In this document: piece after piece, positions 1 through 64,000 of the stretch | How the letters are laid out: each line of letters opens with the position of its first letter | How positions within the stretch are numbered: the first letter of the stretch is position 1 | Source of the DNA: a virus | Strand: one strand, 5' to 3' | Length of the DNA stretch: 64,000 nucleotides | Virus record (IMG/VR): IMGVR_UViG_3300045974_000513 | Location: 5,092 to 69,091 of that record | Notes under the pieces: generated by a model | Database searches by the model: none | The model's input: the letters and a program-made list of their open reading frames with translations, nothing else | Told to the model about the DNA's origin: nothing | Translations under genes and position numbers: made by a program

Positions 1-325
1 TCTGGTGGGCTCTCTTGACCGAGTCGGCCCGCTCTGCGTCCCGCTCTCGGAGTTCCTTCAGCGTGTGCCGCACGTCCTCAAGCTGGCGGTTGTAGAGGTC
101 CGACCAACCCGCGCTGGCCTGCCCGACGATCTCCCGGACTGCTGATCGGAATCCGCTGGAGTCCGACCACTTCCCGATCCTGTCGTCCATGCGCCGGTCG
201 AGCCAGATGAACCCCCGGTAAAGCACGCCGATGATTGTGAGAAGGGCCCCCGCGAGGGCCACCACAACCACCGTGACGCTCACCGCCAGCGAACTATCGA
301 CCGCACCCGCCGACAGGCCGCTCAC
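1..325 (-). CDS. Partial (runs off window) membrane protein with coiled coil; putative holin/XhlA-like lysis protein
   Basis: Manual translation from GTG 325 (GTGA overlap with the stop at 322): MSGLSAGAVDSSLAVSVTVVVVALAGALLTIIGVLYRGFIWLDRRM...LKELRERDAERADSVKRAHQ. One TM helix, then a coiled coil ending S-x-K-x-A-H; lies downstream of the tail genes. Confidence 0.6.
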   Translation of the reverse strand, partial: MSGLSAGAVDSSLAVSVTVVVVALAGALLTIIGVLYRGFIWLDRRMDDRIGKWSDSSGFRSAVREIVGQASAGWSDLYNRQLEDVRHTLKELRERDAERADSVKRAHQ

Positions 326-714
326 TTCGCGCCCTCGTTCATCGCCGCCCCCGCCCTAGAAGCCGCCTCCCGAATCAGGCGCGCCGCCGTCGCCCTTCGG
401 CACGGCCACCCGTAGTGTACACCAGCCAGCGTTGCCGCGAGCCCGCCGTCCCCGTCGATGGGCTGCCCGGCGCGCGCATTTACTGCGTAGGCCTCCGCCT
501 CCCAGAACGTCCGCCACGGGTTCCACCCAAAGGGTAGTAGGAAAAGGTACGCAACCCAGAACCAGACGCCCTCCTCCGCCTGCTGCCTGACGTGGATCAA
601 CTCGTGGTCGATGGTTGTCTGGTCGCCGAGGTTCTTGACGAAGACGTGTTTCCCCAGGGTGATCCCCGCCGCCGGGAACCAAGACCAGAGGCGGTGCAGG
701 ACGTAGATGGTCAC
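322..714 (-). CDS. Small HExxH zinc-metallopeptidase-like protein (DUF4157-like)
   Basis: AGITLGKHVF...IDHELIHVRQQ...WEAEAY. Start reassigned to GTG 714, which overlaps the tail-tip stop. Confidence 0.65.
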   Translation of the reverse strand: MTIYVLHRLWSWFPAAGITLGKHVFVKNLGDQTTIDHELIHVRQQAEEGVWFWVAYLFLLPFGWNPWRTFWEAEAYAVNARAGQPIDGDGGLAATLAGVHYGWPCRRATAARLIREAASRAGAAMNEGAK

Positions 715-3700
715 CACGCCGTCCCGGCCGCCGCGTTGAGTGAGTAGATCGCCGTGATGCCGATGTCCCACACATGGGCGAGCGGATCGAGCGCGCCCCA
801 GTTCGTCGGGTCGAAGATCGCGACGAGGAAGTCAGGACTGTTCAACGCGTACGTCGCCTCATAGGCCGGGGTGGCCGTCCAGATCGGGTGGATGGTGGTA
901 CCCGTGAAGTCGCCGCCCGTCACGTGAATCGCCTCTAGCGAGACATTGGCGTAGGTACACCCGGGGTATAGCGCCTGGAAGGTAGCGCCCACGACGTTGA
1001 GCCCGATGCGGATTCCGTACCCGCTATTCCCGCGCCCGAAGCCGGTCCCCATGTAATAGAACGGCGTCGCCGCGCCGTTGCGCGTGTAGAGGGTCGGGGT
1101 TCCCGAAGACCGATAGAGCCGTGCGGTCTGAACGATAGTCCTGCTGAACCAAGCGTCCCCGATCAGCGTGCGCCCCAGGCGCAGGCCGTTGCGGTGCGTC
1201 TTGATCGACGTGCCGCTCTTGTCCAGCTTCGCGCCCAGGGTTGGATACCCGTTCCCGTCCTCCGTGTAGTTGGACGTCTGGAGTGCGTCGGCGCTGATCT
1301 TGTTGGCGGTGATCGCGCCGTCCACGATCAGGTTCGCGTTGTTGCGGCGACGCAGCAGGACTTTGGCGAGGTAGCTTACGGTGCCGCCCCACGTCCCGAA
1401 GGCCACCGTCATTTTGGTGGTTCCCGGGGGGGCCCCGCCCGCGTTGGCGCGCGCCGACAAAAGCGTCTTGGCCTCCCACGCGCTATTTACGGTCCCCTGC
1501 GCGATTGCGTATTCGGCCTCGGTGGCCACCCACGCCGACCCGTTCCACCATCGGTTTATGGAGTCCTTGAACGCAAGGTACATGTAGCGGTCAGCGCCGT
1601 TCGCGGCCCATTGGTCGTAGGTGATGCAGAACTCGTCGCCAGCGCTGGCCGGGACATTGAAGGTCAGCACGCCCGAACCGACGTAGCGTCGGAGCCGATG
1701 CGTCTCGGCCGCCGACGCGTCGCCGCTGTCCTGCCAGTACCCAAACTCCGGGTCGGTCGAGGGGTCCGGCGAGACGTACCCGGCGGGCGGCGCGATCGTG
1801 CAGAGCCCGTTCGGCCACAGGTTCTCAAAGTCCACGAGCGTCATGGACTTGGCCGTGATGCTGCCATCGACCACGAGTGAAGCGTCGACCATCTCCTCGA
1901 AGGAGACGTCCTGCGCCTCCATGTATCCCGTAGGTAAGTTGTAGTTGAGGATGACGCCGATCACGGCGGACACGGCCGTCGCCTCGGTCAGGACGTACCC
2001 AACCCACTCCGTCCACGCGGTCGCGACGGCGATGTTGGTCGCCGGGACTGCTTCGTAATAGGTGTTGTTCGCCTTCGTCCGCCCGACCATGTACCCGATC
2101 TCGGTCCCCGCCTCGTTGTATCGGTAGAGGCGCAAGAACCCCGACGCGGACGAGGAGGCCGACCGACGGATCCGGCACCTGACGCGGTACCAAGTGTTCG
2201 GCTGGACGGGCACCTTCTTCATTTCGAGGGCGTGAAGGCCGTTGGTCCCGCGCAGGCACGTCGTGTCCGTGCGGCCGTCGCCGGGGGCCTTCAGCGCCCC
2301 GTCCGATGCGTACCGGATCTCGGGGTTGCCATACCACGCCGTCGCGTCGGACGTGCGCGGGTCGACGTTGAGTGCAGCGCCTCCCGCGATGAGGGTCAGC
2401 TTGTTCGCGGTGATCGCGCCCGCGTAGATGTTGTCGGCCGTGATCGTCCCGGTCCCGATCGACTGGGAGTTGATGTGTCCGGCCGAGAGCATCCCGACCA
2501 TCGCGCTGCCGTAGTAGCCGACCTGCGCCGAGATGGTGCCCGCCTGGATCTGCCCGGCCTGCACCGTGCCGAGGACCGCGATGGTCGCGGCCAGCGTGCC
2601 GGTGGTGATGCTGCTGGCGGAGATCCCGACCGCGTTGACCTGGGATGCGGTCAGCGCCCCGACGTAGATGACCCCGGCGGCCAGCGTCCCGGCCGTCACC
2701 CGATCCGCCGAGATGGTTCCGGCGTAGACGACCCCGGCGGCCAGGGTGCCAGCCAGGATCTTGTCGGCCGCCACCGAGCCCGCGTAGATCACACCGGCGG
2801 CCAGGGTTCCCGCCGTGATCTGCCCGGCCGTTACCGCCCCCGCGTAGACGACGCCTGCCGCCAACGTGCCTGCGGTGATCTGCGACGCAGCCACGGCCCC
2901 GGCGTAGACCACGCCCGCCGACAGCGTGCCCGTCGTCACCTGGGACGGCGTGATGGGCCCGGAGTAGGTCACGCCTGCGGGCAGCGCCCCTGCGTTCAGC
3001 ACGCCCGGCGGCAGCGACGCCGGGCCCCAGATGACAGACCAGCCCGACCCGCCGTAGGCCTTGAGGGTGGTCGGCGTCGTCGAGGTGTCGTACCAGAGGT
3101 CGCCCGCCTTCGCTGCGGCCGGGACTGTCGCCTGGGTCCAGACGGTGTTGCCCGACCCCTGCGCCAACCAGATGGCCGGGGGGCCGACGGCGGTGCACGT
3201 TTTGAAGATGTTCCCACCGCCGGTCGTGTCGACCCAGATGTCGCCCAGGATGGGGTTCGCCGGGGCGGTCGGCGAGGAGGTGATCTTGTTTCCGGCGATC
3301 GTCGACCAGACCTTGGGCGGGCCGACGGCGGTGCATCGCTTCGTCAACGGCGGAGTGGACGACGAGTCGTACCAGATGTCGCCGACGACGGCTGTCGCGG
3401 GCTCCGTGGCGGTCGGCCCCCAGGTGTGGATGCCGTCCGGCTGCGCGGGCTGGGAGAGGTCTTGCCACAGGGCCGGGGGACCGACCGAGGTACACCGCTT
3501 CGGGATGTTCGCCCCGCCCGTGGTGTCCCACCAGAGGTCGCCGACGATGGGGTTCGCCGGGGCCGTCGTACCGGAGTACGTCGTCAGGCCCTGCGTCCCA
3601 GCGGGCACGAGGCTCGTCCACACCGTTGGGCCGATGCTGGCGACGCGGTAGGAGGCGTAGTTCAGCCCGGAGACGAAGCAGAGGTCGCCGACGAGGAGGC

Positions 3701-6700
3701 CCGTCAGCGCGTCCCGCTCGACCAGGGTCGCCACGTAGTAGGTCTTGTTGTAGGCCGCGCCCACCGGGATCGCCTGGAGGGCGTCCCGCCAGCTACCGCT
3801 GACCCACACCCACGGGTGGTACTGGTAGTCGGTCTCGAACCATTGGTCGCCTTCGGACACGCCCGTGGTCGTCCCCAGGCGCGTCCCGGCCACGCCAGCA
3901 GCGCCGCGAAGACCGTAGCGCGCCCGGTTCAGCGCGGCGGCGCGCGCGAAGGCGGCCGAGGCCCCGGCGGCGGCGTTGTTGACGGCGTCCCAGGCGGCGA
4001 TGGCGGCCTCGTTGGCGAGGTCCGAGGCGCTGATCCACGTTCCCGTGCGCGGATGCGTCCCGCCCGACCACCCGTTGCGGGTGTCGTTCATCTTCTTCGT
4101 CAACGCCGCACGGGCCGACCACACGTTCAGGAAGGCCTGGAGGAACGCCTGCCGGTCCGGGTAGGCGGTACCCAGCAGCGTCCACGTCGCGGGCAGCGCC
4201 GTGTCCCCGACGATCCCGCCTGCTGATCCAGACGCCAGCCACGTCGTGAGGTGGGTGTTGGACGGGTTGGCGACGGCCCACGGAGTGGCGTCGACCTCGT
4301 TGGTCGTGTCCGGCGGGCACGCGAGGCCGTCCATCATGTAGTCCTGCAACTGCCACACGGTCCGGTCGTAGGCGGCCTTCTCGGTCGCCGTCGCCGTCGT
4401 CATCGCGGCGTTGTAGGTCGCCTCCTGATCCAGGCTCCCCCGCTCGACGACCAGCGACTGGTACATCGAGAAGGTCCGGGTCTTCTCCCCCCTGCTGACG
4501 ATGAGGTCGTTGGCGACGTTCCCCAGCCACGCCAGCGCGTCCGAGACGTCCTGCCCCATCGACGTCGCGATGGCCGTGAGGAGGGCGGCACGGGCGGCGT
4601 AGAGGTTCGTCCAGGCGTCCAGCCACGCGGTCTGGTTCGGGATCGCCGTGTCCCCGGCGACGCCGTTGGCGGTCCCGACGGACAGCCAGCCAGCCGGGCT
4701 TGTGCCATTGAGGTCCGCGTAGGTCGGGATGGTGATCGTCCACGTGGGCGTCCCGGCCCCCGGCGCTGGGCGAAGGGCGAGGGTGTTGTAGAGGTAGTTC
4801 TGAAGCTCCCAGGTCCGCTGCCGGTACGCCGCGAGGGTGGCCGTGGTGTCGGCGGTCAGCGACGCGGTCGCGGTCGCCTGCGCCTCCAACTGCGCGCGCT
4901 CCGTGAGGAGGAGGTGATAGTCGCGCCACACGGCAGGCTTTTCGTCCCTGGTCAGGACTCCGTCGCTGCCGATGTTCGTGAGGCGGTTCAACGCGTCGTT
5001 CGCGTCGGCCCACGAGTCGTTCTCGATCGCCGCCCAGATCGCGTTGGCCGAGGCGATGGCGTCTTGGAAGACGGCGCGGAAGGTTGGGCCGTGGACGTAG
5101 GTGTTGTAGCCGGACCACGTCGAGACCTGGGCGTCGGTGGGAAGCGCCGTGCCGGTGCCGGTGCCGTCCGTCGCGCGGCCCATGTTGAGACCGTTCGTCG
5201 GGCTGGTCTGCGACCGGCCGTCGGCGGGCGACGATGGCGGCAGGACGTGCGGTGCGGCCATGTACGCGCGGATCTTCGCCATCGCGTTCGCGTAGGTCAG
5301 GCCGGTGCCCGCCGTCAGCGAGATGCCCTGCGCCCCGGCCTGATTCGTGACGCCCGTCTGGTCGTCGATCAGGCCCTTGTAGGTGATCCACGCGAACGCC
5401 TTCTCGGCCCCGGCCGAGATGCAGCCGTCGCTGGAGATCAGGTTGACCTGCGCGACGTTCGCGGAGAAGGCCCCCGCGATGGAGGTCTCCAGCATCGCGT
5501 AGGCGCTGTAGACGTTCTTGAAGTTGGTGATCAGCGCGTTGCGCCCGGTGTACGGGGCGGAGACCAGCGAGAGGTCGCAGTCGCGGTTGGCGGTGTTCGG
5601 CGACGCGGTCGCCGCCTGCCACGTGTCGAGGTTGGCCGCGCTGGTCCCCGGCAGCCCCAGCGCCGTCATGTGCGCGGTCAGCGTGGCGACGTAGCCGTTG
5701 TAGGCCGCGAGGTCGGACGCGCACGCCGTTGCGATGGCCGCGTTCTGTGCCCGGATGCGGATCTGCGTCGCGTCGTCGAGGAGGTGAACGTACTCCTCGA
5801 ACACGTCCATCTTCTCCGCGCCCTGCGAGATGATCGAGTCCGACGTCACGCGCGTCAGCCACGCGACGTTGGCGGCCAGCCGGTCGTCGGTGTCCTTCAG
5901 CATCGCCCGTTCGAGGGCGTCGATGGCGTTGGCCGCGTCCGAGTGGACCGTTCGCCACCGGGCCGGGTCGATCGCGATGTCCGGCGGCGTCTGCATCCAA
6001 GTGTGAACCTGCGACTCCGACGGGTGCGCCGTCGGGAGGCCGAGGCCGGTGCTGGAGGAGACGTGCAGCTTCGGGTTCGGCGGGTCGTGCCCCTCGGACA
6101 CCCCGGCGCACGTCGGGATCGCCTGGGTCCAGTAGGTCTCCATCGCGCCGATGGCGTCGTTGTAGGTCTTCCGAACACCGCTCCCCGTCGGCAGGAAGTG
6201 CTGCCCCGCCGCCGCATCGAGCCCAGCCTGCCCCTCGATCCACGCGCGGTAGATCGAGTACGCCGCCCGCTTCTCGTTGTAGGCGAGGTAGCCGTCGTCG
6301 CCGATCCGGTTGAGGGTTTGCAGCGCCTCGATGCTGTCCCGCATCGTCGCCGTGATCTCGATGACGAGGATCTGCCGCGTGGCGAACGCGTCACCGATCT
6401 TGTCGCGGAACGTGTTCCCGTGGACGGTGATCGTCCCGTTCGCATCGCCCACGGACGTCCAGGCGTTGTAGACCGCATTCGTGGGGGGAAGGTCGGTCGC
6501 CGCGTGCCCGGTGGGCCAGCTATTCTTCCCCGTCCACGTCGCCGTCATCCCGAGGCCGTTCGTCGGGGTGTGGACTCCCTGGTCGTCGGCCGCCGCGTCC
6601 GTGCCGGTCGGGACGGCCGCGATGCAGTACGCCCACAGGTCGTGGATGGCCGACTCGTAGTCGGCCAGCGTCTGCGCGGTGACCGACGCGCCGAATGCCG

Positions 6701-9029
6701 CCGCGTCCGAGTAGAGCTTCTGGTGCTCCCCGAACAGCTGCTGCAACAGGGGGACGGTCGCGTGCTTCTCAGCCGTCGTGATCCGGTTGTCGGAGATGAT
6801 GTCGCCGAGAAGGTTCTCGATCGCCTGGAGATCGGCTTCGAGTTGCCCGCCCGCCCCTGGCGGCCGAATGCCCCCGCCCCCTCCGCCGCCGCCGCCCTCC
6901 GGCGTCCACACCGGGGGCGTAACGGCGGCGTGGCCGATGTACTCCTCGGCGACGATGTCGATATCCCCGTCGGACGTGTCTTCGGTGCTGACGATGCGGG
7001 CGAGGACGCCGCTGATTCCGAGGTGCGGCTCCGTGAGGCTGATCAGGTCGCCGCATTCGAGGCGGATCCATCGGGCGGTGGTCGAGAAGCGGAACAGGTT
7101 CCGGCATTGGGCGCTGCGGTGCGCGAGGAGGTGAGACAACTTGTACGCGTGCGCCGAGTTCGACACCCATTGGGCCGCGTAGGCTGCGCCGCGCCTGTCC
7201 CAGTTCATCGATCGGGCGAGGTCGTCGGCGAGGACGCTGTCGTCGACCTCCCCGTCCTTCTGGGTGTGCATCTGGTACTTGACCGGGATGATGCTGAACG
7301 ACTCCTGATCCGGTCGGCGCTCGACGCGCACCCCTTCGCCGTTGACGTCGGCCGTCACGAAGTCCTGTGGCCCGAGGCTCGTCGCCGTGCTCTGTCCGCC
7401 GCCCTCGTCCTCGACAAGCGGGATCACTCGCAGCACCGGGTCGCCCGACGACGACTGCGTCCAGACGAACCCCGCGTTCGTGTCGGCTGCCAGCGACGAC
7501 ATCAAACCCCACGCGTCCGTCTGCGACGAAATGACGTTGGCGACCCGGAATCCTTGGTCGCTGCAATAGGATCGGTAGGACGCCCCGTCCGCCATCCCGT
7601 GGTCGATGTCCAGCGTCACGCCACTCATGCCGCAGCGCGCCCACAGGTCGGCCATCACCTCGGCGGGGTCGGCGTCGTCGTTCGTCCCTGACCGGCACAG
7701 ACCCCGGACCTCGAACTCCATTTCGGGCTGCTCGAATGTGAAGGTCTCGTCTACGGCCTTCTCCCGAACGACGAGGCCGATCCACTCGATGACGGCGGTG
7801 CCCGGCCAGCGCAGGCGTCGCCGAATGCCCCCGTCGAACGAGGTGATCAGGTCGTAGACCGGGTACTCGTAATTCGAGACCGGGTAGTGCATCCGCAGCG
7901 CGGCGTTCTCTAGATCGCCCCCCGTCCCGTTCGGCAGCACGTTCACGGCGAGCTTGTAGTTCAGCACGCGCGGGCTCAGGTTCAGGCGCACGCCCTCGTT
8001 GAACACGGCGTTGCACGTGACGACGAACCTGTCGTTCGGGATCGGGAGGGCGGCGGCTAGGCCATCCGGCACGACGCCGCTGGGCGGGTCCGTGGCGGCC
8101 GGGCGTCCGGCCCCGGTGATCAGCTTCCCGCCGATCTTGGAGGCTCGGACCTCGATCCCGCTCCCCCCCTCGCACAGGGCGACCACCTGCGGGTGCGCCG
8201 GGAGCCCGACGTGCTTCCGCCACACCTTGATGACGTCCGGGTTCTCGGTGGTCAACTGCTGGTCTTCGGTGAGATCCTCGACGAACCACGTGTCCGTCAT
8301 CCCGGCGAGGCCTACGTTCGACGTCGTGAGGTTGAGCCCGACCGTTGGGTCTCGGAACACGACCTTCCCGGGCAGCCACCGCGTCCCGTACACAAGAGGC
8401 ACCGCGTCGTCGACGGCGCTCGTCTGTGTGGCGCTTTGCGGCGTCGCGGACTGCCCGACGATCGGCGGATTCCAACTCGTCGTCCGGGGGCGGTAGAACT
8501 TCTGGTCGTCAGGCGGGCGCATCGGGAACCCGCCGAAGTTGAACGGGGTGACGCAGCCATCGACCGTGTGGTCGCACGGCGTTCCCGTCGCGCCACACGC
8601 TGTCGACCCGAAGCGCAGCGGGCACATGGACGAGAAGATCCGGGTGGGCAGCTTCTGGTTCAATTCCGCGATCATCGACTTCGCCACGACGACGATGGTC
8701 ATGGATGTCGGGATGGCCGACGCGACGTAGCCGACGAAGCGGGAGATCGTGTACGGGCCGAACGTCCTCGTGACGCGGACGATCTGGTTGTCCCAGTTGC
8801 CAGCGAGGACGTCCGCCTGCAAGCCGCTGCCGCCGCCGCAGAGGATGGTGAACTCGCACGTCGATATCTCGCTGCCCAGCGAGTTGCGGATCGGCCCGCG
8901 CTTCGCGGGGGGCGAGGTGCGCGGACCGAATGTGCCGATGCTTCCGCCCGGGCCGATGATGAACGACTCGTCGCAGTCGAAGTCGTTCTGCCCGTTGAGG
9001 TAGCTCTGTACTCCGTTGTCGGGGATCAT
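711..9029 (-). CDS. Giant tail-tip / host-specificity protein (hub + Phage-tail_3-like + repeats + putative carbohydrate-binding domains), 2772 aa
   Basis: Follows the distal tail gene. N-terminal Cys motif CPLRFGSTACG...CDHTVDGC...NFGGFP, then VPLVYGT and RLECGDLISL (tail tip J-like), internal repeats and C-terminal beta-rich domains. Start moved to ATG 9029 (MIPDNG). Confidence 0.85.
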   Translation of the reverse strand: MIPDNGVQSYLNGQNDFDCDESFIIGPGGSIGTFGPRTSPPAKRGPIRNSLGSEISTCEFTILCGGGSGLQADVLAGNWDNQIVRVTRTFGPYTISRFVGYVASAIPTSMTIVVVAKSMIAELNQKLPTRIFSSMCPLRFGSTACGATGTPCDHTVDGCVTPFNFGGFPMRPPDDQKFYRPRTTSWNPPIVGQSATPQSATQTSAVDDAVPLVYGTRWLPGKVVFRDPTVGLNLTTSNVGLAGMTDTWFVEDLTEDQQLTTENPDVIKVWRKHVGLPAHPQVVALCEGGSGIEVRASKIGGKLITGAGRPAATDPPSGVVPDGLAAALPIPNDRFVVTCNAVFNEGVRLNLSPRVLNYKLAVNVLPNGTGGDLENAALRMHYPVSNYEYPVYDLITSFDGGIRRRLRWPGTAVIEWIGLVVREKAVDETFTFEQPEMEFEVRGLCRSGTNDDADPAEVMADLWARCGMSGVTLDIDHGMADGASYRSYCSDQGFRVANVISSQTDAWGLMSSLAADTNAGFVWTQSSSGDPVLRVIPLVEDEGGGQSTATSLGPQDFVTADVNGEGVRVERRPDQESFSIIPVKYQMHTQKDGEVDDSVLADDLARSMNWDRRGAAYAAQWVSNSAHAYKLSHLLAHRSAQCRNLFRFSTTARWIRLECGDLISLTEPHLGISGVLARIVSTEDTSDGDIDIVAEEYIGHAAVTPPVWTPEGGGGGGGGGIRPPGAGGQLEADLQAIENLLGDIISDNRITTAEKHATVPLLQQLFGEHQKLYSDAAAFGASVTAQTLADYESAIHDLWAYCIAAVPTGTDAAADDQGVHTPTNGLGMTATWTGKNSWPTGHAATDLPPTNAVYNAWTSVGDANGTITVHGNTFRDKIGDAFATRQILVIEITATMRDSIEALQTLNRIGDDGYLAYNEKRAAYSIYRAWIEGQAGLDAAAGQHFLPTGSGVRKTYNDAIGAMETYWTQAIPTCAGVSEGHDPPNPKLHVSSSTGLGLPTAHPSESQVHTWMQTPPDIAIDPARWRTVHSDAANAIDALERAMLKDTDDRLAANVAWLTRVTSDSIISQGAEKMDVFEEYVHLLDDATQIRIRAQNAAIATACASDLAAYNGYVATLTAHMTALGLPGTSAANLDTWQAATASPNTANRDCDLSLVSAPYTGRNALITNFKNVYSAYAMLETSIAGAFSANVAQVNLISSDGCISAGAEKAFAWITYKGLIDDQTGVTNQAGAQGISLTAGTGLTYANAMAKIRAYMAAPHVLPPSSPADGRSQTSPTNGLNMGRATDGTGTGTALPTDAQVSTWSGYNTYVHGPTFRAVFQDAIASANAIWAAIENDSWADANDALNRLTNIGSDGVLTRDEKPAVWRDYHLLLTERAQLEAQATATASLTADTTATLAAYRQRTWELQNYLYNTLALRPAPGAGTPTWTITIPTYADLNGTSPAGWLSVGTANGVAGDTAIPNQTAWLDAWTNLYAARAALLTAIATSMGQDVSDALAWLGNVANDLIVSRGEKTRTFSMYQSLVVERGSLDQEATYNAAMTTATATEKAAYDRTVWQLQDYMMDGLACPPDTTNEVDATPWAVANPSNTHLTTWLASGSAGGIVGDTALPATWTLLGTAYPDRQAFLQAFLNVWSARAALTKKMNDTRNGWSGGTHPRTGTWISASDLANEAAIAAWDAVNNAAAGASAAFARAAALNRARYGLRGAAGVAGTRLGTTTGVSEGDQWFETDYQYHPWVWVSGSWRDALQAIPVGAAYNKTYYVATLVERDALTGLLVGDLCFVSGLNYASYRVASIGPTVWTSLVPAGTQGLTTYSGTTAPANPIVGDLWWDTTGGANIPKRCTSVGPPALWQDLSQPAQPDGIHTWGPTATEPATAVVGDIWYDSSSTPPLTKRCTAVGPPKVWSTIAGNKITSSPTAPANPILGDIWVDTTGGGNIFKTCTAVGPPAIWLAQGSGNTVWTQATVPAAAKAGDLWYDTSTTPTTLKAYGGSGWSVIWGPASLPPGVLNAGALPAGVTYSGPITPSQVTTGTLSAGVVYAGAVAASQITAGTLAAGVVYAGAVTAGQITAGTLAAGVIYAGSVAADKILAGTLAAGVVYAGTISADRVTAGTLAAGVIYVGALTASQVNAVGISASSITTGTLAATIAVLGTVQAGQIQAGTISAQVGYYGSAMVGMLSAGHINSQSIGTGTITADNIYAGAITANKLTLIAGGAALNVDPRTSDATAWYGNPEIRYASDGALKAPGDGRTDTTCLRGTNGLHALEMKKVPVQPNTWYRVRCRIRRSASSSASGFLRLYRYNEAGTEIGYMVGRTKANNTYYEAVPATNIAVATAWTEWVGYVLTEATAVSAVIGVILNYNLPTGYMEAQDVSFEEMVDASLVVDGSITAKSMTLVDFENLWPNGLCTIAPPAGYVSPDPSTDPEFGYWQDSGDASAAETHRLRRYVGSGVLTFNVPASAGDEFCITYDQWAANGADRYMYLAFKDSINRWWNGSAWVATEAEYAIAQGTVNSAWEAKTLLSARANAGGAPPGTTKMTVAFGTWGGTVSYLAKVLLRRRNNANLIVDGAITANKISADALQTSNYTEDGNGYPTLGAKLDKSGTSIKTHRNGLRLGRTLIGDAWFSRTIVQTARLYRSSGTPTLYTRNGAATPFYYMGTGFGRGNSGYGIRIGLNVVGATFQALYPGCTYANVSLEAIHVTGGDFTGTTIHPIWTATPAYEATYALNSPDFLVAIFDPTNWGALDPLAHVWDIGITAIYSLNAAAGTAW
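2580..3000 (-). repeat. 60-nt / 20-aa tandem repeat (AGTLAAGVVYAG-x-V-x-A-x-QIT), beta-helix-like shaft
   Basis: Near-identical text recurs in consecutive 60-nt lines from 2641 to 3000 (gcgtaga...ccggcggccag). Confidence 0.9.
3070..3860 (-). repeat. About 6 copies of a ~50-aa GD[LIQ]W-x-D fibre repeat
   Basis: EGDQWFETD, VGDLCFVSG, VGDLWWDTT, VGDIWYDSS, LGDIWVDTT, AGDLWYDTS, several followed by K-x-CT-x-VGPP-x-x-W. Confidence 0.85.
4080..6840 (-). repeat. Six ~140-165-aa helical repeats, each starting with a D-x-x-[IVL]...EK motif
   Basis: ISDNRITTAEK, GDDGYLAYNEK, TSDSIISQGAEK, SSDGCISAGAEK, GSDGVLTRDEK, ANDLIVSRGEK at ~410-490-nt spacing. Confidence 0.8.
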
Positions 9030-9031
9030 TC

Positions 9032-9397
9032 CTACACCACCGTGATGGCGGTGTAGTCGACCTTCCACCACCCCTTCACGCGGTACTCGGTGAACTTCGG
9101 GACGCCTTCCAGGCGGCAGACCCTGTTCACGGTGACCCCTCGGGCGAGGTCGTATGGGTCCACCATCGTGAAGGTTCCCCATGACCCGTAGACGTCGTCC
9201 ACCGCAGCGGCCAGCGCCGCCAGTTGGCCCGCCGCCTCGGCGCGGCCGATGATGCTGATCGCGAATCGGTAACGAGGGGCGTTGTGCCACCGCGTTCTGA
9301 TCTCGACGCCCGCCATCGACGTCTGCACGTTGACGGCGTAGATCGTCTCGCGGGTGATCCCGATCTGGAGGCCCGACTGTGAAAGCGGGATCGCCAT
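9032..9397 (-). CDS. Distal tail protein (DUF2460-like)
   Basis: QTSMAGVEIRTRWHNAPRYRF motif; lies between tape measure and tail tip. Confidence 0.7.
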   Translation of the reverse strand: MAIPLSQSGLQIGITRETIYAVNVQTSMAGVEIRTRWHNAPRYRFAISIIGRAEAAGQLAALAAAVDDVYGSWGTFTMVDPYDLARGVTVNRVCRLEGVPKFTEYRVKGWWKVDYTAITVV

Positions 9398-11469
9398 CAG
9401 ATGCTCCCCAGGCGTCGGTTGCCCTGCGCGTTCTGGATGATGCGGACCAACTGCGTCTCGTGCTCGCGCAGGACGCGGTACACCGACGGGCCGTCCATCG
9501 CCGACACGTTGAAGTGGACCGTCACGGGGGCGGCCTGCGACGCCCCGCCTCCACCGTCCGTCATATTGCGGACCTTGTCGGCGAGGTTCGCTGGCAGCAC
9601 CATCTCGCGCTGGTGAAGCTGAACCATCGGGTTCAACCCGGACGGGATGTCAAAGCCCCTCTCCGCGCCCAGCATCGCGGTCAGGCCCGCCAGGATCGAT
9701 GCCGCGACGGGGATGGCGATCATCCAGCCGGTCGGCCCGCCCTCGGCAGCCGACGCCCCTGCGGCGGCTGCGGCCAGCATGATGGCCTGCTTCAGCGCAG
9801 CGGCGAACATCGCCTTCATCGCCTGCCCGGCCGTGATCGTTCCGCGCGCCATGTCGACGAACATCGACGACATCGTCTCGCCGAGGGAGACCGCCGCATC
9901 CTGCATCTTCGCGCCGATCACGTCCCATCCCGAGGCAATGTCGGTCCGCGTCTTCATCCAGTTGGCCCGGAGCTTGTCGATCGCCTTGTTGACCGTCTCC
10001 CAGTCCCCGGTCGCCTTGCCGACGTCGAACAGCTTGTCGTACTGGGCCCCGAACGACGCGTCAGCCTGGGTCAGCTTGTCGGCCTTCTGCGTGCTGCCGC
10101 CCGCCTCCTTGAGGTTTTTACCGTAAGCGTAGGAGCCCTCCTTCGGCTTCTCCTGCTCGTTCAGCTTGTCGGCGTAGTCCTGCGCCAACGCCGATGTGGC
10201 GGCCATCTCGGCGGCGACCCGTTCCCGGATGGCGCGCAGCTTGTCCGCCTCGCCCTGCTGGATGATCGCGACTTGGTTTCGGACAGCCTCCGCCGTCATG
10301 TCCACGGTTCGCTGCGAGAGGGCGATGTACGCCTGCGCCGTCTCGTTGTAGATCCGGTGGGTCTCGTCGGCGTTTGCGGACTCCAAGTCGAGGCGCGACT
10401 TCTGGAGTTCGACCCAGCGCGACTGCGCGTCCTCATCCAGGCCGTTCTGCCGCTCCATCGCGGCGGTCTTCAACTGGATCTGGGCGGCCCCGTACTGGAC
10501 CGCATTGTCTTTTTGCGCCTGGAGGATGGCCGTGGTCTTGGTGTCGTAATCCTGCTCGATCCTGTCGCGTTTCGACGCGAAGGCCCCCAGCGCAGCCGCG
10601 TCGTAGGCCCCCTGTGCATCGCGAGACTGCTTCCGGTTCACCTCGCGGTCCTGCCCGGGGATCAGGCGCTGGATGCCGTACTGCCCACGGGCGAGCGCCT
10701 CCTGCTTGATTCGGATCTCCTCAAGCGCCGCCGTGATCTCCTTGCCCTTGCTGCCGATGTCGAACAGCTTCGTGATCGCCCACCGAGAGGCGTCGTCCGC
10801 CTTCAGAACCTCCAGGCGGGTCTTGATCTTGTCAATGTCGGCCGTGAAGGAGTCGGCCAGCCCGCGCATCGCCGTCTGCCCGGCGGTGAGTGGGGTCTTC
10901 AGGTCCGTGGCGACACGCCCGAAGTCGCGCACCGCGTTGTTCGCGCGGGCCAGGGCTTCGGCGGTCCCGACGATCGCTGCGTCGCGGATCTTCTTCTCGT
11001 TGGCCCACGCCTCCGCCAGCTTGCTGACGGCGAACTTCAGCGCAGCGAACGCTGCCAGCGCGACGCCCATCCCGGCCGCCGCCGTTCCGATCTTGGACAG
11101 CGCCTCGCCGGTCTCCAGGGCGACGTCCGCGATCCCCTGGAGCGTCCGCTTGGCTTCCGCGCCCGCCGGGACCACCTCCAGCAACTCCGAGACAAGGAAC
11201 TTCCCCGTGCGCGCCTGCGCCCGCTCGTTGCGGCGGTAGGCGTTGATGGCCGCCTCGAACGCCTCGAACGCGGACCTGCTCTTGTCGACGTCCTTTGGGT
11301 TGGGGACGGGCGGCGGAGGGGGCGGCTGGTTGAACACCGTCCGCAGCTTCCCCAACTCGGTCCGCAGGCTTGCTGCCTGGGCGATCTGCTGCTCGATGAT
11401 CGCCTTGAACGACCCGTCGTCGGACGCGCCGAATTCTACGCCTACGGTGGGGAGGTCTTCACTCGCCAT
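9397..11469 (-). CDS. Tail tape measure protein (690 aa)
   Basis: Long Ala-rich helical protein with hydrophobic segments, C-terminal GFDIPSGLNPMVQLHQREMVLPA, directly after the tail chaperones. Confidence 0.85.
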   Translation of the reverse strand: MASEDLPTVGVEFGASDDGSFKAIIEQQIAQAASLRTELGKLRTVFNQPPPPPPVPNPKDVDKSRSAFEAFEAAINAYRRNERAQARTGKFLVSELLEVVPAGAEAKRTLQGIADVALETGEALSKIGTAAAGMGVALAAFAALKFAVSKLAEAWANEKKIRDAAIVGTAEALARANNAVRDFGRVATDLKTPLTAGQTAMRGLADSFTADIDKIKTRLEVLKADDASRWAITKLFDIGSKGKEITAALEEIRIKQEALARGQYGIQRLIPGQDREVNRKQSRDAQGAYDAAALGAFASKRDRIEQDYDTKTTAILQAQKDNAVQYGAAQIQLKTAAMERQNGLDEDAQSRWVELQKSRLDLESANADETHRIYNETAQAYIALSQRTVDMTAEAVRNQVAIIQQGEADKLRAIRERVAAEMAATSALAQDYADKLNEQEKPKEGSYAYGKNLKEAGGSTQKADKLTQADASFGAQYDKLFDVGKATGDWETVNKAIDKLRANWMKTRTDIASGWDVIGAKMQDAAVSLGETMSSMFVDMARGTITAGQAMKAMFAAALKQAIMLAAAAAGASAAEGGPTGWMIAIPVAASILAGLTAMLGAERGFDIPSGLNPMVQLHQREMVLPANLADKVRNMTDGGGGASQAAPVTVHFNVSAMDGPSVYRVLREHETQLVRIIQNAQGNRRLGSI

Positions 11470-11875
11470 CGCGGATCACCATGCCCGGAGGAGACACCGG
11501 GAAGGGGTGGGTGGGCGGCCCGTGGAGCGCGGGAACCGGGAATCCTTCGACGGCCACCCCGGGCAGGGGGGCCGCCACCAGGGGCTGCACGCCCTCCCCG
11601 TACTTCACCGCGCCCCCGAGGGCGGCGATGAACTGCTCGACGGTTTGCACGCCTGCGGACCGATGGACGCCGGGCGCGGCCGGGCGCTGCGACTTGGAGT
11701 CGACCCCCATGTACGCCGCGACCAACCGCTGCACCGGCGGGTGGTCTGCCCAGTAGTCCACCAGCCGGTACACCTCTGGCAGGCGCATGCGCCCCACCTC
11801 CGCTACGGACATCCCCAACTCGGTGCAGATCAGCCCAACGATGCCAGCGGCGTCGAAGGGCTCTCGGCTTCCCCC
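11459..11875 (-). CDS. Tail assembly chaperone gpT part, reached by -1 frameshift
   Basis: Open -1 frame without its own strong start (GGSREPFD...LVDYWADHPPVQRLVAAYMG), entered at the slippery site. Confidence 0.7.
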   Translation of the reverse strand, partial: GGSREPFDAAGIVGLICTELGMSVAEVGRMRLPEVYRLVDYWADHPPVQRLVAAYMGVDSKSQRPAAPGVHRSAGVQTVEQFIAALGGAVKYGEGVQPLVAAPLPGVAVEGFPVPALHGPPTHPFPVSPPGMVIRDGE

Positions 11876-12180
11876 GTGGACACGTCGACCGCCCCGGTGG
11901 CCTTCCACCCGTTGACCAGCGCGATGGCGTCGGTGATCTCGTTGTAGATCGGCATCGTCAGCAGCCGCCCCACGTCCTCCACCTTGAGGTCTGGGAGGCT
12001 CTCGCAGATCGCCTCGAACGCCAACACCCGCATCGCGGAGTGCCGGACCTTGTCGTCGGCGCTGATCACGTTGTCCAGCGCCTTCGCATCGTTGATCCGT
12101 TCCATCGCGTCGATGCTGTACGGCATGACGGTGGCCTCTCGGCCATCCCGCATGACGATCTTCACGGTCTTGAGGTTCAT
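11830..12180 (-). CDS. Tail assembly chaperone gpG-like
   Basis: 116 aa between tail tube and tape measure; ends shortly after a G GGG GAA slippery sequence. Confidence 0.75.
   Translation of the reverse strand: MNLKTVKIVMRDGREATVMPYSIDAMERINDAKALDNVISADDKVRHSAMRVLAFEAICESLPDLKVEDVGRLLTMPIYNEITDAIALVNGWKATGAVDVSTGEAESPSTPLASLG
11869..11875 (-). promoter_or_regulatory. Programmed -1 ribosomal frameshift site GGGGGAA
   Basis: Plus strand ttccccc. Frame 0 reads ACG GGG GAA; frame -1 reads GGG GGA AGC and stays open to 11459. Canonical G/GT position. Confidence 0.75.
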
Positions 12181-12184
12181 GGGA

Positions 12185-12604
12185 TCACGCGACGGCGACG
12201 GTGAGGACGTTGAAGGGGGAGGCGGCGGCGGCGGCGGCCTCGAAAGAGATGTCCGTCAGCGCCCACTTGTCGTTGCCGCCACCGATCTTCCACGAGGAGA
12301 GGATGACGTTCGGCAGCGTCAGGGTCAGGGTCTGCGTCCCGGCGGGAACCTCCCAGACCAACTGCAACGCGCTCGCCAGCGGCCCCATCAACTCGTTGTT
12401 GACGGTCGCGATGATCGAGGGCTCGATGTTGCCGAATCGGGCGCTGCCCTTGATGTTCCCCGGACCCTTGGCTATCGCCACAGGGAACTGCATCGCGCCC
12501 ATCAAAGGCACGACGTTGAACGACACGTCGAGTGAAACCTCCTGAAGCACCCCGACCTCGACCGAGTTGTACGTCAGGGATCCAGCGCCGAATGCGTATG
12601 CCAT
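12185..12604 (-). CDS. Tail tube (major tail) protein
   Basis: MAYAFGAGSL...VGVLQEVSLDVSF...QFPVAIAKG; beta-rich; GGAGG RBS; position before the chaperones. Confidence 0.75.
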   Translation of the reverse strand: MAYAFGAGSLTYNSVEVGVLQEVSLDVSFNVVPLMGAMQFPVAIAKGPGNIKGSARFGNIEPSIIATVNNELMGPLASALQLVWEVPAGTQTLTLTLPNVILSSWKIGGGNDKWALTDISFEAAAAAASPFNVLTVAVA

Positions 12605-12613
12605 GACCGCCTC

Positions 12614-13090
12614 CTACGTGGACGGCATGATGGCCGTCGTGAGTACTTCGATTGGAACCATCGCGACAGCCTGCTCGCCCAGCGCACCCTCGTCCGTCAC
12701 CACCGTCCCAGAGATCCGCGCGTGCGAGCAGTAGCCGCCCAGCGTGGTGTTCCAGGCCGCCTTGTCCCTGGCCTTCTCCTCGTCGGTCGCCAGCAGCGCG
12801 TCCTCGATCGCGTCCAGCAGCGGCATGAGGGCGTCATGCCCGGTCGCCCGCGAGTCGCCGCCGGGGATGCGCGCGTAGACGTAGAGCTTGAAGCGCAGCG
12901 TCCAGATGGGCGGGAACCCGCGCCCCTGGTACTGCTGCGACTGGTCGGTGGCGACCACGAACACCGCAGGCTGCTCCGCGTCGGGGACGTCGTCGTAGGC
13001 GCGCAGGCGCTGCTCGCACGTCCGCACGAGGGCGACGTCCTTGAGGCGCGCGGTCAGCGCGTCGTAGATCTCGGTCCGCCTAGCGGCCAC
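12614..13090 (-). CDS. Tail terminator/completion protein
   Basis: RTEIYDAL...QPAVFV...LLDAIEDAL...TTLGG...EGALGEQAVA; synteny. Confidence 0.65.
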   Translation of the reverse strand: MAARRTEIYDALTARLKDVALVRTCEQRLRAYDDVPDAEQPAVFVVATDQSQQYQGRGFPPIWTLRFKLYVYARIPGGDSRATGHDALMPLLDAIEDALLATDEEKARDKAAWNTTLGGYCSHARISGTVVTDEGALGEQAVAMVPIEVLTTAIMPST

Positions 13091-13628
13091 GGCGCGCCTC
13101 TCCGATGGCCATGGTCATGCAGCCCTTCAACTCCTCGCGGATCATGGGCCGCACCATGTCCAGCGCGGGGCGCAGGAACGGCCGGGGGCGCTGATTCACA
13201 TTCCGGTCGAAGGCCCGCACGTAGGCGATGCCCGACGCGATCTTCCGGCGCTTCATCGCGCCCCCGACGTCGATCTTGCCCATCACGTTCTTGATGTGCC
13301 GGACGAACGGGTGGACGTGCTGCGTGCCGCTGAAGCCCAACTCCCAGAACCGGCCGTAGAGGACGTTGGTCCCGACGACGGCGGTGATGGCGTTCTTCTC
13401 CTTGTAGATCCGGTAGTTGATGCTGCGCCGCAGCGTGCCGGTCTTGACGTGCAGCCCGCCCGGCCCAGGCGCGGCGAGGTTCAGGTACTTGTCCATCGAG
13501 GCCGCCTGGACCGTGATGGCGAGGTTCTCGATCGTCCGCGCAAGCTCCCGGTGTAGCCCCGGGATGATGCCCTTCAGCATCGTCTCGACGCGTTCGACGC
13601 CGACGAGTGCGACGGTCGGGTGGATCAC
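13080..13628 (-). CDS. Neck/tail-completion protein (HK97 gp10-like)
   Basis: KTGTLRRSI...VGTNVLYGRFWELG...RPFLRPAL motifs. Start reassigned to GTG 13628. Confidence 0.75.
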   Translation of the reverse strand: MIHPTVALVGVERVETMLKGIIPGLHRELARTIENLAITVQAASMDKYLNLAAPGPGGLHVKTGTLRRSINYRIYKEKNAITAVVGTNVLYGRFWELGFSGTQHVHPFVRHIKNVMGKIDVGGAMKRRKIASGIAYVRAFDRNVNQRPRPFLRPALDMVRPMIREELKGCMTMAIGEARRGR

Positions 13629-14233
13629 GTCAGGCCCCCGACCTTCGGCACGACGCGCTTCCAATGGTCGAGCACATCCCGCCCGTACTTCGACGCCCAC
13701 TCTGCGTCGAAGGCGACGTTCTCGCCGGGCAGGTTCTTGCTGCTCTGGGCGATGCGCGACCGGCGCTTGTACTCGTAGGACGCCACGTCGATGCAGGCCT
13801 GGGAGAGGTCGAACGGCACCTCGGGCCAACCGGCGGTGTAGGTGCAGATGGCGCGCTCGCCGCGCGCGAGGCGGTAGCCGTGGAGGTGAAGCAGGTTCGG
13901 CAACTCCAGCCACCACCCGTCCCCGCGACCGCCCACGCGCTCGGGGATGGAACGGCCATCCTCGTAGGCCAGCGAGACGACGGACTGCACCGGCCACTCG
14001 ACCAGCCAGAACGCGTCGCCCCTCCCTGCCCCGGTGATGGTGTCGGTGTAGGACTTGATCGGCCACACGTCGTGGTCGATGTACCTGCGGATCCACGACG
14101 AGGCGACGTCGAGCAGGCGCACGAGCAGCGCGTCGTCGTCGTTGACGGTCAGCTTCATGTAGCCCTTGAGGTCTTCCAGCGACGCGAGGGCGTCGCTGAC
14201 TCGGGCGCTCGCGGTGACGCTGGCCTCGGCCAT
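13625..14233 (-). CDS. Head-tail connector (adaptor) protein
   Basis: LASLEDLKGYM...DDALL..LL..AS..I.RY...YTAGW.EVP.DL.QAC, typical of gp6-like adaptors. Confidence 0.8.
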   Translation of the reverse strand: MAEASVTASARVSDALASLEDLKGYMKLTVNDDDALLVRLLDVASSWIRRYIDHDVWPIKSYTDTITGAGRGDAFWLVEWPVQSVVSLAYEDGRSIPERVGGRGDGWWLELPNLLHLHGYRLARGERAICTYTAGWPEVPFDLSQACIDVASYEYKRRSRIAQSSKNLPGENVAFDAEWASKYGRDVLDHWKRVVPKVGGLT

Positions 14234-14239
14234 GCCGTC

Positions 14240-14569
14240 CTACCTGTGACGCTTGCCGCGTGCGGGCGCTTCCTGCTGGTGGTCGGCGGGGGCCACCGGG
14301 GCCTCCGCTGCGGGTTCCTCCTGGGGCGCTGGGGCCACCTCGGCCGACGCCTCGACGACGGCCGCGACGGGCTCGGGCGGGGCCGGGATGGCCGTCGCCT
14401 CGATCGCGCCCTGCATGATGAGGACGGGCGGCGCGAGGGCGAAGCCGAACCGCGCCATCTCGGCGGCCACGTGGTCCGGCACGTCGAACCCGTCGGACTG
14501 CGCCACCGCCACTCGGGCGATGCGCGGCGGAAGAACAGCACCTTCACACACAGGGTAGATCCGCGTCAT
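14240..14569 (-). CDS. Small capsid-adjacent hypothetical protein (109 aa, Ala/Pro/Glu-rich tail)
   Basis: ATG 14569 with AGGAGG at 14575-14580; MTRIYPVCEG...FDVPDHVAAEMARFGF. Confidence 0.65.
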   Translation of the reverse strand: MTRIYPVCEGAVLPPRIARVAVAQSDGFDVPDHVAAEMARFGFALAPPVLIMQGAIEATAIPAPPEPVAAVVEASAEVAPAPQEEPAAEAPVAPADHQQEAPARGKRHR

Positions 14570-14587
14570 CGCATCCTCCTGAGAGAA

Positions 14588-14616
14588 GGGGGCGGCGGCA
14601 ACGACCCGCCGCCCCC
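14588..14616 (-). terminator. GC-rich hairpin after the capsid gene (partial terminator or mRNA stabiliser)
   Basis: Perfect 11-bp stem GGGGGCGGCGG / CCGCCGCCCCC with a 7-nt loop; only a weak TTCTCTC tail on the minus strand. Confidence 0.6.
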
Positions 14617-14637
14617 GAGAGACTGCCGCGCCGTCGA

Positions 14638-16092
14638 CTATCCGGCGGTGATGTTGTTCAGGATGCCCAGCGAGACCGGGAAGTAGTGCTGGAACACCTC
14701 GTCCACGTAGCACCCGTACTCGTACTTCCGGGTGCGGAGCGGCCACTCGATCTGGTAGTACTCGCGGCGCGCCTTGATGCGGAAGACGTCGCCCACGTTG
14801 TTGAGGGCGTACGGCAGGTTCTTCACCGTGAACATCATCAGCCCGGCGGGCATGTTCGGGTGGATGTTGATCGGGATGATCGAGGAGTCCACCGGGGACT
14901 GGTACTCGGTCACCTTCCCGCCGCCGACGAGGCTGCCCTGCGCCGTCCCGGCGGTGAGGTTGAAGCGGAAGGGCGAGGTGGCCGACCCGACGCACTTCGC
15001 GGTGATGTCGTTGACCTGCTCCCGGTTCGCCCAGATGGCGTCCGGCTGGAGCTTCAGGTTGTCCCAGTACGCCCCGAGGACGTCGTTGATCTCGGTGACG
15101 CCGCCCTTGCCGTCGGCGGTGAGGGTGGACCCCAGCGAACGGTAGTACGCCGAGGAGGAGTTGAACGCGGAGTACAGGAAGCCGTCGAAGGCGTACCCGT
15201 TCTGCCGCGAGTAGTCGGCCGAGGCCAGCGCCGAGGCCAGCTGGCTGGTGGTGTTGAGGGTGGCCGACTGCACGTGGGTCCGCTTCGTGGTGATCGCCTG
15301 GAGGTGCTCGGCACCGGCCGCGCCGATGAACCACGCGTAGGCGACCGCGCCCTTCACGTCGGCGACGGCGCACGAGATCGTGAGGTTCGTGGTGGCGGTG
15401 GTGAGGTCGGCCGAGGCGGCGGACTTCTGGGCAGCGCCACCGTTGATGGTGTCGGTCGAGGAGTCGGCGTTGGTGCGGGAGATCTGCTGCACGACGCCGT
15501 TCGCCACCGACGACCGGCGGTAGCCGTCGTAGGTGAGGGCGACGCAGATCACCTTGTAGGTGGCTGCGGTGACGGAGCCGCCCGCGACGATGGAGCCGGT
15601 CGGGGTCGGGGTGGTGCCCAGCGCCACGCTGCTGTTGCCGCCGAGGAGGGTGTCCTCCTCCTTGATCATCAGCGAGTTGAGCAGGTTCTGCACGGCGCGG
15701 GCCTTGACGTCGTCGAACGACTCGGCCGCGTAGTCGGACTCGAACGTGGCCGTGTTCTCCAGGCCCAGCCCGATGTACGACGCGGTCAGGTCGGCGACGG
15801 AGTCGCTGATCACCGCGCCCCGGTTCCCCTCGGAGACGCCCGCGTGGATGTTGCTGGTGTTGATGCCGGTGATCGCCTTCCAGCGCGTCGCCGTGTCGCC
15901 CGCGTTCGACTTCACGCGGGGGGTCATGTTGCGGAGGGGCGTGAGCACCGGCACCATCAGCTTGGCCGGGGCTTCGAGGTCGTATGCGACGAGCCCGGTG
16001 CCCTGCGTGAACGACTTCGTGATCGCGTCGACTGCCTGCGGATTCGACTGCGCCGCCTTGACGAGATCCATGGTCTCATTGACGTTTGCCAT
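14638..16092 (-). CDS. Major capsid protein (484 aa)
   Basis: GLVAYDLEAPAKL.PV.TPLRN..PRV; C-terminal YYQIEWPLRTRKYEYG..VDEV...YFP..LG...NI; follows protease/scaffold; strongly biased codons. Confidence 0.88.
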   Translation of the reverse strand: MANVNETMDLVKAAQSNPQAVDAITKSFTQGTGLVAYDLEAPAKLMVPVLTPLRNMTPRVKSNAGDTATRWKAITGINTSNIHAGVSEGNRGAVISDSVADLTASYIGLGLENTATFESDYAAESFDDVKARAVQNLLNSLMIKEEDTLLGGNSSVALGTTPTPTGSIVAGGSVTAATYKVICVALTYDGYRRSSVANGVVQQISRTNADSSTDTINGGAAQKSAASADLTTATTNLTISCAVADVKGAVAYAWFIGAAGAEHLQAITTKRTHVQSATLNTTSQLASALASADYSRQNGYAFDGFLYSAFNSSSAYYRSLGSTLTADGKGGVTEINDVLGAYWDNLKLQPDAIWANREQVNDITAKCVGSATSPFRFNLTAGTAQGSLVGGGKVTEYQSPVDSSIIPINIHPNMPAGLMMFTVKNLPYALNNVGDVFRIKARREYYQIEWPLRTRKYEYGCYVDEVFQHYFPVSLGILNNITAG

Positions 16093-16151
16093 CTTGTTTC
16101 CCTCTCTCCTACTGCGTGGATCTCGCCGTTAGCGGCGAGAGGACTTCGACA

Positions 16152-17945
16152 TCACCTGTTGACGTTCTGGAGCAGCTTCGGGTTCTGGTGAGCCTTGCGG
16201 ATCGCGTCCATCGGGCTCGCCGGGGCTTCGGGCTTCGCGGCTTCCTCGCCGGTCTGTGCGGATGCCGTGTCGAGACCCTTCTCGACCGGCAGGGCCGCAC
16301 GCAGCGCGCCCTTCGGCCTGCGCGCCAGTTCGCTGTTCGCTGCGTCGCGCTCGCTCTCCGCCGCCAGCTTCGCCTTGCGCGCGTTGGCAGCGGCGTCGGC
16401 GGCGACACTCGCCGCCTTGCGAAGGTCGTCTGCCTCCTTCACCTTCTTCGCGATCTCGGTCTTGGCGACGAGGCGCTCGCGGTCCAGCGCCTTCTTGATG
16501 CTGTCGATCTCCTCGGCCTTCCGCTGGGCGTCGGCGGCGGCGACCTCGCGGGCGCGGGTGGCCTCGGCCTTGGCGACGAGGCGGTCGCGCTCGGCGACCT
16601 TCTTGAGCCCGTCGATCTCCTCGCCCTTCCTCTGGGCCTCGGAGAGGGCGGCGTCGCGGGCGCGCGCGGCCTCGTCCCGCTCCACGCGGGCCCGGTCGGC
16701 GGCCTTCTTGATGGTCGAGATCTCCTCCAGCTTCCGCGCGTTCTCGGCGGTCGCCTCGTCGCGGGCCTTGGCGACGTCGTCGCGCTCGACCCGGGCGCGG
16801 TCCAGCGCCTTCCGAAGCGTGGCCGTCTCGGCGTTCACCTTCGCCAGGGTGACGCGCTCGGCGTCGAGCGACGCGGCGGTCGACGAGGCGAGGGCCTCGG
16901 CGGCGTCGACGGCCTTCGACAGCCGGGCGGCGCGCTGGTTGGCGGCGTCGATCTCGGAGGCCATCTTGGTGATGGTGATCTCGGCCCGCTCCGCGTTGGC
17001 CTGCACCTTCGCCAGCCGGTCGCCGGTCGCGTTCAGTTCGGCCTGCGCCTTGGTCGCGCGCTGGGCGAGGACGTCCCGCTCGGTCACCGCCTTCTCGAAC
17101 CGATCCTCGACGGCGTCCCGCTCGACCCGCATCTTCGCGGCGTCGGCGACGGCGTTGTCCCGCTCGACCGACACCTTCGACAGGCGGCTGTCGGTGATCG
17201 CCTTCTCGGCGGCCACCTTCTCGAAAGACGTCTCGGCGAAGTCGCGGGCGGCGCGGACCTTCCCCAACTCCTCGTCGGCCCGGTCGCGTTCCTGCTGCAC
17301 CTTCGCCAGCCGCTCGGACATCGAGTCCCGGTCGCCGGTCAGCTTCGCCACCGCGTGCTCGGCGTCGTCGTTGTCGCTGCGGATCCGCAGGGCGTCGGCC
17401 GAGACCGCGTCCCGCTCGGCCTGCACCTTCGCCAGCCGCTCCCGCATCCCGTCCCGCTCGGCGGAGACCTTCTCCAGCGTCTCGGAGACCTCCGCGTGGG
17501 CCCGGCGCATCTTGGTGACCTCGCCGGTCACCTCGTCGGCGCGCGACGCCACCTTCGCCAGCTTCGTCGAGGTGGTGGTGGCCTGCGCCCGGAGGTCGGC
17601 CAGCGCCTCCTCGGCGGCCCGCGCCCGCGCGGCCTCGGCGTCCCTCTCCTTGCGGAGGGCGGCCAGTTCGACGTTGGCGGCCTTCGCGAGCTTCGCGGCG
17701 CGCGCCTGGAACCTGTTCCCCTCGGCGGAGGTGCCGTCGTCGGTGGCGTCGTCGTCGCGGGTGCCCGTGGACGGGTCGGCTGCGACCTCGCCCGAGGAAC
17801 CGGCACCGCTGCCGCTTCCTGCCTCGGCCTCGCCGCCCTCGGCCGCGCACTCCGGGCACGCGCCGTCGACCAGCGTCGCCCCGCAGTCGTCGCACACCGC
17901 TGCGTCCGCCGCCTCACCCTGTGCCATCGCCTTCGGGTCTGCCAT
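16152..17945 (-). CDS. Nested in-frame scaffold protein (597 aa)
   Basis: AGGAGG-AAGCA-ATG at 17956-17943, in frame with the protease ORF, just before the Zn ribbon and coiled coil. Confidence 0.6.
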   Translation of the reverse strand: MADPKAMAQGEAADAAVCDDCGATLVDGACPECAAEGGEAEAGSGSGAGSSGEVAADPSTGTRDDDATDDGTSAEGNRFQARAAKLAKAANVELAALRKERDAEAARARAAEEALADLRAQATTTSTKLAKVASRADEVTGEVTKMRRAHAEVSETLEKVSAERDGMRERLAKVQAERDAVSADALRIRSDNDDAEHAVAKLTGDRDSMSERLAKVQQERDRADEELGKVRAARDFAETSFEKVAAEKAITDSRLSKVSVERDNAVADAAKMRVERDAVEDRFEKAVTERDVLAQRATKAQAELNATGDRLAKVQANAERAEITITKMASEIDAANQRAARLSKAVDAAEALASSTAASLDAERVTLAKVNAETATLRKALDRARVERDDVAKARDEATAENARKLEEISTIKKAADRARVERDEAARARDAALSEAQRKGEEIDGLKKVAERDRLVAKAEATRAREVAAADAQRKAEEIDSIKKALDRERLVAKTEIAKKVKEADDLRKAASVAADAAANARKAKLAAESERDAANSELARRPKGALRAALPVEKGLDTASAQTGEEAAKPEAPASPMDAIRKAHQNPKLLQNVNR

Positions 17946-20153
17946 TGCTTCCTCCTGCGGCGCGCCGGGGGCGGCCTTGGTGATGTCGATGTCCGTGTCG
18001 GCCTTCGGGCTGAAGGTCGTGAAGCCGGTCTCTTTGTGGGCGCGCGCGGATGCGTCGCGGGCGCGCCGCGTCGCCGCGTCCCGTCCGGCGTCGCCGAGGG
18101 AGGTGTCCCTCGCCGTCCGGTGCGCCTGCTCCGCGATGGCGTGCTGCTGGGCCGCGAAGTTGTGCTGCGCCGCCCCCTGCGCGTCCTTGGCCTGCGACCC
18201 CGCCCGGCGATGGCGCGTGGCCTCCGCCTTGTGGTGTTCGGCCGCCGCCCGGTGAGCGCCGTTGGAGTCGGCCCGCTCGGCGTCCTTCGCCGCGTCCGGC
18301 TGCCGCACGGACTTCTTCCTGGCCGGGGCCTTGGTCTGCCGACCGACGACCGGCTGGCCGTCCTTCCCGAACCCCTTGGTCTCGCGGTTCGGCGCGCCGC
18401 TGCCGCCGCCGTGGCTGTACTGGTTGCCCCGGAATTCGTGACCCGGGACGTCGCCCTTCAGCACCGTGTAGATGGGCTCGCCCTCGTCCGTGAAGCCGTC
18501 CAGCCGCTTCGTGAGGTCGATCTCGACGTCGGCCTTGAACGGGCGGCGCGGGCCTCGCGCGCGGGCTGCCGCCGCCGACGGCGACTCCCCGAACCGACGG
18601 GCGTCGGACGGCCCGGCCTTCTTGCCAGCCGGGGCTGTGCCCGACGAGCCATGCGCCATCGCCCGGACCATCGGGTTGGTCTCGTAGAGCGACTTCCGCT
18701 CGGATGCCCGCGCAGCCTCGGTGCCGCCGCCGCCGCTGTCGAAGGACGCCGCGCGACGGTCCGTGTACGCCTTGGCCCCGGCGCGGATGGTGGCCGTCGC
18801 CTTGTCCTGGGAGGCGGTCATCTGCCGCAGGGCCGACCGCTCGCGCGCCTCGGCCTTCGTCCCCGACTTCTTCCCGCCAGCGCCCACGTCCTCGGCGTAC
18901 TGCTTCCACTCCTCGGGCGACCGTTCCGGCTCGGCGTTGCTGGCGCTGTGCTTCGCGTCGGTGTCCCGCTGATCTCGGATGTCGCGCAGGGCCTGCTTGC
19001 CAGCGAGGCGCGTGGACTTCACGTTCAGGGCCTGGAATGGCGTCTTCCCATCGGCCACGCTGTCGGCGAGGTGCCGCCCGAACGGTGAGTCGAGTAGGTC
19101 GCGCGCGTCCTCGTCGGACCCGCCGATGACCCGCTTCACCTCTTCGCGGGCGTGCGCGTAGGCGGCGTCGGCGCTCTTGCTGCGCTCCCACTCCCACCCC
19201 TCGGCCTCGGCCTTGTCGGGGTCGTCCGGGTCGCGGCGCTCGATGTCCCGCATCCCACCGTAGAACCCGTAGGAGACGTTCTGGGCGGTGTACGGATCCT
19301 CCGCCAGCGTCGCCGCCAACTCCGGTCCCTCGTGGTGATACCCGCCCACGGTCTTGCCCGGCGTGACGCGCGTCTCGTCCTTCTTCGGCGCGATGGCCTC
19401 GGCGTCGGGCGGCGGGGCCTGGACGTGCTTGAGGTCTTCCTTCCCCTCGGCCGCGATCCGCGCCTTCTCTTCCGGCGTCCCGTGCCCGCCCTCGACCTGC
19501 TCGCGGGTCTCCCGGTCGGCCTCGTCCTCCGACCAGCGGTGATGCTCGGACTCGACTCCCGGTCCGTCGCTGGACCCGTCCCCGTACTGGTTGCCTCGGA
19601 AGGGATGGCCCGGCGCGTCCCCCTTCACCACGGGGGCGTTGACGTCGCCTTCCGCCAGCACCTCTGCGGAGACGGTGTCGTCGGTCAGGCCGTCGGCCTT
19701 GAAGAGTTGGATCCGCGCGGCCGGATTCGCCGGGGAGTCGACGAGGCTGATCTCGGTGAGGACGAGCGCCTCGATGATCTTCGCGTCGTGGACGTTGCGT
19801 CCGCCCGGCGGCACGCGCCCACCGATCGAGAAGCCCTTGTACGTCCCGGTCCGCACCTTCAGCACGGCCACCGGATCGACGATATGGGCCTCCAGATAGG
19901 TTTTCCCGTCGCCGTGAACCTCGCACGCGAGCGCGGTGCCCGCTGCGGTCGGCTGGTGCATCTCGCGGATGGCCCCGAACTTCATGTAGCCCGGGATCGC
20001 GAGGCGCATCGCGTCGGCCTTCACCACCTCGCCGTCCTTGTCGACGTCTTCGGTGGACGCGATGCCGCTTACGACGATCGTGCCATCGTCGCGTTGCTCG
20101 ATCTTGGAAAACTCCCCGAAGATCCGTTTCCCGCCGCCGCCACCCATTGCCAT
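16152..20153 (-). CDS. Prohead (maturation) protease + two motif-tagged cargo units + coiled-coil scaffold (1333 aa)
   Basis: N-terminal VSGIASTEDVDKDGE...IREMHQ...YKGFSIGG...EISLVDSPANP (HK97-type serine prohead protease); KGD motifs at 19584-19625 and 18417-18458; Zn ribbon CDDC..CPEC; long coiled coil. Confidence 0.9.
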   Translation of the reverse strand: MAMGGGGGKRIFGEFSKIEQRDDGTIVVSGIASTEDVDKDGEVVKADAMRLAIPGYMKFGAIREMHQPTAAGTALACEVHGDGKTYLEAHIVDPVAVLKVRTGTYKGFSIGGRVPPGGRNVHDAKIIEALVLTEISLVDSPANPAARIQLFKADGLTDDTVSAEVLAEGDVNAPVVKGDAPGHPFRGNQYGDGSSDGPGVESEHHRWSEDEADRETREQVEGGHGTPEEKARIAAEGKEDLKHVQAPPPDAEAIAPKKDETRVTPGKTVGGYHHEGPELAATLAEDPYTAQNVSYGFYGGMRDIERRDPDDPDKAEAEGWEWERSKSADAAYAHAREEVKRVIGGSDEDARDLLDSPFGRHLADSVADGKTPFQALNVKSTRLAGKQALRDIRDQRDTDAKHSASNAEPERSPEEWKQYAEDVGAGGKKSGTKAEARERSALRQMTASQDKATATIRAGAKAYTDRRAASFDSGGGGTEAARASERKSLYETNPMVRAMAHGSSGTAPAGKKAGPSDARRFGESPSAAAARARGPRRPFKADVEIDLTKRLDGFTDEGEPIYTVLKGDVPGHEFRGNQYSHGGGSGAPNRETKGFGKDGQPVVGRQTKAPARKKSVRQPDAAKDAERADSNGAHRAAAEHHKAEATRHRRAGSQAKDAQGAAQHNFAAQQHAIAEQAHRTARDTSLGDAGRDAATRRARDASARAHKETGFTTFSPKADTDIDITKAAPGAPQEEAMADPKAMAQGEAADAAVCDDCGATLVDGACPECAAEGGEAEAGSGSGAGSSGEVAADPSTGTRDDDATDDGTSAEGNRFQARAAKLAKAANVELAALRKERDAEAARARAAEEALADLRAQATTTSTKLAKVASRADEVTGEVTKMRRAHAEVSETLEKVSAERDGMRERLAKVQAERDAVSADALRIRSDNDDAEHAVAKLTGDRDSMSERLAKVQQERDRADEELGKVRAARDFAETSFEKVAAEKAITDSRLSKVSVERDNAVADAAKMRVERDAVEDRFEKAVTERDVLAQRATKAQAELNATGDRLAKVQANAERAEITITKMASEIDAANQRAARLSKAVDAAEALASSTAASLDAERVTLAKVNAETATLRKALDRARVERDDVAKARDEATAENARKLEEISTIKKAADRARVERDEAARARDAALSEAQRKGEEIDGLKKVAERDRLVAKAEATRAREVAAADAQRKAEEIDSIKKALDRERLVAKTEIAKKVKEADDLRKAASVAADAAANARKAKLAAESERDAANSELARRPKGALRAALPVEKGLDTASAQTGEEAAKPEAPASPMDAIRKAHQNPKLLQNVNR
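16930..17570 (-). repeat. 14-aa coiled-coil repeats of the scaffold (hydrophobic-x-K-[VMA]-x-x-E-R-D)
   Basis: LEKVSAERDGMRER / LAKVQAERDAVSAD / LAKVQQERDRADEE / LGKVRAARDFAETS / FEKVAAEKAITDSR / LSKVSVERDNAVAD / FEKAVTERDVLAQR. Confidence 0.85.
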
Positions 20154-20162
20154 GTTGGCGGC

Positions 20163-20190
20163 ATCTTAGCCGATCTGGTGACGCTGGCAA
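20163..20190 (-). promoter_or_regulatory. Possible sigma70-type promoter for the protease-capsid operon
   Basis: TTGCCA-16 nt-TAAGAT ending 9 nt upstream of ATG 20153, in one of the few intergenic gaps. Confidence 0.35.
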
Positions 20191-20238
20191 CACGCACGGT
20201 TGATCCGCGCATGTCACACTTTAGCGCACCCGGGGTCG

Positions 20239-20559
20239 CTACACGACGAGTCGCGGCCCGGATCCGTTCGGCGAGCCGTCGTCTTCCGGCCTCGGGGACG
20301 GCGTTCCCTGCTCGGCGGTCGCCTGCCCGGCCATGACCCGCGCCATCGGGATCTGCCACGCGTCCGGGTGCCGCGAACACCACGTCACCTCGGCCCGGAC
20401 CGGCGGGAAGATCCCCAGCACCCCGGAGACCTCCAGCGCCTTCGTGATCGGGTTCGGGGCCATGATCGGCGCGGGCCTCGGCGGCTCCGCGTGGCACTCC
20501 CCCTGGCCGACCTGGGTGGGGAGGTAGTGCGGGCACGACCGGCAGGTGATCTCAGGCAT
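20239..20559 (-). CDS. Small Cys-rich phage protein
   Basis: CRSC...GECHAEPP...FPPV...WCSRH metal-binding pattern. Confidence 0.65.
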   Translation of the reverse strand: MPEITCRSCPHYLPTQVGQGECHAEPPRPAPIMAPNPITKALEVSGVLGIFPPVRAEVTWCSRHPDAWQIPMARVMAGQATAEQGTPSPRPEDDGSPNGSGPRLVV

Positions 20560-20722
20560 CGGTTTTCTCGCGGGCAGGGGTGGCTTCGTCCTTGGGCTTC
20601 GGCACGAGGAACGCCATCTCCCCGTCGTCCCAGATGACCTTTACCATCCCGTTCGCGAGGTGCACAACCGTCGCGTCGCGCCCGTCGACCTTCTGCCGCT
20701 CGATGCTCTTCGGTGCGTCCAT
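20552..20722 (-). CDS. Small hypothetical protein (56 aa)
   Basis: Manual translation MDAPKSIERQKVDGRDATVVHLANGMVKVIWDDGEMAFLVPKP...; GGAGG upstream; fills the gap exactly. Confidence 0.6.
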   Translation of the reverse strand: MDAPKSIERQKVDGRDATVVHLANGMVKVIWDDGEMAFLVPKPKDEATPAREKTDA

Positions 20723-20723
20723 C

Positions 20724-23693
20724 TCAGGCCTCCTTGCCTTGCCGCTTCAAGCGGTCGGTTCCAGCCTTCACCATGAGTTTGTAGTACGCCACCCAGGACG
20801 GTTTGGCGACGTCCTCGACCCTCTTGCCCGCGCGCTCCAGCGCCCGGATCTCCGCGAAGGTCTCGTGCAGCGCCTGCTCCGTGGTGGCCTCCCGTGCTTT
20901 GTACGCGTTCCACCACCGCGTGCTGTACGGGGTGACCCCGTCCTCTTCCGCCAGCGCATCGATGTCCCCCGCCTTGCCGAGGGCTTCCTGCTGCGCGTGC
21001 AGCGGAAACTCGCGCCTCCCACGGGCCGTCAGCGTCCCGTCGGCGCGCATGATCGCGTGCTCCTGCGCGTACTCGAACCGGGCGTCGCCCTCGATCCCCT
21101 TCGCCTCGGCCTCGCGGATGGCGTCGCGGTACTCCGGGGCGACGGACTCCTGAATCCGATCCCCCTCCTCGCCCATCTCGGCCGTCGCTGCGGTGAACTC
21201 CATGTGCCCGATCTCGTGCGCGACCACCGTCCGCGCGTAGTCGTCCCCGATCGCGCCCCACTCGCGGACGTAGATCTTGATGTGCCCCGACTCATTGAAC
21301 GACGCGGATCCGGCGGCGTTGAATTCCTGGCCCATGAGGCTCACGTGGTATGTCTCGTCGGTCAACTCGACCTCGCCGGTGTACCCGAACTCCTTAGTCA
21401 GCGCCTCGACCTTCGACTTCGTCGACTTCCACTCGTCGGTCTCCCGCACCGCTTCGCGCCGGGCCGACTCCTCCTCCAGCTTGGCATCGACGCGGTCGAC
21501 CGCCTTGAAGGCGATCTCGCTGGCGTCTACCGCCCATTGCCGAATGGTCTCGTAGTCGGCGTTTCGGGCCGTTGTCTCGCGCTGCTGATCGGCCAGCGAC
21601 TCCTCGGATGCCCCGGTCCCCATGTCCTCCAGCCACCGCTGCGACTTCTCGGCGGCCCGTGCCGCCCATTGCGCCCGCTCGTGCGCGGCACCAGCCGCAA
21701 GGCACTCTCGGGCGGCCTCCGCGTCCCCATGATCCCTGGCCCAATGGGCAAGGGATGCGAAGTACCCCACCGCGCGCTGGTGCTCGTCGGAGTTAGAGGC
21801 CCCCAGCGCGAAGATCCTGGCCTCTTCCCTCTCCTGCGCCTCGCCGTCGAAGTCCTGGCCGCCGCCGGATGCGCCGTCGGTGTACTGGTTCCCGCGAAAC
21901 GGGTGGCCATCGAAATCGCCCTTCCTCACCGTGGCGGCGAGGCGCTGCACCGTCCGGTACGCCTTCCGCCACTCGGGCGGCGCGGCCTTCGCCAGCGGGT
22001 CGCCCCCCATCACGATCCGGTGGATCTCGGAAAGCGTCTCGGAGATGGCGCTGTGTACCACCGTCGACCGGCCGCGCCAGTAGGTGACGTCGTCCCAGAA
22101 CGCCTTCGCGTAGGGGCTGATCGTCCCGCCGCCCGGGGCCAGCTTCTCCCAGCCCCGCTCCAGCTTCGACATCGCCACCGGGTCGGCCTCCCAGGCAGCG
22201 GAGTACTGCGCGTGGGCGATCTCGTGGGCGATCACGCCGCGCACGTTCCAGTCGGGGTACTTCCGGTGCATCTCGTCGGTCGCGCGCGGGTAGATGGTGA
22301 TCCGACCGTCCTTCTTCGCGTTGAACACGCCCGCGACGGAGTTGGGCAGTCCGTCGAACGTGATCGTCTCGGGCGGATCGTCCACGACGTCGATGCGGCT
22401 GGATGGGAACCCGGTCGCGGCGCAGACCTCTTCGACGGCTGCGCGCGCTGCGGCCACACCCTCGGTCCATTGGTTTCCCCGGAAGGCGTGCCCAGGCAGA
22501 TCGCCCTTGGTGACGCGCACGGTCCGCATCCCCGCGACCTTCACCACCTCGCGGTAGATGCGCTGCCACGCCGGGGAGCAGACGTCCTTGAGCTTCTTCC
22601 CGGTCCGCACCATCCCCCGGATCTCGGCGAACGTCTCGTTCACCGGGTCGAAGATCGGATCCCGCATGGCCCCGCCGCGCGCCTTGGCCTTCTCGTAGTG
22701 CTTCCACCACGACGCGGCGTACTCCGACACGGCAGCGCCCTCCTTCGCCAGCGACTCGCGCGTCCCGAAGCGTTCCAGGGAGGAGACGACCCGCTGCCCG
22801 CCGCCCCGGTGAAACTCGACGTGGGCGATCTCGTGGGCGACGACCTCCCTCACCTCGTCGGTAGGCATCCCGCGCATCTGCCGCGCGTGCAGCGTGATCT
22901 CCTCCCGCGTGGAACTGGCGGTGCCGACCGCCTTCGCCCGCTGGCCCGCCACCGTGAACTCGTGCTCGTCCAGCGTGACGATCACCTTGCCCTTGAAGCC
23001 GAACTCCTTCACGGCGGCATCGACCTTGGCCTGCGCGCTGGCCTTCGTGTTCCGTTCCCGCGTCTCCTTGGCCTTCTGGGCCCACCGGATGGCGGCCTCG
23101 GTGGCGGTGACGGCGGCCCTGCGCGTCGCGTCCGCCGCCTCGTGCGCCGCGACCGTCTCGGGCTTCACCTCGTCGGGGTCCGCCATCGACGCGGTCTCGT
23201 AGTCGGCGCTCGCCGTGGCAGCGGTCTCCTGCAACTCGGCCGCGCGCTCGTAGGCCGCCTTCCGCTTGGGGTCCGTGAGCCGTTTGGCCTCGGACCGCAG
23301 CATGACCGCGCCGTCCTTGAAGTCGGAGTACGTCTCCGGGTTCAGGGCGCGCTCGGTCATCACCTCGCGGACGTACTTCTCCTCCTCCTCGATGTCGGAG
23401 TCGGACTTGTCGCCCTCCCCCCACGCGCCGCCTGCACCCTCAGTCCATTGGTTCCCTCTGAACGGGTGCCCCGGGAGATCCCCCTTGGTGAGAGCCACGC
23501 CCAGGATGTCCGCCACCGGCACCGGCCTCCCCTTCACCGGGACCGCCGACAGGCCGATGGCGTTCCACGCGAGCAACTCGGCGGTCGCCTTGTCCTCACC
23601 GCGCGCCTTCGCCGCGTCGCGTTCGCGCCGCCACACCGCGTTGTGTCGAGGGGGCAGCGCCAGCAGGTACTCGTCCAGCGGAGCCCTATCCAT
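20724..23693 (-). CDS. Cargo polyprotein: ChaB-like N-terminus + three motif-tagged zincin metallopeptidases (989 aa)
   Basis: HEIAH, HEIAH and HEIGH, each followed by [ST]-x-Y-x-x-x-[WF]W and ET[FL][AS]EI; three KGD motifs; N-terminal LPPRHNAVW...AELLAWNAI. Confidence 0.85.
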   Translation of the reverse strand: MDRAPLDEYLLALPPRHNAVWRRERDAAKARGEDKATAELLAWNAIGLSAVPVKGRPVPVADILGVALTKGDLPGHPFRGNQWTEGAGGAWGEGDKSDSDIEEEEKYVREVMTERALNPETYSDFKDGAVMLRSEAKRLTDPKRKAAYERAAELQETAATASADYETASMADPDEVKPETVAAHEAADATRRAAVTATEAAIRWAQKAKETRERNTKASAQAKVDAAVKEFGFKGKVIVTLDEHEFTVAGQRAKAVGTASSTREEITLHARQMRGMPTDEVREVVAHEIAHVEFHRGGGQRVVSSLERFGTRESLAKEGAAVSEYAASWWKHYEKAKARGGAMRDPIFDPVNETFAEIRGMVRTGKKLKDVCSPAWQRIYREVVKVAGMRTVRVTKGDLPGHAFRGNQWTEGVAAARAAVEEVCAATGFPSSRIDVVDDPPETITFDGLPNSVAGVFNAKKDGRITIYPRATDEMHRKYPDWNVRGVIAHEIAHAQYSAAWEADPVAMSKLERGWEKLAPGGGTISPYAKAFWDDVTYWRGRSTVVHSAISETLSEIHRIVMGGDPLAKAAPPEWRKAYRTVQRLAATVRKGDFDGHPFRGNQYTDGASGGGQDFDGEAQEREEARIFALGASNSDEHQRAVGYFASLAHWARDHGDAEAARECLAAGAAHERAQWAARAAEKSQRWLEDMGTGASEESLADQQRETTARNADYETIRQWAVDASEIAFKAVDRVDAKLEEESARREAVRETDEWKSTKSKVEALTKEFGYTGEVELTDETYHVSLMGQEFNAAGSASFNESGHIKIYVREWGAIGDDYARTVVAHEIGHMEFTAATAEMGEEGDRIQESVAPEYRDAIREAEAKGIEGDARFEYAQEHAIMRADGTLTARGRREFPLHAQQEALGKAGDIDALAEEDGVTPYSTRWWNAYKAREATTEQALHETFAEIRALERAGKRVEDVAKPSWVAYYKLMVKAGTDRLKRQGKEA

Positions 23694-26064
23694 TGAGTCG
23701 GCCCTCCCCGGTGAGGATCACCGCGCGCCCCGTGAACGTCCGCCACTCCTTCATGCCGCTGACCCGGTACCCCATCGCGCCCGCCCTCGGCACGAAGCGC
23801 AGCACCTTGATCTCGGAGTCCTGCTGCTTGGCGAACGCCTCGTAGTCGGAGCAGAAGAACAAGGGGTCCATGACGCCGCCCGCGTGCTCGCGGAACGCCG
23901 CGCACGCCTTGTAGAGGGTGATGGCGTTCTCGATCTTCTCCTCGGGCGTCCAGTCGCGTTCCCAGCGCATCGGTGTCCCGTTCGGCCCGGGGCGCGCGTC
24001 CTTCACCGGACGCCAGCCCAGCTTGTTCTCGCCCTCCTTCTCGTCGAGCGACCACTCGTGCTTGCCGCGTGGCGGCCCCGGGTAGTGGACCGCGCGCTCG
24101 CGACTCGCGAGGTAATCGTCCATGCCAGGCTCTCCGCCGCCGATGGCCCGCATGACAGGGCCGATGTACGGCTGCTTCGCGTCAGCGCCCGTGCGCGCGT
24201 TCTCGATCAGCATCGCCGCAGTCAGTTCGCCCTGGGCGACGCGCCGCATCTCGCGCAGCCCGTTCGCCACCGCCTCGGCAATCACGGGGTCCGTCGTGAA
24301 CGAGACCGTGTTGCTCGCGCCGCCGCCGATCCCCCTGCCGCTGGCCTGCCCCAACTCGTCGCGCGTCTTGAGGTCGTCCTCCTCGACCGCAGTCGCCGCC
24401 GTGGTCGCGTGGTAGAGGACCGACGGCAGGCGCTCCATCTTCTCGCCCCCACCCAACTCCCGCCAGCCCGCCTTCTCCGCCGCCTCGGGCGTCATCTGCC
24501 CCAGGGAGACCGCCACGGCGACGGACCGATTCCACTCCTTCTCCCTGGCCTGGAGTGCGGCGTAGATCGGCTCGCTCTCGGCGACGTAGCCGCCATCGGG
24601 CCAAGGGCCAACGAAGGCCTCCTTGGAGCTTCTCCACGGCTCCTCGCCGTCGCCTCCCCCGACACCGTCCGTGTACTGGTTGCCTCGGAACGGATGGCCC
24701 TCGAAATCGCCCTTCGCGAGATCCGGGTGCTTCGTCGGGCGCGTGTTCTCCTTGGCCTTCACCTGGGCCGGGTCGAACACGATGAAGTTGTCCGACCTGT
24801 ACCGCTCCCCGATGCCCTCCATCACCCCGCGAAGGATGATCCCGTCGTGACCGCTCGCCTTCGCGCGCGCGATGGTGCGGGTCTGAAGCGGCGTGTCCTC
24901 GACGACGTCCTGGGCTTCGCGGCCAGAGATCACCAGAGGGTTCTGCATCGAGACGTAGGCCGCGACCACGGTGCCCGCCTCGATCTCGTTCCCGTCCTCG
25001 TCCTCGAATACCGGCTCGCCGTACTCCCTCGGCAGCGTGAACGTGTCCGCGACCGACTCGTTGTCGGTCAGGAATATCCCGGCCCCAGCCTCGAACGACT
25101 CGTCCAGCGTCGTCGGGTCTTTCTCGGTCGTCCCGTGGTAGACGACGAGCGGCTTGCCCTCGGCGGTGACGACCTTGGAGTCACCGAACCACGCCTTGAA
25201 CTCGGGGGTGTCGTGCCCGCCACCGCCTTCGCCCTGCGTGTACTGGTTGCCCCTGAAGGGGTGGCCCTCCAGATCGCCCTTGTGGATGCTGGGGGCGCTC
25301 GTCGGCCGCTGGTTGGTCGTCGCCTTGATCTGGTGCGGGTGGAAGGCCACCCAGTAGTCGCCCTGCCCCCCGTCGATCTTGGCCGCGCCCTTGATGTGTA
25401 GCCCGTCGAACCCGCGCGCGATCAGCTTCTCGCGCAGGCGGTCGCCGTCGATGCTCTCGGTGCCCTTCTTCCCCGGGATGTCCGCGCCCACCCACTTCGC
25501 CAGCGAGAAGATCTCCTGCCAGTCGCCCAGCACCTTCGGGTTCCGAATGGCGAGATGCACGCGGTACAGCGCCCCGTCATCGGGCGGCGCGTTGGGGCCC
25601 GGACTGAAGATGCTTTCCGCCTGCTTCGCGTCGGTGGTGAACCAACTCCCGGCCGTGTCCACGGTCTTGATGCCGTCGGCCCATGCGCCACCCTGGTGTC
25701 GGTCGAACTCCTCGATGCCGATGGCGAACGAGCCGTGGAACACGGCCAGCGGGAGGCCCGCCGCATCGACCGCCTTCGACCCCGCGAACCACGTCTGGAA
25801 CTCGGGCGAGCGCGATGCGATGGCCGTACCGCGCAGCCGCTCCGCCCTCCCCCGCGCGATGGCCTCCTGCTGCGCCGATGGCCGCTTCGCCGGTCCCTCA
25901 CCGCCGGACGCGACGTCGCTGTACTGGTTTCCTCGGAACGGGTGGCCGTCGAAGTCGCCCTTCTTCAGCGGCGGGACGACGGTGTAGGCCCGGTGCCACA
26001 GCGGGGCGATGCGCTTCCGCGCGGCCTCGACGAGGTCACTCCTTGATGGCGCGCGTGAAGACAT
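23686..26064 (-). CDS. Cargo polyprotein: three motif-tagged ADP-ribosyltransferase-like domains (792 aa)
   Basis: FQTWFAGSKAVD..G.PL.VFHGS..GSWFT..GFDG..HQIK and FKAWFGDSKVV..GKPLVVYHGT..GIFLT..GHDG..AQVK (ART-PolyVal pattern); third unit LYHAT...SFTTD. Confidence 0.82.
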   Translation of the reverse strand: MSSRAPSRSDLVEAARKRIAPLWHRAYTVVPPLKKGDFDGHPFRGNQYSDVASGGEGPAKRPSAQQEAIARGRAERLRGTAIASRSPEFQTWFAGSKAVDAAGLPLAVFHGSFAIGIEEFDRHQGGAWADGIKTVDTAGSWFTTDAKQAESIFSPGPNAPPDDGALYRVHLAIRNPKVLGDWQEIFSLAKWVGADIPGKKGTESIDGDRLREKLIARGFDGLHIKGAAKIDGGQGDYWVAFHPHQIKATTNQRPTSAPSIHKGDLEGHPFRGNQYTQGEGGGGHDTPEFKAWFGDSKVVTAEGKPLVVYHGTTEKDPTTLDESFEAGAGIFLTDNESVADTFTLPREYGEPVFEDEDGNEIEAGTVVAAYVSMQNPLVISGREAQDVVEDTPLQTRTIARAKASGHDGIILRGVMEGIGERYRSDNFIVFDPAQVKAKENTRPTKHPDLAKGDFEGHPFRGNQYTDGVGGGDGEEPWRSSKEAFVGPWPDGGYVAESEPIYAALQAREKEWNRSVAVAVSLGQMTPEAAEKAGWRELGGGEKMERLPSVLYHATTAATAVEEDDLKTRDELGQASGRGIGGGASNTVSFTTDPVIAEAVANGLREMRRVAQGELTAAMLIENARTGADAKQPYIGPVMRAIGGGEPGMDDYLASRERAVHYPGPPRGKHEWSLDEKEGENKLGWRPVKDARPGPNGTPMRWERDWTPEEKIENAITLYKACAAFREHAGGVMDPLFFCSDYEAFAKQQDSEIKVLRFVPRAGAMGYRVSGMKEWRTFTGRAVILTGEGRLNG

Positions 26065-29000
26065 GGGTCACCCCGTCCTTGGTCCGCCGAACCGACTCGA
26101 CGTAGTACGCCTGCCTGGAGTGCAGCACCAGTTCGGACTGCCCCGACGACGAGATCGGGAACGCGCGCACGCCCTCCAGACCAGCGATGTGGATCAGCGC
26201 GCCGCCCTTCGCGTGCAGCCCGGAGAACTCCGTCGCGATGTCCCGACTCATCGACACCGACTGCGGGCCGCCGACCCCCTTCAGCGTCGCCCCCGGCACC
26301 GCGCGCGCGAGGAAGTCCGCCTTGTCCTCGGGCGCGATGAACGACAAGCCCCGGAAGAGGACGGTGTCCTTCTTCAGCACCAGCCCCTTCTCCTTGATCA
26401 TCCGGTCGATCTCGCGCTCGGCCTTGGCCACCCCCGGCCCGCCGCCCGATGCGTAGACGTCCACCGTCTCGCGCACCTTCGCGCTGGCGAAGTTGGTGTT
26501 CACGTACTCCTCGCAGAGGGCGCGGTAGGCCGGGATGTTGTCGTCGAACATCCCGCCGTCCTCGTAGAAGCGGCGGTCGCGGCGCTCGGTCGGCCCTTCC
26601 TCGTCGTCCTCATCGACCGCCAGCGCGTCCTCGCGGTCGTAGCTGTTCGCCATGCTGCTGGCGTTGCGCGACTCCTCGCCGCGCCGGATGGTCCCGGTGC
26701 GCGCGGCCATCTCGTGCGCCGACGCTGCGGCATCGTGCGCGTTCACCGCACGGATCGACGTGTCCGTGGGGCTGGCGGAGTCGCGGATCTCGTCTGCCCG
26801 CGCGCGGTGGAAGGCCGCCGCCGCCTTGTGCTCGTCGGGCGAGATGGCGTTCTGGGCCGCCTGCTGCTGCGCGGCGAGGTCGGGCTTCACCTCGCGCGGC
26901 TTCGTCTCGGGCGCTTCGCCTCCGCCGTCCTGGGTGTACTGGTTCCCGCGAAAGGGATGCCCGTCGAAGTCGCCCTTCTCCACCTTCCCCCGGATGACGG
27001 CGGCGAGGCGCGCGACGTTCTTGGGCTCGGGCGGGATCACCGAATCGCGCCTTGCGATCTTGGGCACCAGCGGCACGATCTTGGGCCTGCTGCCCGCCTC
27101 CCAGGCACGCAGGAGTCCGTCCTTCGTGTGCGGCCCGTTCGCGTCGTAGTAGACGGGGCCGATCTGGACGACGACGTGCTGATAGACCCGGTACTCGGCC
27201 GTGTCCGGGTCGTCCGGGTGGACGCTGCCCACCATCATCAGCTTGCCACCGAAGGCGCGCTGGATGGCCTCCGCCGCAAGCCAGCATCCGCCCTGAGTGA
27301 AGCTGTTGAGGCCCACTCCCTCGTCGTGCAGGATCTGCTTCGCCTCGCGGCTCGCCAGCGCCAGCCGGATGGCCCGCTGATCTACTGCGCCCGGGGCCCC
27401 CCCCCCGCCCCCTTGCGTCCATTGGTTTCCCCGGAACGGGTGACCGTCGAGGTCGCCCTTGCGGACCTCGCCGCCGGACAGCCGCATCACGTCCCGGTAG
27501 AACCGCCGCCACACCGGCTTCGCCACCTTCACCAGCGGCTTGCCTCCCGCCACCGCCGCATTGATCTCGGCGATCGTCTCGTGCGCCGCCGTGAAGAACG
27601 CCCGCACCCGATCCTTCTCGGGGGCCTTCTCGTCCATGTCGGCGAGGATCTTCCAGTACGCGCGCGAGTAGGGCGTCACCCCGTCGGCCTTCGCCAGCGC
27701 CGCCGTCGCCTTCTCCGTGCTCCACTTCCCCTCGCGGTCGATCGCCTCTATGGCGGCCTCGAACCGCGCGTGCCCGACCTCGTGCGCCAGGATCCCGGGC
27801 AACTCGTCCGGGCTGCTGATCGCCATCGGGTAGAGGGTGACCTCGCCGGTCTGGACGTTGAAGTCGCCCGCCCGGTTGAACTGCTTTCCGTCCACGTCGA
27901 TCGAGCCCGCGACGACGTCGGTGGACACCTTCACACGCTTCGGATCGAACCCCAGGCTGGCGCAGATCTGCTTCGCCATCCCCTTCGTGACGAGGACGCG
28001 GTTGGCCTTCTCCGCCAGCGCCGACGCGCTGTCTGCCTCGTCGAACGAGTCCAGCACGCTGGCGATGCCCGCGCTGTACTGGTTTCCCCGAAATGGGTGC
28101 CCGGGGAGGTCGCCCTTCGCCGTCTCGTACTCCCGGTACCTCTCGAATTCGGCCCACGCCAGCGTGGCGTCGCGGCGCGAATAGAATTTGTCGTCGCCCC
28201 CCAGGTAACCCATGTCCCATTGCTGCTCGGGCGGCTCGCTTCGCGGCGGGTCGCCGACGTCCACGATCACGGCGCGATTGGGCAGCGCCGAGACGTGGTG
28301 CTCGACGCCGCTGAACACCACTTGGCCCGTCGCCCGGTTCTTGAACGCCGCCCCCCTCATCGGACCCTTGCGCGCGATCTCGCTGTCGGACCACGGCGGG
28401 TAGAGGACGCCGCCGTCGCCGCGCTGGTATCGCTTCCCGTCGACCTCGACCTCGGCGCTGCCGCCCGCACCCGAGGTGTACTGGTTCCCCCGGAACGGAT
28501 GACCGACCGCATCGCCCTTGGTGAACCCGGGCTTGTCCATCAGCGCCAGCGCGCGCGCACCAGCCACCCGCGCGTGAAGGCGGTTCGCTGCCACCGACGC
28601 AGCCCTCGCGCGTGCCGACTTCCCCTTGGCCGGGGCCCGGGGCGGCGCGTTGGCGGCCGACTCGTGCGCCAGCCGCGCCTCGAAATGCGCGAGCCCCACC
28701 GCGCCGTGCCATCTGCTGTTCTCGGCGTGGAAGCGCGCGGCGTTCCGGTGGGCCTCGGGCGTCGCGGCGTTCTCTGCCGCTGCGGAGTCCCGCGCGAACC
28801 GGGCCTCCGCCTCGGCGTCGTGCGGGCCGATGCTCTGCTCGATGCGCGCCTCCTCGCCCGCGCGCGCGTCCAGTTCTCCCTCGGGGACGTGCGGCTGGTG
28901 GCCCCCAGCGTGCGACGGCGTCCCGACCGTCGCAGCGGTGACGGCAGCGACGACGGAGGTGAACTGGTTGCCTCGGAACGGGTGCCCTTCAAAGTCCCCC

Positions 29001-31825
29001 TTCCTGAACTCGCCCTTCTTCGACACGGACGCCTTGTGTAGCGTGTCGCGGACCTTCTTCCAGGCGGCGGGCATCTCCCGCTTCTCGCCCTTCAGCTTCA
29101 TCGCCTGGATGCCTGCGTACTCCGCCAGCGTCTCGATGGCCGCCAGTTGCAGCCGCTGCCCGTGGGCCTTCTCGCCGCTACCCGCCGCCTCGGCGGCCCA
29201 GTCCCAGATGCCCGCCGCGTAGGCGGTCGGCCGACTGCCCTTCGCGTCGCGGAGCTTCTCCAGCGCAGCGAGGTTGCCGATGGTGTCGAAGAAGATCCTG
29301 GGCTGCCGCCGGTACGCCTCGTAGACGCGCGCGTGGTTGACCTCGTGCGCGATGGTCCCCTCGGCCGTGCCCGTCGAGCCGAAGATGATCGCGCGCCCGA
29401 CGCCGTCGAGTTGGAGGGGGTGGATGGTGATCTCTCGCGTCGCCGGGTCGTAGCCGCCCACGCGCGCCGCGCGGTCGCCGTTCTTGAGGCGGCCGAACGA
29501 CGCCCTCGTGGAGATCGCGATCCGGCCGGTGTACCCCTCTTCCTTTGCGATCCGGGCGGCGGCGTCCTTCGCCTCCTTGACGATGCGGGCGTCGCGCAGC
29601 GCAGGGGACTCCTCCTTCTCCTTGGGCTTCCCCGGCCCCTCTGGCGTCCAGTCGTCGCCGAAGGCCGCCTCGTCGTTCTCCTTCCGGTTGCGTTCCTGCT
29701 CCTTCGCGGTCAGCCGTCGCGCGGCATCTACCGGCCCGTCGCCTACCCCCACGGTGAACTGGTTTCCTCGGAAGGGATGCCCCTCGAAATCGCCCTTCTT
29801 GATCCGCGCGCCGACGCGGTTCGGCCGTTCGTCGAGCACCCACGCTGGCACGTACATCACGCCCTGCTGCCGCCAGTAGGTCGTGCGGTGATTCCCGTCG
29901 ATCAGGGAAAGCTGCCCGTGCGGCAGCACGCGCACCTTCGCGGGAGGGAAGACCGCGCGCATGGAGTAGTCCTCCTGCCACGGACCATCCACCGGCTCGT
30001 CCCCCAGCATCTCGTGCAGATCCTCGATCGGGATCCAGGCGCGGTACACCTCGGTCGGCCACCCCTTCGTGCCGTAGTCGCGGAGGATCGACTCCTCGTC
30101 GACCCCGCCGGTCTCCGCCGTGTCCATCAGATCCACGTCCCGCCAGTCGACCTTGACCTGCACCCTCGTGCGCGGCGGCTGTTCGAGGCCGGTCCGGTCG
30201 CCCCAGGAGTCCTCGTCGTCGTCCCCCCCGGCCCCTTCGCCGTCGGTGTATTGGTTTCCTCTGAACTCGTGGCCCGGGAGATCGCCTTTGCCCAGGCCAT
30301 CCAGCAGCGCGGGTTCGAGGACGGCGATGGGCTCGTAGACCACCGTCGTCTCGGCCGCGCTCCAGTCCACCAGCCGCAGCGCGACCGTGGCGCGCGCACG
30401 GCCCGCACCGGAGTAGCGGGACGCCGTTCGGATCGAGGTCGAGGCGTTGCGGACCGGAACCCTGGCGCGTACCTCGCCAGCCCTGCCCCGGCAGGACGCC
30501 GTTCGGATCGACGTCGCTGCGTTGCGCCAAGCGTCGGGGTCTGGGACGGGCTGGCGCAGCGGGATCACCACCGACCCGCCAGCGCGCCAGGAGGTAACGG
30601 CCTGCGATGATGCGCCGACCGGATTGGCCGCCGTCGCTGCCGTCGCGGTGGGGCAACTCGTAGCGACCGAGGTCGGGACGATTCCCCTGACGGGGTTCGC
30701 CACCGTGGACGCCGACGCCGCAGGGGCCGAGGTCGTGGCCCCGCCCTTCGCGGTGATGGCCCGCGCCGTCGTCGTGGCCGTCGCGGTCGGTGCGAACACC
30801 GCCCTGCTGGCCGTCCCGGTCGCCGCGCTGGCCCGCGCCACGGTGGTCGCCTGGACCCGTGGTGCAGAGGTGGACGCGCCGCCGCGCGCGGAGATGGACC
30901 GGGCCGTGGAAGTGGCCTGCGCCTGCGTCTCGACCTCGCCCTCCGCGCCGCCCGCCGCCGACACCAGCCGGGCGGTGGACGTGGCCTGGGCCCGAGGGGC
31001 GCTGGCGGATGCGTTCCGCGTCGCCGCTGCGGTGATCGCCCTGGCCGTGGACGTGGCCTGCGCCCGTGGCGCGGACGTCGCCGCCGTCGAGGCCCCGCCC
31101 GCTGAGACCGCCCGCGCGGTCGAGGTCGCCTGGGCACGGGGCGCGGAGGTCGTGGCAGCACCGGCCGCCGAGACCGTCCGCACGGTGGGCGTGGCCTGCG
31201 CGCGCGGCGCGGCGGTCGTCGCCCCACCGGCAGCACCCACCACCCTCGCGGTGGATGTCGCCTGGGCACGAGCGGCCGCTGAAGTCGCCCCACCGGCCGC
31301 GCCGGATGCCCGTGCCGTGCTCGTCGCCTGGGCGCGCGGGACGGACGTGGAGGCGTTCGCACGGGCGGACACCGCGCGCGCGGTCGACGTTGCCTGCGCG
31401 CGAGGCGCGGAGGTCGACGCGTCCGTGTGTGCTGAAACCGTCCTGGCTGTGGACGTCGCCTGCGCGCGGGGGGCGGACGTCGAGGCGCTGACCGAACCAG
31501 CGCCCGCGACGGGCCGGGCAGTACCCGTCGCCTGGGCCTGGGGCGCGGACGTCGAAGCGTTGACCGCAGCCGCCGAGGCAGCGCCCGTGACGGCGCGCGC
31601 CGTGCTGGTCGCCTGCGCGCGCGCGACAGAGGTCGACGCGCTCCGCGTGGCCGATGCGGCGATGGCCCGCGCGGTGCTCGTCGCCTGCGCCTGGGGCGCG
31701 GAGGTGCTCGCCCCTCCGGTCGCCACCGCGCCGAGGACGGCGTCCGAGATGACCAGCGCCGGGGCGTCGGGCCCCGCAGCCTGGGTCGGACCCCACCGTC
31801 CTCGGAAGACCTCCAGCCAGCGCAT
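26036..31825 (-). CDS. Ala/Thr/Ser-repeat fibre-like protein fused to seven motif-tagged cargo units (1929 aa)
   Basis: About 16 AQATSTAR repeats, then ParB-like (LIDGNHR), zincin (HEVNH), His/Ala module, small domain, zincin (HEVGH), papain-like (GGC...QHVVV...YYDANG), and His module + R-S-E ART (LFRG...QSVS...QSE). Confidence 0.85.
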   Translation of the reverse strand: MRWLEVFRGRWGPTQAAGPDAPALVISDAVLGAVATGGASTSAPQAQATSTARAIAASATRSASTSVARAQATSTARAVTGAASAAAVNASTSAPQAQATGTARPVAGAGSVSASTSAPRAQATSTARTVSAHTDASTSAPRAQATSTARAVSARANASTSVPRAQATSTARASGAAGGATSAAARAQATSTARVVGAAGGATTAAPRAQATPTVRTVSAAGAATTSAPRAQATSTARAVSAGGASTAATSAPRAQATSTARAITAAATRNASASAPRAQATSTARLVSAAGGAEGEVETQAQATSTARSISARGGASTSAPRVQATTVARASAATGTASRAVFAPTATATTTARAITAKGGATTSAPAASASTVANPVRGIVPTSVATSCPTATAATAANPVGASSQAVTSWRAGGSVVIPLRQPVPDPDAWRNAATSIRTASCRGRAGEVRARVPVRNASTSIRTASRYSGAGRARATVALRLVDWSAAETTVVYEPIAVLEPALLDGLGKGDLPGHEFRGNQYTDGEGAGGDDDEDSWGDRTGLEQPPRTRVQVKVDWRDVDLMDTAETGGVDEESILRDYGTKGWPTEVYRAWIPIEDLHEMLGDEPVDGPWQEDYSMRAVFPPAKVRVLPHGQLSLIDGNHRTTYWRQQGVMYVPAWVLDERPNRVGARIKKGDFEGHPFRGNQFTVGVGDGPVDAARRLTAKEQERNRKENDEAAFGDDWTPEGPGKPKEKEESPALRDARIVKEAKDAAARIAKEEGYTGRIAISTRASFGRLKNGDRAARVGGYDPATREITIHPLQLDGVGRAIIFGSTGTAEGTIAHEVNHARVYEAYRRQPRIFFDTIGNLAALEKLRDAKGSRPTAYAAGIWDWAAEAAGSGEKAHGQRLQLAAIETLAEYAGIQAMKLKGEKREMPAAWKKVRDTLHKASVSKKGEFRKGDFEGHPFRGNQFTSVVAAVTAATVGTPSHAGGHQPHVPEGELDARAGEEARIEQSIGPHDAEAEARFARDSAAAENAATPEAHRNAARFHAENSRWHGAVGLAHFEARLAHESAANAPPRAPAKGKSARARAASVAANRLHARVAGARALALMDKPGFTKGDAVGHPFRGNQYTSGAGGSAEVEVDGKRYQRGDGGVLYPPWSDSEIARKGPMRGAAFKNRATGQVVFSGVEHHVSALPNRAVIVDVGDPPRSEPPEQQWDMGYLGGDDKFYSRRDATLAWAEFERYREYETAKGDLPGHPFRGNQYSAGIASVLDSFDEADSASALAEKANRVLVTKGMAKQICASLGFDPKRVKVSTDVVAGSIDVDGKQFNRAGDFNVQTGEVTLYPMAISSPDELPGILAHEVGHARFEAAIEAIDREGKWSTEKATAALAKADGVTPYSRAYWKILADMDEKAPEKDRVRAFFTAAHETIAEINAAVAGGKPLVKVAKPVWRRFYRDVMRLSGGEVRKGDLDGHPFRGNQWTQGGGGGAPGAVDQRAIRLALASREAKQILHDEGVGLNSFTQGGCWLAAEAIQRAFGGKLMMVGSVHPDDPDTAEYRVYQHVVVQIGPVYYDANGPHTKDGLLRAWEAGSRPKIVPLVPKIARRDSVIPPEPKNVARLAAVIRGKVEKGDFDGHPFRGNQYTQDGGGEAPETKPREVKPDLAAQQQAAQNAISPDEHKAAAAFHRARADEIRDSASPTDTSIRAVNAHDAAASAHEMAARTGTIRRGEESRNASSMANSYDREDALAVDEDDEEGPTERRDRRFYEDGGMFDDNIPAYRALCEEYVNTNFASAKVRETVDVYASGGGPGVAKAEREIDRMIKEKGLVLKKDTVLFRGLSFIAPEDKADFLARAVPGATLKGVGGPQSVSMSRDIATEFSGLHAKGGALIHIAGLEGVRAFPISSSGQSELVLHSRQAYYVESVRRTKDGVTHVFTRAIKE
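30590..31720 (-). repeat. About 16 tandem 21-27-aa STSAPRAQATSTAR repeats
   Basis: Visible in the translation and in the DNA (gtcgcctg[gc]gc recurring every ~65-80 nt). Confidence 0.9.
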
Positions 31826-31827
31826 GG

Positions 31828-32652
31828 TTACCCGTTGATGATCTGGCAGTCGCCGACGATGGTCCCGAGGGCCGTGCCCGTGGCGAGGGACATGAGGCAG
31901 AGGCAGGAGTCAGCGAAGACAAGCTGACCCCCGAGGGCGAAGAAGTCCTGCGTCGCCGCGCCGAGGTTGGCGACCATGATCGGCATCGTGGCGATCTTGC
32001 GCACGACGACGACGTTGATGGACCCGGTCGCCGCCGCCGTGCCGCCCACGATGAAGGAGTTGATGCGCTGGACTCCGCTCCCGTTCGCCATGCCAAGCTG
32101 GATCATGCGCTTGGTGGGGTAGCCCGAGAGCGATGCGGTGACGGTGGTGGTCTGCGCCGCGCCGCCCGCTGCCGTACCGTCTTGGTAGCCGACTTGGATC
32201 GTGACCGCCGACGCGGCGATGGCGGTGTTGATCTCCAGCCAGATCTCGCACCCGCCGAAGTCGGTCCCGTCCTGCACGCGCCCGGAGAAGGATGGCTGCG
32301 AGGAGAGGGTGGTCGTGCCCGTGGGGGTGGTCGCGTATGACCCGGAGTGGAAGATCCGGTCGTAGAGCACCAGGGTCTGGGTGGCGGTCGCGGAGGCGCG
32401 GATCGCCGCGAGGTATCCGGTGTTCGCCCCGGTGAAGGGGTTGATGATCGCCGCCCCTGCCGTGTTGTCGGTGGGCACCACGCCGTTCGCGGTGTTGCCG
32501 ATGGTGAGAGTTCCAGCCGCCGGGTTTCCTGCCTCGGCAAAGAGGCTGTACCAGAAGGCGGCGACGGAGGTGAGAGCCGACGCCTTCTGTAGCACCATGT
32601 CCTGGCTGGCGGCCACGGCGGCGGCCAGCCCGTCCATCGTCGTGATCGCCAT
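31828..32652 (-). CDS. Putative virion structural protein (274 aa, beta-rich)
   Basis: MAITTMDGL...FWYSLF...LVLYDRIFHSG; Ala/Thr/Gly-rich composition; coupled to the 154-aa gene. Confidence 0.6.
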   Translation of the reverse strand: MAITTMDGLAAAVAASQDMVLQKASALTSVAAFWYSLFAEAGNPAAGTLTIGNTANGVVPTDNTAGAAIINPFTGANTGYLAAIRASATATQTLVLYDRIFHSGSYATTPTGTTTLSSQPSFSGRVQDGTDFGGCEIWLEINTAIAASAVTIQVGYQDGTAAGGAAQTTTVTASLSGYPTKRMIQLGMANGSGVQRINSFIVGGTAAATGSINVVVVRKIATMPIMVANLGAATQDFFALGGQLVFADSCLCLMSLATGTALGTIVGDCQIING

Positions 32653-32655
32653 GGC

Positions 32656-33120
32656 CTAGAGGATCTCGATGACGCCGGACCCGGACGTCGGGATCGTGCA
32701 GTCGAAGGTGCCAGCCGTTGCGACGATGGGGGCCCCGGCGAACGCGCCGACGTAGATCACCGGCTTGCCCGCGACGCTGTCGTTGTAGATCACGCAGCCG
32801 TCTGCGCTGCCGGTGAAGCCCGTGATCTGCGCCATGTTGGCGAAGTCGAGGTAGCCGGTGTCGGTGGCCAGGGCCACGGTCCTGCCGGTGAGGGTGACGC
32901 CCCCTGCCACGTAGGTGCCGCTCGCCGCGCACTCGTCGGTCCCGAGGTTGGCTACGGTGGGAGCGCCGGTCCCGGGCGTGCCCGCGCCGGTCGTCGCCTT
33001 GCCGTACGTCCCGGCGTGCCCGGTCTTGATCAGCGCGAGCTTGTAGGTGTGCGCCGCCGTGTGGACGCCGTTGAGGAAGTCGAGCTTCGCCTGATTGCAG
33101 AACGCCGTCGTGACAGCCAT
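32656..33120 (-). CDS. Putative virion structural (fibre/whisker-associated) protein (154 aa)
   Basis: AFCNQAKLDFLNGVH...YKLAL...Y.AGG.TL...LDFA...GCVIYND...GTF pattern; AGGAG RBS. Confidence 0.6.
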   Translation of the reverse strand: MAVTTAFCNQAKLDFLNGVHTAAHTYKLALIKTGHAGTYGKATTGAGTPGTGAPTVANLGTDECAASGTYVAGGVTLTGRTVALATDTGYLDFANMAQITGFTGSADGCVIYNDSVAGKPVIYVGAFAGAPIVATAGTFDCTIPTSGSGVIEIL

Positions 33121-33123
33121 TGG

Positions 33124-35475
33124 CTACTCCTTCTTGAAATGGACGGTGGCCCTTCCGCCGCCGTCCGTTGGGTTGTTGGGTGCGTCGAGGTCGCCCTTGT
33201 TCAGCGTGATCGGCTTGCCCTGCACCATGAAGGTCGCGGGCTTGCCCATGTGATCGAGGACGGAGGCGGGCGACCACTCACCGTTCCTCGCCTCGGCCCC
33301 ACCGAAGTACCGGAGGTCGACGGGGATGGTCTTCAGGCCCGCGCGCCGCGCCGCACGCACGCGGTGGTTGCCCTCCGCGATCTTCGTGGTCCCGTCCGCC
33401 TCGACCCAGACCATGATCGGGTTCTTCGCGTCGTACCCCTTCTCGCGGATCGAGGCCTCCAGCGCGGCGAGGCGCACCTCTTCGTCCGGGCTGGGCTTCG
33501 CCAGCATGACGTGCTCGTCGTTGTGGCCGGGCAGCAGGATCACCTTGCTGATGGGGAGGTCGACGCGGTCGAAGGCGGCGGTCGCGGTCGACGGATTCGC
33601 CCGGACCCAGGACTGCCCGCGAGGCCCGCCCTCGTGGTCGAGGCTGCCGGGATCGACCGGGTTGTCGCGCCAGAACCCGGCGGCGGAGAGGGCGTCCTCG
33701 TTGAGGCGCAACTCCTTCTCGCCGGTCATCGACGCGCCACCCTCGGTGTACCGATCACCATCGGGCGACGTCCATTGGTTCCCCCGGAAGGGATGGCCCA
33801 GGAAGTCGCCCTTCTTGACCGGGATCGGGACCGCCTTCCAGTCGTGGCGGAAGGTGACCAGCATCTTGTCGGGGTCGCGGTGCTGGTGCGTCGCGGTGGC
33901 CTCGTGGGCTTCCACGATCCACTCGGGCTTGATGTCCTCCTCCAGCGTCCGGTGAAGCTCTGGGTCCAACTCGGAGTCGCTGTCCAGGCGCGCGGCGACG
34001 TCGCCCGGGAGGCGGACGGTCAGCACGATCGGCACCTCCGCGTCGTTCACGTCCGCAGACCGCGCCCAGGAGTAGGCCTCGTCCTTGTCGGTCGCAACGT
34101 AGACCGCCCTAGCGCGCCGCCCCTGCGTGACCTCGGGGAAGTTGCGACGGCTCTTCGCGCCAGCGACGGTGATCCCCTCGGTGGCGATGCTGGGGAGGTG
34201 CCGCATGAAGGTGCCGTGGTAGACGGTGACCCCTTCCGCGTGCTGGTTGCCTCTGAACGGATGCCCGGGGAGATCGCCCTTGTGCATCGCCGGGTCGCGC
34301 ACCACGCTGATGTCCTCGGCCGCGATCTTGTCGGCCGTGAACATCGCCTCGCCCCACGGCATGTCCCGCGTCCCGACATCGTCCACCGCGAAGTCCTCCC
34401 GCGCCCACGCCTCCGGGTCGATGCGGAGGACAACGACGGGCGGCGGGTCATCGTGCTGGTCGGCTGCGTGAGCCTCGACGCGCTGCCGCCAGAACTCGAC
34501 GCCCGCCCGGTCGGTCGTGAAGACGCGCCCCTTGCTGTGGGACTCGTACACTCCGCCGCGCCCAGCCGTGGAGGCTGCACCGGGGACGAGCCCATGCGCC
34601 GCGATCTCCTCCAGCCGGTCGGCCGTCGTGACGTGGTAGACGGCCGGGTCGCTGTCCTCGTCCTCGGGGAGATCGACGCGCGGCAGGCCATCGTCCTCGC
34701 CCCAGGTGCGCGGCCCCTCGTCCCCCTCGCCTTCGCCGTCCTCCGCCTCGCCTTCACCATCGGTCCATTGGTTGCCCCGGAACTCGTGGCCGGGGAGATC
34801 GCCCTTGCGGATCCGCCTGGGCAGCGGCGGCCCGTGCCAGCGCCGGTACAGGGCCATCACGCCGGGGCCGTGCCTCTTGCCGGACAGGTGCTGCGCGAAC
34901 ACCTCTGCGACGAATTCGCCCGGGGCCGTCGCGGCGTACCCACTCACCCTCCGCGCCACCTTCTCCTCGGCGGGCTTGAACTCCTCCGCCTCCTCAACCC
35001 GGAACCGCTGCGCGTTGGTCATGCTGCTGACGTGCGCGGCGTGGCCCAACTCGTGAAACACGGTCTCGGCGTCCACGGAGTTGGGATTGTCGGAGAAGAT
35101 CAGCGTCGGGAGGTGCCCCCCGGCATCCCAGGAGGACTCCATCTCGCCTGCGGAGCCGCGCTGCATCCGGCCCCCGATGCGGACCTTGACCGGCATGGGG
35201 ACGCCCATCGCGCGCGCCCGGTTCAGCGCCTCCTCGACGACCCCAGCCACGATCTTCGCGTCCGCCTGCTCCTCGCGCCCACCCTTCGTGCGGATCACGA
35301 TCGGGACAGCGGGGCCGTCGCCCTTGCCCTCGGACCATTGGTTCCCGCGAAAGGGGTGCCCGTCCACGTCCCCCTTCCCGATCACCTCGACCGGAGTCTG
35401 CTTCGACTCGTGCAGCCACGCCTCGTCCACGACGGGCGACTGCTTCGACTCGACGAGGAAGGCCTCGCGGTTCAC
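33124..35475 (-). CDS. Cargo polyprotein: zincin + two Tpt1/DarT-like ARTs + ParB/Srx-like domain (783 aa)
   Basis: HELGH...SGYA...EFVAEVF; YHVT...IAAHGL; YHGT...SIATEGI..VYVAT; SIREKGYD..PI.V..IAEGNHRV. Four KGD motifs. Start reassigned to GTG 35475 (GTGA overlap). Confidence 0.85.
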   Translation of the reverse strand: MNREAFLVESKQSPVVDEAWLHESKQTPVEVIGKGDVDGHPFRGNQWSEGKGDGPAVPIVIRTKGGREEQADAKIVAGVVEEALNRARAMGVPMPVKVRIGGRMQRGSAGEMESSWDAGGHLPTLIFSDNPNSVDAETVFHELGHAAHVSSMTNAQRFRVEEAEEFKPAEEKVARRVSGYAATAPGEFVAEVFAQHLSGKRHGPGVMALYRRWHGPPLPRRIRKGDLPGHEFRGNQWTDGEGEAEDGEGEGDEGPRTWGEDDGLPRVDLPEDEDSDPAVYHVTTADRLEEIAAHGLVPGAASTAGRGGVYESHSKGRVFTTDRAGVEFWRQRVEAHAADQHDDPPPVVVLRIDPEAWAREDFAVDDVGTRDMPWGEAMFTADKIAAEDISVVRDPAMHKGDLPGHPFRGNQHAEGVTVYHGTFMRHLPSIATEGITVAGAKSRRNFPEVTQGRRARAVYVATDKDEAYSWARSADVNDAEVPIVLTVRLPGDVAARLDSDSELDPELHRTLEEDIKPEWIVEAHEATATHQHRDPDKMLVTFRHDWKAVPIPVKKGDFLGHPFRGNQWTSPDGDRYTEGGASMTGEKELRLNEDALSAAGFWRDNPVDPGSLDHEGGPRGQSWVRANPSTATAAFDRVDLPISKVILLPGHNDEHVMLAKPSPDEEVRLAALEASIREKGYDAKNPIMVWVEADGTTKIAEGNHRVRAARRAGLKTIPVDLRYFGGAEARNGEWSPASVLDHMGKPATFMVQGKPITLNKGDLDAPNNPTDGGGRATVHFKKE

Positions 35476-38400
35476 TTCTTCCCCTTCCGCTTCGGGGCCA
35501 CGATCCCCTCGGCCCGCATCACGAACGGCGAGAAGCCCCCGTTGCGCCCGTCGGTCAGCACGCCGTAGTACTTCGTCTCCGACATCGACTTGTAGACGTC
35601 CTTCGTCGAGATGCGGATCCCGAAGTACCCAGCGCCCGGCACCCACCCCAGCGTCGGGTCGACGACCTCGCCCGTCGCCTTGTCGACCACCCAGGCGTGG
35701 TGCACCGGGAAGGGCACGCGCGCCGAGACCATGTAACCCTCGGTGTACTCGTACTTCGACGGGTCATCCATCATCAGCTTGGTCGCGTTCATGAAGCACT
35801 CCTTCGGCGCGCCCAGCTTGATGTTCGGTGCCCGCGTCGGCACGTCCATCGCCTTCCCGGCCTTCAGCACGTACTTCGCCAGCGCGCCCACGGAGGCCAT
35901 CGGCGCGATGGCGTCGCGCACCTCGTCGGCCGTCATTGGCTGCCCGTCGAGGTCGGCGTCGCTGCGGACCCCGTCCTTCTGCTTGAGACCCTTCAGCCAC
36001 GCCTGCTCCATGCTCGACATCTGCTTGAAGTCGTCGGGCAGCGGCACAGGCTTGCCGGTCTTGGCCGCCTCGTTGCGGTCGGGGCGAAGCGACGGCGGGT
36101 CTTCACCTGAGTCGGGATCCCACCCGGACGCTGCGTCGGCCTCGGCCATCGCCTGGATCTGCGCCCCCAGCTTCGACCCCGGAAGCGCCTCGATCGACGC
36201 GATCTGCGCCGCCTCGGTCCTCGCCTCGGCCCGGTCCTTCTCGGTGAGGAAGCCCCCGGTCTTCGCGCGGGCCTCCACCAGTCGGTCCGCCATCGCCTCC
36301 ATCGTGGTCTGGAACTTCTCGCCGCCCTCCTTGCCCCCACCGCTGGTGTACTGGTTTCCTCTGAAGGGGTGACCGGGCGCGTCCCCCTTGCGGACCTTGG
36401 CCTTGGCCCACGGTCCTCTCAGCGTCAGCGCATCCCGGTGTCGGACCACGACGTCCCGGTCGGCGTCCGTAAACTCCTTCCCGCGCCGGGCGTCCATGCG
36501 GTCCTGCTCTTCGCGGATGGCCTCGCGGCCCCACGGCAGCGCCTCGGACGCGAAGTCGCCGCGTCGCCCCTGGCCGACGTACTCGCTGGCCTCCTCGCGC
36601 GTCTTGAACGCGCCGCTGTGCGTGACGAACCCGTCCTCCCAGTCGTCCTCGGTCCAGTCGGGCACCGAGAGGATGTCGTGGGACGCGCCGGTAGCGACGA
36701 TCTTGCCGGTGCTCTTCTGGCGGAACCCGGCAGCGCGGAACGGCGCGCCCTTCCCGTCCCACCGATCGCCTCCGCTTGCACCGTCGGTGTGCTGATTCCC
36801 TCGGAAGGGATGGCCCTCTGCGTCCCCCTTGCCGACCCAGCCCTTCGCCACCCAGTCGATCGAGCGCCGCACCGCCTTCACGATCGCGCCCTCGTTGCCG
36901 CGCAGCGCCTTCTCGATGGCGTCCCGGTCGACCCGGACGTTGACGACGTACCCGTCCTCCGCGAACCCGTAGACCTCGCCGCCCTTGTTGGTCGCGTTGG
37001 TCAGCGTCATCCGCAGCAGCACGCGCCCGTCCTTCGACGAGAAGTCCGTCTGCCCCTTCTCGATCAGCGCCTTCGGGTCCGCGCCGTAGGTCTTCGCCAT
37101 CTTCTCGAACTGCTTCTGGTTCAGGTCGAGCACCTTGCCCAACTCCTCGTTGGCGCGGTACCTCGTCGCGTGGACCGTGAGGTGGTCTTCCTCCCACGAG
37201 AAGCCGTCCATCTTCGCGCCCACCATCCCCAGCGTCATCTTGGGCAGCATCCCCGTGATCTCGCCCGCCGCCTTCGTGAAGCGCGCCTTCACCTCGGACG
37301 AGAGGTCGCCGCGCGCACCGATCTGCTCGCGGATCGTCTTCACGCACGTCGCCCGGTCGATCTTCTTCTGGGCGAACTGCGTCAGCGTCTTGATGGACTC
37401 GGGCACCGACCGAAGCAGCGGCGGCGTCTTCTCCTTGGCGAACAGCGCCATGTTGTCGGCCACCGCGAACGCCGTGCCCACCGGCTCGTTGGCGAAGTCG
37501 ATGCCCGCCCAGTCGTGGCCTGCGATCAGGGCCCGGACCTGCTGCGCCCCGTGCGCGCCGAAGGCCTCCTTCACGTCGGGGATCAGCGCATCCTCCGCGT
37601 ACTGCGTGCTCCACCGTGGGTGGTCGCCGTCGAGGAACATCCGCGAGGGTGGCGTGAGGTAGCCCGTGTCGTGGTAGACGGCTGCGAGGGTGACGGCCAC
37701 CCGGTTCTCGGGCGTGTTCTGGTTGCCCGGCAGCACCTTGAGGATGTCCTTCGCCATCTCCGCGTCGCCGTTGAGATGGTGGATGCCGTGGTCGCCCAGC
37801 GTGCGCGACTGCGCCTCGAACTCCTGGGCGATGAGGTGATCGGAGGCTGCCATCGTGAGGCGAGCCGCGACCTCCGGGTGGACGCCCGCCTGGATCAACT
37901 CGTCGTGCAGCCCGCCCACCATCGTCGCAGCGGTCTCGATCGACTTCTCGTGCATCTGGTCGGCGTACTGCATCACGCGCGCGATCGAGTCGGCCCGGCC
38001 ATCGCCCGTGGACGGCCGCTCCCGGTCGCCCAGCAACTCCTCCATCCGCGCAGGCACGGTCGTCTCGGGGTCCGCCAGCGTGTCGCGGTCCCGCACCGAC
38101 ATGCGCGCCCACTTGTCCTTCACCGTGCCGACGTTGTTGTCCTTGGAGTCGGCCGCCAGCGCCGCGTCCGCCTTCTCGCGCCAGTAGTCGAGGGACATCG
38201 TGCCGCGCCGGTCCTCGGCCTCGGCCGTGGTGTCGCGGCTGGTGCCAGCGTCGTCCTCGTCGCCGCCACCGCCGGTCCCATCGGTCCATTGGTTCCCTCT
38301 GAAGGGATGCCCGTCGCTGTCGCCCTTGCCGATCCGGCTGGCCTTCGGGTGATCCTTCAGCCGCGCCGCGACGATCTGGTCCGCCTCGGCCTTCGACCCC

Positions 38401-41400
38401 ACGTAGTCGGCGGAGTGCGTCTCGTTCCCCTCGGCGTCCTTCCGCTGCACCACCCAGTTGCGCGAGTGGCGGTCGTACCAGCGCTCGATGGTCGCAACCG
38501 GCACGTCCATCATCGCGGGGTGGCGATCGAAGGCGTCGTCCACCGGATCAGCGGGCTGCGCCTTCGACGCGAGGTGCGCCTTGTACTGCTGGACCGCCTC
38601 CTCCTTGTCGAACGTGGAGGTCTCGAACCGCTTCGCGCTCGGCCCGTCCGCCGGGTCTTGGAACGCCCAGACCTTGCCCGCCGACTCCTCGTCCACGTCC
38701 TCGGCGTTGTCGGGATCCTCCTCCTTGATGGCGAGGTGCGGCTTGCCATCGATGTTGGCGACCGCGTCGCACTCTTGGTAGAGGAAGTCGGAATTCGACA
38801 TCGAGACGCCGCGAATCGCGCCCTCCTTCTTGGGCATCTTCACTCGCGCCTCGTAGAGCAGGAACGCGTCGTACCCGAAGTCGAAGTGGTCGATGTTGTC
38901 GCGCTTCGCCTCGGGCATCGCGGCCAGCGCGTCGGCCATCCGCTCGCGGTCGGCGCGCGAACGCTCGTGCGGCCTGACCTTGTTGTCGGGCAGGGAAGCG
39001 CCGCCTGCTGCGCCGCCCCCCGTGCCATCGGAGAACTGGTTTCCACGGAAAGGGTGCCCCGCGAAGTCGCCCTTCTTCACCCCGGCGCGCGCGTAGGCGT
39101 CCAGGGTGCCGATCAGGAAGGCGTCCTTCCCGAACCGCATCCCGTCCCACCCCTTCGCCTTCAGCCGGGCGATGGCGCGGTCGTTCCCCTGGATGAACAC
39201 CTCCGCCGCCAGATCGTCGAAGTCGGTGCGCGACATCGACGCTGGGTCGACCCCGGTGGCGTACCCGACGATGGCCTTCGCCCCCGGCGCGTTCCAGTCC
39301 CCCAGGTCGAGCAGGCGCGGCTGGCGATGCACACCGTAGGCCTTGGTGTCGCCCCATTGCCCTGCGCTCGCCCGGTCCGTGCTGACGTACACGCCCTGCG
39401 GGAAGGAGGAGGAGACCTGTTCGTTGCCTCCCGCCGATCCCCGGTAGACGACGTCCGGCAGGCTGCCCCCACCGTCGGTGTACTGATTGCCTCGGAAGGG
39501 GTGTCCATCGACGTCCCCCTTCGCCACCTTCTCGGCATCGAACCCGACGCCGCCCTCGTCCGCTGCCTGCGGGTCGTCGACGAGGATGGGGATCACCGCG
39601 CACCGGCAGTTCGGATGGGCAGGCGGCCCCTCGATCTGGTCGCCGTCGTAGTCGAAGAGGCTGCCCAGCGGCACCTCCTCGCCGTCCATCTCGTCGCACT
39701 TCGGGCAGCAGTCCGCGCCGGTCGCCCAGCGCACGCCCTCGACCACGCCTGAGTCCTCCCAGGCGATGAGGTTGCCCGCGACGTTGGCGATGGCGAGTTC
39801 GGTGCGCGCGATCATCTCGGCGCGCGGCCCGTGGAACAGCGGGTTCGTGTAGAGGGCCTCCCGAAGCTGGGCGACGGTCGCCTCGTCCTCGATGGCGGCC
39901 TCGACCATGCGCTGCACACCGTCCTGCATCGTGTTCGTGATGCCGGTGATCATGTTGCCCGCGTGCAGGGTGGCCCACTCCGCCGCGCGCTGATGCACGA
40001 GGTCGATCGCCACGCCGACGGAGAGGACGCCCTGCGACCGCAGTTGCTTCAGCGCCGCCTCGGCAGCGAGCTTCACGGTGTCGCCCAGGTCGCCCTGGAT
40101 GGCTGCGATCAGGGAGTCGAGGTCTTCCTGCGTGACGACCGTCCGCAGCCGATCGATGTCGGCAGCGGTGATGGTGATGCCCTCGGCCTTCTCGACCTCG
40201 ACGCCCAACTCCTGGGCGAGGCGCGCGAGGTACTCGGCGAAGAACACGTTGAGGCGGCCAGCGATGACCTCCTCCAACGCGGTCAGTCGGGGTACCGCAT
40301 GACCCGGTCTTTTCCGGGGACCGCGCGTCCCCCGACCTCCCTTCAGCACGTCGAGGTCGAGGTCGGCCTTGTAGCTGGCCTTCGACCGGGACGCCTCTCG
40401 GGCCGCTTGGCTGTGCGCGCGGGCCGACGGGTGCTTCTGGCGCAGCGCCTCGGCAGCGAGCCTGTGCTTGGCCTCGATGGTGCGGTGATGCGTCGCGGCC
40501 TGCTCGTCGTTCCCTCGCTCGGCGCGTTCGGCCTGCCCGCGCGAGTACTCTGCGGCGGCCTCGTGCTGGTCGGGCTTCCTCGCGCTTCGGGCGGCCTTGT
40601 ACTGGCGCATCTCCTCGGCGTAGTCGCGCGGGCCCTCGGGCGCGGGAGCGCTTCCACCGTCGGAGTACTGGTTGCCTCGGAATTCGTGGCCGGGGATGTC
40701 ACCCTTGGCGAGCCAGAGGAGGCGGTCCTTGGAACGGAAGACGACGTCACCGTTCTCCAGCGTGGTGTAGTCCCCCTCGTGCTGTAGCTTGGCGAACGGG
40801 TTGGGCTTCTTCGCGCCGAACGGCGGAGCACCACCAGCGGGCTTCCCCCCGAACGGACTGCCCCCCTTGGCCCCGAACGGCGGCGCACCTGTTGGCTTTC
40901 CGAACGGCGGCGCGCCGGGCTTGCCCCCCCCGAACGGATTCGGCTTCGCACCGAACGGAGGCGGCGGCCCACCGGGGCCTCCCTGGGGGGGTGAAGGCGG
41001 CCCGGACGATCCAGGCACTCCCGGTGGACCGCCAAAGGGATTCATCGGCGGAGGCGGCGGGTCGTCGAGCCCCTCGATCGGCTCCCACCCGTAGGCGTCG
41101 CGCGCCTCGTTCTTCGTGGCGATGCCTGCGGCGGTGAGGGCGCACCAGACGTCCGACTTGATCTTCGGGTCGCTGATCTCCTCGTCCTCGTAGGCGAACT
41201 CCATCTCGGGCGCGTCGAACGCGGTCGCGAGGATGGTGTCCATCACGTCCTTCCACCACAGCTTCAGCGGTTCGAGGCCCTCGGACAGCGCCTGCTTCTC
41301 GGCTGTCTCGGCGGTGGCGCGGTTCATCTGCGCAACCAGCGCCTGGGGGGAGAGGCTGAACGCGTAGCAGATGAGCCGCGCGAGCCACTCGTCGAACATG

Positions 41401-43412
41401 TCCTTGAGGATCGGCTCCTTCGTGGGGATGGGCTTGATGCCGCCGGGGACGAAGCGCATGCGGCGGCGCGCCTCGGTGTCGCCCGACAGGATGGTGTCCC
41501 AGTAGGTCTGGAATTCGGCGACCTGGGCCGGGGTCCACGTCTCGGGGACGCCCATGATCATGTCGGGGATGGAACCGGCGGTGTAGTACTCGCCCTGCGA
41601 CATCTGGCGGCGCAGCGCGATGTCCACCGTGGTGACGACCTGCTCGACGGGGCTCTGCCCGTAGATGCGGTTCGAGCGCACGTTGCGCGGCGAGTACACG
41701 ACCTCGTCGGTGGTGTACTGGAACGCGGGCATCCCCTTGAGGTTCTGGACGAAGGCGGGGTCGGGCGGGCGAGGGGTGCGGCCGTCCTCGCGCAAGAGGC
41801 GCTTCAGCGTCGCGCCGTCCACGACCTCCAGCAGGACGCCGACCTCGTCGGCGGTGTGCGTGGCGATCTTGATGGGCTTCTTCGCCATCGGGTTGCCGTC
41901 GGGATCGAGCAGGGGCTTGCCCTGGGCGTCGAGGCGCGGCTTGAAGTCGGCGGGGGGCAGGGGCGCGCCGTCGGGCCCCAGCTTCGGTTCCTCGGGCGGC
42001 AGAGGCTTCCCGTCCGGGCCGAGGCGAGGCTTCGCGGGGGGCAGGGGCTTACCATCGGGACCGAGGCGCGGCTTCTCGTCGCCGCCCTCCTCGTCGGCGG
42101 GGCCGAACGGCTTGTCGCCTGTCGGTGCATCCTGCTTCTCGCCAGCCCGCGCCTCGCGATCACCACTCGCAGGAGACCCCGGACGTGCGCCGGGCGACGG
42201 TGGCGTGCCCTCGCCCCCCTCGGACGGCGGTTCGCCGTCTCGCTGCGACCCCTCCGCCCTGACGCCAGCGCCGGGCTGCGCGCCAGCGTCCCTGCCATCG
42301 GCTACGGCAGGCCCCTCCCTCTTCGGGCCGCCCGGGAACCGCCCGGCGGCCTTCGCGATGTCCTCGCCGATCGACAGCTTGCGGGCCGCGAACGGGTTCG
42401 GCTTCTTCTCGGGCTGCGCCGGATCACCATTCGAGGAACCGGCGTCGCTGCCGGTTCCTCCGGTCGGCTCGGCCCGCGCGTCCCGCGCCGATGCGTCACG
42501 GGGTGCGGCGAGGGATCCCGATGCGGGAGCGTCGCCTGCGGGAGGCTCGCCACCGAACGACCAATGGTCGTCCTTGCCCTCCGCCGGGGCCCCGGCCTGC
42601 CCCGCAGGGCCGCGCGGCGCGCCCAAGGGGCGTCCCTGGTCGCCTTCAGCACCCGCCTCGCCGGGCGGGCCGCCAGCTTCGCCAGCGCCCTGCTCCTGGC
42701 CGTCGCCCTGCCCGTCGAGCCCGCCCTCGATCGCGCCCTCGTCGTCCTGCGTCGGCTGCCCGAACGGCGGCGGCCCACCCTGGCCCGGCACCTTCCCGCC
42801 CAGCGCCCCAGGCACGCCCATCACGTCCGGCTCGTCCTCGATCGACGACGGCAGGTTCGGCTTGCCCCGGGTCCGGTTGATGTAGATGGCGGGCGCGTCG
42901 ATCACCAGCAGGTCTTCCAGCAGCGCCCGCTGCCACACGCGGAACGGCGTCACGCCATCGGGCCGACGCAGCGCAGCCTTGATCGCCCGCGCCTTCTCGC
43001 CGCCGTTGCCCTGGTCGTCGCGCAGCTTGATCGTCCATTGCTGCCCGGCCATCTGATCCTTGCGGGTCTCGATGGCGAGGCGCATCAGGTCGAGCCCGCC
43101 CAGTAGCGGATCCGCCATGCGCCGCAGGGTGGTGAAGTTGATCAGGTTCTCGCCTGTCTCTCCACGAGGCAGGTACGTCATGTTCACGGCGAACGGGTAG
43201 TCGAAGGCGCGGCCCTTCGACTCGTCGGGCGCGACAGGCGGCATGGGCTTCGATGGCCCGAACCAACCGTCGGGCGCGCGCCCGGTGATCGCGAAGCGCG
43301 CTGCCGAGGAGACCGTGTCCCAGAACGACTTGGAGGGCTCGACCTTGCCGGGCTGCGTCTCCGTCATCTCGATCTCGCGGCCCCCGGCCGCCTTCCCATT
43401 CGGCGTCGCCAT
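35472..43412 (-). CDS. Portal protein fused to MuF (SPP1 gp7-like) and six motif-tagged cargo units (2646 aa)
   Basis: Portal motifs (LAIETRKDQ, YGQSPVEQ, DEWLARLIC, MNRATAE, EGLEPL) directly after terL; MuF RAEMIARTE...CPKC...PPAHPNCRC; then ART-like, unknown, HD hydrolase, small domain and papain-like peptidase. Confidence 0.92.
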   Translation of the reverse strand: MATPNGKAAGGREIEMTETQPGKVEPSKSFWDTVSSAARFAITGRAPDGWFGPSKPMPPVAPDESKGRAFDYPFAVNMTYLPRGETGENLINFTTLRRMADPLLGGLDLMRLAIETRKDQMAGQQWTIKLRDDQGNGGEKARAIKAALRRPDGVTPFRVWQRALLEDLLVIDAPAIYINRTRGKPNLPSSIEDEPDVMGVPGALGGKVPGQGGPPPFGQPTQDDEGAIEGGLDGQGDGQEQGAGEAGGPPGEAGAEGDQGRPLGAPRGPAGQAGAPAEGKDDHWSFGGEPPAGDAPASGSLAAPRDASARDARAEPTGGTGSDAGSSNGDPAQPEKKPNPFAARKLSIGEDIAKAAGRFPGGPKREGPAVADGRDAGAQPGAGVRAEGSQRDGEPPSEGGEGTPPSPGARPGSPASGDREARAGEKQDAPTGDKPFGPADEEGGDEKPRLGPDGKPLPPAKPRLGPDGKPLPPEEPKLGPDGAPLPPADFKPRLDAQGKPLLDPDGNPMAKKPIKIATHTADEVGVLLEVVDGATLKRLLREDGRTPRPPDPAFVQNLKGMPAFQYTTDEVVYSPRNVRSNRIYGQSPVEQVVTTVDIALRRQMSQGEYYTAGSIPDMIMGVPETWTPAQVAEFQTYWDTILSGDTEARRRMRFVPGGIKPIPTKEPILKDMFDEWLARLICYAFSLSPQALVAQMNRATAETAEKQALSEGLEPLKLWWKDVMDTILATAFDAPEMEFAYEDEEISDPKIKSDVWCALTAAGIATKNEARDAYGWEPIEGLDDPPPPPMNPFGGPPGVPGSSGPPSPPQGGPGGPPPPFGAKPNPFGGGKPGAPPFGKPTGAPPFGAKGGSPFGGKPAGGAPPFGAKKPNPFAKLQHEGDYTTLENGDVVFRSKDRLLWLAKGDIPGHEFRGNQYSDGGSAPAPEGPRDYAEEMRQYKAARSARKPDQHEAAAEYSRGQAERAERGNDEQAATHHRTIEAKHRLAAEALRQKHPSARAHSQAAREASRSKASYKADLDLDVLKGGRGTRGPRKRPGHAVPRLTALEEVIAGRLNVFFAEYLARLAQELGVEVEKAEGITITAADIDRLRTVVTQEDLDSLIAAIQGDLGDTVKLAAEAALKQLRSQGVLSVGVAIDLVHQRAAEWATLHAGNMITGITNTMQDGVQRMVEAAIEDEATVAQLREALYTNPLFHGPRAEMIARTELAIANVAGNLIAWEDSGVVEGVRWATGADCCPKCDEMDGEEVPLGSLFDYDGDQIEGPPAHPNCRCAVIPILVDDPQAADEGGVGFDAEKVAKGDVDGHPFRGNQYTDGGGSLPDVVYRGSAGGNEQVSSSFPQGVYVSTDRASAGQWGDTKAYGVHRQPRLLDLGDWNAPGAKAIVGYATGVDPASMSRTDFDDLAAEVFIQGNDRAIARLKAKGWDGMRFGKDAFLIGTLDAYARAGVKKGDFAGHPFRGNQFSDGTGGGAAGGASLPDNKVRPHERSRADRERMADALAAMPEAKRDNIDHFDFGYDAFLLYEARVKMPKKEGAIRGVSMSNSDFLYQECDAVANIDGKPHLAIKEEDPDNAEDVDEESAGKVWAFQDPADGPSAKRFETSTFDKEEAVQQYKAHLASKAQPADPVDDAFDRHPAMMDVPVATIERWYDRHSRNWVVQRKDAEGNETHSADYVGSKAEADQIVAARLKDHPKASRIGKGDSDGHPFRGNQWTDGTGGGGDEDDAGTSRDTTAEAEDRRGTMSLDYWREKADAALAADSKDNNVGTVKDKWARMSVRDRDTLADPETTVPARMEELLGDRERPSTGDGRADSIARVMQYADQMHEKSIETAATMVGGLHDELIQAGVHPEVAARLTMAASDHLIAQEFEAQSRTLGDHGIHHLNGDAEMAKDILKVLPGNQNTPENRVAVTLAAVYHDTGYLTPPSRMFLDGDHPRWSTQYAEDALIPDVKEAFGAHGAQQVRALIAGHDWAGIDFANEPVGTAFAVADNMALFAKEKTPPLLRSVPESIKTLTQFAQKKIDRATCVKTIREQIGARGDLSSEVKARFTKAAGEITGMLPKMTLGMVGAKMDGFSWEEDHLTVHATRYRANEELGKVLDLNQKQFEKMAKTYGADPKALIEKGQTDFSSKDGRVLLRMTLTNATNKGGEVYGFAEDGYVVNVRVDRDAIEKALRGNEGAIVKAVRRSIDWVAKGWVGKGDAEGHPFRGNQHTDGASGGDRWDGKGAPFRAAGFRQKSTGKIVATGASHDILSVPDWTEDDWEDGFVTHSGAFKTREEASEYVGQGRRGDFASEALPWGREAIREEQDRMDARRGKEFTDADRDVVVRHRDALTLRGPWAKAKVRKGDAPGHPFRGNQYTSGGGKEGGEKFQTTMEAMADRLVEARAKTGGFLTEKDRAEARTEAAQIASIEALPGSKLGAQIQAMAEADAASGWDPDSGEDPPSLRPDRNEAAKTGKPVPLPDDFKQMSSMEQAWLKGLKQKDGVRSDADLDGQPMTADEVRDAIAPMASVGALAKYVLKAGKAMDVPTRAPNIKLGAPKECFMNATKLMMDDPSKYEYTEGYMVSARVPFPVHHAWVVDKATGEVVDPTLGWVPGAGYFGIRISTKDVYKSMSETKYYGVLTDGRNGGFSPFVMRAEGIVAPKRKGKK

Positions 43413-43427
43413 CTCGTGCTCCCCAGC

Positions 43428-43730
43428 CTACGCGGACATCGTGACGTGCTGCCGATGGGCAGCGATTCGTCCGTTGACGATCGTGAAGTCTGCCTCGCCA
43501 ATCACCACGCGCTGCACGCCGGGGCAGGCCAGGATGGTCACCGGGATGGTGACTGCCTGCCGATCCTCATGCGCGGAAATGGCAATCTCCACGGGCGCTT
43601 TGGTGAATGCGTCGGGCCGCTGGTGCTGACTGGAATCGCGTTGCACCGTCCGTGGACGTCGGCCCATGCGCGGCATCCTAGCGCGCCCGTGGTGATTGGT
43701 CGAGGCGCGACCGTGGTGCGACACATACAC
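43428..43730 (-). CDS. Possible small hypothetical protein
   Basis: ORF fills the terL-portal gap; start uncertain. Confidence 0.3.
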   Translation of the reverse strand: MYVSHHGRASTNHHGRARMPRMGRRPRTVQRDSSQHQRPDAFTKAPVEIAISAHEDRQAVTIPVTILACPGVQRVVIGEADFTIVNGRIAAHRQHVTMSA

Positions 43731-43736
43731 ACCCGG

Positions 43737-45272
43737 TCAAGCCGGGAGGGCCGCCTTGCCCGCGCGGGCCGCCTTCACCCTCTCCGCCTCCTGGCGGTAG
43801 TGCTCCATCACGCCCATCCCGCCCTGGTTCTGGCGGGCGTAGGCCAGCGCCATCGTGAGGGTGTCGACCTGATCGTCGTGGGCGGCGTTCGGGAAGGACG
43901 AGCACTCCTCGACGAAGTCCATCACCCACGGCGCGCCCTCGGGCAGGTACACGAGGCCCGCCTCCAGCATCGGCGAGATGGCGTTGGCCCGGGAGACCTT
44001 GTCCTTATCCACGGGCACGGGCAGCACGGGCATCACCGTCTCGCGCTTCAACTCCTGCACCAGCGACTGCCCAGACGCCTTGTCCTCGATCAGCACGACG
44101 TGGGGCTTCCACTTCGCGTGCAGCGCGACGGCCATGCGCTTGAGGTCCGGGTACTCGACGCGTCCGGTCCACTCGTCGAGGATGAAGTACTTGTTGGCGG
44201 CGATCCCGAAGGTCATGCAGGCGCTGGGATCGTTCTGGGCCTTCTCCTTGAACGCCGTGTCCCAGATCTGCACCACGCTGGTGATCCCAAGCTCGCGCAC
44301 GAGGGTGGCGGGGTCGGTCGAGGTCGGGCGGTAGTACTTCCAGTAGGCGCGCTTCAGGATCGCGCCCTCCACCGCCGCAGGGCGCTGCTGGTAGAGGCTG
44401 GCCCACACGCGCGAGCCGACCGCCTGCCTGATGCCGCCTCGCCCGTCCTCGCCGATCAGCGCAGCCAGCGAGTAGCGTTCGGGGTGCAGCGCCTCGCCCT
44501 CCTTGCGATGCGCCTCGTCGGCCTCTGCGACGGCTGGGTAGCTGACCACGCGCCACGGGTCGCCCTCGCCGTGCTTCATCTGGTCGAGGAGGCGGCCAGC
44601 GAGGTCGTCCTCGTGCCAGCGCGTCTGGATGAGGAGGATGCCGCCGCCCGGCGCGACGCGTGTGTAGAGGGTCGAGGTGAACCAGTCCCAGACCTTCTGG
44701 CGGTACACGGGCGAGTCGGCCTGCTCGGCGTCCTTCACGGGGTCGTCGACCAAGCAGATGTGCCCGCCTCGCCCGGTGATGCCGCCGCCCACGCCAGCGG
44801 ACTTGTACACGCCGCGTCGACCCACCACTTCAAAGATGTCGCTGTTGCGGAGCCACGACCCCTGCGCCACCGTCCGCACGTTGTCGGCGAAGAGGCGCGT
44901 GCCCGGGAAGATCTGCGCGTACTCGGGCTGATCGATCACGCGCTGCACGTCGCGGTTGAGGGAGGACGAGAGGTCCGCGCCGTAGGACGTTGCGATGAAG
45001 GTCAGGTCCGGGTGCCTGCCCAGCGAGTAGGCGGGGAAGCGCCGCGAGACGATCTCCGACTTGCCCGACCGTGGAGGCGCGAACAGCATCAGGCGCGGCG
45101 ACCGCTGCGCCACCACGTCCGCGAGGAACCCGTCCAACTCCGCGCACACGCTCCGCTGAAACCAGCCCGACTGGTAGCCCGGGTACGTCTGGAGGATGAA
45201 CTCGTGCAGCCGCGACTGCGCCAACTCAAGGTTCAGTTGGTCAAGCAGCGCCGCAGCCTCGTGTGGGTTCAC
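43737..45272 (-). CDS. terL: Terminase large subunit
   Basis: Walker A APPRSGKS, GITGRGG..CLVDDPVKD, IQTRWHEDDL, nuclease motifs WDTAFK, IEDKASG and FPNAAHDDQVD. Confidence 0.96.
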   Translation of the reverse strand: MNPHEAAALLDQLNLELAQSRLHEFILQTYPGYQSGWFQRSVCAELDGFLADVVAQRSPRLMLFAPPRSGKSEIVSRRFPAYSLGRHPDLTFIATSYGADLSSSLNRDVQRVIDQPEYAQIFPGTRLFADNVRTVAQGSWLRNSDIFEVVGRRGVYKSAGVGGGITGRGGHICLVDDPVKDAEQADSPVYRQKVWDWFTSTLYTRVAPGGGILLIQTRWHEDDLAGRLLDQMKHGEGDPWRVVSYPAVAEADEAHRKEGEALHPERYSLAALIGEDGRGGIRQAVGSRVWASLYQQRPAAVEGAILKRAYWKYYRPTSTDPATLVRELGITSVVQIWDTAFKEKAQNDPSACMTFGIAANKYFILDEWTGRVEYPDLKRMAVALHAKWKPHVVLIEDKASGQSLVQELKRETVMPVLPVPVDKDKVSRANAISPMLEAGLVYLPEGAPWVMDFVEECSSFPNAAHDDQVDTLTMALAYARQNQGGMGVMEHYRQEAERVKAARAGKAALPA

Positions 45273-45853
45273 GGGGCCTCGCCAGCACCCACGGGCAACT
45301 CCAGCGCGTGCGTCCCGTTCCCGTTCGCCTTCCCGTTCGCCCCGCTGCTGCTGCCAGCGACAGGGAGCGCATCGACGTCCACCGTCGCTGGCGCAGTCGA
45401 TGCCCGCATCAGCAGATCCCGTAGCGCCAGCTTCTCCTCCACCGTGAGGTGCGTCGTGTCGAAGACCTGCACCTTCGACGGCCCATCCGCGTCGCGCACC
45501 ACGACCTCGTCCTTCACGAGCCCGTTGAGGCGCGCCTGCTGCTCCAGCGCCTTCAGCACCACGAGTGAATGCTTGGGGTCCGTGCGCTTCGGCCAGAGGG
45601 CGAGGATGATCCCCTCGTACCGCTGGTGGTGCATCTGGCGCAGCTTCTCCGCACCGTCCTTGATGCGCTGGCGGATCCCCTCGTCGAGCGCCTTCTGGAC
45701 GTGCTGGTGCACCGCCTGGGCAGAGATGCCAAGGGCGTGGCCTGCCTGGGCGTAGGTCGCGCCGCCCATGACGAGGTCGAGGGCCTGGGCGCGTCGCTGG
45801 GAGGACTGGGCGCGCCGGGCTGCCGTCGTTTGCGGGAGGCTGGACATGATCAA
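45269..45853 (-). CDS. terS: Terminase small subunit (HTH)
   Basis: RRAQALDL..GGATYAQAG..LGIS HTH and EQQARLNGL; directly upstream of terL. Confidence 0.8.
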   Translation of the reverse strand: MIMSSLPQTTAARRAQSSQRRAQALDLVMGGATYAQAGHALGISAQAVHQHVQKALDEGIRQRIKDGAEKLRQMHHQRYEGIILALWPKRTDPKHSLVVLKALEQQARLNGLVKDEVVVRDADGPSKVQVFDTTHLTVEEKLALRDLLMRASTAPATVDVDALPVAGSSSGANGKANGNGTHALELPVGAGEAP

Positions 45854-45877
45854 TGGGTGATCAAGCGACTCGCTGCG

Positions 45878-45892
45878 TCAAAGTCCGTGCCA
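45878..45892 (-). promoter_or_regulatory. Possible sigma54-like promoter upstream of terS
   Basis: TGGCAC-GGACT-TTGA versus consensus TGGCAC-N5-TTGC (mismatch at the -12 C). Confidence 0.3.
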
Positions 45893-45916
45893 TGACTGGC
45901 GCGCGCATGGCTTGAC

Positions 45917-48900
45917 TCAGGGTGCAGCGGGGGAGGTGATCCGGCGAAGCTCGGCGCGCGCGATGTCGCGCTCGTGGCGGGCGGCTTCAAGGCGGTCGAG
46001 GGAGTCCTGCACGACTCGCTTGGCCTCGTCGACCTCGCGGGCAAGGGAGTGCGCGGAGGCTGCGGCAGCACGCAGCGCCTCCAGTTCGGAGAGGGCGATC
46101 TCGACCTTCAGCACCCTGACGGCTTCCTCGGTCACGGGGTGAAGTGTAACCGATGGAGATTCCTGCGTCACCTGGGGGAGGGTGAGGGCAGGGCAGCCGG
46201 ACGCGTGCATCAGGCCTCCACGGTACGGGGTCCAGGGGCAGGTACACACACCGACGATCGCGGATGGAGGCGCGAAGCGCCACGGTGCGTTGGGGCAGTC
46301 GCACCCGGGGATCGAGCAGCGCAGGGTCATGGGCCGCACTCGGCGCAGGCCTCAACTGGGCCAGCGTGGGTGACGCCAAGGGCTGCGCCTCGGGCGAGGT
46401 GGCCCGCCTCGACCAGCGGGACCGCGTCGCCCCCGCGCCAGCGGACGGTCACCGTCCACTCGTCGTTGGACTGCTCGATGAAGCCCCCCAGCGGGCGGAA
46501 GGACGCCATCTCGCGCATGAAGCGGACGACGGCGCGGACGTGGCCCGGGGCCAGCCGCCCGGTGAGGACGTCGACCATGTCGGGGTCGGCGAGGTCGTCG
46601 CTGGCCCACTCGGCGAGGACGCGGAACCTCGTGGAGACGGCGACGTGGCTGCCTGGGTGCTTCACCTCGCGCCCGCAGTAGAGGCCCGTGGTCGGATCCT
46701 GCATCGGGCACGTGCCCCAGCGGTCGGCCGGGATGACGGCGGCCTCGGGGCGAGTGACGCCCGTGCCTCTCGGGCGCTTGAACGTCCCCGGCGGTTTCGG
46801 CTTCGCGTGATGGGTCATGGCCGTCCCAGGTAGAGGATCACGGCGGACCCCAGGAGCAGGGGGATGGCGACGGCAGCGAACACCTTGCCCTCCCGCGCGT
46901 CGTCCATAGCGGCCATCGTGGCCACGAAGGCGGCGAAGATCACCCAGCCGAAGATGAAGAGGAAGCGGAAGATCTCGAACACGTTCACGGTGAAGGTCAC
47001 GCCGCCTCCCCTTTGCTGGCAGCCAACTGCGCGCGCAGCTTCCACTCCTCCGCGCGCTGGCGCTCGGACTTCAACGCCCGCTCCAGGCGCTCGACCTCGG
47101 CCTCCAGCGCGCCGATTCGCAGCCGGGCGCGGCGCAGGAGTTCGGTCTCGGTCACGGCGTCACCATCCGCGCGATGGACAGCACGATGCCGACCGCCATC
47201 GCCCCCAGCACGACGCCGACCGAGGCCAGGGTCACGTTCCAGGGACAGAGGTGCTTCTCGGGCGCATTCCCATTCCCCAGGGGCTTGAAGCACCCGTCGC
47301 AGCGCCACTCGTTCCGCAGGCGGGGGATGGACGTAGGTGGGGGGCGCGGGAGCGGCGGCGACGGGTGGGGCGTCGTCGCGTGGTACCCGGGCGGCATGGG
47401 GATCACGGCTTCTCCTTCAGCGCACGGATGGCGTCCGCGATCCGGCCGGTGCGGAACATCGGGTCGCCGCCCTCGGGATCCTCCTCGACCACCCGGACCG
47501 CCTCGTCCAGCGCCTCGGCGCGCGCACGCGAGCGGCCCTCGCGCAGCCGGATGTTCTCGGCCTCACGGTTCACCTGCGCCTGGAGAAACCCGTTGAAGCA
47601 GGGGCCGCAGATTCCGCCGTTGGGTGCCTCTGTGTGCGGACAATGCGCGCTCACGGCCCACCCACGATCCGCCAGGGGAGGCGCGGGGCCACCGCGTCGA
47701 ACGCCGCCAGCGCCAGCTTCAGCTTGATCAGGTCGGGCAGCAGCAGGGGGATCGGCGAGCCCGCGTGCAGCCTGTCGGGGGAGAGGTCGAACGCCCGCGA
47801 CGCCTCCACCACCGCGTACATCGCTGCGCGCTGGGTGTGATCGAAGCGGTCGTACTCGATGCGCTTTGCCCGGTCATCGACCGAATCCATCCGCATGACC
47901 TTCTTCTCCTTTTTCACGGCTTCACCCCCAGTTGGTCGAGGACGAAGCGGCGCTCGGCCTTGGTGAGGGGGGCCAGCGCGGGCCACCACGTCTGCCCCTG
48001 CTGCGCCGCGTCAACGGCTGCGGTCATCAGCGCCCTGCGCGAGTCCAGCGCCGCGCGCTGCTTCGTCTGGGCGTCCCGCACCTCAGATGGCAAGCGGTCG
48101 TCGTTGTTCATGGAAGCCCTCAGAACCTGTCGCCCGACAGCGCCTTCTCCAGCCGCTGCATCGCCACCTCGGTGAACCCCTCGACGAACTCCTTCGTCAG
48201 CCTCTTCGCCAGCGCATCGGCGATGGCCGTCTCGACCACCTCCGCGTACCGATCGCGCACCAGCCGGGAGGCGACCTGGGCCACCCACGCCCGGATCTCC
48301 CTGTCGATGGGGCTGTCGTAGGACGACGACGACACGACTTGGTTCACCGCCTTCTGCACCGCAGCGCCGAAGGCGGACTTCAGCAGCGCGTCCACCGCCA
48401 ACTGCTCGATCTGCGCCGCATCTATGTGAATTTCCACGGCCTACTCCTCGCTGGTGGATGCTGCGTTCACTTCCCGTTCACCGCGTTGCCCAGGTCGCAG
48501 AAGGACGCGTGCCCTTCGCGGTTGGTGTGGTAGCCCGCGTGCCACGTCGGGCTGTCCTTCGCGCCGGGGTCGTACCCCCCGCACTCCGGGCAACACCGGA
48601 CGCCGCTGATGCCGGTCGCCCCCCACTCGACGGCCTTGAGGAGGGCGAGCAGGCGCTTCACCTCGGCAGCGACCGCCGCCGCCGTCAGGAGGGCCTCGTG
48701 CAGCGGGTCGATGGGCGGGACCGTGAGGGCGACCGTGTTCGGCGACTCGCTCGGCATCGCGACGACGCATGGGCCCAGGTGATCGGCGCAGAGCACGCAC
48801 GCGCGCGCCAGCTTGCATTGATTCCAGAACCCGGTGCCCGTCACGGCACACTCCCGGGGTAGTGGCTGTCGGCGATGCATGCGATGGCCCCGCCGCCACC

Positions 48901-50026
48901 AGCGTCGCCGCGCGTGGGCTGAATGAACCAGCACACCACCCCGGCCTCGCGATCGTGGAGCCTCCACACCCTGTCGGTGATCTGCGTGACGGTAGCCGTC
49001 ACCGCGCCAGAGGCCCCCGGGGTGGGCGACGGGTCGCAGGCCGCCAGCGCGAGGACGCCGATCAGCAGCGCGCGCATCATGGGCTCGCCTTCGCCTGCCA
49101 TTGGCCGCAGCACCCGTTCCCCCGCATGAAGTCGCAATGGATTGAGCAGAAGCCCCACCCATGCGCGGCGGGCTGCTCGCACGGCCGGTAGGCGTCGCAC
49201 ATCACGCACGGGCTGAACTCCAAGTTGAACGGCCCGGTCCGCTTCACCGGGGTGGTGGGCGGGACGATCGACGGCCCCATCGTCATCTGGGACGGGTCGA
49301 CTTCGGGTGGATCGAACGGCAACGCCATGATTCGCCTCGCGGTTTGGGTTGGCCTACGGGTCAGCGATCTCCACGGTGATCACCACGGCGGGTCGGTCCG
49401 CGACGTGCTTCTCGACCAGCGCGCGGGCCAGCGCCAGCCCCTCGTCCAGCGACACCGGGACGTGGAAGTGAGTCCAGTCGTCCGACGAGGGGTTCCAGGC
49501 GACCACCTCGGCCAGCGGCTTCGACCCCACCCCGCCGAACCTCACGCCCAGCAGCGCCGCCCCAGCCAGCGTCGTCTTCATCGCCACTCCCCGTCGACGT
49601 GCATGAGCCCCTCCATGAGGACCGCTGCCATCGACTTCACCGTCATCCCAGGCGCGAGGTCGCCCACATCCGCCGTCCCGTGCTCGTACTCCTTCAGCAT
49701 CCGCGCCAGCGACTCCCCGATCTCCTTCACCCCGGGCGAGCGCAGGACCGACAGGTCGCGCCGGAAGTCCCGCGTCACCGGGTACGGATCCTTCGACTTC
49801 GCGATGAGGAACGGGCCGCGCGCCTTCACGGTGCCCCCACGATGCGGATCCGCACCACCTTGTCGCCGCCCGGCAGCGAGTGCCACATCGCCAACTCCGC
49901 GCGCAGGCAGTCGATCTCGTCCACCGCCAGCATCAGCAAGGTGTACCCGGCATGCATGTTCCCCTTCCGACGCATCGCGTCAGCGAACTGAACGAGCGCC
50001 TCACGGTGGGGGGAGGCGTCAGGCAT
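45917..50026 (-). other. Cluster of ~15 small translationally coupled hypothetical phage genes
   Basis: Chained ATGA/GTGA overlaps (e.g. 46327-46818, 47152-47406, 47403-47654, 48120-48437, 49077-49328, 49354-49587, 49826-50026); several CxxC or membrane peptides; no functions recognised. Confidence 0.7.
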
Positions 50027-51263
50027 CCCTCGGCTCCAGCACCGCCTGCTTGCCCGTGGCCTCTTCCCACCTACGAACGATCACGTCGCAGTACCCGGGG
50101 GCCAACTCGATGAGGCGGCCCCGGCGCTGCGTCGTCTCGCAGGCGATGAGGGTGCTGCCGCTGCCCCCGAAGCAGTCGACGACGATGTCCTTCGGGATGG
50201 TGCTGTTCTTGATGGCGCGCTCGATGAGGGCGACCGGCTTCGTTGTCGGGTGGTCAGGGGACGCCTTGGGCCTCGGGCACTCCCACACGTTGTCCTGCGC
50301 GCGGTCCTCGACGCGGCGGTGCCCGGCCCCCAGCTTCCAGCCGTAGAAGATCACCTCGGTCCGGTAGTGGTAGTCCGAACGGGAGAGGACGAGGGAATCC
50401 TTCAGCCAGATCAACGTCTGCCGCCACACGCCCAGTTCATTGAGGGTGGTGGCGAAGGGCAGGAGCAGGGGGCCGCCCGGCGCTGCGATGTACCAAACCC
50501 CGCCGTCGATCGTGTGCCCGATGGCGAGCGCGAACACGTCGCGCAGAAACACCTCAAGCTGGGCGGGGGAGAGGTCGTCGTTGGCGATGCCCTTGCCGAC
50601 CTGGGAGTTTTTCCGGCCGTCCAGGCGCGCCATCGACTCGTTCTTCTCCTCCATGTTCACGCCGTAGGGAGGATCCGTCCACACGCAGGCCGCGCGTTCC
50701 GTGTCGCCCAGCAGCGCCTTCCACGCCAGGGGGTCCAGGGAGTCCCCACAGACCAACCGATGATCCCCAAGGACGTACACATCCCCCTTCTTCGTCTTCG
50801 GCTCGGCGGGCGTCTCGGGGATCGCGTCCGGGTCCGTCTTCAGCCCCTCGGGCACGATCTCGATGCCGCCCAGCATCTCCGCCAGCATCTTCTTGAGGCG
50901 CTCGTCGGTCGCGTGGACGTCCCCCAGCAGCGCCGTCAGCGCCACGTCGTCGCGGATCGCCATCTCGGTGATCGGGTCGCCGATCGCCAGCGCCAGCCGT
51001 TCCTCCTCCTCGGACAGGTCGAGGTAGGTCACCGGCACCGTGGCGAGGTTCTGCCGCATCGCCTCCTCGACGCGCGCGTGCCCGTCGATCACGTGCCCGG
51101 TGCGCTTGTTGACCAGCACGGTCTTGAACCAGCCGATCTCCGCCAGCGACCCACGCAGCGCCTCCAACTGCGGGCCTGGGTGGCGGCGGAAGTTGAGCGG
51201 GTGCGCGAGTAGCTGATCGGGGGCGACGTCCTCGTGCCCGACGATGCGGTTCTGGATGGTCAT
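50019..51263 (-). CDS. ParB-like N-terminus + DNA amino-methyltransferase (N6A/N4C, beta-type motif order)
   Basis: HPLNFRRH...VIDGHARV; HRLVCGDS, TDPPYGV, HPTTKPV, DCFGGSGST. Start at ATG 51263. Confidence 0.92.
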   Translation of the reverse strand: MTIQNRIVGHEDVAPDQLLAHPLNFRRHPGPQLEALRGSLAEIGWFKTVLVNKRTGHVIDGHARVEEAMRQNLATVPVTYLDLSEEEERLALAIGDPITEMAIRDDVALTALLGDVHATDERLKKMLAEMLGGIEIVPEGLKTDPDAIPETPAEPKTKKGDVYVLGDHRLVCGDSLDPLAWKALLGDTERAACVWTDPPYGVNMEEKNESMARLDGRKNSQVGKGIANDDLSPAQLEVFLRDVFALAIGHTIDGGVWYIAAPGGPLLLPFATTLNELGVWRQTLIWLKDSLVLSRSDYHYRTEVIFYGWKLGAGHRRVEDRAQDNVWECPRPKASPDHPTTKPVALIERAIKNSTIPKDIVVDCFGGSGSTLIACETTQRRGRLIELAPGYCDVIVRRWEEATGKQAVLEPRDA

Positions 51264-51670
51264 GTGGCTCCGGGGCAGGGGCACTCGAAGTAGTGCATCT
51301 CGTGCTTCAAGCACCAGGGCTCGTCGCACTCGATGCAGGGGATCAGCAGCGGAAGGGTGGGGTTCTTGTGTACCCAGGCATGGCAGGCGACGCAGAGCGC
51401 GGCGACGTTGCCCGGCGACTGCTCCTGCCTGCGCCGCCCGCTGCCGCCCCTGGCGTGGTGCATGTGGCTGGGCGCGTTCGTCTTGCACTTCTCGCACTTG
51501 CCCTTGGCCCGCGCGAACACCACCTCGCGCAGCGCCCGCGTCGCATCGGCGTGGGCCGCGCGCTTGGCCTTCTTCTCGACCTTCCGCTTCACCGGCTTCG
51601 GGAACGCGGGGGCCTGCCCAGGGGGATCGGCCGGGCGCTTCTTGATCGTGTAGGCCTCGCGCGACCTCAC
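51260..51670 (-). CDS. HNH endonuclease
   Basis: CEKC...HMHH...NVAALCVACHAWVH. Confidence 0.8.
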   Translation of the reverse strand: MRSREAYTIKKRPADPPGQAPAFPKPVKRKVEKKAKRAAHADATRALREVVFARAKGKCEKCKTNAPSHMHHARGGSGRRRQEQSPGNVAALCVACHAWVHKNPTLPLLIPCIECDEPWCLKHEMHYFECPCPGAT

Positions 51671-52158
51671 GGCTTGTCCCCCTCCAGCTTGAGCCCGCAC
51701 GCGCGGTGCTCGTGCCAGAACGCCGCGTAGGCGTCGTGCAGGATCGCCTCGGGCGGCCCCTTCGCCGCGACGAGGTCGAGCATCGAGACGTCCTTCACCG
51801 CCTTGCAGCCAGAGCACATGAAGTGCGTCACGTCGGACCGATGCGCCGGGACGATGATCACGGCCGCACCGACGCGAAGTCGACCGAGACGGTCGTCAGG
51901 ACGCCCAGCGGCACGCCGTTGATGGAGAGGCGGCCCGGCCCGAACACCACCGTCCGCCCGCCGACGTGCGTCGCCCGCTTGCGCGGGGGATGCCAGCGCC
52001 GCACTCGACGGCGCGCCTTCATCGCCTTGGTGACGCGGCTCATCGCAGCGCCTTCATCACCAGCACGGCGCAGCCAGCGCCCGCCAGGAAGCCGAGGAAC
52101 ACCAGCGCCCAGATGCCCAGCCGGATCGCATCCAGCACCGACGGAGGGTGGTCGCGGT

Positions 52159-52605
52159 TCACGACGCCCCTCCAGCGGCGGGCAGGAGGCGACCAACGCG
52201 CACCGCCTCGGTCATCTTCGGGATCACGATCTGCCCGACGGTGCGCCCGTCCTCGGTCACGATGCTGGCGAGGAATTCCGCCTCCAGGGTGCTGATCCCA
52301 GACGCGACCGCTTCCAGCTTCGCCTTGATGACGAGCAGCGCCGCGCGCCAACGCTGCCGCACCTCGCGCGCGTCCTCGGGCATCGGGATGTCCAGCCGGA
52401 TCCGCCTCTCCTTGAACTGGAAGGCGATGGCGGCGAACTCCTGCTCGCGCGTCTTGGGCCCGTGCATCCTGGGCGGGTCCACCGGCACCGGCCGCCGCTC
52501 CCATGTGTACCCGAACCCGTTGGCCCCGTACTTCACCAGCACGCGCTCGATCTCGGCGCGAGAGCGATCGACGGGGACGCTGGTGTTTTCGGCGTAGCGC
52601 CTCAT
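52159..52605 (-). CDS. Conserved phage hypothetical protein
   Basis: MRRYAENTSVPVDRSRAEIE..L.KYGA...RQRWRA.LLVIKAKLEAV..GI...E.EFL, a pattern I recognise from phage hypotheticals. Confidence 0.7.
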   Translation of the reverse strand: MRRYAENTSVPVDRSRAEIERVLVKYGANGFGYTWERRPVPVDPPRMHGPKTREQEFAAIAFQFKERRIRLDIPMPEDAREVRQRWRAALLVIKAKLEAVASGISTLEAEFLASIVTEDGRTVGQIVIPKMTEAVRVGRLLPAAGGAS

Positions 52606-52820
52606 GGCTTCGGGGCCTCCAGCGCGATGCTGGCGTTGGCGGTCATCACGCACTCGCGGAGCTTGCGGATCGCGGCGGTCTTGTCCGCGCTGTCCGGGCA
52701 GTTGTCGTTGATGACGTGCGCGAGGGACTTCGCCGTCTCGCGGATCACCCCGTAGCGTTCGGGCTGGTCGCCCGTCGGCGCGTGGTAGGTGAAGATGGCC
52801 TCGATCTCCTGGGTGGTCAT
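52602..52820 (-). CDS. Acb2/Tad1-like helical hairpin protein (putative signalling-nucleotide sponge)
   Basis: FTYHAP..DQ..RY..IR..AK.LA..I...CPDSADKTAAIRKLRECVMTANASIA. Confidence 0.65.
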   Translation of the reverse strand: MTTQEIEAIFTYHAPTGDQPERYGVIRETAKSLAHVINDNCPDSADKTAAIRKLRECVMTANASIALEAPKP

Positions 52821-53252
52821 GCGTAGCCTCCGAACAGACATCCCGCAGCGAGATGCTCGCGGGCCCGGCGCTGCTTGCGAACCCGGCGCTGCTCGACGGT
52901 CTCCTGCGCCCGGGGCTCATCAGGCTTGCGAACGCGGGGCCGGTGACGCGAGCACAGCTTCTGCGTGAGCACGGCGGCGCGGCATCCGGGGTGGGCGCAG
53001 ATCTTCCTCACGCGATCCTCCTCGACTTCAGCACGGCGGCGAGACGGCAGTTGTCCGCGTGGCCGCCGCCCCTCCTGGGGCCGCCGCAGCACGGGCACTC
53101 CATGTGCGTCGGCGTCGCGGCCCACTCCACCGCGCAGATCACCGCGAGCATCTGGTCTTGCACGTGGTAGGCCTCGCGCAATTCCTCCAGCCACTTCGCC
53201 TCGCGCTTCTCCTGGCAGGACAGGCACCGGCACTTGGGGATGTGCTGCGCGC

Positions 53253-53603
53253 TCACGACACGACCCCGTCCCGGTGGCGCGCCAACGCCTCGATGTCGGT
53301 GAACACCGGGATCCCGCTGCGGTGGGCCTGCGCGACCTCGCGGTCCGCCCCGGCCGACGCCCCGGGCAGACGCAGCACCGCGTGCGCCGACAGCAGCCAC
53401 GCGAGGTCGAGGCCCATCCAGTCCTCGTAGTGCCGGGGCCGCTGCGCCTCGGAGAAGTGGGACAGATGCGGCACGAACGGCGCGAACCCGGCGTCCATCA
53501 GCGCGTGCCCTGCGGCGATGGCGCGCTGGACGTTCGCCTCCTCGTCTCCGGTGTACGGGCCAGCGACGTACACTCGCATCGACTCCATGCCGACCTTACT
53601 CAC
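53253..53603 (-). CDS. Nucleoside 2-deoxyribosyltransferase-like protein (DUF4406/DUF1937 type)
   Basis: VYVAGPYT...PFVPH...WMGLDLAWL...LRLPGASAGADRE...GIPVF. Confidence 0.8.
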   Translation of the reverse strand: MSKVGMESMRVYVAGPYTGDEEANVQRAIAAGHALMDAGFAPFVPHLSHFSEAQRPRHYEDWMGLDLAWLLSAHAVLRLPGASAGADREVAQAHRSGIPVFTDIEALARHRDGVVS

Positions 53604-53850
53604 GGGTGCCCTCCTCGATGGTTGCCTGCGCCGCTTGGTACACGGTGGGGCCGCGCCGCTCCAGCGCCTCGGCCGCCCGCTTGCTGATCCGCAGGCCCGG
53701 GAGGCGCACCGACCCGATGCGGCGTGAAGCGATCGGCTTCACCTCGGCGTTGCGGATCATCTGCTTGTAGTGGGTGTCGCAGTATCCGCGCGCCACGTGG
53801 GGCCGGTCGCACCCGGGGACTTCACAGGTTCTGGTCGGCCTTCGACTCAC
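53596..53850 (-). CDS. Small Zn-finger (C-x4-C...C-x2-H) DNA-binding protein
   Basis: TCEVPGCDRPHVARGYCDTHY plus a short basic C-terminal part; GTG 53850. Confidence 0.6.
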   Translation of the reverse strand: MSRRPTRTCEVPGCDRPHVARGYCDTHYKQMIRNAEVKPIASRRIGSVRLPGLRISKRAAEALERRGPTVYQAAQATIEEGTRE

Positions 53851-53858
53851 GGTTGACC

Positions 53859-53888
53859 CTTCTACACTCCCGCCGCGCGCGGTGTCAA
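53859..53888 (-). promoter_or_regulatory. Possible sigma70-type promoter
   Basis: Perfect TTGACA at 53888-53883, 18-nt spacer, TAGAAG; just downstream of the terminator and 8 nt before GTG 53850. Confidence 0.4.
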
Positions 53889-53953
53889 GGGTTGCGGCGT
53901 CCGCTCGGCGTGGTAGGCTTTCCACTCCGCGTTCGTCGCGCCCCGCCGAACGC

Positions 53954-53994
53954 AAAAAGCCCCTGGTCGATCCGTGAGGACCGGCCAGGGGCTT
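53954..53994 (-). terminator. Intrinsic terminator
   Basis: Minus strand AAGCCCCTGGCCGGTCC-TCAC-GGATCGACCAGGGGC followed by TTTTT. Confidence 0.8.
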
Positions 53995-54014
53995 CTCCCT
54001 GCGGGGCGGCGGGG

Positions 54015-54179
54015 CTAGGCTTGCTTGGGTGCTTCGACGACGACGGCGTGCGCCTGGAGGTGCTGATGATGCGCGACGAGCCAGCGGGCGATGTCCTTTG
54101 CCGCGTTCACGTTCACGGCGTCTACCTTCACGACGACGGACTTGTTCTTCTCGGCGGCGACGATGACGGAGTAGGTCAT
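54015..54179 (-). CDS. Small hypothetical protein (54 aa) ahead of the terminator
   Basis: Manual translation MTYSVIVAAEKNKSVVVKVDAVNVNAAKDIARWLVAHHQHLQAHAVVVEAPKQA; not in the ORF track (<60 aa). Confidence 0.55.
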   Translation of the reverse strand: MTYSVIVAAEKNKSVVVKVDAVNVNAAKDIARWLVAHHQHLQAHAVVVEAPKQA

Positions 54180-54226
54180 ATCCCACCCTTACTCACCGTT
54201 CGGAGCGCCGCAATACGGGGGAACCC

Positions 54227-57200
54227 TCAATCTTTGTTTGTGTCCAGGGGACAAGCGGCGTGGGCCAGCGAGTCGTCGCCTGCCGCCCACGCCACCCGCT
54301 GCGGAGACAGGTCCGCGCCGCAGCGATGGGGCCCGTAGATCAGAAAACGGTCGAGCACGTCGCCGCATGTGGTGGTGTCCGGCGTGACGTCCATCTCGAC
54401 TTCACGCACGGCGAATGGCACGTCCGCCGGGTCGGTCCCAACCTCCACCAGCATGACCTTGGACCCGCACTTCGGGCACGGGTAGGGCAGGCTCACGGGC
54501 CACCTCCGCTGATCTTCTTCCCGCGCGTGGCGGCAAGCCGCGCCGAGGTTCCCGCTGCGAGGTCGAGCGCGTCTTCCCCGTGGCGGGGGCAATGGCAGCG
54601 CGTCACCGTCCATGTGGCTCCGGTGTCCGGGCTCGTCGTCGACACCGAGGCATGCCCCCACGATCGACGCCAGCAGAAGTAGCAACGCTCGCGACGGGGA
54701 CCGAAGGCCCTGCCCACGGCCTCGATCGAGGCCCACAGGCACATGCCAGCGGCAACTAAGAGCAGCGCGTCGATCACGTTTTGCCTCCAGTCCGGTACGC
54801 CTTCAGCTTGTCCCATGTCGCCGGGTCGCCCCACCCCTTCTCGCCCACCTCCCGGCTGACGACGCAGCACACCTCTGCCGACACATCCCAGTCGCGCGGG
54901 TCGAAGGCGCAGGACATCGGGTAGCCCATCCCCTCGTCCTCGTGGCAGGACGTGCAATGGTCGTCGTCCGCGAGGCCAGCGCCGACGACGTCTGAGCACC
55001 CGAAGGTCACGTTCCCTCCCTCGCCGTGGGCGGGGCGCACGCGGCCCGGTATTCACCGCAGTTGCAGTCCTCCTTGCGGCACAACTGGCGATGGGGATGG
55101 GAGACCAAACCGTGTCCGCACTCGCACGCCCCCCTGCTCTCTGCGGTCCCGCTCCCGTCCTCGTCCCTGGCGTCGTCCAGTCCCCGGCTGTACTCGCGTC
55201 CCAGGCTCCCCCGGTAGGCCTCGCTCGGCATGATCACGTAGCCGCGCAGCGTCACGATCATCTCCGTGCCGTCGTGCCGGAACAGGGTCGGATCGCCTGG
55301 GCGAGTCTCGATGACGCAATTCGCAAACTCGGACTGTCCCGGTGGCGAGGTCTGCCGCGCAACACCGACGAGCCATCGTGCGATGGCGGCGCGGATGCCG
55401 GGGCGTCGCGAGAAGTCGCAGAATGCTCCGCCGCTATCCATGGTCGATCTCCTTCTTGGTGGCGGTCCCGCTCCCGCCGCAGGAGGGGCACTTGCGGAAT
55501 CCCGAATACTCACCCTGCCCCCCGCACTCCCCGCACTTCGGCGCGAGGGGCGGCGGGGGCTGGCGGTGAAACGACGGACAGGTCGCGGAGTGCTGTGCGC
55601 CGATGCCGATGACGCCGCAAGTGCAGGACGCAGCCATGGCCCGCAGGATGCGGGAGTTGTCCACAAGCGCCCCCTCTCGCGGCCCGCTCGGCACCGGAGC
55701 GGTGATCGGCACGCCCCAACTGTCCCGGTTGGGAGGCGGCTCGCCCCTGACAGGCCCGCTCGGCACCGGAGGGGAGATGGGCTCGACCCGCGTGTACATG
55801 GGCTCGCCGGTCAAGGGATCGGGCGCGACGGTGAATCGAATCACCTCTTCGTCGCCCTGCGGAGCGGTTGGGGCGGATAGCTGCTCCCACGCGCCGCATC
55901 TGTGGTTAGCTTCGTCACCAATCATCAGGTCGCAGTCGTCCCGACCGCACTTATCGCATTTCGGCACCTGAGGGGTGGAGGCGCGGAGCCGGTCCAGAAG
56001 GGCCAGCTTGTCTTGGTACAGCCGCTCAATCATGTTGGCGCACTCATCCATAGAGGTGAGAAGGCAACCAGCACCCGTCACCGCCTTGCGTCCGTTGTGC
56101 TTCACCACTCGCCACATCGGTTTGCTCACATCGTCCTCCCCGACACCCACCAGATGCCACCAACGGCTAGCACCAGCAGAATCACCAATTTCGCCACCAC
56201 CGCTAGGTCACTCATGGTCGCTCTCCTTCTCGCCCTGCGGAGCGGTGGGGGCGGGGGAGAGGGCGCGGATCTCGTCTGCGATGTCGTCGCCCAAGTCAGC
56301 GTCACGTTCGTCCCAGGCACAGCGTCGCCCCGCAGCCACCTTCGCCGCCGCCTCGACGCCTGCGCGGAAGCCGCGTTCGTAGTCGGTCATTTGCTCACCT
56401 TGTCGAGTCGGGAGAGGGCGCGGTCGAGTCGGCTGCACTTCGGGCATCGGGCAAGGGCGTGGCAGTCGTGCCACATGATCCCGTCAGCCGCCCTCGCCAC
56501 GGCCAGGAGGGCACGGAGTTCGGCGCGGGCTGGCTTCCAATCCTCCTGCGTCCACGGCAATCGTTCGTCGAACCAGCGGGTCAACGTCGGCGCGATTCGC
56601 TTGCTCACTTGTCCCCCTCCCCCGGCTCGCGGGCCAGGGCGGCGCGGGCTGCGGTCAACGCCCGGTAGAAACGCCTGTCCCGGCCCTCCAGCAGGTGTTC
56701 GATGCCGTTCCCGTCGCGGCCCCAGCACGCCATGATGTCCCGCAGCGCCTCCCTCAACGCGCCCGCCTCGGCCTTGAGGGCGCTGGCCTCCCCGTGCCAG
56801 AAGTCCCCATCCTTGTCGTGCCTCGTCACCACTTCCCGCAGCCGCTCGACCTCGGCCTGTGCGGCGGCGAGCGAGGCGCGCAAGTCGTCCTCGCGCACCT
56901 TCCTGGCCAGGAGGGCACTCGTCGCCCGCTCCAGCTTCCCGGTCAGGAGCATGACCAGTTCGTGCGAGGCGGCAAGCTGGGCGCGGAGGGTGTCCACCTC
57001 GCGCTCCATCTCGGTAGCGCGCTCCGCTGCGACGCCACGAAGCCGCTCGTTCTCGTCACCACGGGCGCGGAGCCGGTCCACCGTCAGCCGCAGAGACTCC
57101 AACTCCTCCACCACCAACCCGGCCCGACGGTTCGCGTCGGAGATGCGGTTCAGGCGGTCGGATTCGGCGGTCATGGGGACACCTTGCCGTGCAGCCACTC

Positions 57201-59370
57201 CTTGCCACAGGCGCGGCACCTCTCCATCTGAGCCCCCGTCAGGAATCGGGCCGTGACCTCCACCTCGTCCTTCTCGCAATGCGGGCACTCGTCCCCGCTC
57301 TTGGTTCCCGGGTGGTTCGGGCAGTCGCACCCATTCCCGCCACGGCACCCGCATCCGCTGAACTCCCCGGGCTGGATCTCGATCCCCTTGCACCCCTGCG
57401 GACACCACAGGGATGCCTCGCGGTGCGCCTCGGGCGCGGGATCGGTCGTGACCGGGCCGACCCCGCACTCCTTCAGCCCCAAGACGTAGCCGTCCTGCCA
57501 GAGCGCCAACTCGTAGTTCCAGTCGACGCCGCAGGTCCGGCAGCACCCGTCCTCGTCGATGTTGCGGACGGATCCGCACTCGCACGGCGGGCCGCGCACC
57601 TCGTCGTCGGGAGCGGGCGCATCCGGTCCCGACGACAGGGCGGCGCGGAGAGAGGCCCACTCCTCCCGCGTCGGGAACCGCCCCTCGGACCACTTCACGC
57701 TGATGACCCTTGCAGCCGCATCCAGTTCGGAAAGGCGGGCCGTCAGCGCGTCGATCAGCGGCGACCACACCGTGATGATCTCGGCCTGGGTCGCAACGCG
57801 GGCGCGGAGGGTGGCGATCTCTCCGTCCTGCTTCTTCATGTAGTCGTCCACGCACTTCTTGTCGTACTCGGCCCACGAACGCCGCTCCGCGTCGAGCGCA
57901 GCCTGTGGGATCCGGTTCGGGCTGCCACCGAACCCGTCGTCGCAATCGCTCATGGCTGCACCACCCACGCGTCGTCGACGCCGATCTCCACCGGGTTGTC
58001 GCTGCCGACGGGCCCGTGCGCCCCGGCCCGCAGCGCGGCCAGGAACGCCTCGGCCTCGTGCGGGTACATCGCCAACGTCCCGGCCAGCGCGAACGTCCGG
58101 TCGGGCTCGCCCACGAACACGCGCAGGCGGGTGTGCGGCCCCTCTTCGCGGAGCCTGATACGGATGACGGTCATGGTTCGACTCCTTCCTTCTCGGCCCA
58201 CCACCGCGCGACGATCAGGTCGCCGGGGCCGCTCTTGAGTGAGTAGCATTCGCTGTCGTCATGGATCGCCGACTTCGGCACCCAGCAGACGGTGCCGTCG
58301 TCCGTCTCGACGAGGATGGCGGCGGCGGTCTCGTGCTTCACCGCGACCACGGCCAGCGTGACGGTGTCGGCGTCCATTACCAGTCCCCCGCGTCAGGGTC
58401 GTCTTCCTCGGGTATCGGCTTCATGGTGAACACGCCGTCCGCGACCTCGACCTCCATCCGCAAGCCAGCCGCGACCTCCTTCAGCTTGTCGAGGTACGGC
58501 CGCGCCTCGCGCTCGCGCAGCCACTTCACTTCGCGCTCCAGCGACTCGACCTTGTAGCGCAGGGCCGTCACCTCGGGCAGGAGCAGCGACGCCGCGAGGG
58601 CGAGGGCCGCCCCCTCGTAGCCGTGGGCAATCAGGTCGGCCCAGACCGCCATCGTCCCCTCGGTCACACCGTCGGTGCGGCGCACGGGGATCGGCGCGAC
58701 GATCACCTCGGCCCCCATCATGCGCGCCGTCTCGCCGGGCTCTGGGTTGGCGACGACGGTGAGGTGCATCTGGACGCCGCGCGTCACGACCATCGTGTCC
58801 CCACCGACGCCACGCAGCACCTGCGTCGGCGCGAACGTCTTGAATTCGGTGACGTGCGCCCTCATGGCTTCGCCTCCTCGGGGTCGAGGCGGGCGAACGC
58901 GGAGACGGCGTCCTTGATCGACGCCTCCGCGTCCATGAGGTGCCGGAAGATCGCGGAGTGGTCGGTCGATGTGCGCGCCTCCTCCAACGCAGCCGTGGCG
59001 TCGCGGATGCACTCCTCCAGGGTGCTCTCCCTCTTTCGCAGCACGCTCATGGCTTCACCTTCTTCCGCAGGGCCAGCGACCACGCCTCGACGTCGAACGC
59101 CGTCCCGTCGGCCGGGAGCAGCGGCTCGATCTTGTAGATGGTGCAATGGTCGTGCGTCACCCAGCACGCCTTCCCGTCCGCGTCGCGCAGGCGATCGACC
59201 CGGAACACCGCCATGAACCGCTGCACGAAGTCGATGTCGATTCGGTAGCCAAGGCCCTGCCCGCTGCCGCCGTAGTCGAAGCTCCCGCCCATCGCCAGCC
59301 CGCCGTGCTCGTCGCTGATGATGTCCACGCCACGGATCCGCGCCGCCTTCTTGACCCTCTCGTCGCTCAT
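54227..59370 (-). other. Cluster of ~15 small coupled hypothetical phage genes, many with CxxC motifs or coiled coils
   Basis: Chained overlaps, e.g. 58171-58377 (HETAAAILV...WVPKS) and 59047-59370 (DYGGSGQGLGY). Confidence 0.7.
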
Positions 59371-59690
59371 GGCTTCACCCTCCAGGCGATGGCGCTACGC
59401 CCGGTGATGCGACACGGCCGCTTCTCGCCCACCTCGACGAAGCCGCGATCACACAACTCCGAGATCCGCTTGTGGTACGACGCTGCGGCGTCGCCCGGCA
59501 GCGCGAGCAGGCTGTCCAGTTCGCGCCCGGTGATCGGGCCGTGCTTCCTGATCGCGTCGAGCACCTTCGCCTGCATCTCGCCGAGGACGCCGCTGGCCTT
59601 GATGTCCCGGTGGGCCTCGGCCGAGGTCGGCTGGACCGCGACGTCCCGCCTCTTCTGGAGGAAGAGGTCGTGCTGAAACCCCGTGGTCAT
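59367..59690 (-). CDS. Winged-HTH DNA-binding protein
   Basis: TSAEA...QAKVLDAIRKHGPITGREL...KRISEL..RG.V...RPCRITGR. Confidence 0.7.
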   Translation of the reverse strand: MTTGFQHDLFLQKRRDVAVQPTSAEAHRDIKASGVLGEMQAKVLDAIRKHGPITGRELDSLLALPGDAAASYHKRISELCDRGFVEVGEKRPCRITGRSAIAWRVKP

Positions 59691-60067
59691 GGCCGCACCC
59701 AGCCCGGCGACGTGTCCATCATCTCCGCGCCGCAGTCGTTGCACTTCCAGCGATCCGCTTCGCGCTGGCTCGCGGAGTGCCGACACTCGACCGCCTTCAG
59801 CCCGACCTCGCGCCGGGCCTCCTCGGTGGCCGCGCGCGCGATCTCCATGCGCGCCGTGTGAAGCATCAACACCGCCTCCACCGCGTCCGCCAGCACCTGA
59901 CGCTCCGCGACCCCCAGCGCCCGCTGCGTTGCGACGTCGGTCTCCGACCCCGGCGTCGTCGCCTCCCTGTTGATCCGGTAGACCGCAGCCACCAACTCGT
60001 CCGCCCGGATCACCAACTCGCACCGCTCTGCCGCCACCGCCAGCAGCGCCTCCAGTTGCGACTTCAT
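59687..60067 (-). CDS. Hypothetical protein with C-terminal Zn ribbon
   Basis: Helical N-terminus, then CRH...WKCNDCG; AGGTGCAGG upstream. Confidence 0.6.
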   Translation of the reverse strand: MKSQLEALLAVAAERCELVIRADELVAAVYRINREATTPGSETDVATQRALGVAERQVLADAVEAVLMLHTARMEIARAATEEARREVGLKAVECRHSASQREADRWKCNDCGAEMMDTSPGWVRP

Positions 60068-60188
60068 CCTGCACCTCGCTTGGACTACGGGTTAAAAAGC
60101 AAAGCGCGTGTTTTGTCCCGTCACATGCGCGCCCCGTGACGTGGCAGCGTCCGGGCAAGGGAACCACGGCCCGGTCTGCCGAACTCGA

Positions 60189-60644
60189 TCACCTCATCGG
60201 CCACTCCTTGCACAGGCCACACGAGCACCCGGGCAGGCACGGCAGCGCAGCGGCCGCCGCCCCCATCGGCACCCATGCGAACCGATCGCCCGGCGGAGCG
60301 GGCACGTCGGCCCAGTCCGCCCAGTCCTTCACCACCGCCCGGAAGCGTTCGAGGTCCGCCGGGAACGGCTGCCTGGGCCACACCGCGACGTCAACCGGCC
60401 TGCCTGGATCCCCGCGCACCACGAGCACCGTCCATTGCGGGAGCCCCGCCAACCGATTGAACGTGTACCGCTGCCCGTCGCCCACCGCCTTGCCGCGCCC
60501 CTTCGCCTCGATCAGCAGGAAGCGCCCCTTGATCTCGACGAGCCCGTCGATGTCCGTCGGGCTGATGCCGCGCGGGAAGCACCCACGCAGGCAGGCCCAG
60601 TCCCAGGGGGCGTCCACGAACGCCTTGACGCTCTGGATCGTCAC
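60189..60644 (-). CDS. PD-(D/E)xK nuclease-like protein
   Basis: SPTDIDGLVE...FLLIEAK...GQR; GTG 60644 overlaps the methyltransferase stop. Confidence 0.65.
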   Translation of the reverse strand: MTIQSVKAFVDAPWDWACLRGCFPRGISPTDIDGLVEIKGRFLLIEAKGRGKAVGDGQRYTFNRLAGLPQWTVLVVRGDPGRPVDVAVWPRQPFPADLERFRAVVKDWADWADVPAPPGDRFAWVPMGAAAAALPCLPGCSCGLCKEWPMR

Positions 60645-61615
60645 CTGGGCACCAGCACCGCGCCCATGTCGGCGAAGGCCTCGGTGAACCGCTTCGGGTC
60701 CGGGCCCAGGTAGAAGATCGCCTGCCCCTGGCGCGTGGCGAACTTCTGGCCGCTGCGCGAGAGGAACCCGATGCGACCGGAAGTGAAGCAGACCGGGTGG
60801 CGCTTCAGCAGCGCCTGCTGCCACTTCGCGTCGGTGCAGTTGTTGACGAGGTAAACGGCGGCCGTGATCTCCGACTCCTCCCACGCCGACATCACCTTCG
60901 CCGTGAACTGCTCGATCAGGGGCATCGAGTACGGCGGGTTGCAGAAGACGCGCCCCGACCAGTCCTGGGTCAGTCCGTCGTCCTCCTTGGTGAAGAACCG
61001 CTTGGCCCGGACCGTGTCCTGGGCGTGCGCGTTCGACGCAGGGTCGAGGTCGATGCCCCCCAGCGCACCCTTCACGCGGGCGATCACCTCGGGCGGCGTG
61101 TACCACTCGTCACCGTCGTAGTCCTCGGACGCCGACACGGACGTCATCGCGCGCATCGCCGTCGCGGGCGAGACCCCCGTCCCGATCTCCTTCGCCCTCG
61201 CGATGGCCGCCTCGACCTCCCCCGGCGTCGCCTCGCCCAGCCCCTTCCAGCGCCGCAACTCCCGGTCGGCCATCCCCGATGCCTTCGCGACCGCCTCCCG
61301 CCCCTGCTTGGAGGAACCGGCAGCGGTGCCGGTCCCTCCCTTCTTCGTGTGCTGGTTGGGCCCTCGCACGACCGGGGCCTGCTGGTACAACTGCGCGAGC
61401 CGCGCCGTCGCGTACACAACGATCGCCCCCGCGTTGTCGGCCGCCTCCTCCCCCGCCTTCTTTTTCCGGGCGTACATCTGCACGGCCATCGCCCGGTCCC
61501 GCACCTCCTTGATGTCGTCCACGTTGACGCATGAGGCCAGGAGGTCGCGCGCCTCCTCGACGCGCATCACCATCGGCCCCGACTGGATCTTCGCCAGAAA
61601 CCCGCTACCCGACAT
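60641..61615 (-). CDS. Phage DNA N6-adenine methyltransferase (Dam-like) with N-terminal extension
   Basis: DEWYTP, DLDPAS, DGL.Q.W.GRVFCNPPYS, NNCTDAKW. Confidence 0.9.
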   Translation of the reverse strand: MSGSGFLAKIQSGPMVMRVEEARDLLASCVNVDDIKEVRDRAMAVQMYARKKKAGEEAADNAGAIVVYATARLAQLYQQAPVVRGPNQHTKKGGTGTAAGSSKQGREAVAKASGMADRELRRWKGLGEATPGEVEAAIARAKEIGTGVSPATAMRAMTSVSASEDYDGDEWYTPPEVIARVKGALGGIDLDPASNAHAQDTVRAKRFFTKEDDGLTQDWSGRVFCNPPYSMPLIEQFTAKVMSAWEESEITAAVYLVNNCTDAKWQQALLKRHPVCFTSGRIGFLSRSGQKFATRQGQAIFYLGPDPKRFTEAFADMGAVLVPR

Positions 61616-61970
61616 TCGCCCCTCGCCTTCGCACGGGCCCGTAGACCTCACACTCCGAACAGGCCCAGCGCCCGGAGCCAGGATGAATCACGTAGATGCC
61701 CAGCTTGCAGCACGTTGGTGCCCACGCCGGGCGCTGGCGACCTGCCGCGTCCGGCGCGAACACCACGCTCGCCTCCTCCGCCTTAGCCGCGCGCCTTGCC
61801 GCCATCGTGCGAGTCCCCCCGCCGCTCGATGAGCGCGTCCACGCCAAGGTCGTCCGGCTTACGGTCCTCGCGCTGGGTGCTCCACCACCACAGCACCGCG
61901 CCCAGCGCCGCGAGGTAGCCGACGCCAAACACCAGCCACGGGCGCGCGTCCAGCCACTCCCAGGCCGGGG

Positions 61971-62255
61971 TCATGGCTTCGCCTTCCGGTGCTGCTCCGC
62001 GTTCGGGCACGTGTAGAAGTGGCTCGTGCGCGGCTTGCCCCCCAGCGGGAACGGCTCGCCCTTCTTCATGTACGCGGCGTGGATCTTCCCGTCCGCGCCC
62101 CGCGAGAGGCAGTAAAAGCCCTTCTCGTTTGGCTCCTTGTCGAACGGCATCTTCCCGGGCGTCCCATCCTTCCTGATCATGTGCGCCCAGATGATCTCGG
62201 CGTCGCACGACTTGCACCGCGACGTCTGGATCTCCGCCTGCATCTCCTCGGTCAT
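61971..62255 (-). CDS. Small Zn-binding phage protein
   Basis: CKSCDAEIIW...GKMPFD...SHFYTCP.A..HR. Confidence 0.7.
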   Translation of the reverse strand: MTEEMQAEIQTSRCKSCDAEIIWAHMIRKDGTPGKMPFDKEPNEKGFYCLSRGADGKIHAAYMKKGEPFPLGGKPRTSHFYTCPNAEQHRKAKP

Positions 62256-62457
62256 GGCTGCCTCCTGGCGATGGCCTTGGCGAGGCGACACCGGGAGTCG
62301 CACTCGCCGATCGAACAGCAGATGGGGCACTCCCGGTGCTCCCCGCGCCGGTCCTTGTCGACCACGCGCAACACTTCCACGAGCGACTTCACCTTCGCGT
62401 TGGCCGCCGCGAGATCGGCTCGCAGCGCCCCCACCATCACAGCATCGGACAGCACGC

Positions 62458-62805
62458 TCATCCCCGCCCCCGGATCATCCGCGAGACCCGCTTCGCCCAC
62501 GCCTCGATCGAGGGCCGCCGGGGCAGCGACACGCCCGTCTCCCAGCGCCACAACGTGACCGGGCTGACCCCGATTCTCGCCGCCAACGTTCCACGTGAAA
62601 CGCCGTGGCGCTCCCGGGCGTCGGCCATGTATCGGATCAGCCGACGCTGGCCGGGCGAGCCCATCGGCGAGTTGGCGCGAAGTTCGCCGGACTGCGCTTT
62701 CCGGCTCGCACCCTTAGTGGATCTCCCTCCCTTCCTCCCCCCCGTTGGTCTGGGGCCTGTGTAGTTTCCGCCGACCTTCCCTCCGCTTTCCCGCGCTACA
62801 CGCAT
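62458..62805 (-). CDS. XRE/Cro-CI family HTH regulator
   Basis: ARERHGVSRGTLAARIGVSPVTLWRWETG...P; start uncertain. Confidence 0.8.
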   Translation of the reverse strand: MRVARESGGKVGGNYTGPRPTGGRKGGRSTKGASRKAQSGELRANSPMGSPGQRRLIRYMADARERHGVSRGTLAARIGVSPVTLWRWETGVSLPRRPSIEAWAKRVSRMIRGRG

Positions 62806-63274
62806 GGTTCACAGCCTCCTTCTTCATGGGCTTGCGTTCTGGTTTTGGATCTGGCATCTCCACGCGGCGCGCGGGCGCTCTGATCCCCATCGGATCCTCC
62901 TAGATCACGCCCCGGCTCCGGGGTGGATGGCTCAAGACGGGGGCGTCGGATCGACGACCGCAGGACGCCCCGCCTCGACGCCTCGACCTTCACCGCCCGC
63001 CCGACCGCCACCGGCGAAGGCTGGCCCCGGTCAACCGCCTGGATCATCGGCTCCGCAATCCCGCCCTCCTCACCCGATCGATCAACTGGATCTCGGAGTG
63101 ATGGCGGGTGCTTGAAGTCCTCCAGGCATAGCTTCACCACCCGGTACCCGCCCCCGCTGGACGACCGACTGACGATGGCCTCTGCCCGCGCACCACACCG
63201 CTCGCAGATCATCTTCCCCATCGCCACGCTGTCCTTGGCAACAGGGACGCCACCGCCGGTCGGTCGCCCACGGT

Positions 63275-63586
63275 TCACTTGGCCTCCTCCCGGTTCCACC
63301 TGAAGACCGCGAACGCAGCATCGAGGTGATCGATGGCCTCCTGCGTCGCGTCGGTCGGAGCCATCCCCCGCAGGATCTGGCGCGCTGACTCGATCTCCAG
63401 CGCCAGCGGGCCGATGTCCAGCGGGCCGATCCTCTCGCACCCCATGACGGTGTGCAGCCGCCCACCGATCATGTCGAGCTTCCCGTAGTGCAAGACGTGG
63501 CTGCCGCAGTTGCACTTCGGCTTCTCCTTCGGGGCCTTTTCCTCGACGACACCCGTCGAGTCCACCGGGACGCCCGTGGTGATCAT
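63275..63586 (-). CDS. Hypothetical protein
   Basis: 103-aa ORF with AGGAGGAG RBS, coupled to neighbours. Confidence 0.6.
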   Translation of the reverse strand: MITTGVPVDSTGVVEEKAPKEKPKCNCGSHVLHYGKLDMIGGRLHTVMGCERIGPLDIGPLALEIESARQILRGMAPTDATQEAIDHLDAAFAVFRWNREEAK

Positions 63587-63704
63587 CGGCGCTCCTCCTT
63601 GTCCCAGGACCGGCGGGCGGCGGCGATGCCCAGCGCCACAACGACCGCGACGATGAGTCCACCGACGACGCCGCCTCCGATCGAGGTGGCGAGATCCATC
63701 AGCG

Positions 63705-64000
63705 TCACGACCCCCTCCTCATCGACTCGATCTCCTCGTCGGTGGGCAGCGGCGGCCCGTCGTCGTCCTGGCCGGGCTCGCGCTCGGCGGGCATCGGGAG
63801 CAGGGGCCTCTCCGCCGGGGCGGCGGGCGTCTGCTTCACCGGCGGTGCCACCGGCGACTGCTTGTTGGCGGCCTCGGCGGCGAGGTCGGCGGCGCGCATC
63901 CGGGCGATGCGGTCGAGGGGGGAGGCCTTCGCGGGGGGCGTGGCCCGGCGCGCCTCGGCGGGCGCTGGGGCGGCCGGGGCAGCGGGGGGGGGCTGGGGCG
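63705..64000 (-). CDS. C-terminus of a larger protein (possibly recombination/replication) entering from beyond the window
   Basis: Pro/Ala linker ending EREPGQDDDGPPLPTDEEIESMRRGS, an acidic tail; function not determinable. Confidence 0.45.
   Translation of the reverse strand, partial: PQPPPAAPAAPAPAEARRATPPAKASPLDRIARMRAADLAAEAANKQSPVAPPVKQTPAAPAERPLLPMPAEREPGQDDDGPPLPTDEEIESMRRGS

Follow-up and report, generated by a model that had tools for sequence, protein, structure and literature searches.

A conserved junction motif in the polyvalent head proteins of an uncultivated phage points to probable cleavage by its prohead protease

What becomes of the giant polyvalent proteins of phages? 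These multi-domain proteins of the head module combine ART-PolyVal, zincin, and ParB-like domains with MuF or portal parts, and an assemblin-like peptidase, the presumed processor, is sometimes fused to them (PMC5512222). A preprint on phi24B reports that a 2811-residue polyvalent protein is abundant in virions. Ever since polyvalent proteins were first described, their fate has been open: they might be injected whole, cut by zincins, or cut by the head protease. We analyzed a 64,000-nucleotide stretch of DNA (the window) from an uncultivated phage in IMG/VR. Its sequence, compared with those of other phages, suggests that the head maturation protease cuts at a repeated junction, which would account for the way in which giant proteins give rise to individual injected enzymes.

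We scanned the six large minus-strand head ORFs with a regex and found exactly 25 motifs of the form G[DE]xxGHxFRGNQ, hereafter tags (Table 1). Terminase_6N/6C, portal, and MuF lie in one gene string, which is the head-module context of polyvalent proteins, and along the minus strand the genes run from terminase through portal, cargo genes, and protease-scaffold to capsid. The ORF at 35472-43412 contains Pfam's Phage_portal at residues 560-773 and Phage_Mu_F at residues 1166-1274, and it matches the portal family phrog_2662 (3.1e-59). The polyvalent ORFs combine unrelated enzymatic domains: SprT and other zincins, two copies of ART-PolyVal, ParB_N, and MuF, with weak HD and YunG-like matches as well. 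Specifically, 20724-23693 has SprT-like (5.2e-09), Peptidase_M48 (5e-06), and Zincin_1 matches, with HEIAH twice and HEIGH once; 23686-26064 matches PF18760 twice (6.5e-14 and 4.2e-16); 26036-31825 has Ala/Thr/Ser repeats at its N-terminal end, two HExxH units (HEVNH and HEVGH), and the weak YunG-like match; and 33124-35646 has ParB_N (7e-06) in its final unit, one HELGH zincin signature, and weak Tpt1-like matches. From the MuF and portal fusions alone, we infer that the cargo may be delivered into the host along with the DNA.

Table 1. Features of the window; a slash marks the putative scissile bond, and aa is the length of the protein
Feature	Coordinates	Strand	Remarks
Major capsid protein, 484 aa	14638..16092	(-)	phrog_13692, 3.2e-121; 3310 homologues
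Capsid ITK(/S), residues 24-26	16015..16023	(-)	candidate maturation site
Capsid LVK(/A), residues 10-12	16057..16065	(-)	second candidate site
Protease-scaffold fusion ORF, 1333 aa	16152..20153	(-)	two tags: residues 178, 567
Scaffold coiled coil	16155..17756	(-)	phi-x-K-rich repeats of ~14 residues
Prohead protease domain, residues 8-143	19725..20132	(-)	assemblin fold; AF2 pLDDT >90
LFK(/A), residues 150-152	19698..19706	(-)	candidate self-cleavage site, just past protease fold
Polyvalent ORF, 989 aa	20724..23693	(-)	three tags: residues 71, 397, 592; three zincin-like units
Polyvalent ORF, 792 aa	23686..26064	(-)	three tags; two ART-PolyVal domains
Polyvalent ORF, 1929 aa	26036..31825	(-)	seven tags: residues 514, 678, 943, 1104, 1238, 1457, 1618
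Polyvalent ORF, <=840 aa	33124..35646	(-)	four tags: residues 92, 282, 457, 613; start uncertain
Portal-MuF-polyvalent ORF, 2646 aa	35472..43412	(-)	six tags: residues 904, 1299, 1448, 1697, 2196, 2343
Tag 1: VVK/GDAPGHPFRGNQY	19584..19631	(-)	
Tag 2: VLK/GDVPGHEFRGNQY	18417..18464	(-)	
Tag 3: LTK/GDLPGHPFRGNQW	23445..23492	(-)	
Tag 4: VTK/GDLPGHAFRGNQW	22467..22514	(-)	
Tag 5: VRK/GDFDGHPFRGNQY	21882..21929	(-)	
Tag 6: LKK/GDFDGHPFRGNQY	25921..25968	(-)	
Tag 7: IHK/GDLEGHPFRGNQY	25240..25287	(-)	
Tag 8: LAK/GDFEGHPFRGNQY	24673..24720	(-)	
Tag 9: LGK/GDLPGHEFRGNQY	30248..30295	(-)	
Tag 10: IKK/GDFEGHPFRGNQF	29756..29803	(-)	
Tag 11: FRK/GDFEGHPFRGNQF	28961..29008	(-)	
Tag 12: FTK/GDAVGHPFRGNQY	28478..28525	(-)	
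Tag 13: TAK/GDLPGHPFRGNQY	28076..28123	(-)	sole exception to hydrophobic rule
Tag 14: VRK/GDLDGHPFRGNQW	27419..27466	(-)	
Tag 15: VEK/GDFDGHPFRGNQY	26936..26983	(-)	
Tag 16: IGK/GDVDGHPFRGNQW	35335..35382	(-)	
Tag 17: IRK/GDLPGHEFRGNQW	34765..34812	(-)	
Tag 18: MHK/GDLPGHPFRGNQH	34240..34287	(-)	
Tag 19: VKK/GDFLGHPFRGNQW	33772..33819	(-)	
Tag 20: LAK/GDIPGHEFRGNQY	40665..40712	(-)	junction 1 past portal domain
Tag 21: VAK/GDVDGHPFRGNQY	39480..39527	(-)	immediately follows MuF
Tag 22: VKK/GDFAGHPFRGNQF	39033..39080	(-)	
Tag 23: IGK/GDSDGHPFRGNQW	38286..38333	(-)	
Tag 24: VGK/GDAEGHPFRGNQH	36789..36836	(-)	IEKA, IVKA, VAKG upstream
Tag 25: VRK/GDAPGHPFRGNQY	36348..36395	(-)	

A preliminary description of this DNA had reported that a K precedes the motif, with V, I, L, F, or M two residues before the K. 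This observation is real: the scan found K at all 25 motifs and the hydrophobic residue (phi) at 24 of them, and TAK, at residue 1238 of the 26036-31825 ORF, is indeed the sole exception. The tripeptides it listed agree with the translations, and so does the IEKA/IVKA/VAKG/VGKG cluster leading into the motif at 36789. The full junction consensus is phi-x-K-GDxxGHxFRGNQ[YWFH]. The hydrophobic residue is found more often than expected by chance: of 136 independent contexts taken from other viral contigs, 96 have it, while the background frequency of V/I/L/F/M in such proteins is 22%. Every unit that follows a structural or earlier domain has the junction, including the first one after the portal domain and the one after the protease domain.

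The tags appear to lie in disordered, accessible linkers. All four tags that were modelled with AF2 fall in linkers with pLDDT<50 between confident domains; in the 23686-26064 ORF, the ART domains are confident and the tags are in segments with pLDDT<50 (residues 24-37/39-55, 256-280, and 449-523). We also considered whether the tripeptide might be the last strand of the upstream domain, and rejected this: in the AF2 model, the ART domains end about 12 residues before it.

Codon usage indicates that the tag is kept by selection on the protein. At invariant tag residues, identity at the third codon position is 0.557, versus 0.666 expected from codon usage, and six Arg codons are used among the tag copies although the amino acids are invariant. 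Since the third-position identity is below expectation, recent duplication or gene conversion is ruled out as the origin of the copies.

The motif is widespread: it matched 1760 protein clusters (E<=1e-3), at least 145 viral loci, and 38 species genomes spanning many phyla. We found no description of it in the searchable literature (by motif strings or under polyvalent, MuF, and prohead-protease topics), and Iyer et al. 2017 (PMC5512222), whose main text has no "GNQ" string, does not appear to describe a junction motif. When we compared a 34-residue tag stretch to 50,697 cultured phage records with tblastn, the only match was Xanthomonas phage Rb1, which reflects low sensitivity and not rarity. 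The one tag of Rb1, ALD/GDFSGHPFRGNQH, lies within a protein of 1221 residues, its "internal head protein," beside DarA-N-like and DarB-like genes; we found no proteomics for this phage. In similar tblastn searches, a protease-tag-ParB ORF had no cultured phage match that spans the tag, and the matches of the 792-residue ORF were confined to the ART domain.

Which protease might cut at these junctions? The 16152-20153 ORF matches phrog_21715 (4.9e-55) as well as head maturation protease PHROGs, and PHROG protease families match its protease part at 3.4e-13 to 1.7e-07. The best Foldseek match for the protease model is T4 gp21 (5jbl; E = 1.7e-5, probability 1.00, TM 0.60), followed by herpesvirus (HCMV and KSHV) proteases. 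The predicted catalytic residues, H66 and S109 (within GFSxGG), are identical in every one of the 17 homologues that we aligned, and the gene lies between the portal and major capsid genes, as in the HK97/S78 clan. By modelled fold, conserved His and Ser, and gene position, the window's protease qualifies as an assemblin-fold prohead serine protease. Unlike HK97 gp4, it falls below Pfam's S78 threshold (PF04586: 19.1 bits vs. a gathering cut-off of 21, E = 0.0015). K152 is also invariant in 17 of 17 homologues and lies within a segment that AF2 predicts to be disordered (residues 144-207), and LFK/A at this position may be a self-cleavage site. A complex prediction for protease residues 1-165 with a 35-residue tag peptide, which was run without controls, scored 0.01 and gave no answer.

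Tags are also linked to proteases elsewhere. In several unrelated phages, tags immediately follow prohead protease domains, always with at least 220 residues downstream. Protease-tag fusions recur, as in P0005 and in XkdF-type proteases that are followed by a tag and then by a ParB-like or zeta-like domain, and the polyproteins P0084 and P0086 terminate in an S78_2 protease.

Furthermore, the residue before GD varies between lineages. Among 514 contexts from 150 representative proteins, 330 have K, with a hydrophobic P3 residue in 296 of the 330; other classes, namely phi-E-F, phi-x-L, and acidic (E/D), also occur. Classes are mixed in only 36 of the 150 proteins, and otherwise the residue is uniform and lineage-specific, so that the position appears to behave like P1 of a polyprotein site. 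We compared these classes to the protease families in 35 tag-bearing viral records of at least 30 kb, which is a small sample of records that are not phylogenetically independent: an S78/S78_2 (HK97/XkdF-type) protease was found in 15 of 18 K-class records versus 3 of 17 non-K records (Fisher p = 1.5e-4). Two of these three non-K records show ILR and a K displaced by one residue, and the three K-class records without a detected protease are 24-69% complete. PF04586 and phrog_21715 matched just 3 and 2 of the 35 records; the resulting first impression, that there is no link to a protease, was overturned by PF14550, which matched 16. D-class records (G007, G012, and G018) encode homologues of the Rb1 protease (E = 5e-39 to 6.5e-44), which is a homologue of P1 Pro. 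These D-class records are related P1-like phages. For the L- and F-class records, no protease family was found, and F-class G006 has just a 14-bit match to S78. At E<=0.01, CLP_protease and Peptidase_S49 each matched 0 of 36 (one S49 match reached 12 bits); Peptidase_S77 also matched 0 of 36, but the S77 control was blank everywhere too, so this zero carries no information.

How do these residues compare to the sites of well-studied proteases? Residues 101-104 of HK97 gp5 are F-N-K/S, and we take mature gp5 to begin at Ser104. To our knowledge, the specificity of S78_2 has never been measured. In phage P1, the mature N-terminus of gp23 is SVAAEM (PMC9024508), which implies that the site is M-L-E/S, with the cut after Glu. 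The residue before GD thus seems to agree with the known or sequence-implied sites of two protease families (Lys for HK97, acidic for P1). We regard its covariation with protease family, as read from these genomes, as the decisive new evidence.

The preliminary description went further and proposed a shared code, to be tested by its enrichment in head versus tail ORFs. We masked the 25 motif sites and used composition-preserving shuffles as the expectation, and there was no enrichment except in the coiled coil. For phi-x-K[GAS], we observed 11 sites in the portal ORF (8.3 expected) and 2 in the capsid protein (1.3 expected), with no enrichment in either, and neither the four polyvalent ORFs nor the tail proteins had an excess; beyond the tag sites, the pattern is neither enriched nor depleted in cargo or capsid. 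The scaffold, whose repeats were said to share the pattern, does have an excess of phi-x-K (27 vs. 7.8) and of phi-x-K[GAS] (11 vs. 2.4), but this is confounded by coiled-coil periodicity, and the residue after the K is mostly V, A, or M. Because these are tandem 14-residue coiled-coil repeats, the excess is not independent evidence. The scaffold region also includes a 108-base tandem repeat (16455-16674), and phi-x-K-phi-x-x-E-R-D repeats are found in scaffold homologues as well. The capsid sites LVK/A and ITK/S were also proposed to share the pattern; within the window they do not exceed chance, yet they are strongly conserved among 120 homologues. At ITK/S, 118 of these have a hydrophobic residue at position 24 and 117 have K at position 26 (R in the other 3), while 83 have A and 32 have S at position 27. 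At LVK/A, 116 have V/M/L/I at position 11, and K (99) or R (16) is the usual residue at position 12. As judged from this alignment, [LIV]-x-K-[AS] is nearly invariant.

Overall, the best-supported reading, and one that we lean toward, is that the prohead protease cuts at K/G as part of a two-part junction module. The preliminary description had already proposed this cut; the way the residue before GD tracks the protease family favors it, as does the conserved phi-x-K pattern in the capsid protein and just past the protease fold, while the absence of a wider phi-x-K[GAS] enrichment does not. Each of the 25 motifs would be such a module within a disordered linker. Its first part, phi-x-K, would supply positions P3-P1 of the sequence cut by the prohead protease that the phage itself encodes; this protease is of the assemblin-fold (HK97/XkdF) type and is fused to the scaffold. 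We infer that the cut would take place within the procapsid and would free the cargo chain from both the portal and the protease-scaffold protein. Five polyvalent proteins would give rise to about 25 units, among them zincins, ADP-ribosyltransferases, MuF, and a ParB-like nuclease. Each unit would start with the 13-residue GDxxGHPFRGNQ[YWFH], followed by a glycine-rich spacer. Cleavage alone leaves these 13 conserved residues unexplained: no prohead protease is known to need nearly so many near-invariant prime-side positions. The second part is probably a cargo tag. As a conserved linear docking motif, it would be required by cargo even if there is no cut, and its most likely role would be in procapsid loading or in exit via the portal and tail. 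The earlier suggestions that it is an "ejection signal" and that toxic enzymes are kept fused until maturation are speculation.

A bolder proposal, which we offer tentatively and would sooner doubt than believe, is that tailed phages with assemblin-fold prohead proteases use GDxxGHPFRGNQ[YW] as a near-universal address for their cargo. It would dock on the scaffold-borne protease, load any bearer into the procapsid, and set the preceding residue (K, E/D, or F/L, depending on the family) in the active site. Packaging and release of cargo would then fall to a single module of 20 residues, and the chains would be true polyproteins of DNA phages, with a "P1 code" that can be read from the genome.

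Alternatively, the entire 20-residue element, including phi and K, might only be a docking motif (an address for packaging or ejection, or the handle by which a conserved partner binds), with the polyproteins remaining intact or being cut elsewhere. The lineage-specific residue before GD would then reflect co-evolution with a lineage-specific receptor; the protease or scaffold might play this part, as receptor and not as enzyme. Three stand-alone cargo genes begin with M-GD, so their N-terminus is identical to that of the expected cleavage product; they do without any phi-x-K, which counts against cleavage. The hydrophobic positions of the tag are at -7, -2, +3, and +8, and this spacing of five suggests one compact binding face, in which the "P3" hydrophobic may be a structural part of the tag. 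The near-invariance of the tag in phages of many phyla fits docking as well, as does its location, with the first tag at most 40 residues from the N-terminus in 66 of 150 proteins. There is also precedent: the HK97 protease reportedly carries a capsid-targeting tail (Duda et al., 2013), and DarB of phage P1, which lacks the tag, relies on its own N-terminal capsid localisation signal (PMC9024508). However, fusion to the portal or the protease-scaffold protein already gives cargo its address, yet every unit has a tag, and enzymes fused to the portal could not exit the capsid uncut. Docking by itself also does not account for the fit between the residue before GD and the P1 specificity of two protease families, or for the homologues P0002 and P0004, which keep phi-x-K-G at the equivalent place while the downstream motif is replaced by PRDxxG[RK][FW]. 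We consider docking without cleavage to be unlikely.

Could another protease cut at the junctions? Cutting by zincin-like units was proposed for polyvalent proteins by Iyer et al. 2017 (PMC5512222), and a host protease might also act after injection; either way, the prohead protease would not be involved. The window has six HExxH units, and HExxH is found in 38 of 150 tag-rich proteins (7.7 expected by chance), but it is absent from the other 112, and from 37 of the 61 proteins with at least four tags. Neither the covariation of K and D with the serine protease family nor the existence of zincin-free fusions of protease, tag, and cargo would be predicted, which makes this explanation quite improbable.

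Asn-dependent self-cleavage is known in other viral proteins and in secretion proteins, and the tag, which is glycine-rich and turn-like, does have invariant G, H, N, and Q, so cyclisation of Asn at GN/Q, helped by the conserved His, could split the chains without any protease. But the tag is predicted to be disordered, with no fold for a catalytic geometry, stand-alone M-GD proteins would shed their tag, and the lineage-specific residue before GD would be unexplained; we give self-cleavage very little credence. Finally, one tag precedes very different domains in different phages, as if tags were recombination sites for shuffling effectors (cassette boundaries in the DNA, with no function in the protein), but synonymous sites are saturated while the amino acids are invariant, so this has almost no chance of being correct.

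The proposed cleavage at K/G by the prohead protease has partial parallels in several known systems. The proteases of T4, phiKZ, and SPN3US (gp21, gp175, and gp245) process many packaged or ejected proteins, the portal, and themselves at a short consensus with a fixed P1, and they remove short N-terminal propeptides of 20-24 residues (PMC10052503). The window's protease model resembles that of T4, and the uniform junctions of the window, where the residue before GD covaries with protease family across records, may be T4-type substrate sites. There are differences as well: the putative P1 is Lys instead of Glu; there are up to seven units per chain instead of one gene per protein; and targeting in those phages is done by the propeptide, which is removed, whereas the window's conserved element sits past the proposed cut and would remain on the product.

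HK97 shares an S78-type protease gene between the portal and capsid genes, and the gp5 site fits phi-x-K/small; further phi-x-K[AS] sites are found in its delta domain at positions 7, 50, and 85. Unlike the window, HK97 has neither cargo proteins nor the tag, and its scaffold is fused to the capsid protein rather than to the protease. Phages P1 (Dar) and Rb1 share anti-restriction cargo in the capsid together with a Pro-type protease. MuF polymorphic toxins (Jamet et al. 2017, PMC5576092) have MuF at the N-terminus and a single toxin domain at the C-terminus; the window's MuF is instead internal to a 2646-residue protein, with the portal before it and five tagged units after it.

Beyond tailed phages, polyproteins of the picornavirus 3C type also have one uniform junction per genome, with P1 set by their own protease, as we propose here, and an embedded protease is seen in some tag-bearing chains (P0084 and P0086). 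However, these are DNA phages whose products are cargo and not replication proteins, and the long tag on the prime side has no counterpart. Encapsulin cargo enters an HK97-fold shell by a short conserved peptide joined to the enzyme by a flexible Gly-rich spacer. We claim no similarity of sequence; the peptides of encapsulin cargo usually lie at the C-terminus, and no protease is associated with them.

A junction that can be read from the sequence would make the processing of polyvalent proteins directly testable. If the cleavage is confirmed, cargo units could be delimited automatically in metagenomic phage genomes, and the specificity of uncharacterised prohead proteases could be predicted (Lys for the XkdF type and acidic for the Pro type). 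The tag would also be a compact natural tool for studying how proteins are loaded into phage heads and released from them.

A regular-expression search of six large minus-strand open reading frames (ORFs) in the window for G[DE]xxGHxFRGNQ plus a Y, W, F, or H (the tag) gave exactly 25 matches, with [ST]xG and a glycine-rich stretch downstream. The preliminary description had reported phi-x-K (phi being V, I, L, F, or M) ahead of the tag, and this holds: the residue just before GD (the pre-GD residue) is lysine in 25 of 25 copies, and phi lies two residues before it in 24, with TAK the sole exception. One tag stands ahead of each enzymatic unit, and the N-terminal portal and protease domains have one after them. 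The units that Pfam recognizes are at least three zincin/SprT-like domains, two ART-PolyVal, one ParB_N, and MuF; matches to HD and YunG-like domains are weak. The window, with about 70% G+C, spans 5092 to 69091 of a 69,091-base linear IMG/VR record (estimated completeness, 87%).

Head and tail genes of the window, in gene order
Feature	Location	Strand
Large terminase	43737-45272	minus
Portal-MuF-cargo fusion, 2646 residues	35472-43412	minus
Cargo ORF, up to 840 residues	33124-35646	minus
Cargo ORFs of 1929, 792, and 989 residues	after two small ORFs, before protease-scaffold ORF	minus
Protease-scaffold fusion, 1333 residues	16152-20153	minus
Major capsid protein	14638-16092	minus
Tape measure and 2859-residue tail protein	last in gene string, after capsid	minus

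Upstream of its Pfam portal match, the portal ORF carries a low-complexity insert of about 300 residues, rich in Gly, Pro, Ala, and Glu, with repeated KPRLGPDGKPLPP units (residues ~190 to 500; 41900-42850); another Pro/Gly-rich stretch lies 3' of the portal domain. In the 1929-residue ORF, residues 1 to 513 (30287-31825, minus strand) are Ala/Thr/Ser-rich repeats of the form STSAPRAQATSTAR; the G+C content of this DNA is 75%, and a 66-base tandem repeat lies at 31095-31270. The gene may actually start further downstream. The two small ORFs amid the cargo genes (31828-32652 and 32656-33120, minus strand; 274 and 154 residues) are Ala/Gly/Thr-rich and tagless, and of the two just the 154-residue ORF has a PHROG match, a weak one (phrog_644, 2.6e-05; function unassigned in PHROG). 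The tail protein (711-9290, minus strand) has a long run of GTLAAGVVYAG-like repeats at about residues 1990 to 2130, and its PHROG matches are all weak. Directly after many tags is a His/Ala-rich helical stretch with spaced histidines (such as AxxHxxAAxxH). It is found in the window at 17900-18400 (after tag 2), 20727-21900, 26039-26900, 28517-28990, and 39900-40650, and also in contigs L149, L016, L071, and L146 (Rb1) from unrelated phages, as if it were an independent unit.

The tag has a wide distribution. Written as a degenerate DNA pattern, GHPFRGNQ matched at least 145 stretches in IMG/VR contigs and was also present in 38 species genomes, representing Verrucomicrobiota, Bacteroidota, Actinomycetota, Pseudomonadota, Bacillota, Myxococcota, Acidobacteriota, Planctomycetota, and other phyla. 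A 35-position profile built from 150 instances and searched against 1.84 billion entries matched 1760 cluster representatives at E ≤ 1e-3, 371 at ≤ 1e-10, and 56 at ≤ 1e-30. Among the 75 of the best 150 representatives that were scanned with Pfam, 12 contain MuF and 2 contain a C-terminal prohead protease (Peptidase_S78_2, XkdF-type); the remainder have ARTs, NUDIX, ParB-like, 2H, topoisomerase IB, zeta-toxin-like, Acb1, InPase, DUF3626, or DUF7178, and no conjugation domains were seen in these 75. They are phage-type polyvalent proteins as described by Iyer et al. 2017 (PMC5512222), whose main text proposes processing by zincins and nowhere has "GNQ". We found no description of the motif or of its pre-GD classes in searchable papers.

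The tripeptide differs between phages. Other viral contigs supply 136 nonredundant contexts, of which 77 have K just before GD and 96 have V/I/L/F/M two residues before the pre-GD position. The best 150 representatives yield 514 contexts: 330 have K, with a hydrophobic residue in 296 of these (background frequencies, 6% for K and 22% for V/I/L/F/M), and the others include phi-x-L (73), phi-E-F (30), E (11, 9 with the hydrophobic residue), and D (9), as well as A, S, R, V, and H. Because few proteins (36 of 150) mix classes, the tripeptide is uniform within a phage and variable between phages, while the 13 residues downstream are nearly constant. Sites in polyproteins behave in this way.

The pre-GD residue also follows the protease family. 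Our sample was all 35 tag-bearing viral records of at least 30 kb, which is small and includes records related to unknown degrees. The XkdF-type protease (PF14550) was above its curated cutoff in 16 records, and the HK97-type (PF04586) was found at E ≤ 0.01 in 3. One or the other is present in 15 of 18 K-class records versus 3 of 17 non-K records (Fisher's exact p = 1.5e-4, with records not phylogenetically independent). The three K-class records with neither are 24%, 33%, and 69% complete; the three non-K exceptions are one with ILR, one with the lysine shifted by one residue (LYK↓EAA, where the arrow marks the proposed cut), and one F-class record whose match scores 14 bits. The only cultured phage matched was Xanthomonas phage Rb1; its "internal head protein" of 1221 residues has ALD↓GDFSGHPFRGNQH, similar to D-class tags. 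Homologues of the protein annotated as the Rb1 prohead protease occur in exactly 3 of 36 tag-bearing records (G007, G012, and G018; E 5e-39 to 6.5e-44), all D-class, and this protease is itself homologous to the phage P1 protease Pro (30.5% identity, E 1e-9). In HK97 gp5, residues 101 to 103 are FNK and residue 104 is Ser, the first residue of mature gp5. The phage P1 capsid protein loses 120 residues and starts with SVAAEM, by Edman degradation (PMC9024508); the sequence there is AMLE↓SVAA, with an acidic scissile-side residue and a hydrophobic residue two before it. Because the covariation, the Rb1 homologues of Pro, and these two capsid sites agree, a basic scissile-side residue goes with HK97/XkdF-type proteases and an acidic one with Pro-type proteases, at capsid sites and tag junctions alike. 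No ClpP- or S49-type protease was found in the 36 records; S77 also had no match there, and the S77 control likewise matched nowhere. On the pattern in these 36 records, the tag may occur only in phages that encode assemblin-fold proteases.

Proteases adjacent to tags recur in other phages. Among 40 segments of up to 400 residues that precede a tag in the same frame, S78_2 was found in 4 (plus 1 weak), S78 in 1, MuF in 3, and Portal_Mu in 1. In every protease-tag fusion examined, at least 220 residues follow the tag, as a ParB-like nuclease, a zeta-like kinase, or scaffold-like helices. Another protein, P0086, is arranged as Acb1, tag, unit, tag, unit, XkdF-type protease. A homologue of the protease-scaffold protein (P0005, 51% identical) has IEK↓GDLPGHPFRGNQ at the corresponding place; two others (P0002 and P0004) keep VDKG and IDKG there, with the tag replaced by [QH]PRDxxG[RK][FW] and a Gly-rich stretch. 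This second junction motif, approximately [FW][DE]x[SD][QH]PRDxxG[RK][FW] followed by Ser/Gly-rich sequence, occurs in P0002, P0003, P0004, and 20 further contexts (none in the window). It substitutes for the tag in related proteins, and sometimes both occur in one chain; by eye, about 15 of 22 real contexts have a phi-x-K within a few residues before the motif. Contig L109 (IMG/VR, 1458 bases) has three tandem small genes with the common leader M(I/L)(I/V)INRFG...V.K and then the tag, and at least 7 other contigs have a different conserved leader, MTNPFS..L.P.W.....ILK, ahead of it. Both types of leader may be removable propeptides.

The preliminary description had extended the phi-x-K code to head proteins in general, which is only partly right. 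Capsid sites ITK↓S and LVK↓A are at chance level when the window is taken alone. Among 120 capsid homologues, however, ITK↓S is nearly invariant, with a hydrophobic residue at position 24 in 118, K (117) or R (3) at position 26, and mostly A (83) or S (32) at position 27; LVK↓A has K or R in 115. In the protease-scaffold protein, K152 (LFK↓A), eight residues past the end of the fold, is invariant (17/17). Conservation is not cleavage, and these candidate sites are consistent with a short capsid propeptide and self-release of the protease.

AF2 modeled residues 1 to 215 of the protease-scaffold protein (17-row alignment) with pLDDT above 90 at 8 to 143 and below 50 from 144 on, including the tag. 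The best structural match is T4 gp21 (5jbl: E 1.7e-5, TM 0.60), with herpesvirus proteases next. His66 and Ser109 do not vary across 17 homologues; the Pfam S78 score is slightly under threshold, and PHROG protease families do match. In the 792-residue ORF (41-row alignment), AF2 predicts two confident ART domains, and each of the three tags is in a segment with pLDDT below 50, about 12 residues past the final strand of the domain that precedes it. In these models, the motif sits in disordered linkers as a linear element.

A protease site would not call for as many as 13 near-invariant prime-side residues. Three stand-alone genes (ART-like, Tpt1-like, and GNAT) start with M-GD..GHPFRGNQ and have no upstream tripeptide; Met removal before Gly would give exactly the N terminus of the proposed cut. 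Leaders of 6 to 40 residues ending in phi-x-K are common (in 66 of 150 proteins, the first tag comes within 40 residues), and, numbered from the G of GHPF, the hydrophobic positions of the whole element are -7, -2, +3, and +8. Cleavage does not account for these features, and our conclusion is that the tag probably acts in its own right as a cargo address, either for loading or for exit. The tripeptide may have a part in both tag and protease function.

Candidate cleavage at K↓G by the prohead protease, which the preliminary description proposed would split the polyproteins into units starting with GDxxGHPFRGNQ, is the best-supported reading, and we hold it somewhat more probable than its opposite; the covariation with protease family strengthens it. 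If the tag were purely a docking motif and never cut, which we consider rather unlikely, there would be no explanation for tags at every unit of portal-fused and protease-fused cargo or for a scissile-side residue that follows the protease family. Cutting by zincins or a host protease is improbable: HExxH is enriched in tag-rich proteins (38 of 150 versus 7.7 expected by chance), but it is absent from the other 112. Self-cleavage of the tag is very unlikely, given that the modeled tags are in low-pLDDT segments. Least likely of all, the tags could be boundaries of DNA cassettes: the 25 copies are 75% identical over 14 codons (K+GD..Q[YW]), but third positions at the ten invariant residues agree in just 0.557 of pairs, versus 0.666 expected from the phage's codon usage. 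This low agreement and the six different codons used for the tag's Arg rule out recent duplication and gene conversion, as well as a recombination signal at the DNA level. Selection on the protein maintains the copies.

The proposed K↓G processing by the prohead protease is directly testable, and the phenomenon would belong with a known process, the processing of packaged proteins by prohead proteases.

Follow-up and report, generated by a model that had tools for sequence, protein, structure and literature searches.

A near-invariant peptide borders the modules of polyvalent head-module proteins in uncultured phages and may mark junctions for prohead-protease processing

The window, that is, the whole 64,000-nt stretch of phage DNA analyzed here, contains exactly 25 matches to the strict pattern KGDxxGHxFRGNQ[YWFH]. 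Every match is on the minus strand, and none falls outside six ORFs that lie between the terminase and the capsid gene (6, 4, 7, 3, 3, and 2 copies in ORFs A, B, C, D, E, and F, respectively). Judged by its occurrence, this tag may be a two-part junction signal, composed of a cut site and a specificity core, for the prohead-protease processing of capsid-loaded polyvalent proteins, a proposal on which we are evenly divided. The matches were found by a six-frame regular-expression search, and a back-translated DNA pattern recovered the same 25 sites from the entire 69,091-bp record, with no match on its opposite strand. A reversed control pattern also gave no match in the record, which rules out chance as the origin of the repeats. 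An earlier sequence-only reading of this DNA had counted 25 copies in these six ORFs and none outside the head module, and both statements are borne out, the second across the full record. The regular-expression matches are as follows.

40665..40706, minus strand, tag A-903 (after the portal)
39480..39521, minus strand, tag A-1298 (after MuF)
39033..39074, minus strand, tag A-1447
38286..38327, minus strand, tag A-1696
36789..36830, minus strand, tag A-2195
36348..36389, minus strand, tag A-2342
35335..35376, minus strand, tag B-91
34765..34806, minus strand, tag B-281
34240..34281, minus strand, tag B-456
33772..33813, minus strand, tag B-612
30248..30289, minus strand, tag C-513
29756..29797, minus strand, tag C-677
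28961..29002, minus strand, tag C-942
28478..28519, minus strand, tag C-1103
28076..28117, minus strand, tag C-1237 (sole window copy without a hydrophobic residue two before Lys)
27419..27460, minus strand, tag C-1456
26936..26977, minus strand, tag C-1617
25921..25962, minus strand, tag D-35
25240..25281, minus strand, tag D-262
24673..24714, minus strand, tag D-451
23445..23486, minus strand, tag E-70
22467..22508, minus strand, tag E-396
21882..21923, minus strand, tag E-591
19584..19625, minus strand, tag F-177 (directly behind the protease domain)
18417..18458, minus strand, tag F-566 (before the scaffold-like region)

Across the ten invariant residues of the tag, a mean of 4.59 of the 10 codons differ per pair of copies, and none of the 300 pairs is identical, while the 60-nt flanks are about 35 to 41% identical, which is near random at this GC content. 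The different codons and near-random flanks led to the rejection of a recent DNA duplication of the tags, and the codon differences between copies indicate selection on the peptide. The module behind the tag is 134 to 499 amino acids (aa) long in 24 of 25 cases, within the 130 to 500 aa claimed earlier; the last module of the protease gene (ORF F), with 768 aa, falls outside that range. The modules span some 25 kb of the 69-kb genome, and the figure of about 25 is a count of tag-delimited modules, which are putative effectors.

The genes of the head module, with the basis of each assignment in parentheses, are listed below.

43737..45272, minus strand, terminase large subunit, the upstream border of the head module (phrog_38, E 4.1e-114)
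35472..43412, minus strand, ORF A, 2646 aa, portal (residues 1-902), MuF module, and five further tagged modules (Pfam)
33124..35646, minus strand, ORF B, 840 aa from GTG (gene-caller version, 783 aa), cargo-only polyprotein (tags, Pfam)
26036..31825, minus strand, ORF C, 1929-aa open frame (probably a 1511-aa gene), cargo-only polyprotein (tags)
23686..26064, minus strand, ORF D, 792 aa, cargo-only polyprotein with two ART-PolyVal modules (Pfam)
20724..23693, minus strand, ORF E, 989 aa, cargo-only polyprotein with three zincin-like modules (Pfam)
16152..20153, minus strand, ORF F, 1333 aa, prohead protease, tag, unknown unit (F1), tag, and scaffold-like coiled coil (phrog, sequence, AF2)
19626..20153, minus strand, prohead protease domain of ORF F (residues 1-176), assemblin fold, His66 and Ser109 (phrog_21715, E 2.6e-53)
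16155..18416, minus strand, scaffold-like region behind the second tag of ORF F (sequence, layout of relatives)
14638..16092, minus strand, probable major capsid protein, 484 aa, untagged, the downstream border of the head module (phrog_13692)

In ORF A, Pfam envelopes were found for Phage_portal (560-773) and for Phage_Mu_F (1166-1274; E 2.8e-6, just below the Pfam cut-off), and a weak HD match (1886-1954, E 0.059) is what was recovered of an HD hydrolase proposed earlier. ART-PolyVal was found in two stretches of ORF D (E 3.4e-30), with the envelope at 301-442 clear of the tags. Of seven ART-like units claimed, D1 and D2 are thus supported by Pfam and A2 by its BLAST resemblance to D2, and the likeness of B3 is weak. 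The six zincins claimed correspond to six units with HExxH (B1, C2, C5, E1, E2, and E3), and ORF E additionally matches SprT-like (232-295), M48, Zincin_1, and Reprolysin. One of the two ParB-like units claimed corresponds to a ParB_N match (ORF B, 725-782; E 2.7e-5, just below the Pfam cut-off), and ORF B also has a weak PTS_2-RNA match. The other ParB-like unit, the two papain-like units, and the remaining ART-like units of the earlier reading are candidates. P0020 is the 783-aa gene-caller version of ORF B on the same contig, and P0002 is that of ORF C, with 1511 aa and seven tag stretches. The first 418 or so codons of the ORF C frame consist of Ala/Ser/Thr repeats with an atypical GC2 of 0.81 to 0.84, so the real gene probably has 1511 aa rather than the 1929 aa given before. 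A recognized structural domain is missing from ORFs B, C, D, and E, that is, from four ORFs and not three.

The tag-delimited modules together carry ART-PolyVal, SprT-like/M48/Zincin_1, ParB_N, and MuF domains, and an assemblin-like protease is fused to further modules, which is the signature of polyvalent proteins. The main text of Iyer, Burroughs, Anand, de Souza, and Aravind (2017, PMC5512222) describes such proteins as giant multidomain proteins of phage head modules with ART-PolyVal, zincin-like, ParB-like, and MuF domains and with an assemblin-like peptidase fused to cargo, and those of phages and conjugative elements are thought there to be packaged and injected. Unlike the proteins of the window, however, they are given no junction peptide in that text, in which "GNQ" and "linker" each occur 0 times and zincins are proposed as processing enzymes. 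A literature search likewise found no published description of the tag, and the earlier reading knew of none; the supplementary alignments of Iyer et al. may be relevant to this point.

The capsid assignment rests on gene position, between the protease-scaffold gene and the head-tail adaptor, and on a full-length match to phrog_13692 (E 3.2e-121), a PHROG with an unnamed function. The AF2 model of this protein is poor (mean pLDDT, 50.7), its Foldseek matches to capsid proteins are weak (best E 0.059), and no informative match came from searching PDB sequences with a profile. The candidate has hydrophobic-x-Lys at residues 10-12, and the triplet is kept in seven relatives, an observation in favor of the processing proposal.

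The same triplet directly precedes GD in 24 of the 25 window tags. Among 250 unique contexts from loci seeded with the strict pattern, so that the conservation figures are biased upward, it directly precedes GD in 213 and lies within 14 residues in 240, against a background of 2.1% per residue. A variant class has its Lys five residues further upstream, so the spacing between the two parts is not fixed. The conserved unit is larger than the 14-mer and is ordered as hydrophobic-x-Lys, GDxxGHxF[R/H]GNQ[W/Y/H], and a Gly-rich spacer, and its core is near-invariant across GC contents of 0.42 to 0.69 and many lineages. The placement of tags at domain boundaries, also claimed earlier, held: no Pfam envelope of the window (portal, MuF, ART, SprT, or ParB_N) overlaps a tag, no family covers the tag in Pfam searches of 25 tag-centered pieces at E values up to 10, and the tag after the protease domain has a pLDDT below 50 in the AlphaFold2 model. 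The tags are thus predicted to be disordered and to lie outside domains. DUF5872 and DUF6496 are found in tagged proteins of other phages, where DUF6496 appears, from the sequence preceding the tag, to be a neighboring module.

The tag is widespread and phage specific. A scan of IMG/VR found at least 116 tag stretches, and a profile search found at least 2,382 protein clusters with the tag among 1.84 billion, in varied phage proteins, whereas two scans of 185,579 prokaryote genomes gave 0 and 2 matches, both of the latter on MAG contigs. A prophage or cellular motif was rejected on these numbers. The tag acts as a header in position: it sits near the N terminus of small stand-alone proteins and also behind protease, MuF, and portal domains. 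In small tagged ORFs of other viral contigs, the core falls within the first 46 residues in 61 of 76 cases and never nearer the start than index 15, and a tag near the C terminus was seen in 1 of 172 ORFs. Modules are shuffled between phages and inserted as tag-plus-module units. The expectation that tags elsewhere would be confined to head modules did not hold strictly, as tagged genes of other phages also occur outside the head module, some of them far from head genes.

In other phages, the tag of stand-alone proteins is preceded by a further conserved leader of 10 to 25 aa, and some proteins have a leader with hydrophobic-x-Lys and no core. It is therefore probable that the 14-mer alone does not make up the address and that it is rather a "cut here" or specificity element, with the address probably residing in an N-terminal leader or a structural domain. 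Of the portable tag proposed in the sequence-only reading, what stands is that it is real and portable, heads unrelated domains, and goes with head genes and polyvalent or MuF-type proteins. In ORFs B to E of the window, where the tags are internal, no recognizable leader of the classes found in other phages was seen.

With a 27-aa tag query, Xanthomonas phage Rb1 was the sole phage record matched. Its one variant tag, in which Asp replaces Lys, is carried by an "internal head protein," and the stretch around it includes two further genes of note. One is labeled "defense against restriction A N-terminal protein"; the other, of 2238 aa and labeled "chromatin remodeling complex ATPase," may be DarB-like. 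A tblastn search with ORF D for cultured examples returned ART homologs only.

The protease at the head of ORF F links the tag to one family of head-maturation enzymes. A tblastn search matched 933 phage records, and among the 40 matches listed, most features are annotated as capsid or head maturation or prohead proteases, T5-like ones included. His66 and Ser109 are invariant in a 12-sequence alignment and, by position, are the predicted catalytic residues. The AF2 model is confident for residues 7-143, and its best Foldseek match was T4 gp21 (5jbl; probability, 1.00; E 1.3e-4), followed by herpesvirus proteases. Pfam S78 scored below its cut-off (E 0.021; 15.4 versus 21 bits), and jackhmmer ties the window protease to PF14550-positive proteins. 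The same protease family is present in 42 of 116 tag loci, and in four of five large records a Pfam family search placed a gene for a PF14550 protease within the main cluster of tags or at its border; a single-sequence search of these five records gave one weak match. When the protease domain (residues 1-160) was cofolded with the tag, the score was 0.00, below the mark, which weighs on neither side of the binding question, and the AF2 model left the tag disordered, with the scissile bond not readable.

The scaffold-like region of ORF F comprises a basic His/Ala-rich stretch, a CxxC...CxxC arrangement, and a long coiled coil with repeats, with a weak DZR match at 749-772. Four relatives (L010, L050, L073, and L023) share the protease-tag-scaffold layout and a similar C-terminal end. 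In these simplest relatives, the sole tag of the examined locus lies between the protease domain and the scaffold-like tail, a basal layout under which the reader of the tag must be a core head protein. Behind the protease joint, F1 is found here and ParB-like or zeta-kinase-like modules are found in other phages, inserted or substituted. Protease-scaffold fusions are known in tailed phages, such as P2 gpO and lambda C/Nu3; ORF F and its relatives resemble them in joining an N-terminal prohead protease to a coiled-coil scaffold-like tail but differ in that the joint carries a conserved tag and extra modules.

We infer that the polyproteins are taken into the procapsid, that they are cut at a defined bond, and that the products are kept in the head and later ejected; the grounds for packaging and delivery are the position of the genes, from terminase to capsid gene, and the precedent of phi24B gp47. 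The polyproteins would enter the procapsid, ORFs A and F through their structural domains (portal, MuF, and protease-scaffold), ORFs B to E through their N-terminal segments, and stand-alone relatives through the leader. The phage's own assemblin-fold prohead serine protease would then cut each junction, most likely after Lys, and the core would serve as the specificity element by which junctions alone are cut and the diverse enzymes are spared. The freed zincins and the ADP-ribosyltransferase-like, ParB-like, and other modules would remain inside the head until ejected together with the DNA. Header position, the two-part form, and leaders ending in hydrophobic-x-Lys without a core are in keeping with such processing. 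In T5 pb8, residues 157-162 read HLK and then AVN, and cleavage presumably follows residue 159. T5 pb11 removes a scaffolding domain (PMC5292684). Sections of a study of P1 report that its prohead protease cuts DarA and the capsid protein (PMC12810830), and sections of a preprint list gp47, a polyvalent protein of phi24B, among the proteins of the virion (bioRxiv 10.64898/2026.04.10.717836); the main text of Iyer et al. (PMC5512222) itself proposes that polyvalent proteins are processed by proteolysis. Several observations weigh against processing as the function of the tag. The 13 near-invariant prime-side residues go far beyond the needs of known prohead-protease sites; cleavable-looking sites without the core, at the capsid N terminus and in leader-only proteins, would, if they are indeed processed, make the core dispensable for the cut; ORFs B to E, which show no recognizable leader of the known classes, could enter the head by way of the core itself; and Rb1, the one cultured example found, has Asp in place of Lys.

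A related system is found in T4, in which a capsid-targeting sequence on the internal proteins IPI-III and Alt is removed by the prohead protease gp21, with the cut falling after Leu/Ile-x-Glu. Like that sequence, the tag with its leader is a short portable N-terminal peptide on unrelated stand-alone proteins, and the protease here shares the fold of gp21, to whose cut the T4 peptide is coupled. The two peptides have no sequence likeness, however: the site here is hydrophobic-x-Lys followed by GD, with a probable P1 Lys rather than Glu, the tag is also repeated within polyproteins and behind structural domains, and the long conserved core follows the probable cut and would not be removed with the leader. 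[quoted passage not shown]

The chief alternative, which we consider rather unlikely, is that the core is a docking or cargo-loading peptide, comparable to the T4 capsid-targeting sequence or to encapsulin peptides, that loads each module by binding a partner inside the head (capsid protein, scaffold, portal, or the protease as a carrier), with any cut being secondary. A long core kept across such a range of GC contents suits a binding epitope better than a protease subsite, a flexible Gly-rich spacer follows it as in cargo-loading peptides, cut-like sites occur without it, and the four cargo-only ORFs and the tagged genes far from head genes need a trans-acting address. On the other side, a polypeptide would need no more than a single tag to be loaded, whereas each module is tagged; stand-alone proteins always have an extra leader and hydrophobic-x-Lys, which a pure docking peptide would not need; and the tag of the simplest relatives lies inside the protease-scaffold protein, where no address is needed. 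Encapsulin cargo-loading peptides are short and conserved and, with a flexible Gly-rich linker, bring unrelated enzymes inside an HK97-fold shell. The tag is unrelated to them in sequence, and encapsulin peptides, unlike the tag, are usually C terminal and uncut.

That the core acts after ejection, as an N-terminal handle that binds a host factor or the incoming DNA or protects the new N terminus, is improbable. A cut after Lys would give all mature modules the same GDxxGHxF[R/H]GNQ start, which is odd for a spent site, but the scaffold-like tail of the protease gene is tagged too, and the tag is kept across phages of very different GC content and presumably different hosts. Cutting of the junctions by the cargo's own peptidases (the six zincin-like or the putative papain-like units) in place of the prohead protease is quite improbable: this phage has six HExxH units and the main text of Iyer et al. 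argues that zincin-like metallopeptidases process polyvalent proteins (PMC5512222), but scans of 76 small and 83 mid-size tagged ORFs gave no zincin family among the families listed. Genes identified in the loci of the simplest relatives include those for terminase, portal/MuF, protease-tag-scaffold, and capsid. Very improbable is a self-cleaving peptide (for example, by Asn cyclization at Gly-Asn-Gln, given the invariant Asn and a nearby invariant His), as we know of no self-cleaving motif that resembles the tag, or a neutral linker that serves as a recombination joint, since modules are clearly shuffled as tag-plus-module units but copies share no more than 75% of their DNA sequence within the tag and resemble each other little more than by chance beyond it, which makes homologous recombination there unlikely and points to selection on the peptide.

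Phages carry head proteins that disarm the host just as injection takes place, and, to our knowledge, the addressing and release of such proteins are known only for a few model phages (T4, P1, and phiKZ-like phages). Here, one near-invariant peptide, tied to one protease family, stands at the borders of modules in no fewer than 2,382 protein clusters of uncultured phages, and the window is an extreme case of its use. The tag would give a sequence rule for finding head-carried effectors in metagenomes and a testable model for the cutting of polyvalent proteins, and it is possibly a handle for loading proteins into phage particles. It is conceivable, if on the doubtful side, that the core is a general portable capsid-cargo code, in which some 14 residues would be all that any protein needs to be processed and carried in the capsid, with a single conserved head component as their reader in many lineages of uncultured virulent phages. 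If so, phages would build and reshuffle their injected arsenals by adding tag-plus-module units, and proteins of choice could be packed into phage heads with the help of this code.

A six-frame search of the window returned exactly 25 strict matches to the 14-aa tag KGDxxGHxFRGNQ[YWFH], all on the minus strand and all in frame within six ORFs (A to F), as the sequence-only reading had counted. The window comprises bases 5092 to 69091 of a 69,091-bp IMG/VR virus record with a completeness rating of 87%, and a back-translated DNA pattern applied to the whole record found the identical 25 sites, with no match for the tag pattern on the opposite strand of the record and none for a reversed control pattern.

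Head module of the window, in order along the minus strand from the terminase gene to the head-tail adaptor gene
43737-45272, minus: terminase large subunit (phrog_38, E 4e-114)
35472-43412, minus: ORF A, 2646 aa, 6 tags
33124-35646, minus: ORF B, 840 aa from GTG, 783 aa per gene-caller (P0020), 4 tags
32656-33120, minus: untagged gene, 154 aa, sole match phrog_644 (unknown function)
31828-32652, minus: untagged gene, 274 aa, no match
26036-31825, minus: ORF C, 1929-aa frame, 1511 aa per gene-caller (P0002), 7 tags
23686-26064, minus: ORF D, 792 aa, 3 tags
20724-23693, minus: ORF E, 989 aa, 3 tags
16152-20153, minus: ORF F, 1333 aa, 2 tags
14638-16092, minus: probable capsid protein, 484 aa, full-length match to an unnamed PHROG
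13625-14233, minus: head-tail adaptor, after the capsid gene

ORF A, next after the terminase gene, contains Phage_portal (residues 560 to 773) and Phage_Mu_F (residues 1166 to 1274), and an untagged 106-aa ORF lies between ORFs E and F. All six tagged ORFs are located between the terminase and probable capsid genes, so the confinement to the head module claimed earlier holds in the window; the number of tagged ORFs with no recognized structural domain, previously given as three, is four (B to E). The untagged 154- and 274-aa genes amid the cargo array are both Ala/Gly/Thr-rich, and their products may be structural. The first ~418 codons of the ORF C frame (30572-31825, minus) are degenerate Ala/Ser/Thr/Arg-rich repeats of ~19 residues with a GC2 of 0.81 to 0.84, downstream of which the gene-caller places its start, and this 1.25-kb stretch may extend the N terminus as a low-complexity segment, belong to another frame, or consist of noncoding repeats. 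Upstream of the terminase large subunit gene, a 194-aa gene (45269-45853, minus) shows similarity to a PHROG with the label 'Rnase E' (E 1.1e-17) and, weakly, to HTH families, and by its position may encode the small terminase subunit. Downstream of the head genes, a 2859-aa ORF (711-9290, minus), residues 2115 to 2300 of which weakly match a 'virion structural protein' PHROG, probably encodes a giant tail protein.

The codons of the ten invariant tag residues differ at a mean of 4.59 of 10 positions per pair of copies, none of the 300 pairs has identical codons, and the flanks are ~35 to 41% identical, which excludes recent DNA repeats as the origin of the copies. No Pfam envelope in the window proteins overlaps a tag, in agreement with the proposed location at domain boundaries; both ART-PolyVal units of ORF D stop ~12 to 15 residues short of the following tag, and the tag behind the protease domain has a pLDDT of <50 in the AF2 model. 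The Gly-rich, often acidic linker described earlier is present behind each tag, and the proposed unit size is borne out by 24 of the 25 units behind tags (134 to 499 aa). Likewise, the six predicted zincins correspond to HExxH motifs in units B1, C2, C5, E1, E2, and E3 (numbered by ORF), the last five of which are mutually related by BLAST, with SprT-like, M48, Zincin_1, and Reprolysin as the Pfam names in ORF E. ART-PolyVal is represented by D1 and D2, and A2 resembles D2; B3 has a weak KptA/Tpt1-type match, B4 a ParB_N match slightly below the cut-off, and A4 a weak HD match (E 0.059).

In IMG/VR, the strict pattern occurs in at least 116 stretches with GC contents of 0.42 to 0.69, in which a looser regex found 371 tag copies in 254 unique contexts; the logo of the 116 loci listed is [VIL]-x-K-G-D-x-x-G-H-x-F-[RH]-G-N-Q-[WYH]-[TS], followed by Gly. 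A 37-column profile built from 145 tags matched 2,382 of 1.84 billion representative proteins at an E value of ≤0.001 (485 reaching 1e-10 and 88 reaching 1e-30), with up to 9 copies per protein. None of the ten matches looked up carried a functional name; of the three name entries among them, two read 'hypothetical protein' and one is a bare backslash. No match to the strict pattern and two to the R/H pattern, both in MAG contigs, were obtained from 185,579 prokaryote genomes, and this near absence shows that the tag belongs to nonintegrated phages. The sole match of a 27-aa tag query among 50,697 GenBank phage records was Xanthomonas phage Rb1 (L125 12013; PQ569993), the one cultured phage in which the tag was found. 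The tag of Rb1 lies at about residue 739 of a 1221-aa 'internal head protein', with an intact core and Asp in place of the Lys ahead of GD; the residue at this position might covary with resident-protease specificity. The same stretch of Rb1 contains genes annotated 'defense against restriction A N-terminal protein' and 'chromatin remodeling complex ATPase' (2238 aa), the latter of which we read as DarB-like.

Five large records contain 10 to 22 copies each. In four of them, including both complete ones, a PF14550 protease gene lies at the edge of the main tag cluster or inside it; the fifth, 69% complete, begins within its tag cluster. Confinement to head modules does not extend to two of the five, where a second cluster is located at a distance from the head genes, next to helicase-like and ParB-like genes. 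Such a second group, composed of stand-alone tagged genes on both strands, is seen in a 121-kb complete phage and a related one (L036 6621-9745; G001 and G003).

Among 172 unique complete tagged ORFs from the 116 loci listed, 76 are ≤360 aa, and in 61 of these the core GDxxGHxF[R/H]GNQ[W/Y/H] lies no further in than residue 46, at a median index of 26 and at index 15 at the earliest; the tag is close to the C terminus in 1 of the 172 and is a header, not a trailer. Pfam matches of the 76 small ORFs are few and diverse (HipA_2, PI3/PI4 kinase, RelA_SpoT, DUF3626, and others), and those of the 83 ORFs of 361 to 800 aa include Peptidase_S78_2 (8), Phage_Mu_F (4), portal families (3), Peptidase_S78 (2), and Zeta_toxin, Acb1, ART-PolyVal, and three GNAT families (1 each). 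Stand-alone tagged proteins have a few conserved types of N-terminal leader, 10 to 25 residues long and ending with hydrophobic-x-Lys directly before GD. Of 250 unique contexts, 213 show this element in the canonical arrangement and 240 have it ≤14 residues from the core (background, 2.1% per residue), and it accompanies 24 of the 25 window copies; it is separable from the core, being five residues further upstream in one variant class with a GGPGSGAQ-type insert. Leaders ending with hydrophobic-x-Lys also occur without the GH..GNQ core (L041 6276-6707, L072 1758-2483, and L123 1473-2390), which suggests that the leader is an element independent of the core.

The N-terminal part of ORF F is a prohead protease (phrog_21715, E 2.6e-53) with tblastn matches in 933 phage records; in most of the 40 records listed, T5-like phages included, the annotation reads capsid maturation protease or prohead protease. 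His66 and Ser109 do not vary among 12 relatives, and the AF2 model, confident at residues 7 to 143, best matches T4 gp21 (5jbl, prob 1.00, E 1.3e-4), with herpesvirus assemblins ranking next; the Pfam S78 match is weak (E 0.021). Over the last 770 residues, the sequence looks scaffold-like, with a His/Ala-rich basic stretch, a CxxC...CxxC element, and a long, repeat-containing coiled coil. The CxxC...CxxC element (17838-17909, residues 749 to 772) lies directly ahead of the coiled coil and matches the double zinc ribbon family of Pfam weakly, at E 0.028. The phages most closely related to the window phage (L010, L050, L073, and L023) have capsid, portal, and protease families in common with it, and the sole tag in each of their locus sequences is within the protease gene, where it separates the protease domain from a tail that has the basic stretch and coiled coil of the ORF F tail and a similar C-terminal end. 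This position indicates that protease-tag-scaffold is the ancestral layout, and in ORF F of the window an additional unit with its own tag (F1) is inserted. In other lineages, a ParB-like or zeta-kinase-like part follows the protease-gene tag, and the protease family is present in 42 of the 116 loci listed, which are fragments. XkdF-type lineages encode ~311-aa, very acidic, scaffold-like proteins (L044 8011-8943, L028 5736-6674, L058 4061-4972, L029 258-1199, and others), the N-terminal stretch of which matches the final strand of that fold and has hydrophobic-x-Lys at its end, the fold being that of the prohead protease; the protease genes of these lineages seemingly lack this strand, and its presence in the acidic protein may represent a split or tethering arrangement.

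Capsid proteins of the window phage's lineage keep hydrophobic-x-Lys at residues 10 to 12, and the ORF F protease domain ends with the same element. Phage T5 has a homologous protease; there, pb8 has HLK followed by AVN at residues 157 to 162, and pb11 has LAK followed by SMN near its end. T5 pb8 presumably loses its first 159 residues. According to PMC5292684, the scaffolding domain is removed by pb11. These sequences point to a putative scissile bond after the Lys. It is about an even call that polyvalent proteins would enter the procapsid through structural domains or N-terminal leaders and that the prohead protease would act on them at a two-part junction signal, of which the peptide would be the core. 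The main rival, in which the core is a docking peptide, would account better for how long and invariant the core is and for cargo-only ORFs that lack a recognizable leader, and we consider it possible but unlikely. Action of the core in the host after ejection appears improbable, cutting of the junctions by the cargo's own zincins ranks below it, and self-cleavage or a neutral joint deserves hardly any weight.

Polyvalent proteins as a class were described by Iyer et al. (PMC5512222), the main text of which contains neither 'GNQ' nor 'linker'; a leader with a prohead-protease cut on head-internal proteins has precedents in the T4 CTS and P1 DarA (PMC12810830), and the polyvalent protein phi24B gp47 is reported in a virion proteome (bioRxiv 10.64898/2026.04.10.717836). 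The class and the leader/protease principle are known, and searches by the strings of the peptide and by topic found no published description of it. Although all its functional steps are inferred, the tag is a signal that is widespread and sharply defined and can be tested, and if the cut falls after the Lys, every mature module would start with GDxxGHxF[R/H]GNQ.

Follow-up and report, generated by a model that had tools for sequence, protein, structure and literature searches.

A 2,646-residue portal-MuF chain divided by a recurring header peptide suggests head-carried enzymes in an uncultured phage

In the window analysed here (64,000 nucleotides, positions 5,092 to 69,091 of the IMG/VR virus record IMGVR_UViG_3300045974_000513), one unbroken open reading frame, P0001 (35472-43412, minus strand), encodes from its ATG a portal-MuF-cargo polyprotein of 2,646 aa and 283.6 kDa. 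P0001 comes from an uncultured pond phage and is an extreme case of a known phage habit, the carriage of enzymes in the head, which is predicted here. On balance, we favour the joint reading that it is a portal-MuF 'polyvalent' cargo chain of a siphovirus-like phage, the tagged modules of which would be carried in the head and injected. Portal-MuF fusions and polyvalent cargo are both known. The short peptide, hereafter called the tag, that opens each of the units behind the portal was found in no paper and in no family library, and string searches for it returned unrelated papers only. All features and ORFs described below lie on the minus strand.

P0001 is a genuine ORF. The third-position GC content of its frame stays between 0.79 and 0.99 over the full length, this frame ranks best everywhere except in three 300-nt windows within the Gly/Pro/Ala-rich region of aa 200-450, and the coding frame changes only past the P0001 stop codon. 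The start is backed by a relative, P0152, the first residues of which nearly match. In run X1, a contig of depth 16 spans 35000-44000 with 0 differences and 0 gaps; this run represents a different assembler and possibly the source sample, and is hence not independent data. Run X2, from a second study, contains identical pieces across the junctions at 36374, 36815, 38312 and 40691, with a depth of about 3 and thin cover, parts without listed cover being no evidence. None of the X2 pieces listed spans the MuF/cargo junction at 39506, which is confirmed in the possibly non-independent run X1 only. A single X1 contig of low depth (2.3 of 18.3) carries an extra C behind 42608. Read-layer joints, e.g. 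38169 to 40433, were discarded as noise (20-21-letter sides, none on tags). We consider it very improbable that an assembly or sequencing error deleted a stop codon or shifted the frame and thereby merged separate genes. The coding signal persists in one frame for 7.9 kb, the second assembler and the second study gave the same sequence, three other contigs have portal-MuF-cargo chains too, 1,535-1,894 aa long (P0152, P0153 and P0154), and a tag follows in frame 20 residues behind MuF. Such an error would, however, fit the simple relatives, in which the portal-MuF ORF ends behind MuF, and the inserted base at 42608, and the comparison was made on contigs rather than on raw reads. The first-pass annotation, which had read portal, linker, His/Ala module, MuF and five further units as one chain, is borne out by the single ORF and its in-frame coding signal, and the contigs agree that no stop codon was lost.

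The N-terminal part of the portal (aa 1-183; 42864-43412) has phmmer matches in 6 related portal ORFs, and its aa 43-183 share 45% identity with aa 43-179 of the Brevundimonas phage Strzyga portal, a protein of 775 aa. It is followed by a low-complexity insert of 344 aa within the portal (aa 184-527; 41832-42863), which is rich in Gly, Pro, Ala and acidic residues and contains KPRLGPDGKPLPP repeats. The Strzyga portal has 5 residues in its place; P0152 carries a different low-complexity insert at the same site, and none was found at the corresponding site of P0153, P0154 and the simple relatives. The portal core (aa 528-792; 41037-41831) is 43% identical to the Strzyga portal and matches Pfam Phage_portal (PF04860, HK97-type) at 9.6e-15, with 55 bits against a cut-off of 39.1 over aa 560-773; TIGR01537 scores 28.6 bits, below its cut-off of 112. 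The two proteins are collinear (aa 43-183 and 528-800 of P0001 versus aa 43-179 and 185-473), and TerL lies directly upstream of P0001. By composition, aa 793-875 (40788-41036) form a Pro/Gly linker with about 8 PFG repeats, and PPFGG repeats resembling it come after the portal in P0152 and P0153. The first tag, KGDIPGHEFRGNQY (aa 903-916; 40665-40706), separates the portal from a His/Ala-rich helical module (aa 920-1040; 40293-40655), for which an own-genome search gave paralogues where the scaffold begins and where a 1,929-aa ORF ends (E 7.5e-10 and 2.4e-10); the unit of tag plus His/Ala module recurs in relatives and in bacterial genomes. The MuF/SPP1 gp7-like domain (aa 1062-1280; 39573-40229) ends in CPKC...HPNCRC and aligns with the portal-MuF protein of Strzyga. 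Pfam Phage_Mu_F (PF04233, cut-off 29.6) gives 34.4 bits on the excised segment and 28.5 bits on the whole chain, and the TIGR01641 match is weak.

It had been assumed that MuF is usually a separate gene, which is false for this lineage: at least 41 of the 80 portal relatives, like PHROG 2662, have both parts in one ORF. The unusual part of P0001 is therefore the cargo of about 1,350 aa behind MuF rather than the join of portal and MuF. The stretch behind the portal core amounts to 1,854 aa in P0001 and to at most 600 aa in all 80 relatives. PHROG 2662, the 775-aa portals of the Brevundimonas phages Strzyga and Polewnik and the portal-MuF fusion of Arthrobacter phage Sonali belong to the portal family of P0001 and share the order of portal and MuF in one ORF, but they end behind MuF and have no tag. 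A megablast search with 20 kb against isolated phages gave no match.

The tag has the consensus h-x-K-G-D-x-x-G-H-[PEA]-F-R-G-N-Q-[YWFH] and is followed by a Gly-rich linker. P0001 contains 6 copies, one at the head of each unit behind the portal; tags 2 to 6 are located at aa 1298-1311 (39480-39521), 1447-1460 (39033-39074), 1696-1709 (38286-38327), 2195-2208 (36789-36830) and 2342-2355 (36348-36389). The junction at tag 4 was seen in run X2, and tags 5 and 6 were covered by the comparison of X1 and X2 contigs. The first-pass annotation had placed unit boundaries at 39521, 39074, 38327, 36830 and 36389 without naming a repeat; they are real, each being the first base of the Lys codon of KGD..GHPFRGNQ. 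At the DNA level, the copies have diverged to 75% identity with a longest exact shared run of 21 nt, and selection thus acts on the peptide. As no more than 21 identical bases are shared, tags as DNA-level repeats that drive module shuffling were ruled out as their raison d'être. In AF2 models, the tag has a pLDDT of about 33 and is not packed against the following domain.

The tag is not confined to P0001. Six consecutive head-module ORFs (16152-43412) contain 25 tags, compared to 0.00 expected from 100 shuffles, and the tail and other genes contain none. Since the tag marks each unit boundary of P0001 and opens 19 further modules in five ORFs between P0001 and the capsid gene, among them the ORF of prohead protease and scaffold, we are dealing with a tagged cargo block of 27 kb, 39% of the record, rather than with one odd gene. 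The gene order is TerS, TerL, P0001, cargo ORFs, protease-scaffold, capsid protein and tail genes. The next ORF, P0027 (33124-35475; 783 aa), starts with a GTG that overlaps the P0001 stop codon as GTGA and has 4 tags with ParB_N-like (2.7e-5) and Tpt1/KptA-like modules. It is followed by ORFs of 1,929 aa (26036-31825; 7 tags, no family match), 792 aa (23686-26064; 3 tags, ART-PolyVal, Pfam 3.4e-30) and 989 aa (20724-23693; 3 tags, SprT-like (5e-9) and M48-like zincin peptidase modules). The ORF of 1,333 aa (16152-20153) consists of a putative HK97-type prohead protease (aa 1-165), a tag, a module, a second tag, His/Ala helices and a coiled-coil scaffold. His66 and Ser109 of the protease are invariant in 8 sequences, together with E.SLVD.P; it matches phrog_1028 'head maturation protease' at 5e-4 only, and Pfam S78 gave no match.

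This context bears on the possibility that the polyprotein is only an expression device, i.e. that the chain is cut in the cytoplasm, the modules act late in the producing cell and only the portal or portal-MuF part enters the head. The block also encodes zincin-type peptidase modules, and such peptidases have been proposed as processors, before or after packaging, in the text available from Iyer et al. (PMC5512222). We nevertheless hold this possibility to be improbable. None of the 25 tags lies outside the stretch from the terminase to the capsid gene, and the ORFs are translationally coupled through a GTGA overlap, which matches head components in place and time of expression. Elsewhere, families with the tag are joined to portal, MuF or head protease, and ART, Acb1-type and HD enzymes would be useful early and not late.

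The cargo behind MuF comprises five modules, M2 to M6, and no LPD family match was found within P0001. For M2 (aa 1318-1447; 39072-39461), which had been called ART-like, the label has gained a BLASTP match of 23% identity over 130 aa (E 7e-5) to aa 305-429 of the ORF at 23686-26064, the confirmed ART-PolyVal protein, and M2 itself has no Pfam match at E<=5 and none to PDB chains. M2 thus appears as a distant ART-PolyVal-like domain with weak support. In the alignment, the positions of 'VVYRGS' and 'YVSTD' match, while the part of the partner that bears the Glu is opposite a gap; M2 may accordingly lack the catalytic Glu. M3 (aa 1470-1695; 38328-39005) has no family or PDB match and just two 35-aa matches (E about 1e-4), and a sequence search with M2 plus M3 against PDB chains gave 0 matches. 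M5 (aa 2218-2342; 36387-36761) is a small domain that matches neither families nor relatives.

M4 (aa 1720-2195; 36828-38255) is predicted to be a metal-dependent phosphohydrolase of the HD superfamily or PDE type, and the earlier HD label is supported. M4 has 21 stand-alone homologues, none of them annotated, and the 22 sequences share an invariant metal-binding signature (GDHG..H, HD, D..H.RW, H, DN). Pfam HD reaches 15.2 bits on M4 and 16.6 bits on the homologue P0135, below the cut-off of 22. With the AF2 model (pLDDT 80.9), the top Foldseek matches in the PDB were all PDE2/5/4, HD-GYP or SpoT, and the top 4 matches in BFVD were phage HD hydrolases (prob 0.97-0.99); TM was 0.22-0.48, and none of the matches had E<=1e-3. 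The Atlas look-alikes were SidE_PDE and HD at 0.88-0.91; SidE_PDE (0.91) shares 154 features only and is a lead only. Against PDB chains, the M4 sequence gave 1 chance match and the family profile 0.

The last module, M6 (aa 2365-2646; 35475-36320), had been called papain-like, which is plausible for its conserved core, a candidate thiol hydrolase, and unproven. Cys2539, His2572 and Asp2585 are invariant in 7 sequences, and in the core of the AF2 model (pLDDT 61-89; 52 for the overall model) the Cys begins helix 210-220 and the His and Asp are located on or beside the following strands. The fold search was uninformative: the best Foldseek match in the PDB had an E of 0.08, prob was at most 0.14, and staphopain at ranks 28 and 44 was noise. 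Sequence searches of Pfam, PHROG and the PDB gave no match, the Atlas look-alikes included no named family, and relatives close to M6 in length, when searched for, amounted to one protein of 161 aa.

Outside this record, the tag occurs in at least 118 IMG/VR stretches and is spread over phages of many host phyla. From 242 distinct instances, the same consensus was obtained, with Gly enriched downstream only. At least 2,300 protein cluster representatives (of 1.84 billion, E<=1e-3) carry the tag, in each case in front of a module and with up to 9 copies per protein. In the best 150 tag proteins, the median spacing between tags is 216 aa, a quarter have the first tag at most 26 aa from the start, and 95% have at least about 100 aa behind the last one. 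In small tag-bearing proteins the tag is often N-terminal, sometimes only 3-8 residues from the initiator Met. The cargo behind the tag, assessed in 71 proteins, comprised ADP-ribosyltransferases (12) and MuF (5) as well as topoisomerase IB, InPase, Acb1, GNAT, zeta toxin and ParB. When 185,579 species genomes were scanned with the pattern, 50 stretches came up; judged by their flanks, only 16 loci have the GD/GE context, and the others are chance or wrong-frame matches. Two Brevundimonas phage loci had no tag, and no tag-bearing cultured phage was found. Among the 80 loci of portal relatives, 15 had any tag, and 1 of 65 protease ORFs carried one. As most portal relatives lack it, the tag is not part of basic head assembly.

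Among the 242 tag instances, Gly, Asn and Gln never vary, 241 have the His and 230 an Asp or Glu at the Asp position. Inteins and several virus capsids undergo Asn-based autoproteolysis, and the tag might cleave itself, e.g. by Asn-driven backbone cleavage at G-N-Q helped by the His, with no dedicated protease. This conservation across many host phyla speaks for self-cleavage, as does the lack of a consistently co-occurring reader in 31 large tag-bearing viral records. In these records, the tag co-occurs with a protease of the window's own type in 8 (5 of the 9 records that are at least 90% complete) and with MuF in 11 (3 of the 9), while Pfam Peptidase_S78 above its cut-off and ClpP were each found in 0 of 31; a head component that cleanly accompanies the tag was thus not found, in searches of doubtful sensitivity. 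The co-occurrence is indecisive because the S78 profile misses the protease of the window too. Against self-cleavage, replacement tags on orthologous modules (PRD..GRW and others) lack the invariant Asn or His, and a disordered peptide offers no evident catalytic scaffold. Self-cleavage without a protease has, in our view, little chance of being the explanation.

The C-terminus of portal proteins faces the capsid interior, and the chain attached to it would thus take its modules into the procapsid, in about 12 copies each. As module headers, the tags would serve as joints at which the chain is cut within the head, as handles that fasten modules to an internal head component, or as both. Freed or still tethered, the enzymes would exit together with the DNA and, early in the infection of the next host, act on nucleotide/ADP-ribose signals, proteins or nucleic acids, in counter-defence or takeover. 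The likeliest role of the tags is to label these putative capsid-carried, injected enzymes for addressing or cutting. For a cutting site, be it for the prohead protease, a cargo zincin module or self-cleavage, we see slightly less than an even chance, and about the same for a docking signal that would act like the capsid-targeting sequence of T4; the two readings are not exclusive. Where the tag lies 3-8 residues from the Met, cutting would free almost nothing, so a handle fits better than a cutting site. With 16 residues, the invariant tag is also far longer than the usual sites of prohead proteases, which counts against cutting. A complex prediction for the protease domain (aa 1-168) and a 30-aa tag peptide (score 0.01, mark 0.32) informs neither way.

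Alternatively, the chain may stay uncut, with a 200-kDa extension held covalently on each portal subunit and the tags as flexible docking or spacer elements; the bundle would then remain in the emptied head or thread out still attached. The tag can be N-terminal with almost nothing before it, its flexible Gly linker lies behind and not before it, and tagless portal-MuF fusions of 700-800 aa are the norm of the lineage, so permanent attachment of MuF is tolerated. T4 tolerates C-terminal portal fusions as well, and by a rough estimate twelve extensions (2.4 MDa) would take the room of less than 2 kb of DNA. Enzymes tied to the portal could, however, hardly reach host targets, tags also divide modules in ORFs without a portal or MuF anchor, and in other phages the cargo modules occur as separate genes, suggesting that the free module is the working form. 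We regard an uncut chain as unlikely, albeit less so than self-cleavage or an expression device.

Homologous portals with the same kind of fusion and other cargo than P0001 were found in P0152, P0153 and P0154. In the closest of these large relatives, P0152, the portal is 65% identical and the last module is homologous to M6, and the header is [FW].E.D[VQ]PRD..GRW instead of the GNQ tag. This second type of tag also occurs in 7 of the best 150 GNQ-tag proteins, and the stand-alone homologues of M4 have yet other headers (QPR.P.G...GGQ[FW] or GSGNFGH.GRPG..GGS). A wider and more tentative reading, to which we give about one chance in three, is that the GNQ peptide represents one class of interchangeable header tags in a general and so far undescribed address system of tailed phages. 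The classes would have a D-x-x-G-[RHK]-(x)-[FW] core in common, with a Gly linker behind it, and any module so tagged, whether a separate gene or placed on a portal, MuF, protease or other module, would be loaded into an HK97-type head by a single conserved reader, set free at the tag and injected. The 69-kb phage would then give 39% of its record to cargo, with the portal as the main carrier.

Several known systems resemble parts of this arrangement. The internal proteins of T4 (IPI-III, Alt) have an N-terminal capsid-targeting sequence that is removed by the prohead protease gp21. There, too, a short peptide labels proteins that are otherwise unrelated, an ADP-ribosyltransferase among them, as head cargo to be injected, as is predicted here, and label and cutting site coincide. 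The tag differs from it in sequence and in being repeated inside polyproteins, and the putative protease here is HK97-type, not T4-type. Cargo-loading peptides of encapsulins are short conserved sequences on a flexible linker that direct diverse enzymes into an HK97-fold shell, and they are usually C-terminal and bind the shell protein; the tag is likewise a short conserved peptide with a flexible linker on diverse enzymes, placed here as a header of modules. MuF-anchored polymorphic toxins of temperate phages reportedly have variable C-terminal enzymatic or toxin domains and are presumably delivered by the virion, and P0001 shares with them variable enzymatic domains behind MuF. To our knowledge, these toxins usually have a single toxin domain behind each MuF and lack a portal, and a repeated tag has not been reported for them.

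Among the closest precedents, as far as the available text goes, are the polyvalent proteins of Iyer et al. 2017 (J Bacteriol, PMC5512222), which are predicted to be packaged and injected, with proteolytic processing proposed. Like them, this block has many unrelated effector-type domains per polypeptide among virion genes. The hallmark ART-PolyVal, zincin peptidases and ParB lie in the tag-bearing neighbours of P0001, which itself has only the distant ART-PolyVal-like M2. With a portal-MuF fusion and a cargo of about 1,350 aa in five modules behind MuF, between terminase and capsid genes, P0001 is therefore placed among the polyvalent proteins. Fusions of effector domains to MuF or portal are called 'the simplest architectures' there (PMC5512222); P0001, in contrast, adds MuF and five modules to the portal, and five more chains follow behind. 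In the main text of PMC5512222, as available, 'GNQ', 'linker' and 'low-complexity' have 0 occurrences and a recurring header peptide is not mentioned. According to the part of the preprint available (bioRxiv 10.64898/2026.04.10.717836), the 2,811-aa polyvalent protein gp47 of phi24B was detected in virions by proteomics and is proposed as an ejection protein; it has no portal fusion, and its domains are LPD1, LPD5 and LPD38.

Should the tags prove to be loading or release labels, they would give a sequence rule for finding virion-carried, injected phage enzymes of counter-defence and host takeover in metagenomes, by which at least 2,300 protein clusters, mostly unannotated, would already qualify. 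They would also allow the packaging and processing of polyvalent proteins, as predicted in 2017, to be tested directly, and might serve to introduce proteins of choice into the phage head. The stand-alone HD/PDE family, with its 21 unannotated homologues, would be a candidate class of injected nucleotide-signal hydrolases. P0001 further illustrates the extent to which a portal can be loaded, with 200 kDa per subunit behind the ring and the 344-aa insert within it.

The window carries an in-frame string of modules on a portal protein, embedded among head genes, in which each module bears a header conserved at the peptide level. The respective ORF, P0001 (35472..43412, minus strand), comprises 2,646 codons from ATG to TGA and lies on a linear IMG/VR virus record of 69,091 bases with a completeness estimate of 87%, of which the window takes in positions 5092-69091. 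Since the G+C content of the window is about 70%, which makes long chance ORFs common, the reading frame needed support. GC3 in this frame was 0.79-0.99 over the full length; with regard to third-position G+C, the frame was narrowly beaten in three windows only, all in a Gly/Pro/Ala-rich stretch, and the coding signal changed frame only after the stop codon. Read support was drawn from contigs, not raw reads. A contig of run X1, which perhaps represents the source sample but was produced with a different assembler, spans 35000-44000 at a depth of 16 with 0 differences to the window, and run X2 of a second study contains identical pieces across the junctions at 36374, 36815, 38312 and 40691. 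Consistent GC3 and these contigs bear out the uninterrupted ORF of the first-pass annotation. They also speak against a stop codon lost in assembly, although, of the pieces listed, only that of X1 covers the MuF/cargo junction at 39506. A low-depth contig of X1 (2.3 of 18.3) inserts one C after 42608, inside the portal insert, which is a minor variant or an error. In the 324-base gap between the terminase stop and the portal start (43413-43736), the sole ORF is one of 100 aa in a different frame, and it failed the GC3 filter.

All parts predicted for this single ORF, i.e. portal, PFG linker, His/Ala module, MuF and five further units, could be located on the minus strand. The portal (Pfam Phage_portal, 55 bits at a cut-off of 39.1) is split into aa 1-183 and aa 528-792, both collinear with the 775-aa portal of the isolated Brevundimonas phage Strzyga. 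Between the two parts lies a low-complexity insert of 344 aa (41832-42863, minus strand) rich in Gly, Pro, Ala and acidic residues, with KPRLGPDGKPLPP-type repeats near its end, where Strzyga has five residues. A Pro/Gly linker with about eight PFG repeats (PPFGAK...; 40788-41036, minus strand, aa 793-875) joins the portal to the rest of the chain; these P-F-G repeats are reminiscent of FG repeats. There follow a tag, a His/Ala-rich helical stretch (aa 920-1040), MuF (aa 1062-1280; 34.4 bits on the segment) and five cargo units, whose opening tags lie at aa 1303, 1452, 1701, 2200 and 2347. PHROG 2662 ('portal protein') covers portal plus MuF, with aa 523-1275 of P0001 aligned to profile positions 146-707 of 717, and 'portal and MuF-like fusion protein' is a name in use by GenBank annotators.

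All six boundaries in P0001 consist of the sequence h-x-K-G-D-x-x-G-H-[PE]-F-R-G-N-Q-[YFWH], after which come S/T, D and a Gly-rich run (hereafter KGD tag or tag 1), and the units outlined at first pass start exactly at the Lys codons of these tags. Six-frame translation of the window revealed 25 copies. They are confined to six consecutive minus-strand ORFs (16152-43412), and neither the tail genes nor the rest of the window have any; a degenerate DNA pattern recovered the same 25 copies, with 0.00 expected from 100 shuffles. The six tagged ORFs sum to 8,472 aa or 27.3 kb, which is 39% of the record. The copies share only 75% identity as DNA, with a longest exact shared run of 21 bases, and are abundant in rare synonymous codons (AGA, CGA, CAT, GGA, CAA) in a genome with a GC3 of about 0.9; the peptide is thus the level at which the tag is conserved. 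The divergence looks as if selection opposed long direct repeats.

In transcription order, the minus-strand block starts with a small-terminase-like HTH protein (45269-45853) matching Sigma70_r4/HTH profiles and phrog_645, whose label 'Rnase E' looks misleading, and continues with the large terminase (Terminase_6N and 6C) and P0001. The next ORF (783 aa, four tags) matches ParB_N (2.7e-5) and, weakly, Tpt1/KptA. In the middle of the cargo block, two small untagged ORFs of 274 and 154 aa (31828-33120, minus strand) are Ala/Thr/Gly-rich, and one of them matches phrog_644 of unknown function. They are followed by ORFs of 1,929 aa (seven tags, no family match), 792 aa (three tags, ART-PolyVal at 3.4e-30), 989 aa (three tags, SprT-like at 5e-9 and M48) and 106 aa, and by a 1,333-aa ORF (16152-20153, minus strand) composed of an HK97-type protease domain, a tag, a module, a second tag, His/Ala helices and a 470-aa coiled coil. 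Its protease His and Ser are invariant in eight sequences and its C-terminus is scaffold-like; the scaffold part (aa ~575-1333) opens with the tag and the His/Ala-rich helices. This part also contains a zinc-ribbon-like CDDC...CPEC motif, and the coiled coil of about 470 aa gave weak SMC profile matches. The unit of tag plus His/Ala helices is also present before MuF in P0001 and at the end of the 1,929-aa ORF. The capsid protein (phrog_13692, 3e-121) and the tail genes come next. P0001 ends in a stop codon that shares the bases GTGA with the GTG start of the tagged ORF behind it (35472-35475), and later cargo ORFs overlap as well (26036-26064, 23686-23693); these overlaps suggest that translation is coupled throughout the block. 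A second giant ORF (711-9290, minus strand; GC3 0.91), with 2,859 aa if the longest start is used, lacks the tag, lies downstream of a tape-measure-like gene (9397-11469) and presumably encodes a tail-tip or host-recognition protein.

Outside the window, the exact GHPFRGNQ pattern was found in at least 118 IMG/VR stretches. In 200 distinct IMG/VR ORFs, we counted 267 tag instances (242 distinct) with the same consensus as in the window, Gly over-represented between +11 and +16 and an unbiased composition upstream of -8. Of 1.84 billion cluster representatives, a profile built from 140 instances picked out 2,300 at E<=1e-3, a threshold that single copies may fail to reach, 461 at <=1e-10 and 73 at <=1e-30; a single protein has as many as nine copies. 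A quarter of the best 150 proteins have their first tag no more than 26 residues from the start, sometimes 3-8 behind the Met; the tags are spaced by a median of 216 aa (5-95%: 112-560, n = 417), and in 95% of these proteins at least about 100 aa follow the last tag. On these grounds, the tag goes with the module that follows it and requires no preceding sequence. Among the 71 shortest of the 150 proteins, Pfam recognized ADPrib_exo_Tox (6), Phage_Mu_F (5), ART-PolyVal (4), DUF5872 (4), topoisomerase I (2), PARP (2) and, once each, InPase, Acb1, an XkdF-type protease, zeta toxin, GNATs and ParB. Separate small proteins carry the same header, and so do fusions to protease, MuF and portal. Of 50 pattern matches in 185,579 species genomes, 16 loci were judged true by their flanks (Verrucomicrobiota, Pseudomonadota and others). 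In eight of the 16, the same His/Ala-rich basic helices lie behind the tag. Genomes with this unit, in regions that look prophage-like, include those labelled Ideonella livida TBM-1, Thauera mechernichensis TL1 and Hydromonas duriensis DSM 102852 (loci L139, L158, L170 and L177 among them). No model in Pfam, PHROGs or NCBIfam matched the tag.

With regard to the cargo modules behind MuF (M2-M6, minus strand), M4 (aa 1720-2195) has 21 unannotated stand-alone homologues of 406-750 aa, with GDHG..H, HD, D..H.RW, H and DN invariant in the family. In the PDB, the best matches of the AF2 model (pLDDT 80.9, pTM 0.78) were without exception class-I phosphodiesterases, HD-GYP or SpoT, and the best four matches in BFVD were phage HD hydrolases; TM-scores were low. 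The label 'HD' of the first-pass annotation agrees with these motifs and folds, although the Pfam HD model stayed below cut-off and no fold match in either database reached E 1e-3; from sequence and model, we call M4 a predicted HD-superfamily, PDE-like phosphohydrolase. A role against nucleotide immune signals is something we can only infer. As the stand-alone homologues begin with other headers (QPR.P.G...GGQ[FW] and GSGNFGH.GRPG..GGS), at least four different tags are found on this one cargo family. M2 (aa 1318-1447) is putatively ART-like; it shares 23% identity with the ART-PolyVal domain in the 792-aa ORF (E 7e-5) and also resembles the module of the 783-aa ORF with the weak Tpt1/KptA match (E 0.004). 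For M3 and M5, the family searches yielded no assignment. In M6 (aa 2365-2646), previously labelled papain-like, Cys2539, His2572 and Asp2585 are invariant in seven sequences, and in the model core (pLDDT 61-89) the Cys lies at a helix start ahead of a sheet bearing the His and the Asp; this fits the label, but no family or fold match backs it. The presence of ART-like M2 and PDE-like M4 in one chain (36828-39461) is reminiscent of the SidE effectors of Legionella, which pair an mART with a PDE. In the Atlas, M4 looks most like SidE_PDE families (score 0.91), but few features are shared and the parallel serves as a lead only.

Homologous portals, which had been proposed for comparison, showed the same fusion with different cargo. 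Three relatives of P0001 stood out among 7,993 candidates scored (the best of a longer list; proteins of 1,455-4,631 aa): P0152 (1,894 aa, 65% identity), P0153 (1,665 aa) and P0154 (1,535 aa), all with portal and MuF and two with ADPrib_exo_Tox. Their cargo is unlike that of P0001, except for the last module of P0152, a homologue of M6 (39% identity). P0152, the closest large relative, has a different, highly acidic low-complexity insert at the site of the P0001 insert, where other relatives have none; P0152 and P0153 have PPFGG repeats behind the portal that resemble those of the linker in P0001 and that the simple 700-aa portal-MuF relatives lack. The KGD tag is absent from all three chains, and its places in the architecture are taken by a second class, tag 2 ([FYW]-x-E-x-[DQ]-[VQ]-P-R-D-x-x-G-R-W plus a Gly run), which also occurs in seven of the 150 tag-1 proteins and in six of the 118 loci, one of these doubtful. 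Header classes are interchangeable on orthologous cargo. Among the best 80 of 532 confirmed IMG/VR relatives of the portal core, at least 41 have MuF within the portal ORF and eight have it as an ORF of its own, so the view that MuF is usually a separate downstream gene does not hold for this lineage. More than 100 aa follow the portal core in 59 of the 80 and more than 600 aa in none; seven of these portal ORFs contain tag 2 and not one contains tag 1. A tag of any kind is present in 15 of the 80 loci, and of 65 protease ORFs one is tagged. Judged by these counts and the three large relatives, the portal-MuF join is ordinary in this lineage, giant cargo chains are rare and tags are accessory. 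Six simple relatives found by the tag pattern have, in this order, TerL, a portal-MuF protein of about 700 aa, a protease-[tag]-His/Ala helices-scaffold protein and the capsid protein, with their single tag between protease and scaffold.

If the tag were purely a cutting site, its length of 16 residues, its occurrence at extreme N-termini and the position of the linker after rather than before it would be difficult to explain. A pure docking site would require a tolerant reader, i.e. a putative component recognising the tag, because orthologous cargo carries different tags, sometimes mixed in one chain; across 31 large tag-bearing viral records, none of the head components looked for tracked the tag cleanly, in searches of doubtful sensitivity. 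By inspection, the tag classes have a D-x-x-G-[RHK]-(x)-[FW] core in common, and in a model of an M6 construct the tag (pLDDT ~33) did not pack onto the domain. The portal ring would take the P0001 chain into the procapsid, where twelve extensions would amount to 2.4 MDa and, by a rough estimate, occupy the room of <2 kb of DNA; the modules might then be cut apart and/or held by their headers and be injected together with the DNA. Among working systems, the nearest counterpart is the capsid-targeting sequence of T4, which gp21 removes.

The architecture belongs to a known class, that of polyvalent proteins, portal-MuF fusions and MuF-anchored effectors. The cargo block shares ART-PolyVal, zincin peptidases and ParB with the polyvalent proteins, of which these are hallmark domains according to the main text of Iyer et al. 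2017 (PMC5512222); there, effector domains fused to MuF and portal are described, packaging and injection are predicted and proteolytic processing is proposed. That main text does not mention the tag, although its supplements may list such motifs, and a search of the full-text literature for the tag strings returned nothing relevant. New are the scale (2,646 aa on a portal, and tagged cargo that takes up 39% of the record), the insert in the portal, and the present class of tag together with how it relates to the others. Detection of a giant polyvalent protein in phi24B virions is described in a preprint (bioRxiv 10.64898/2026.04.10.717836).
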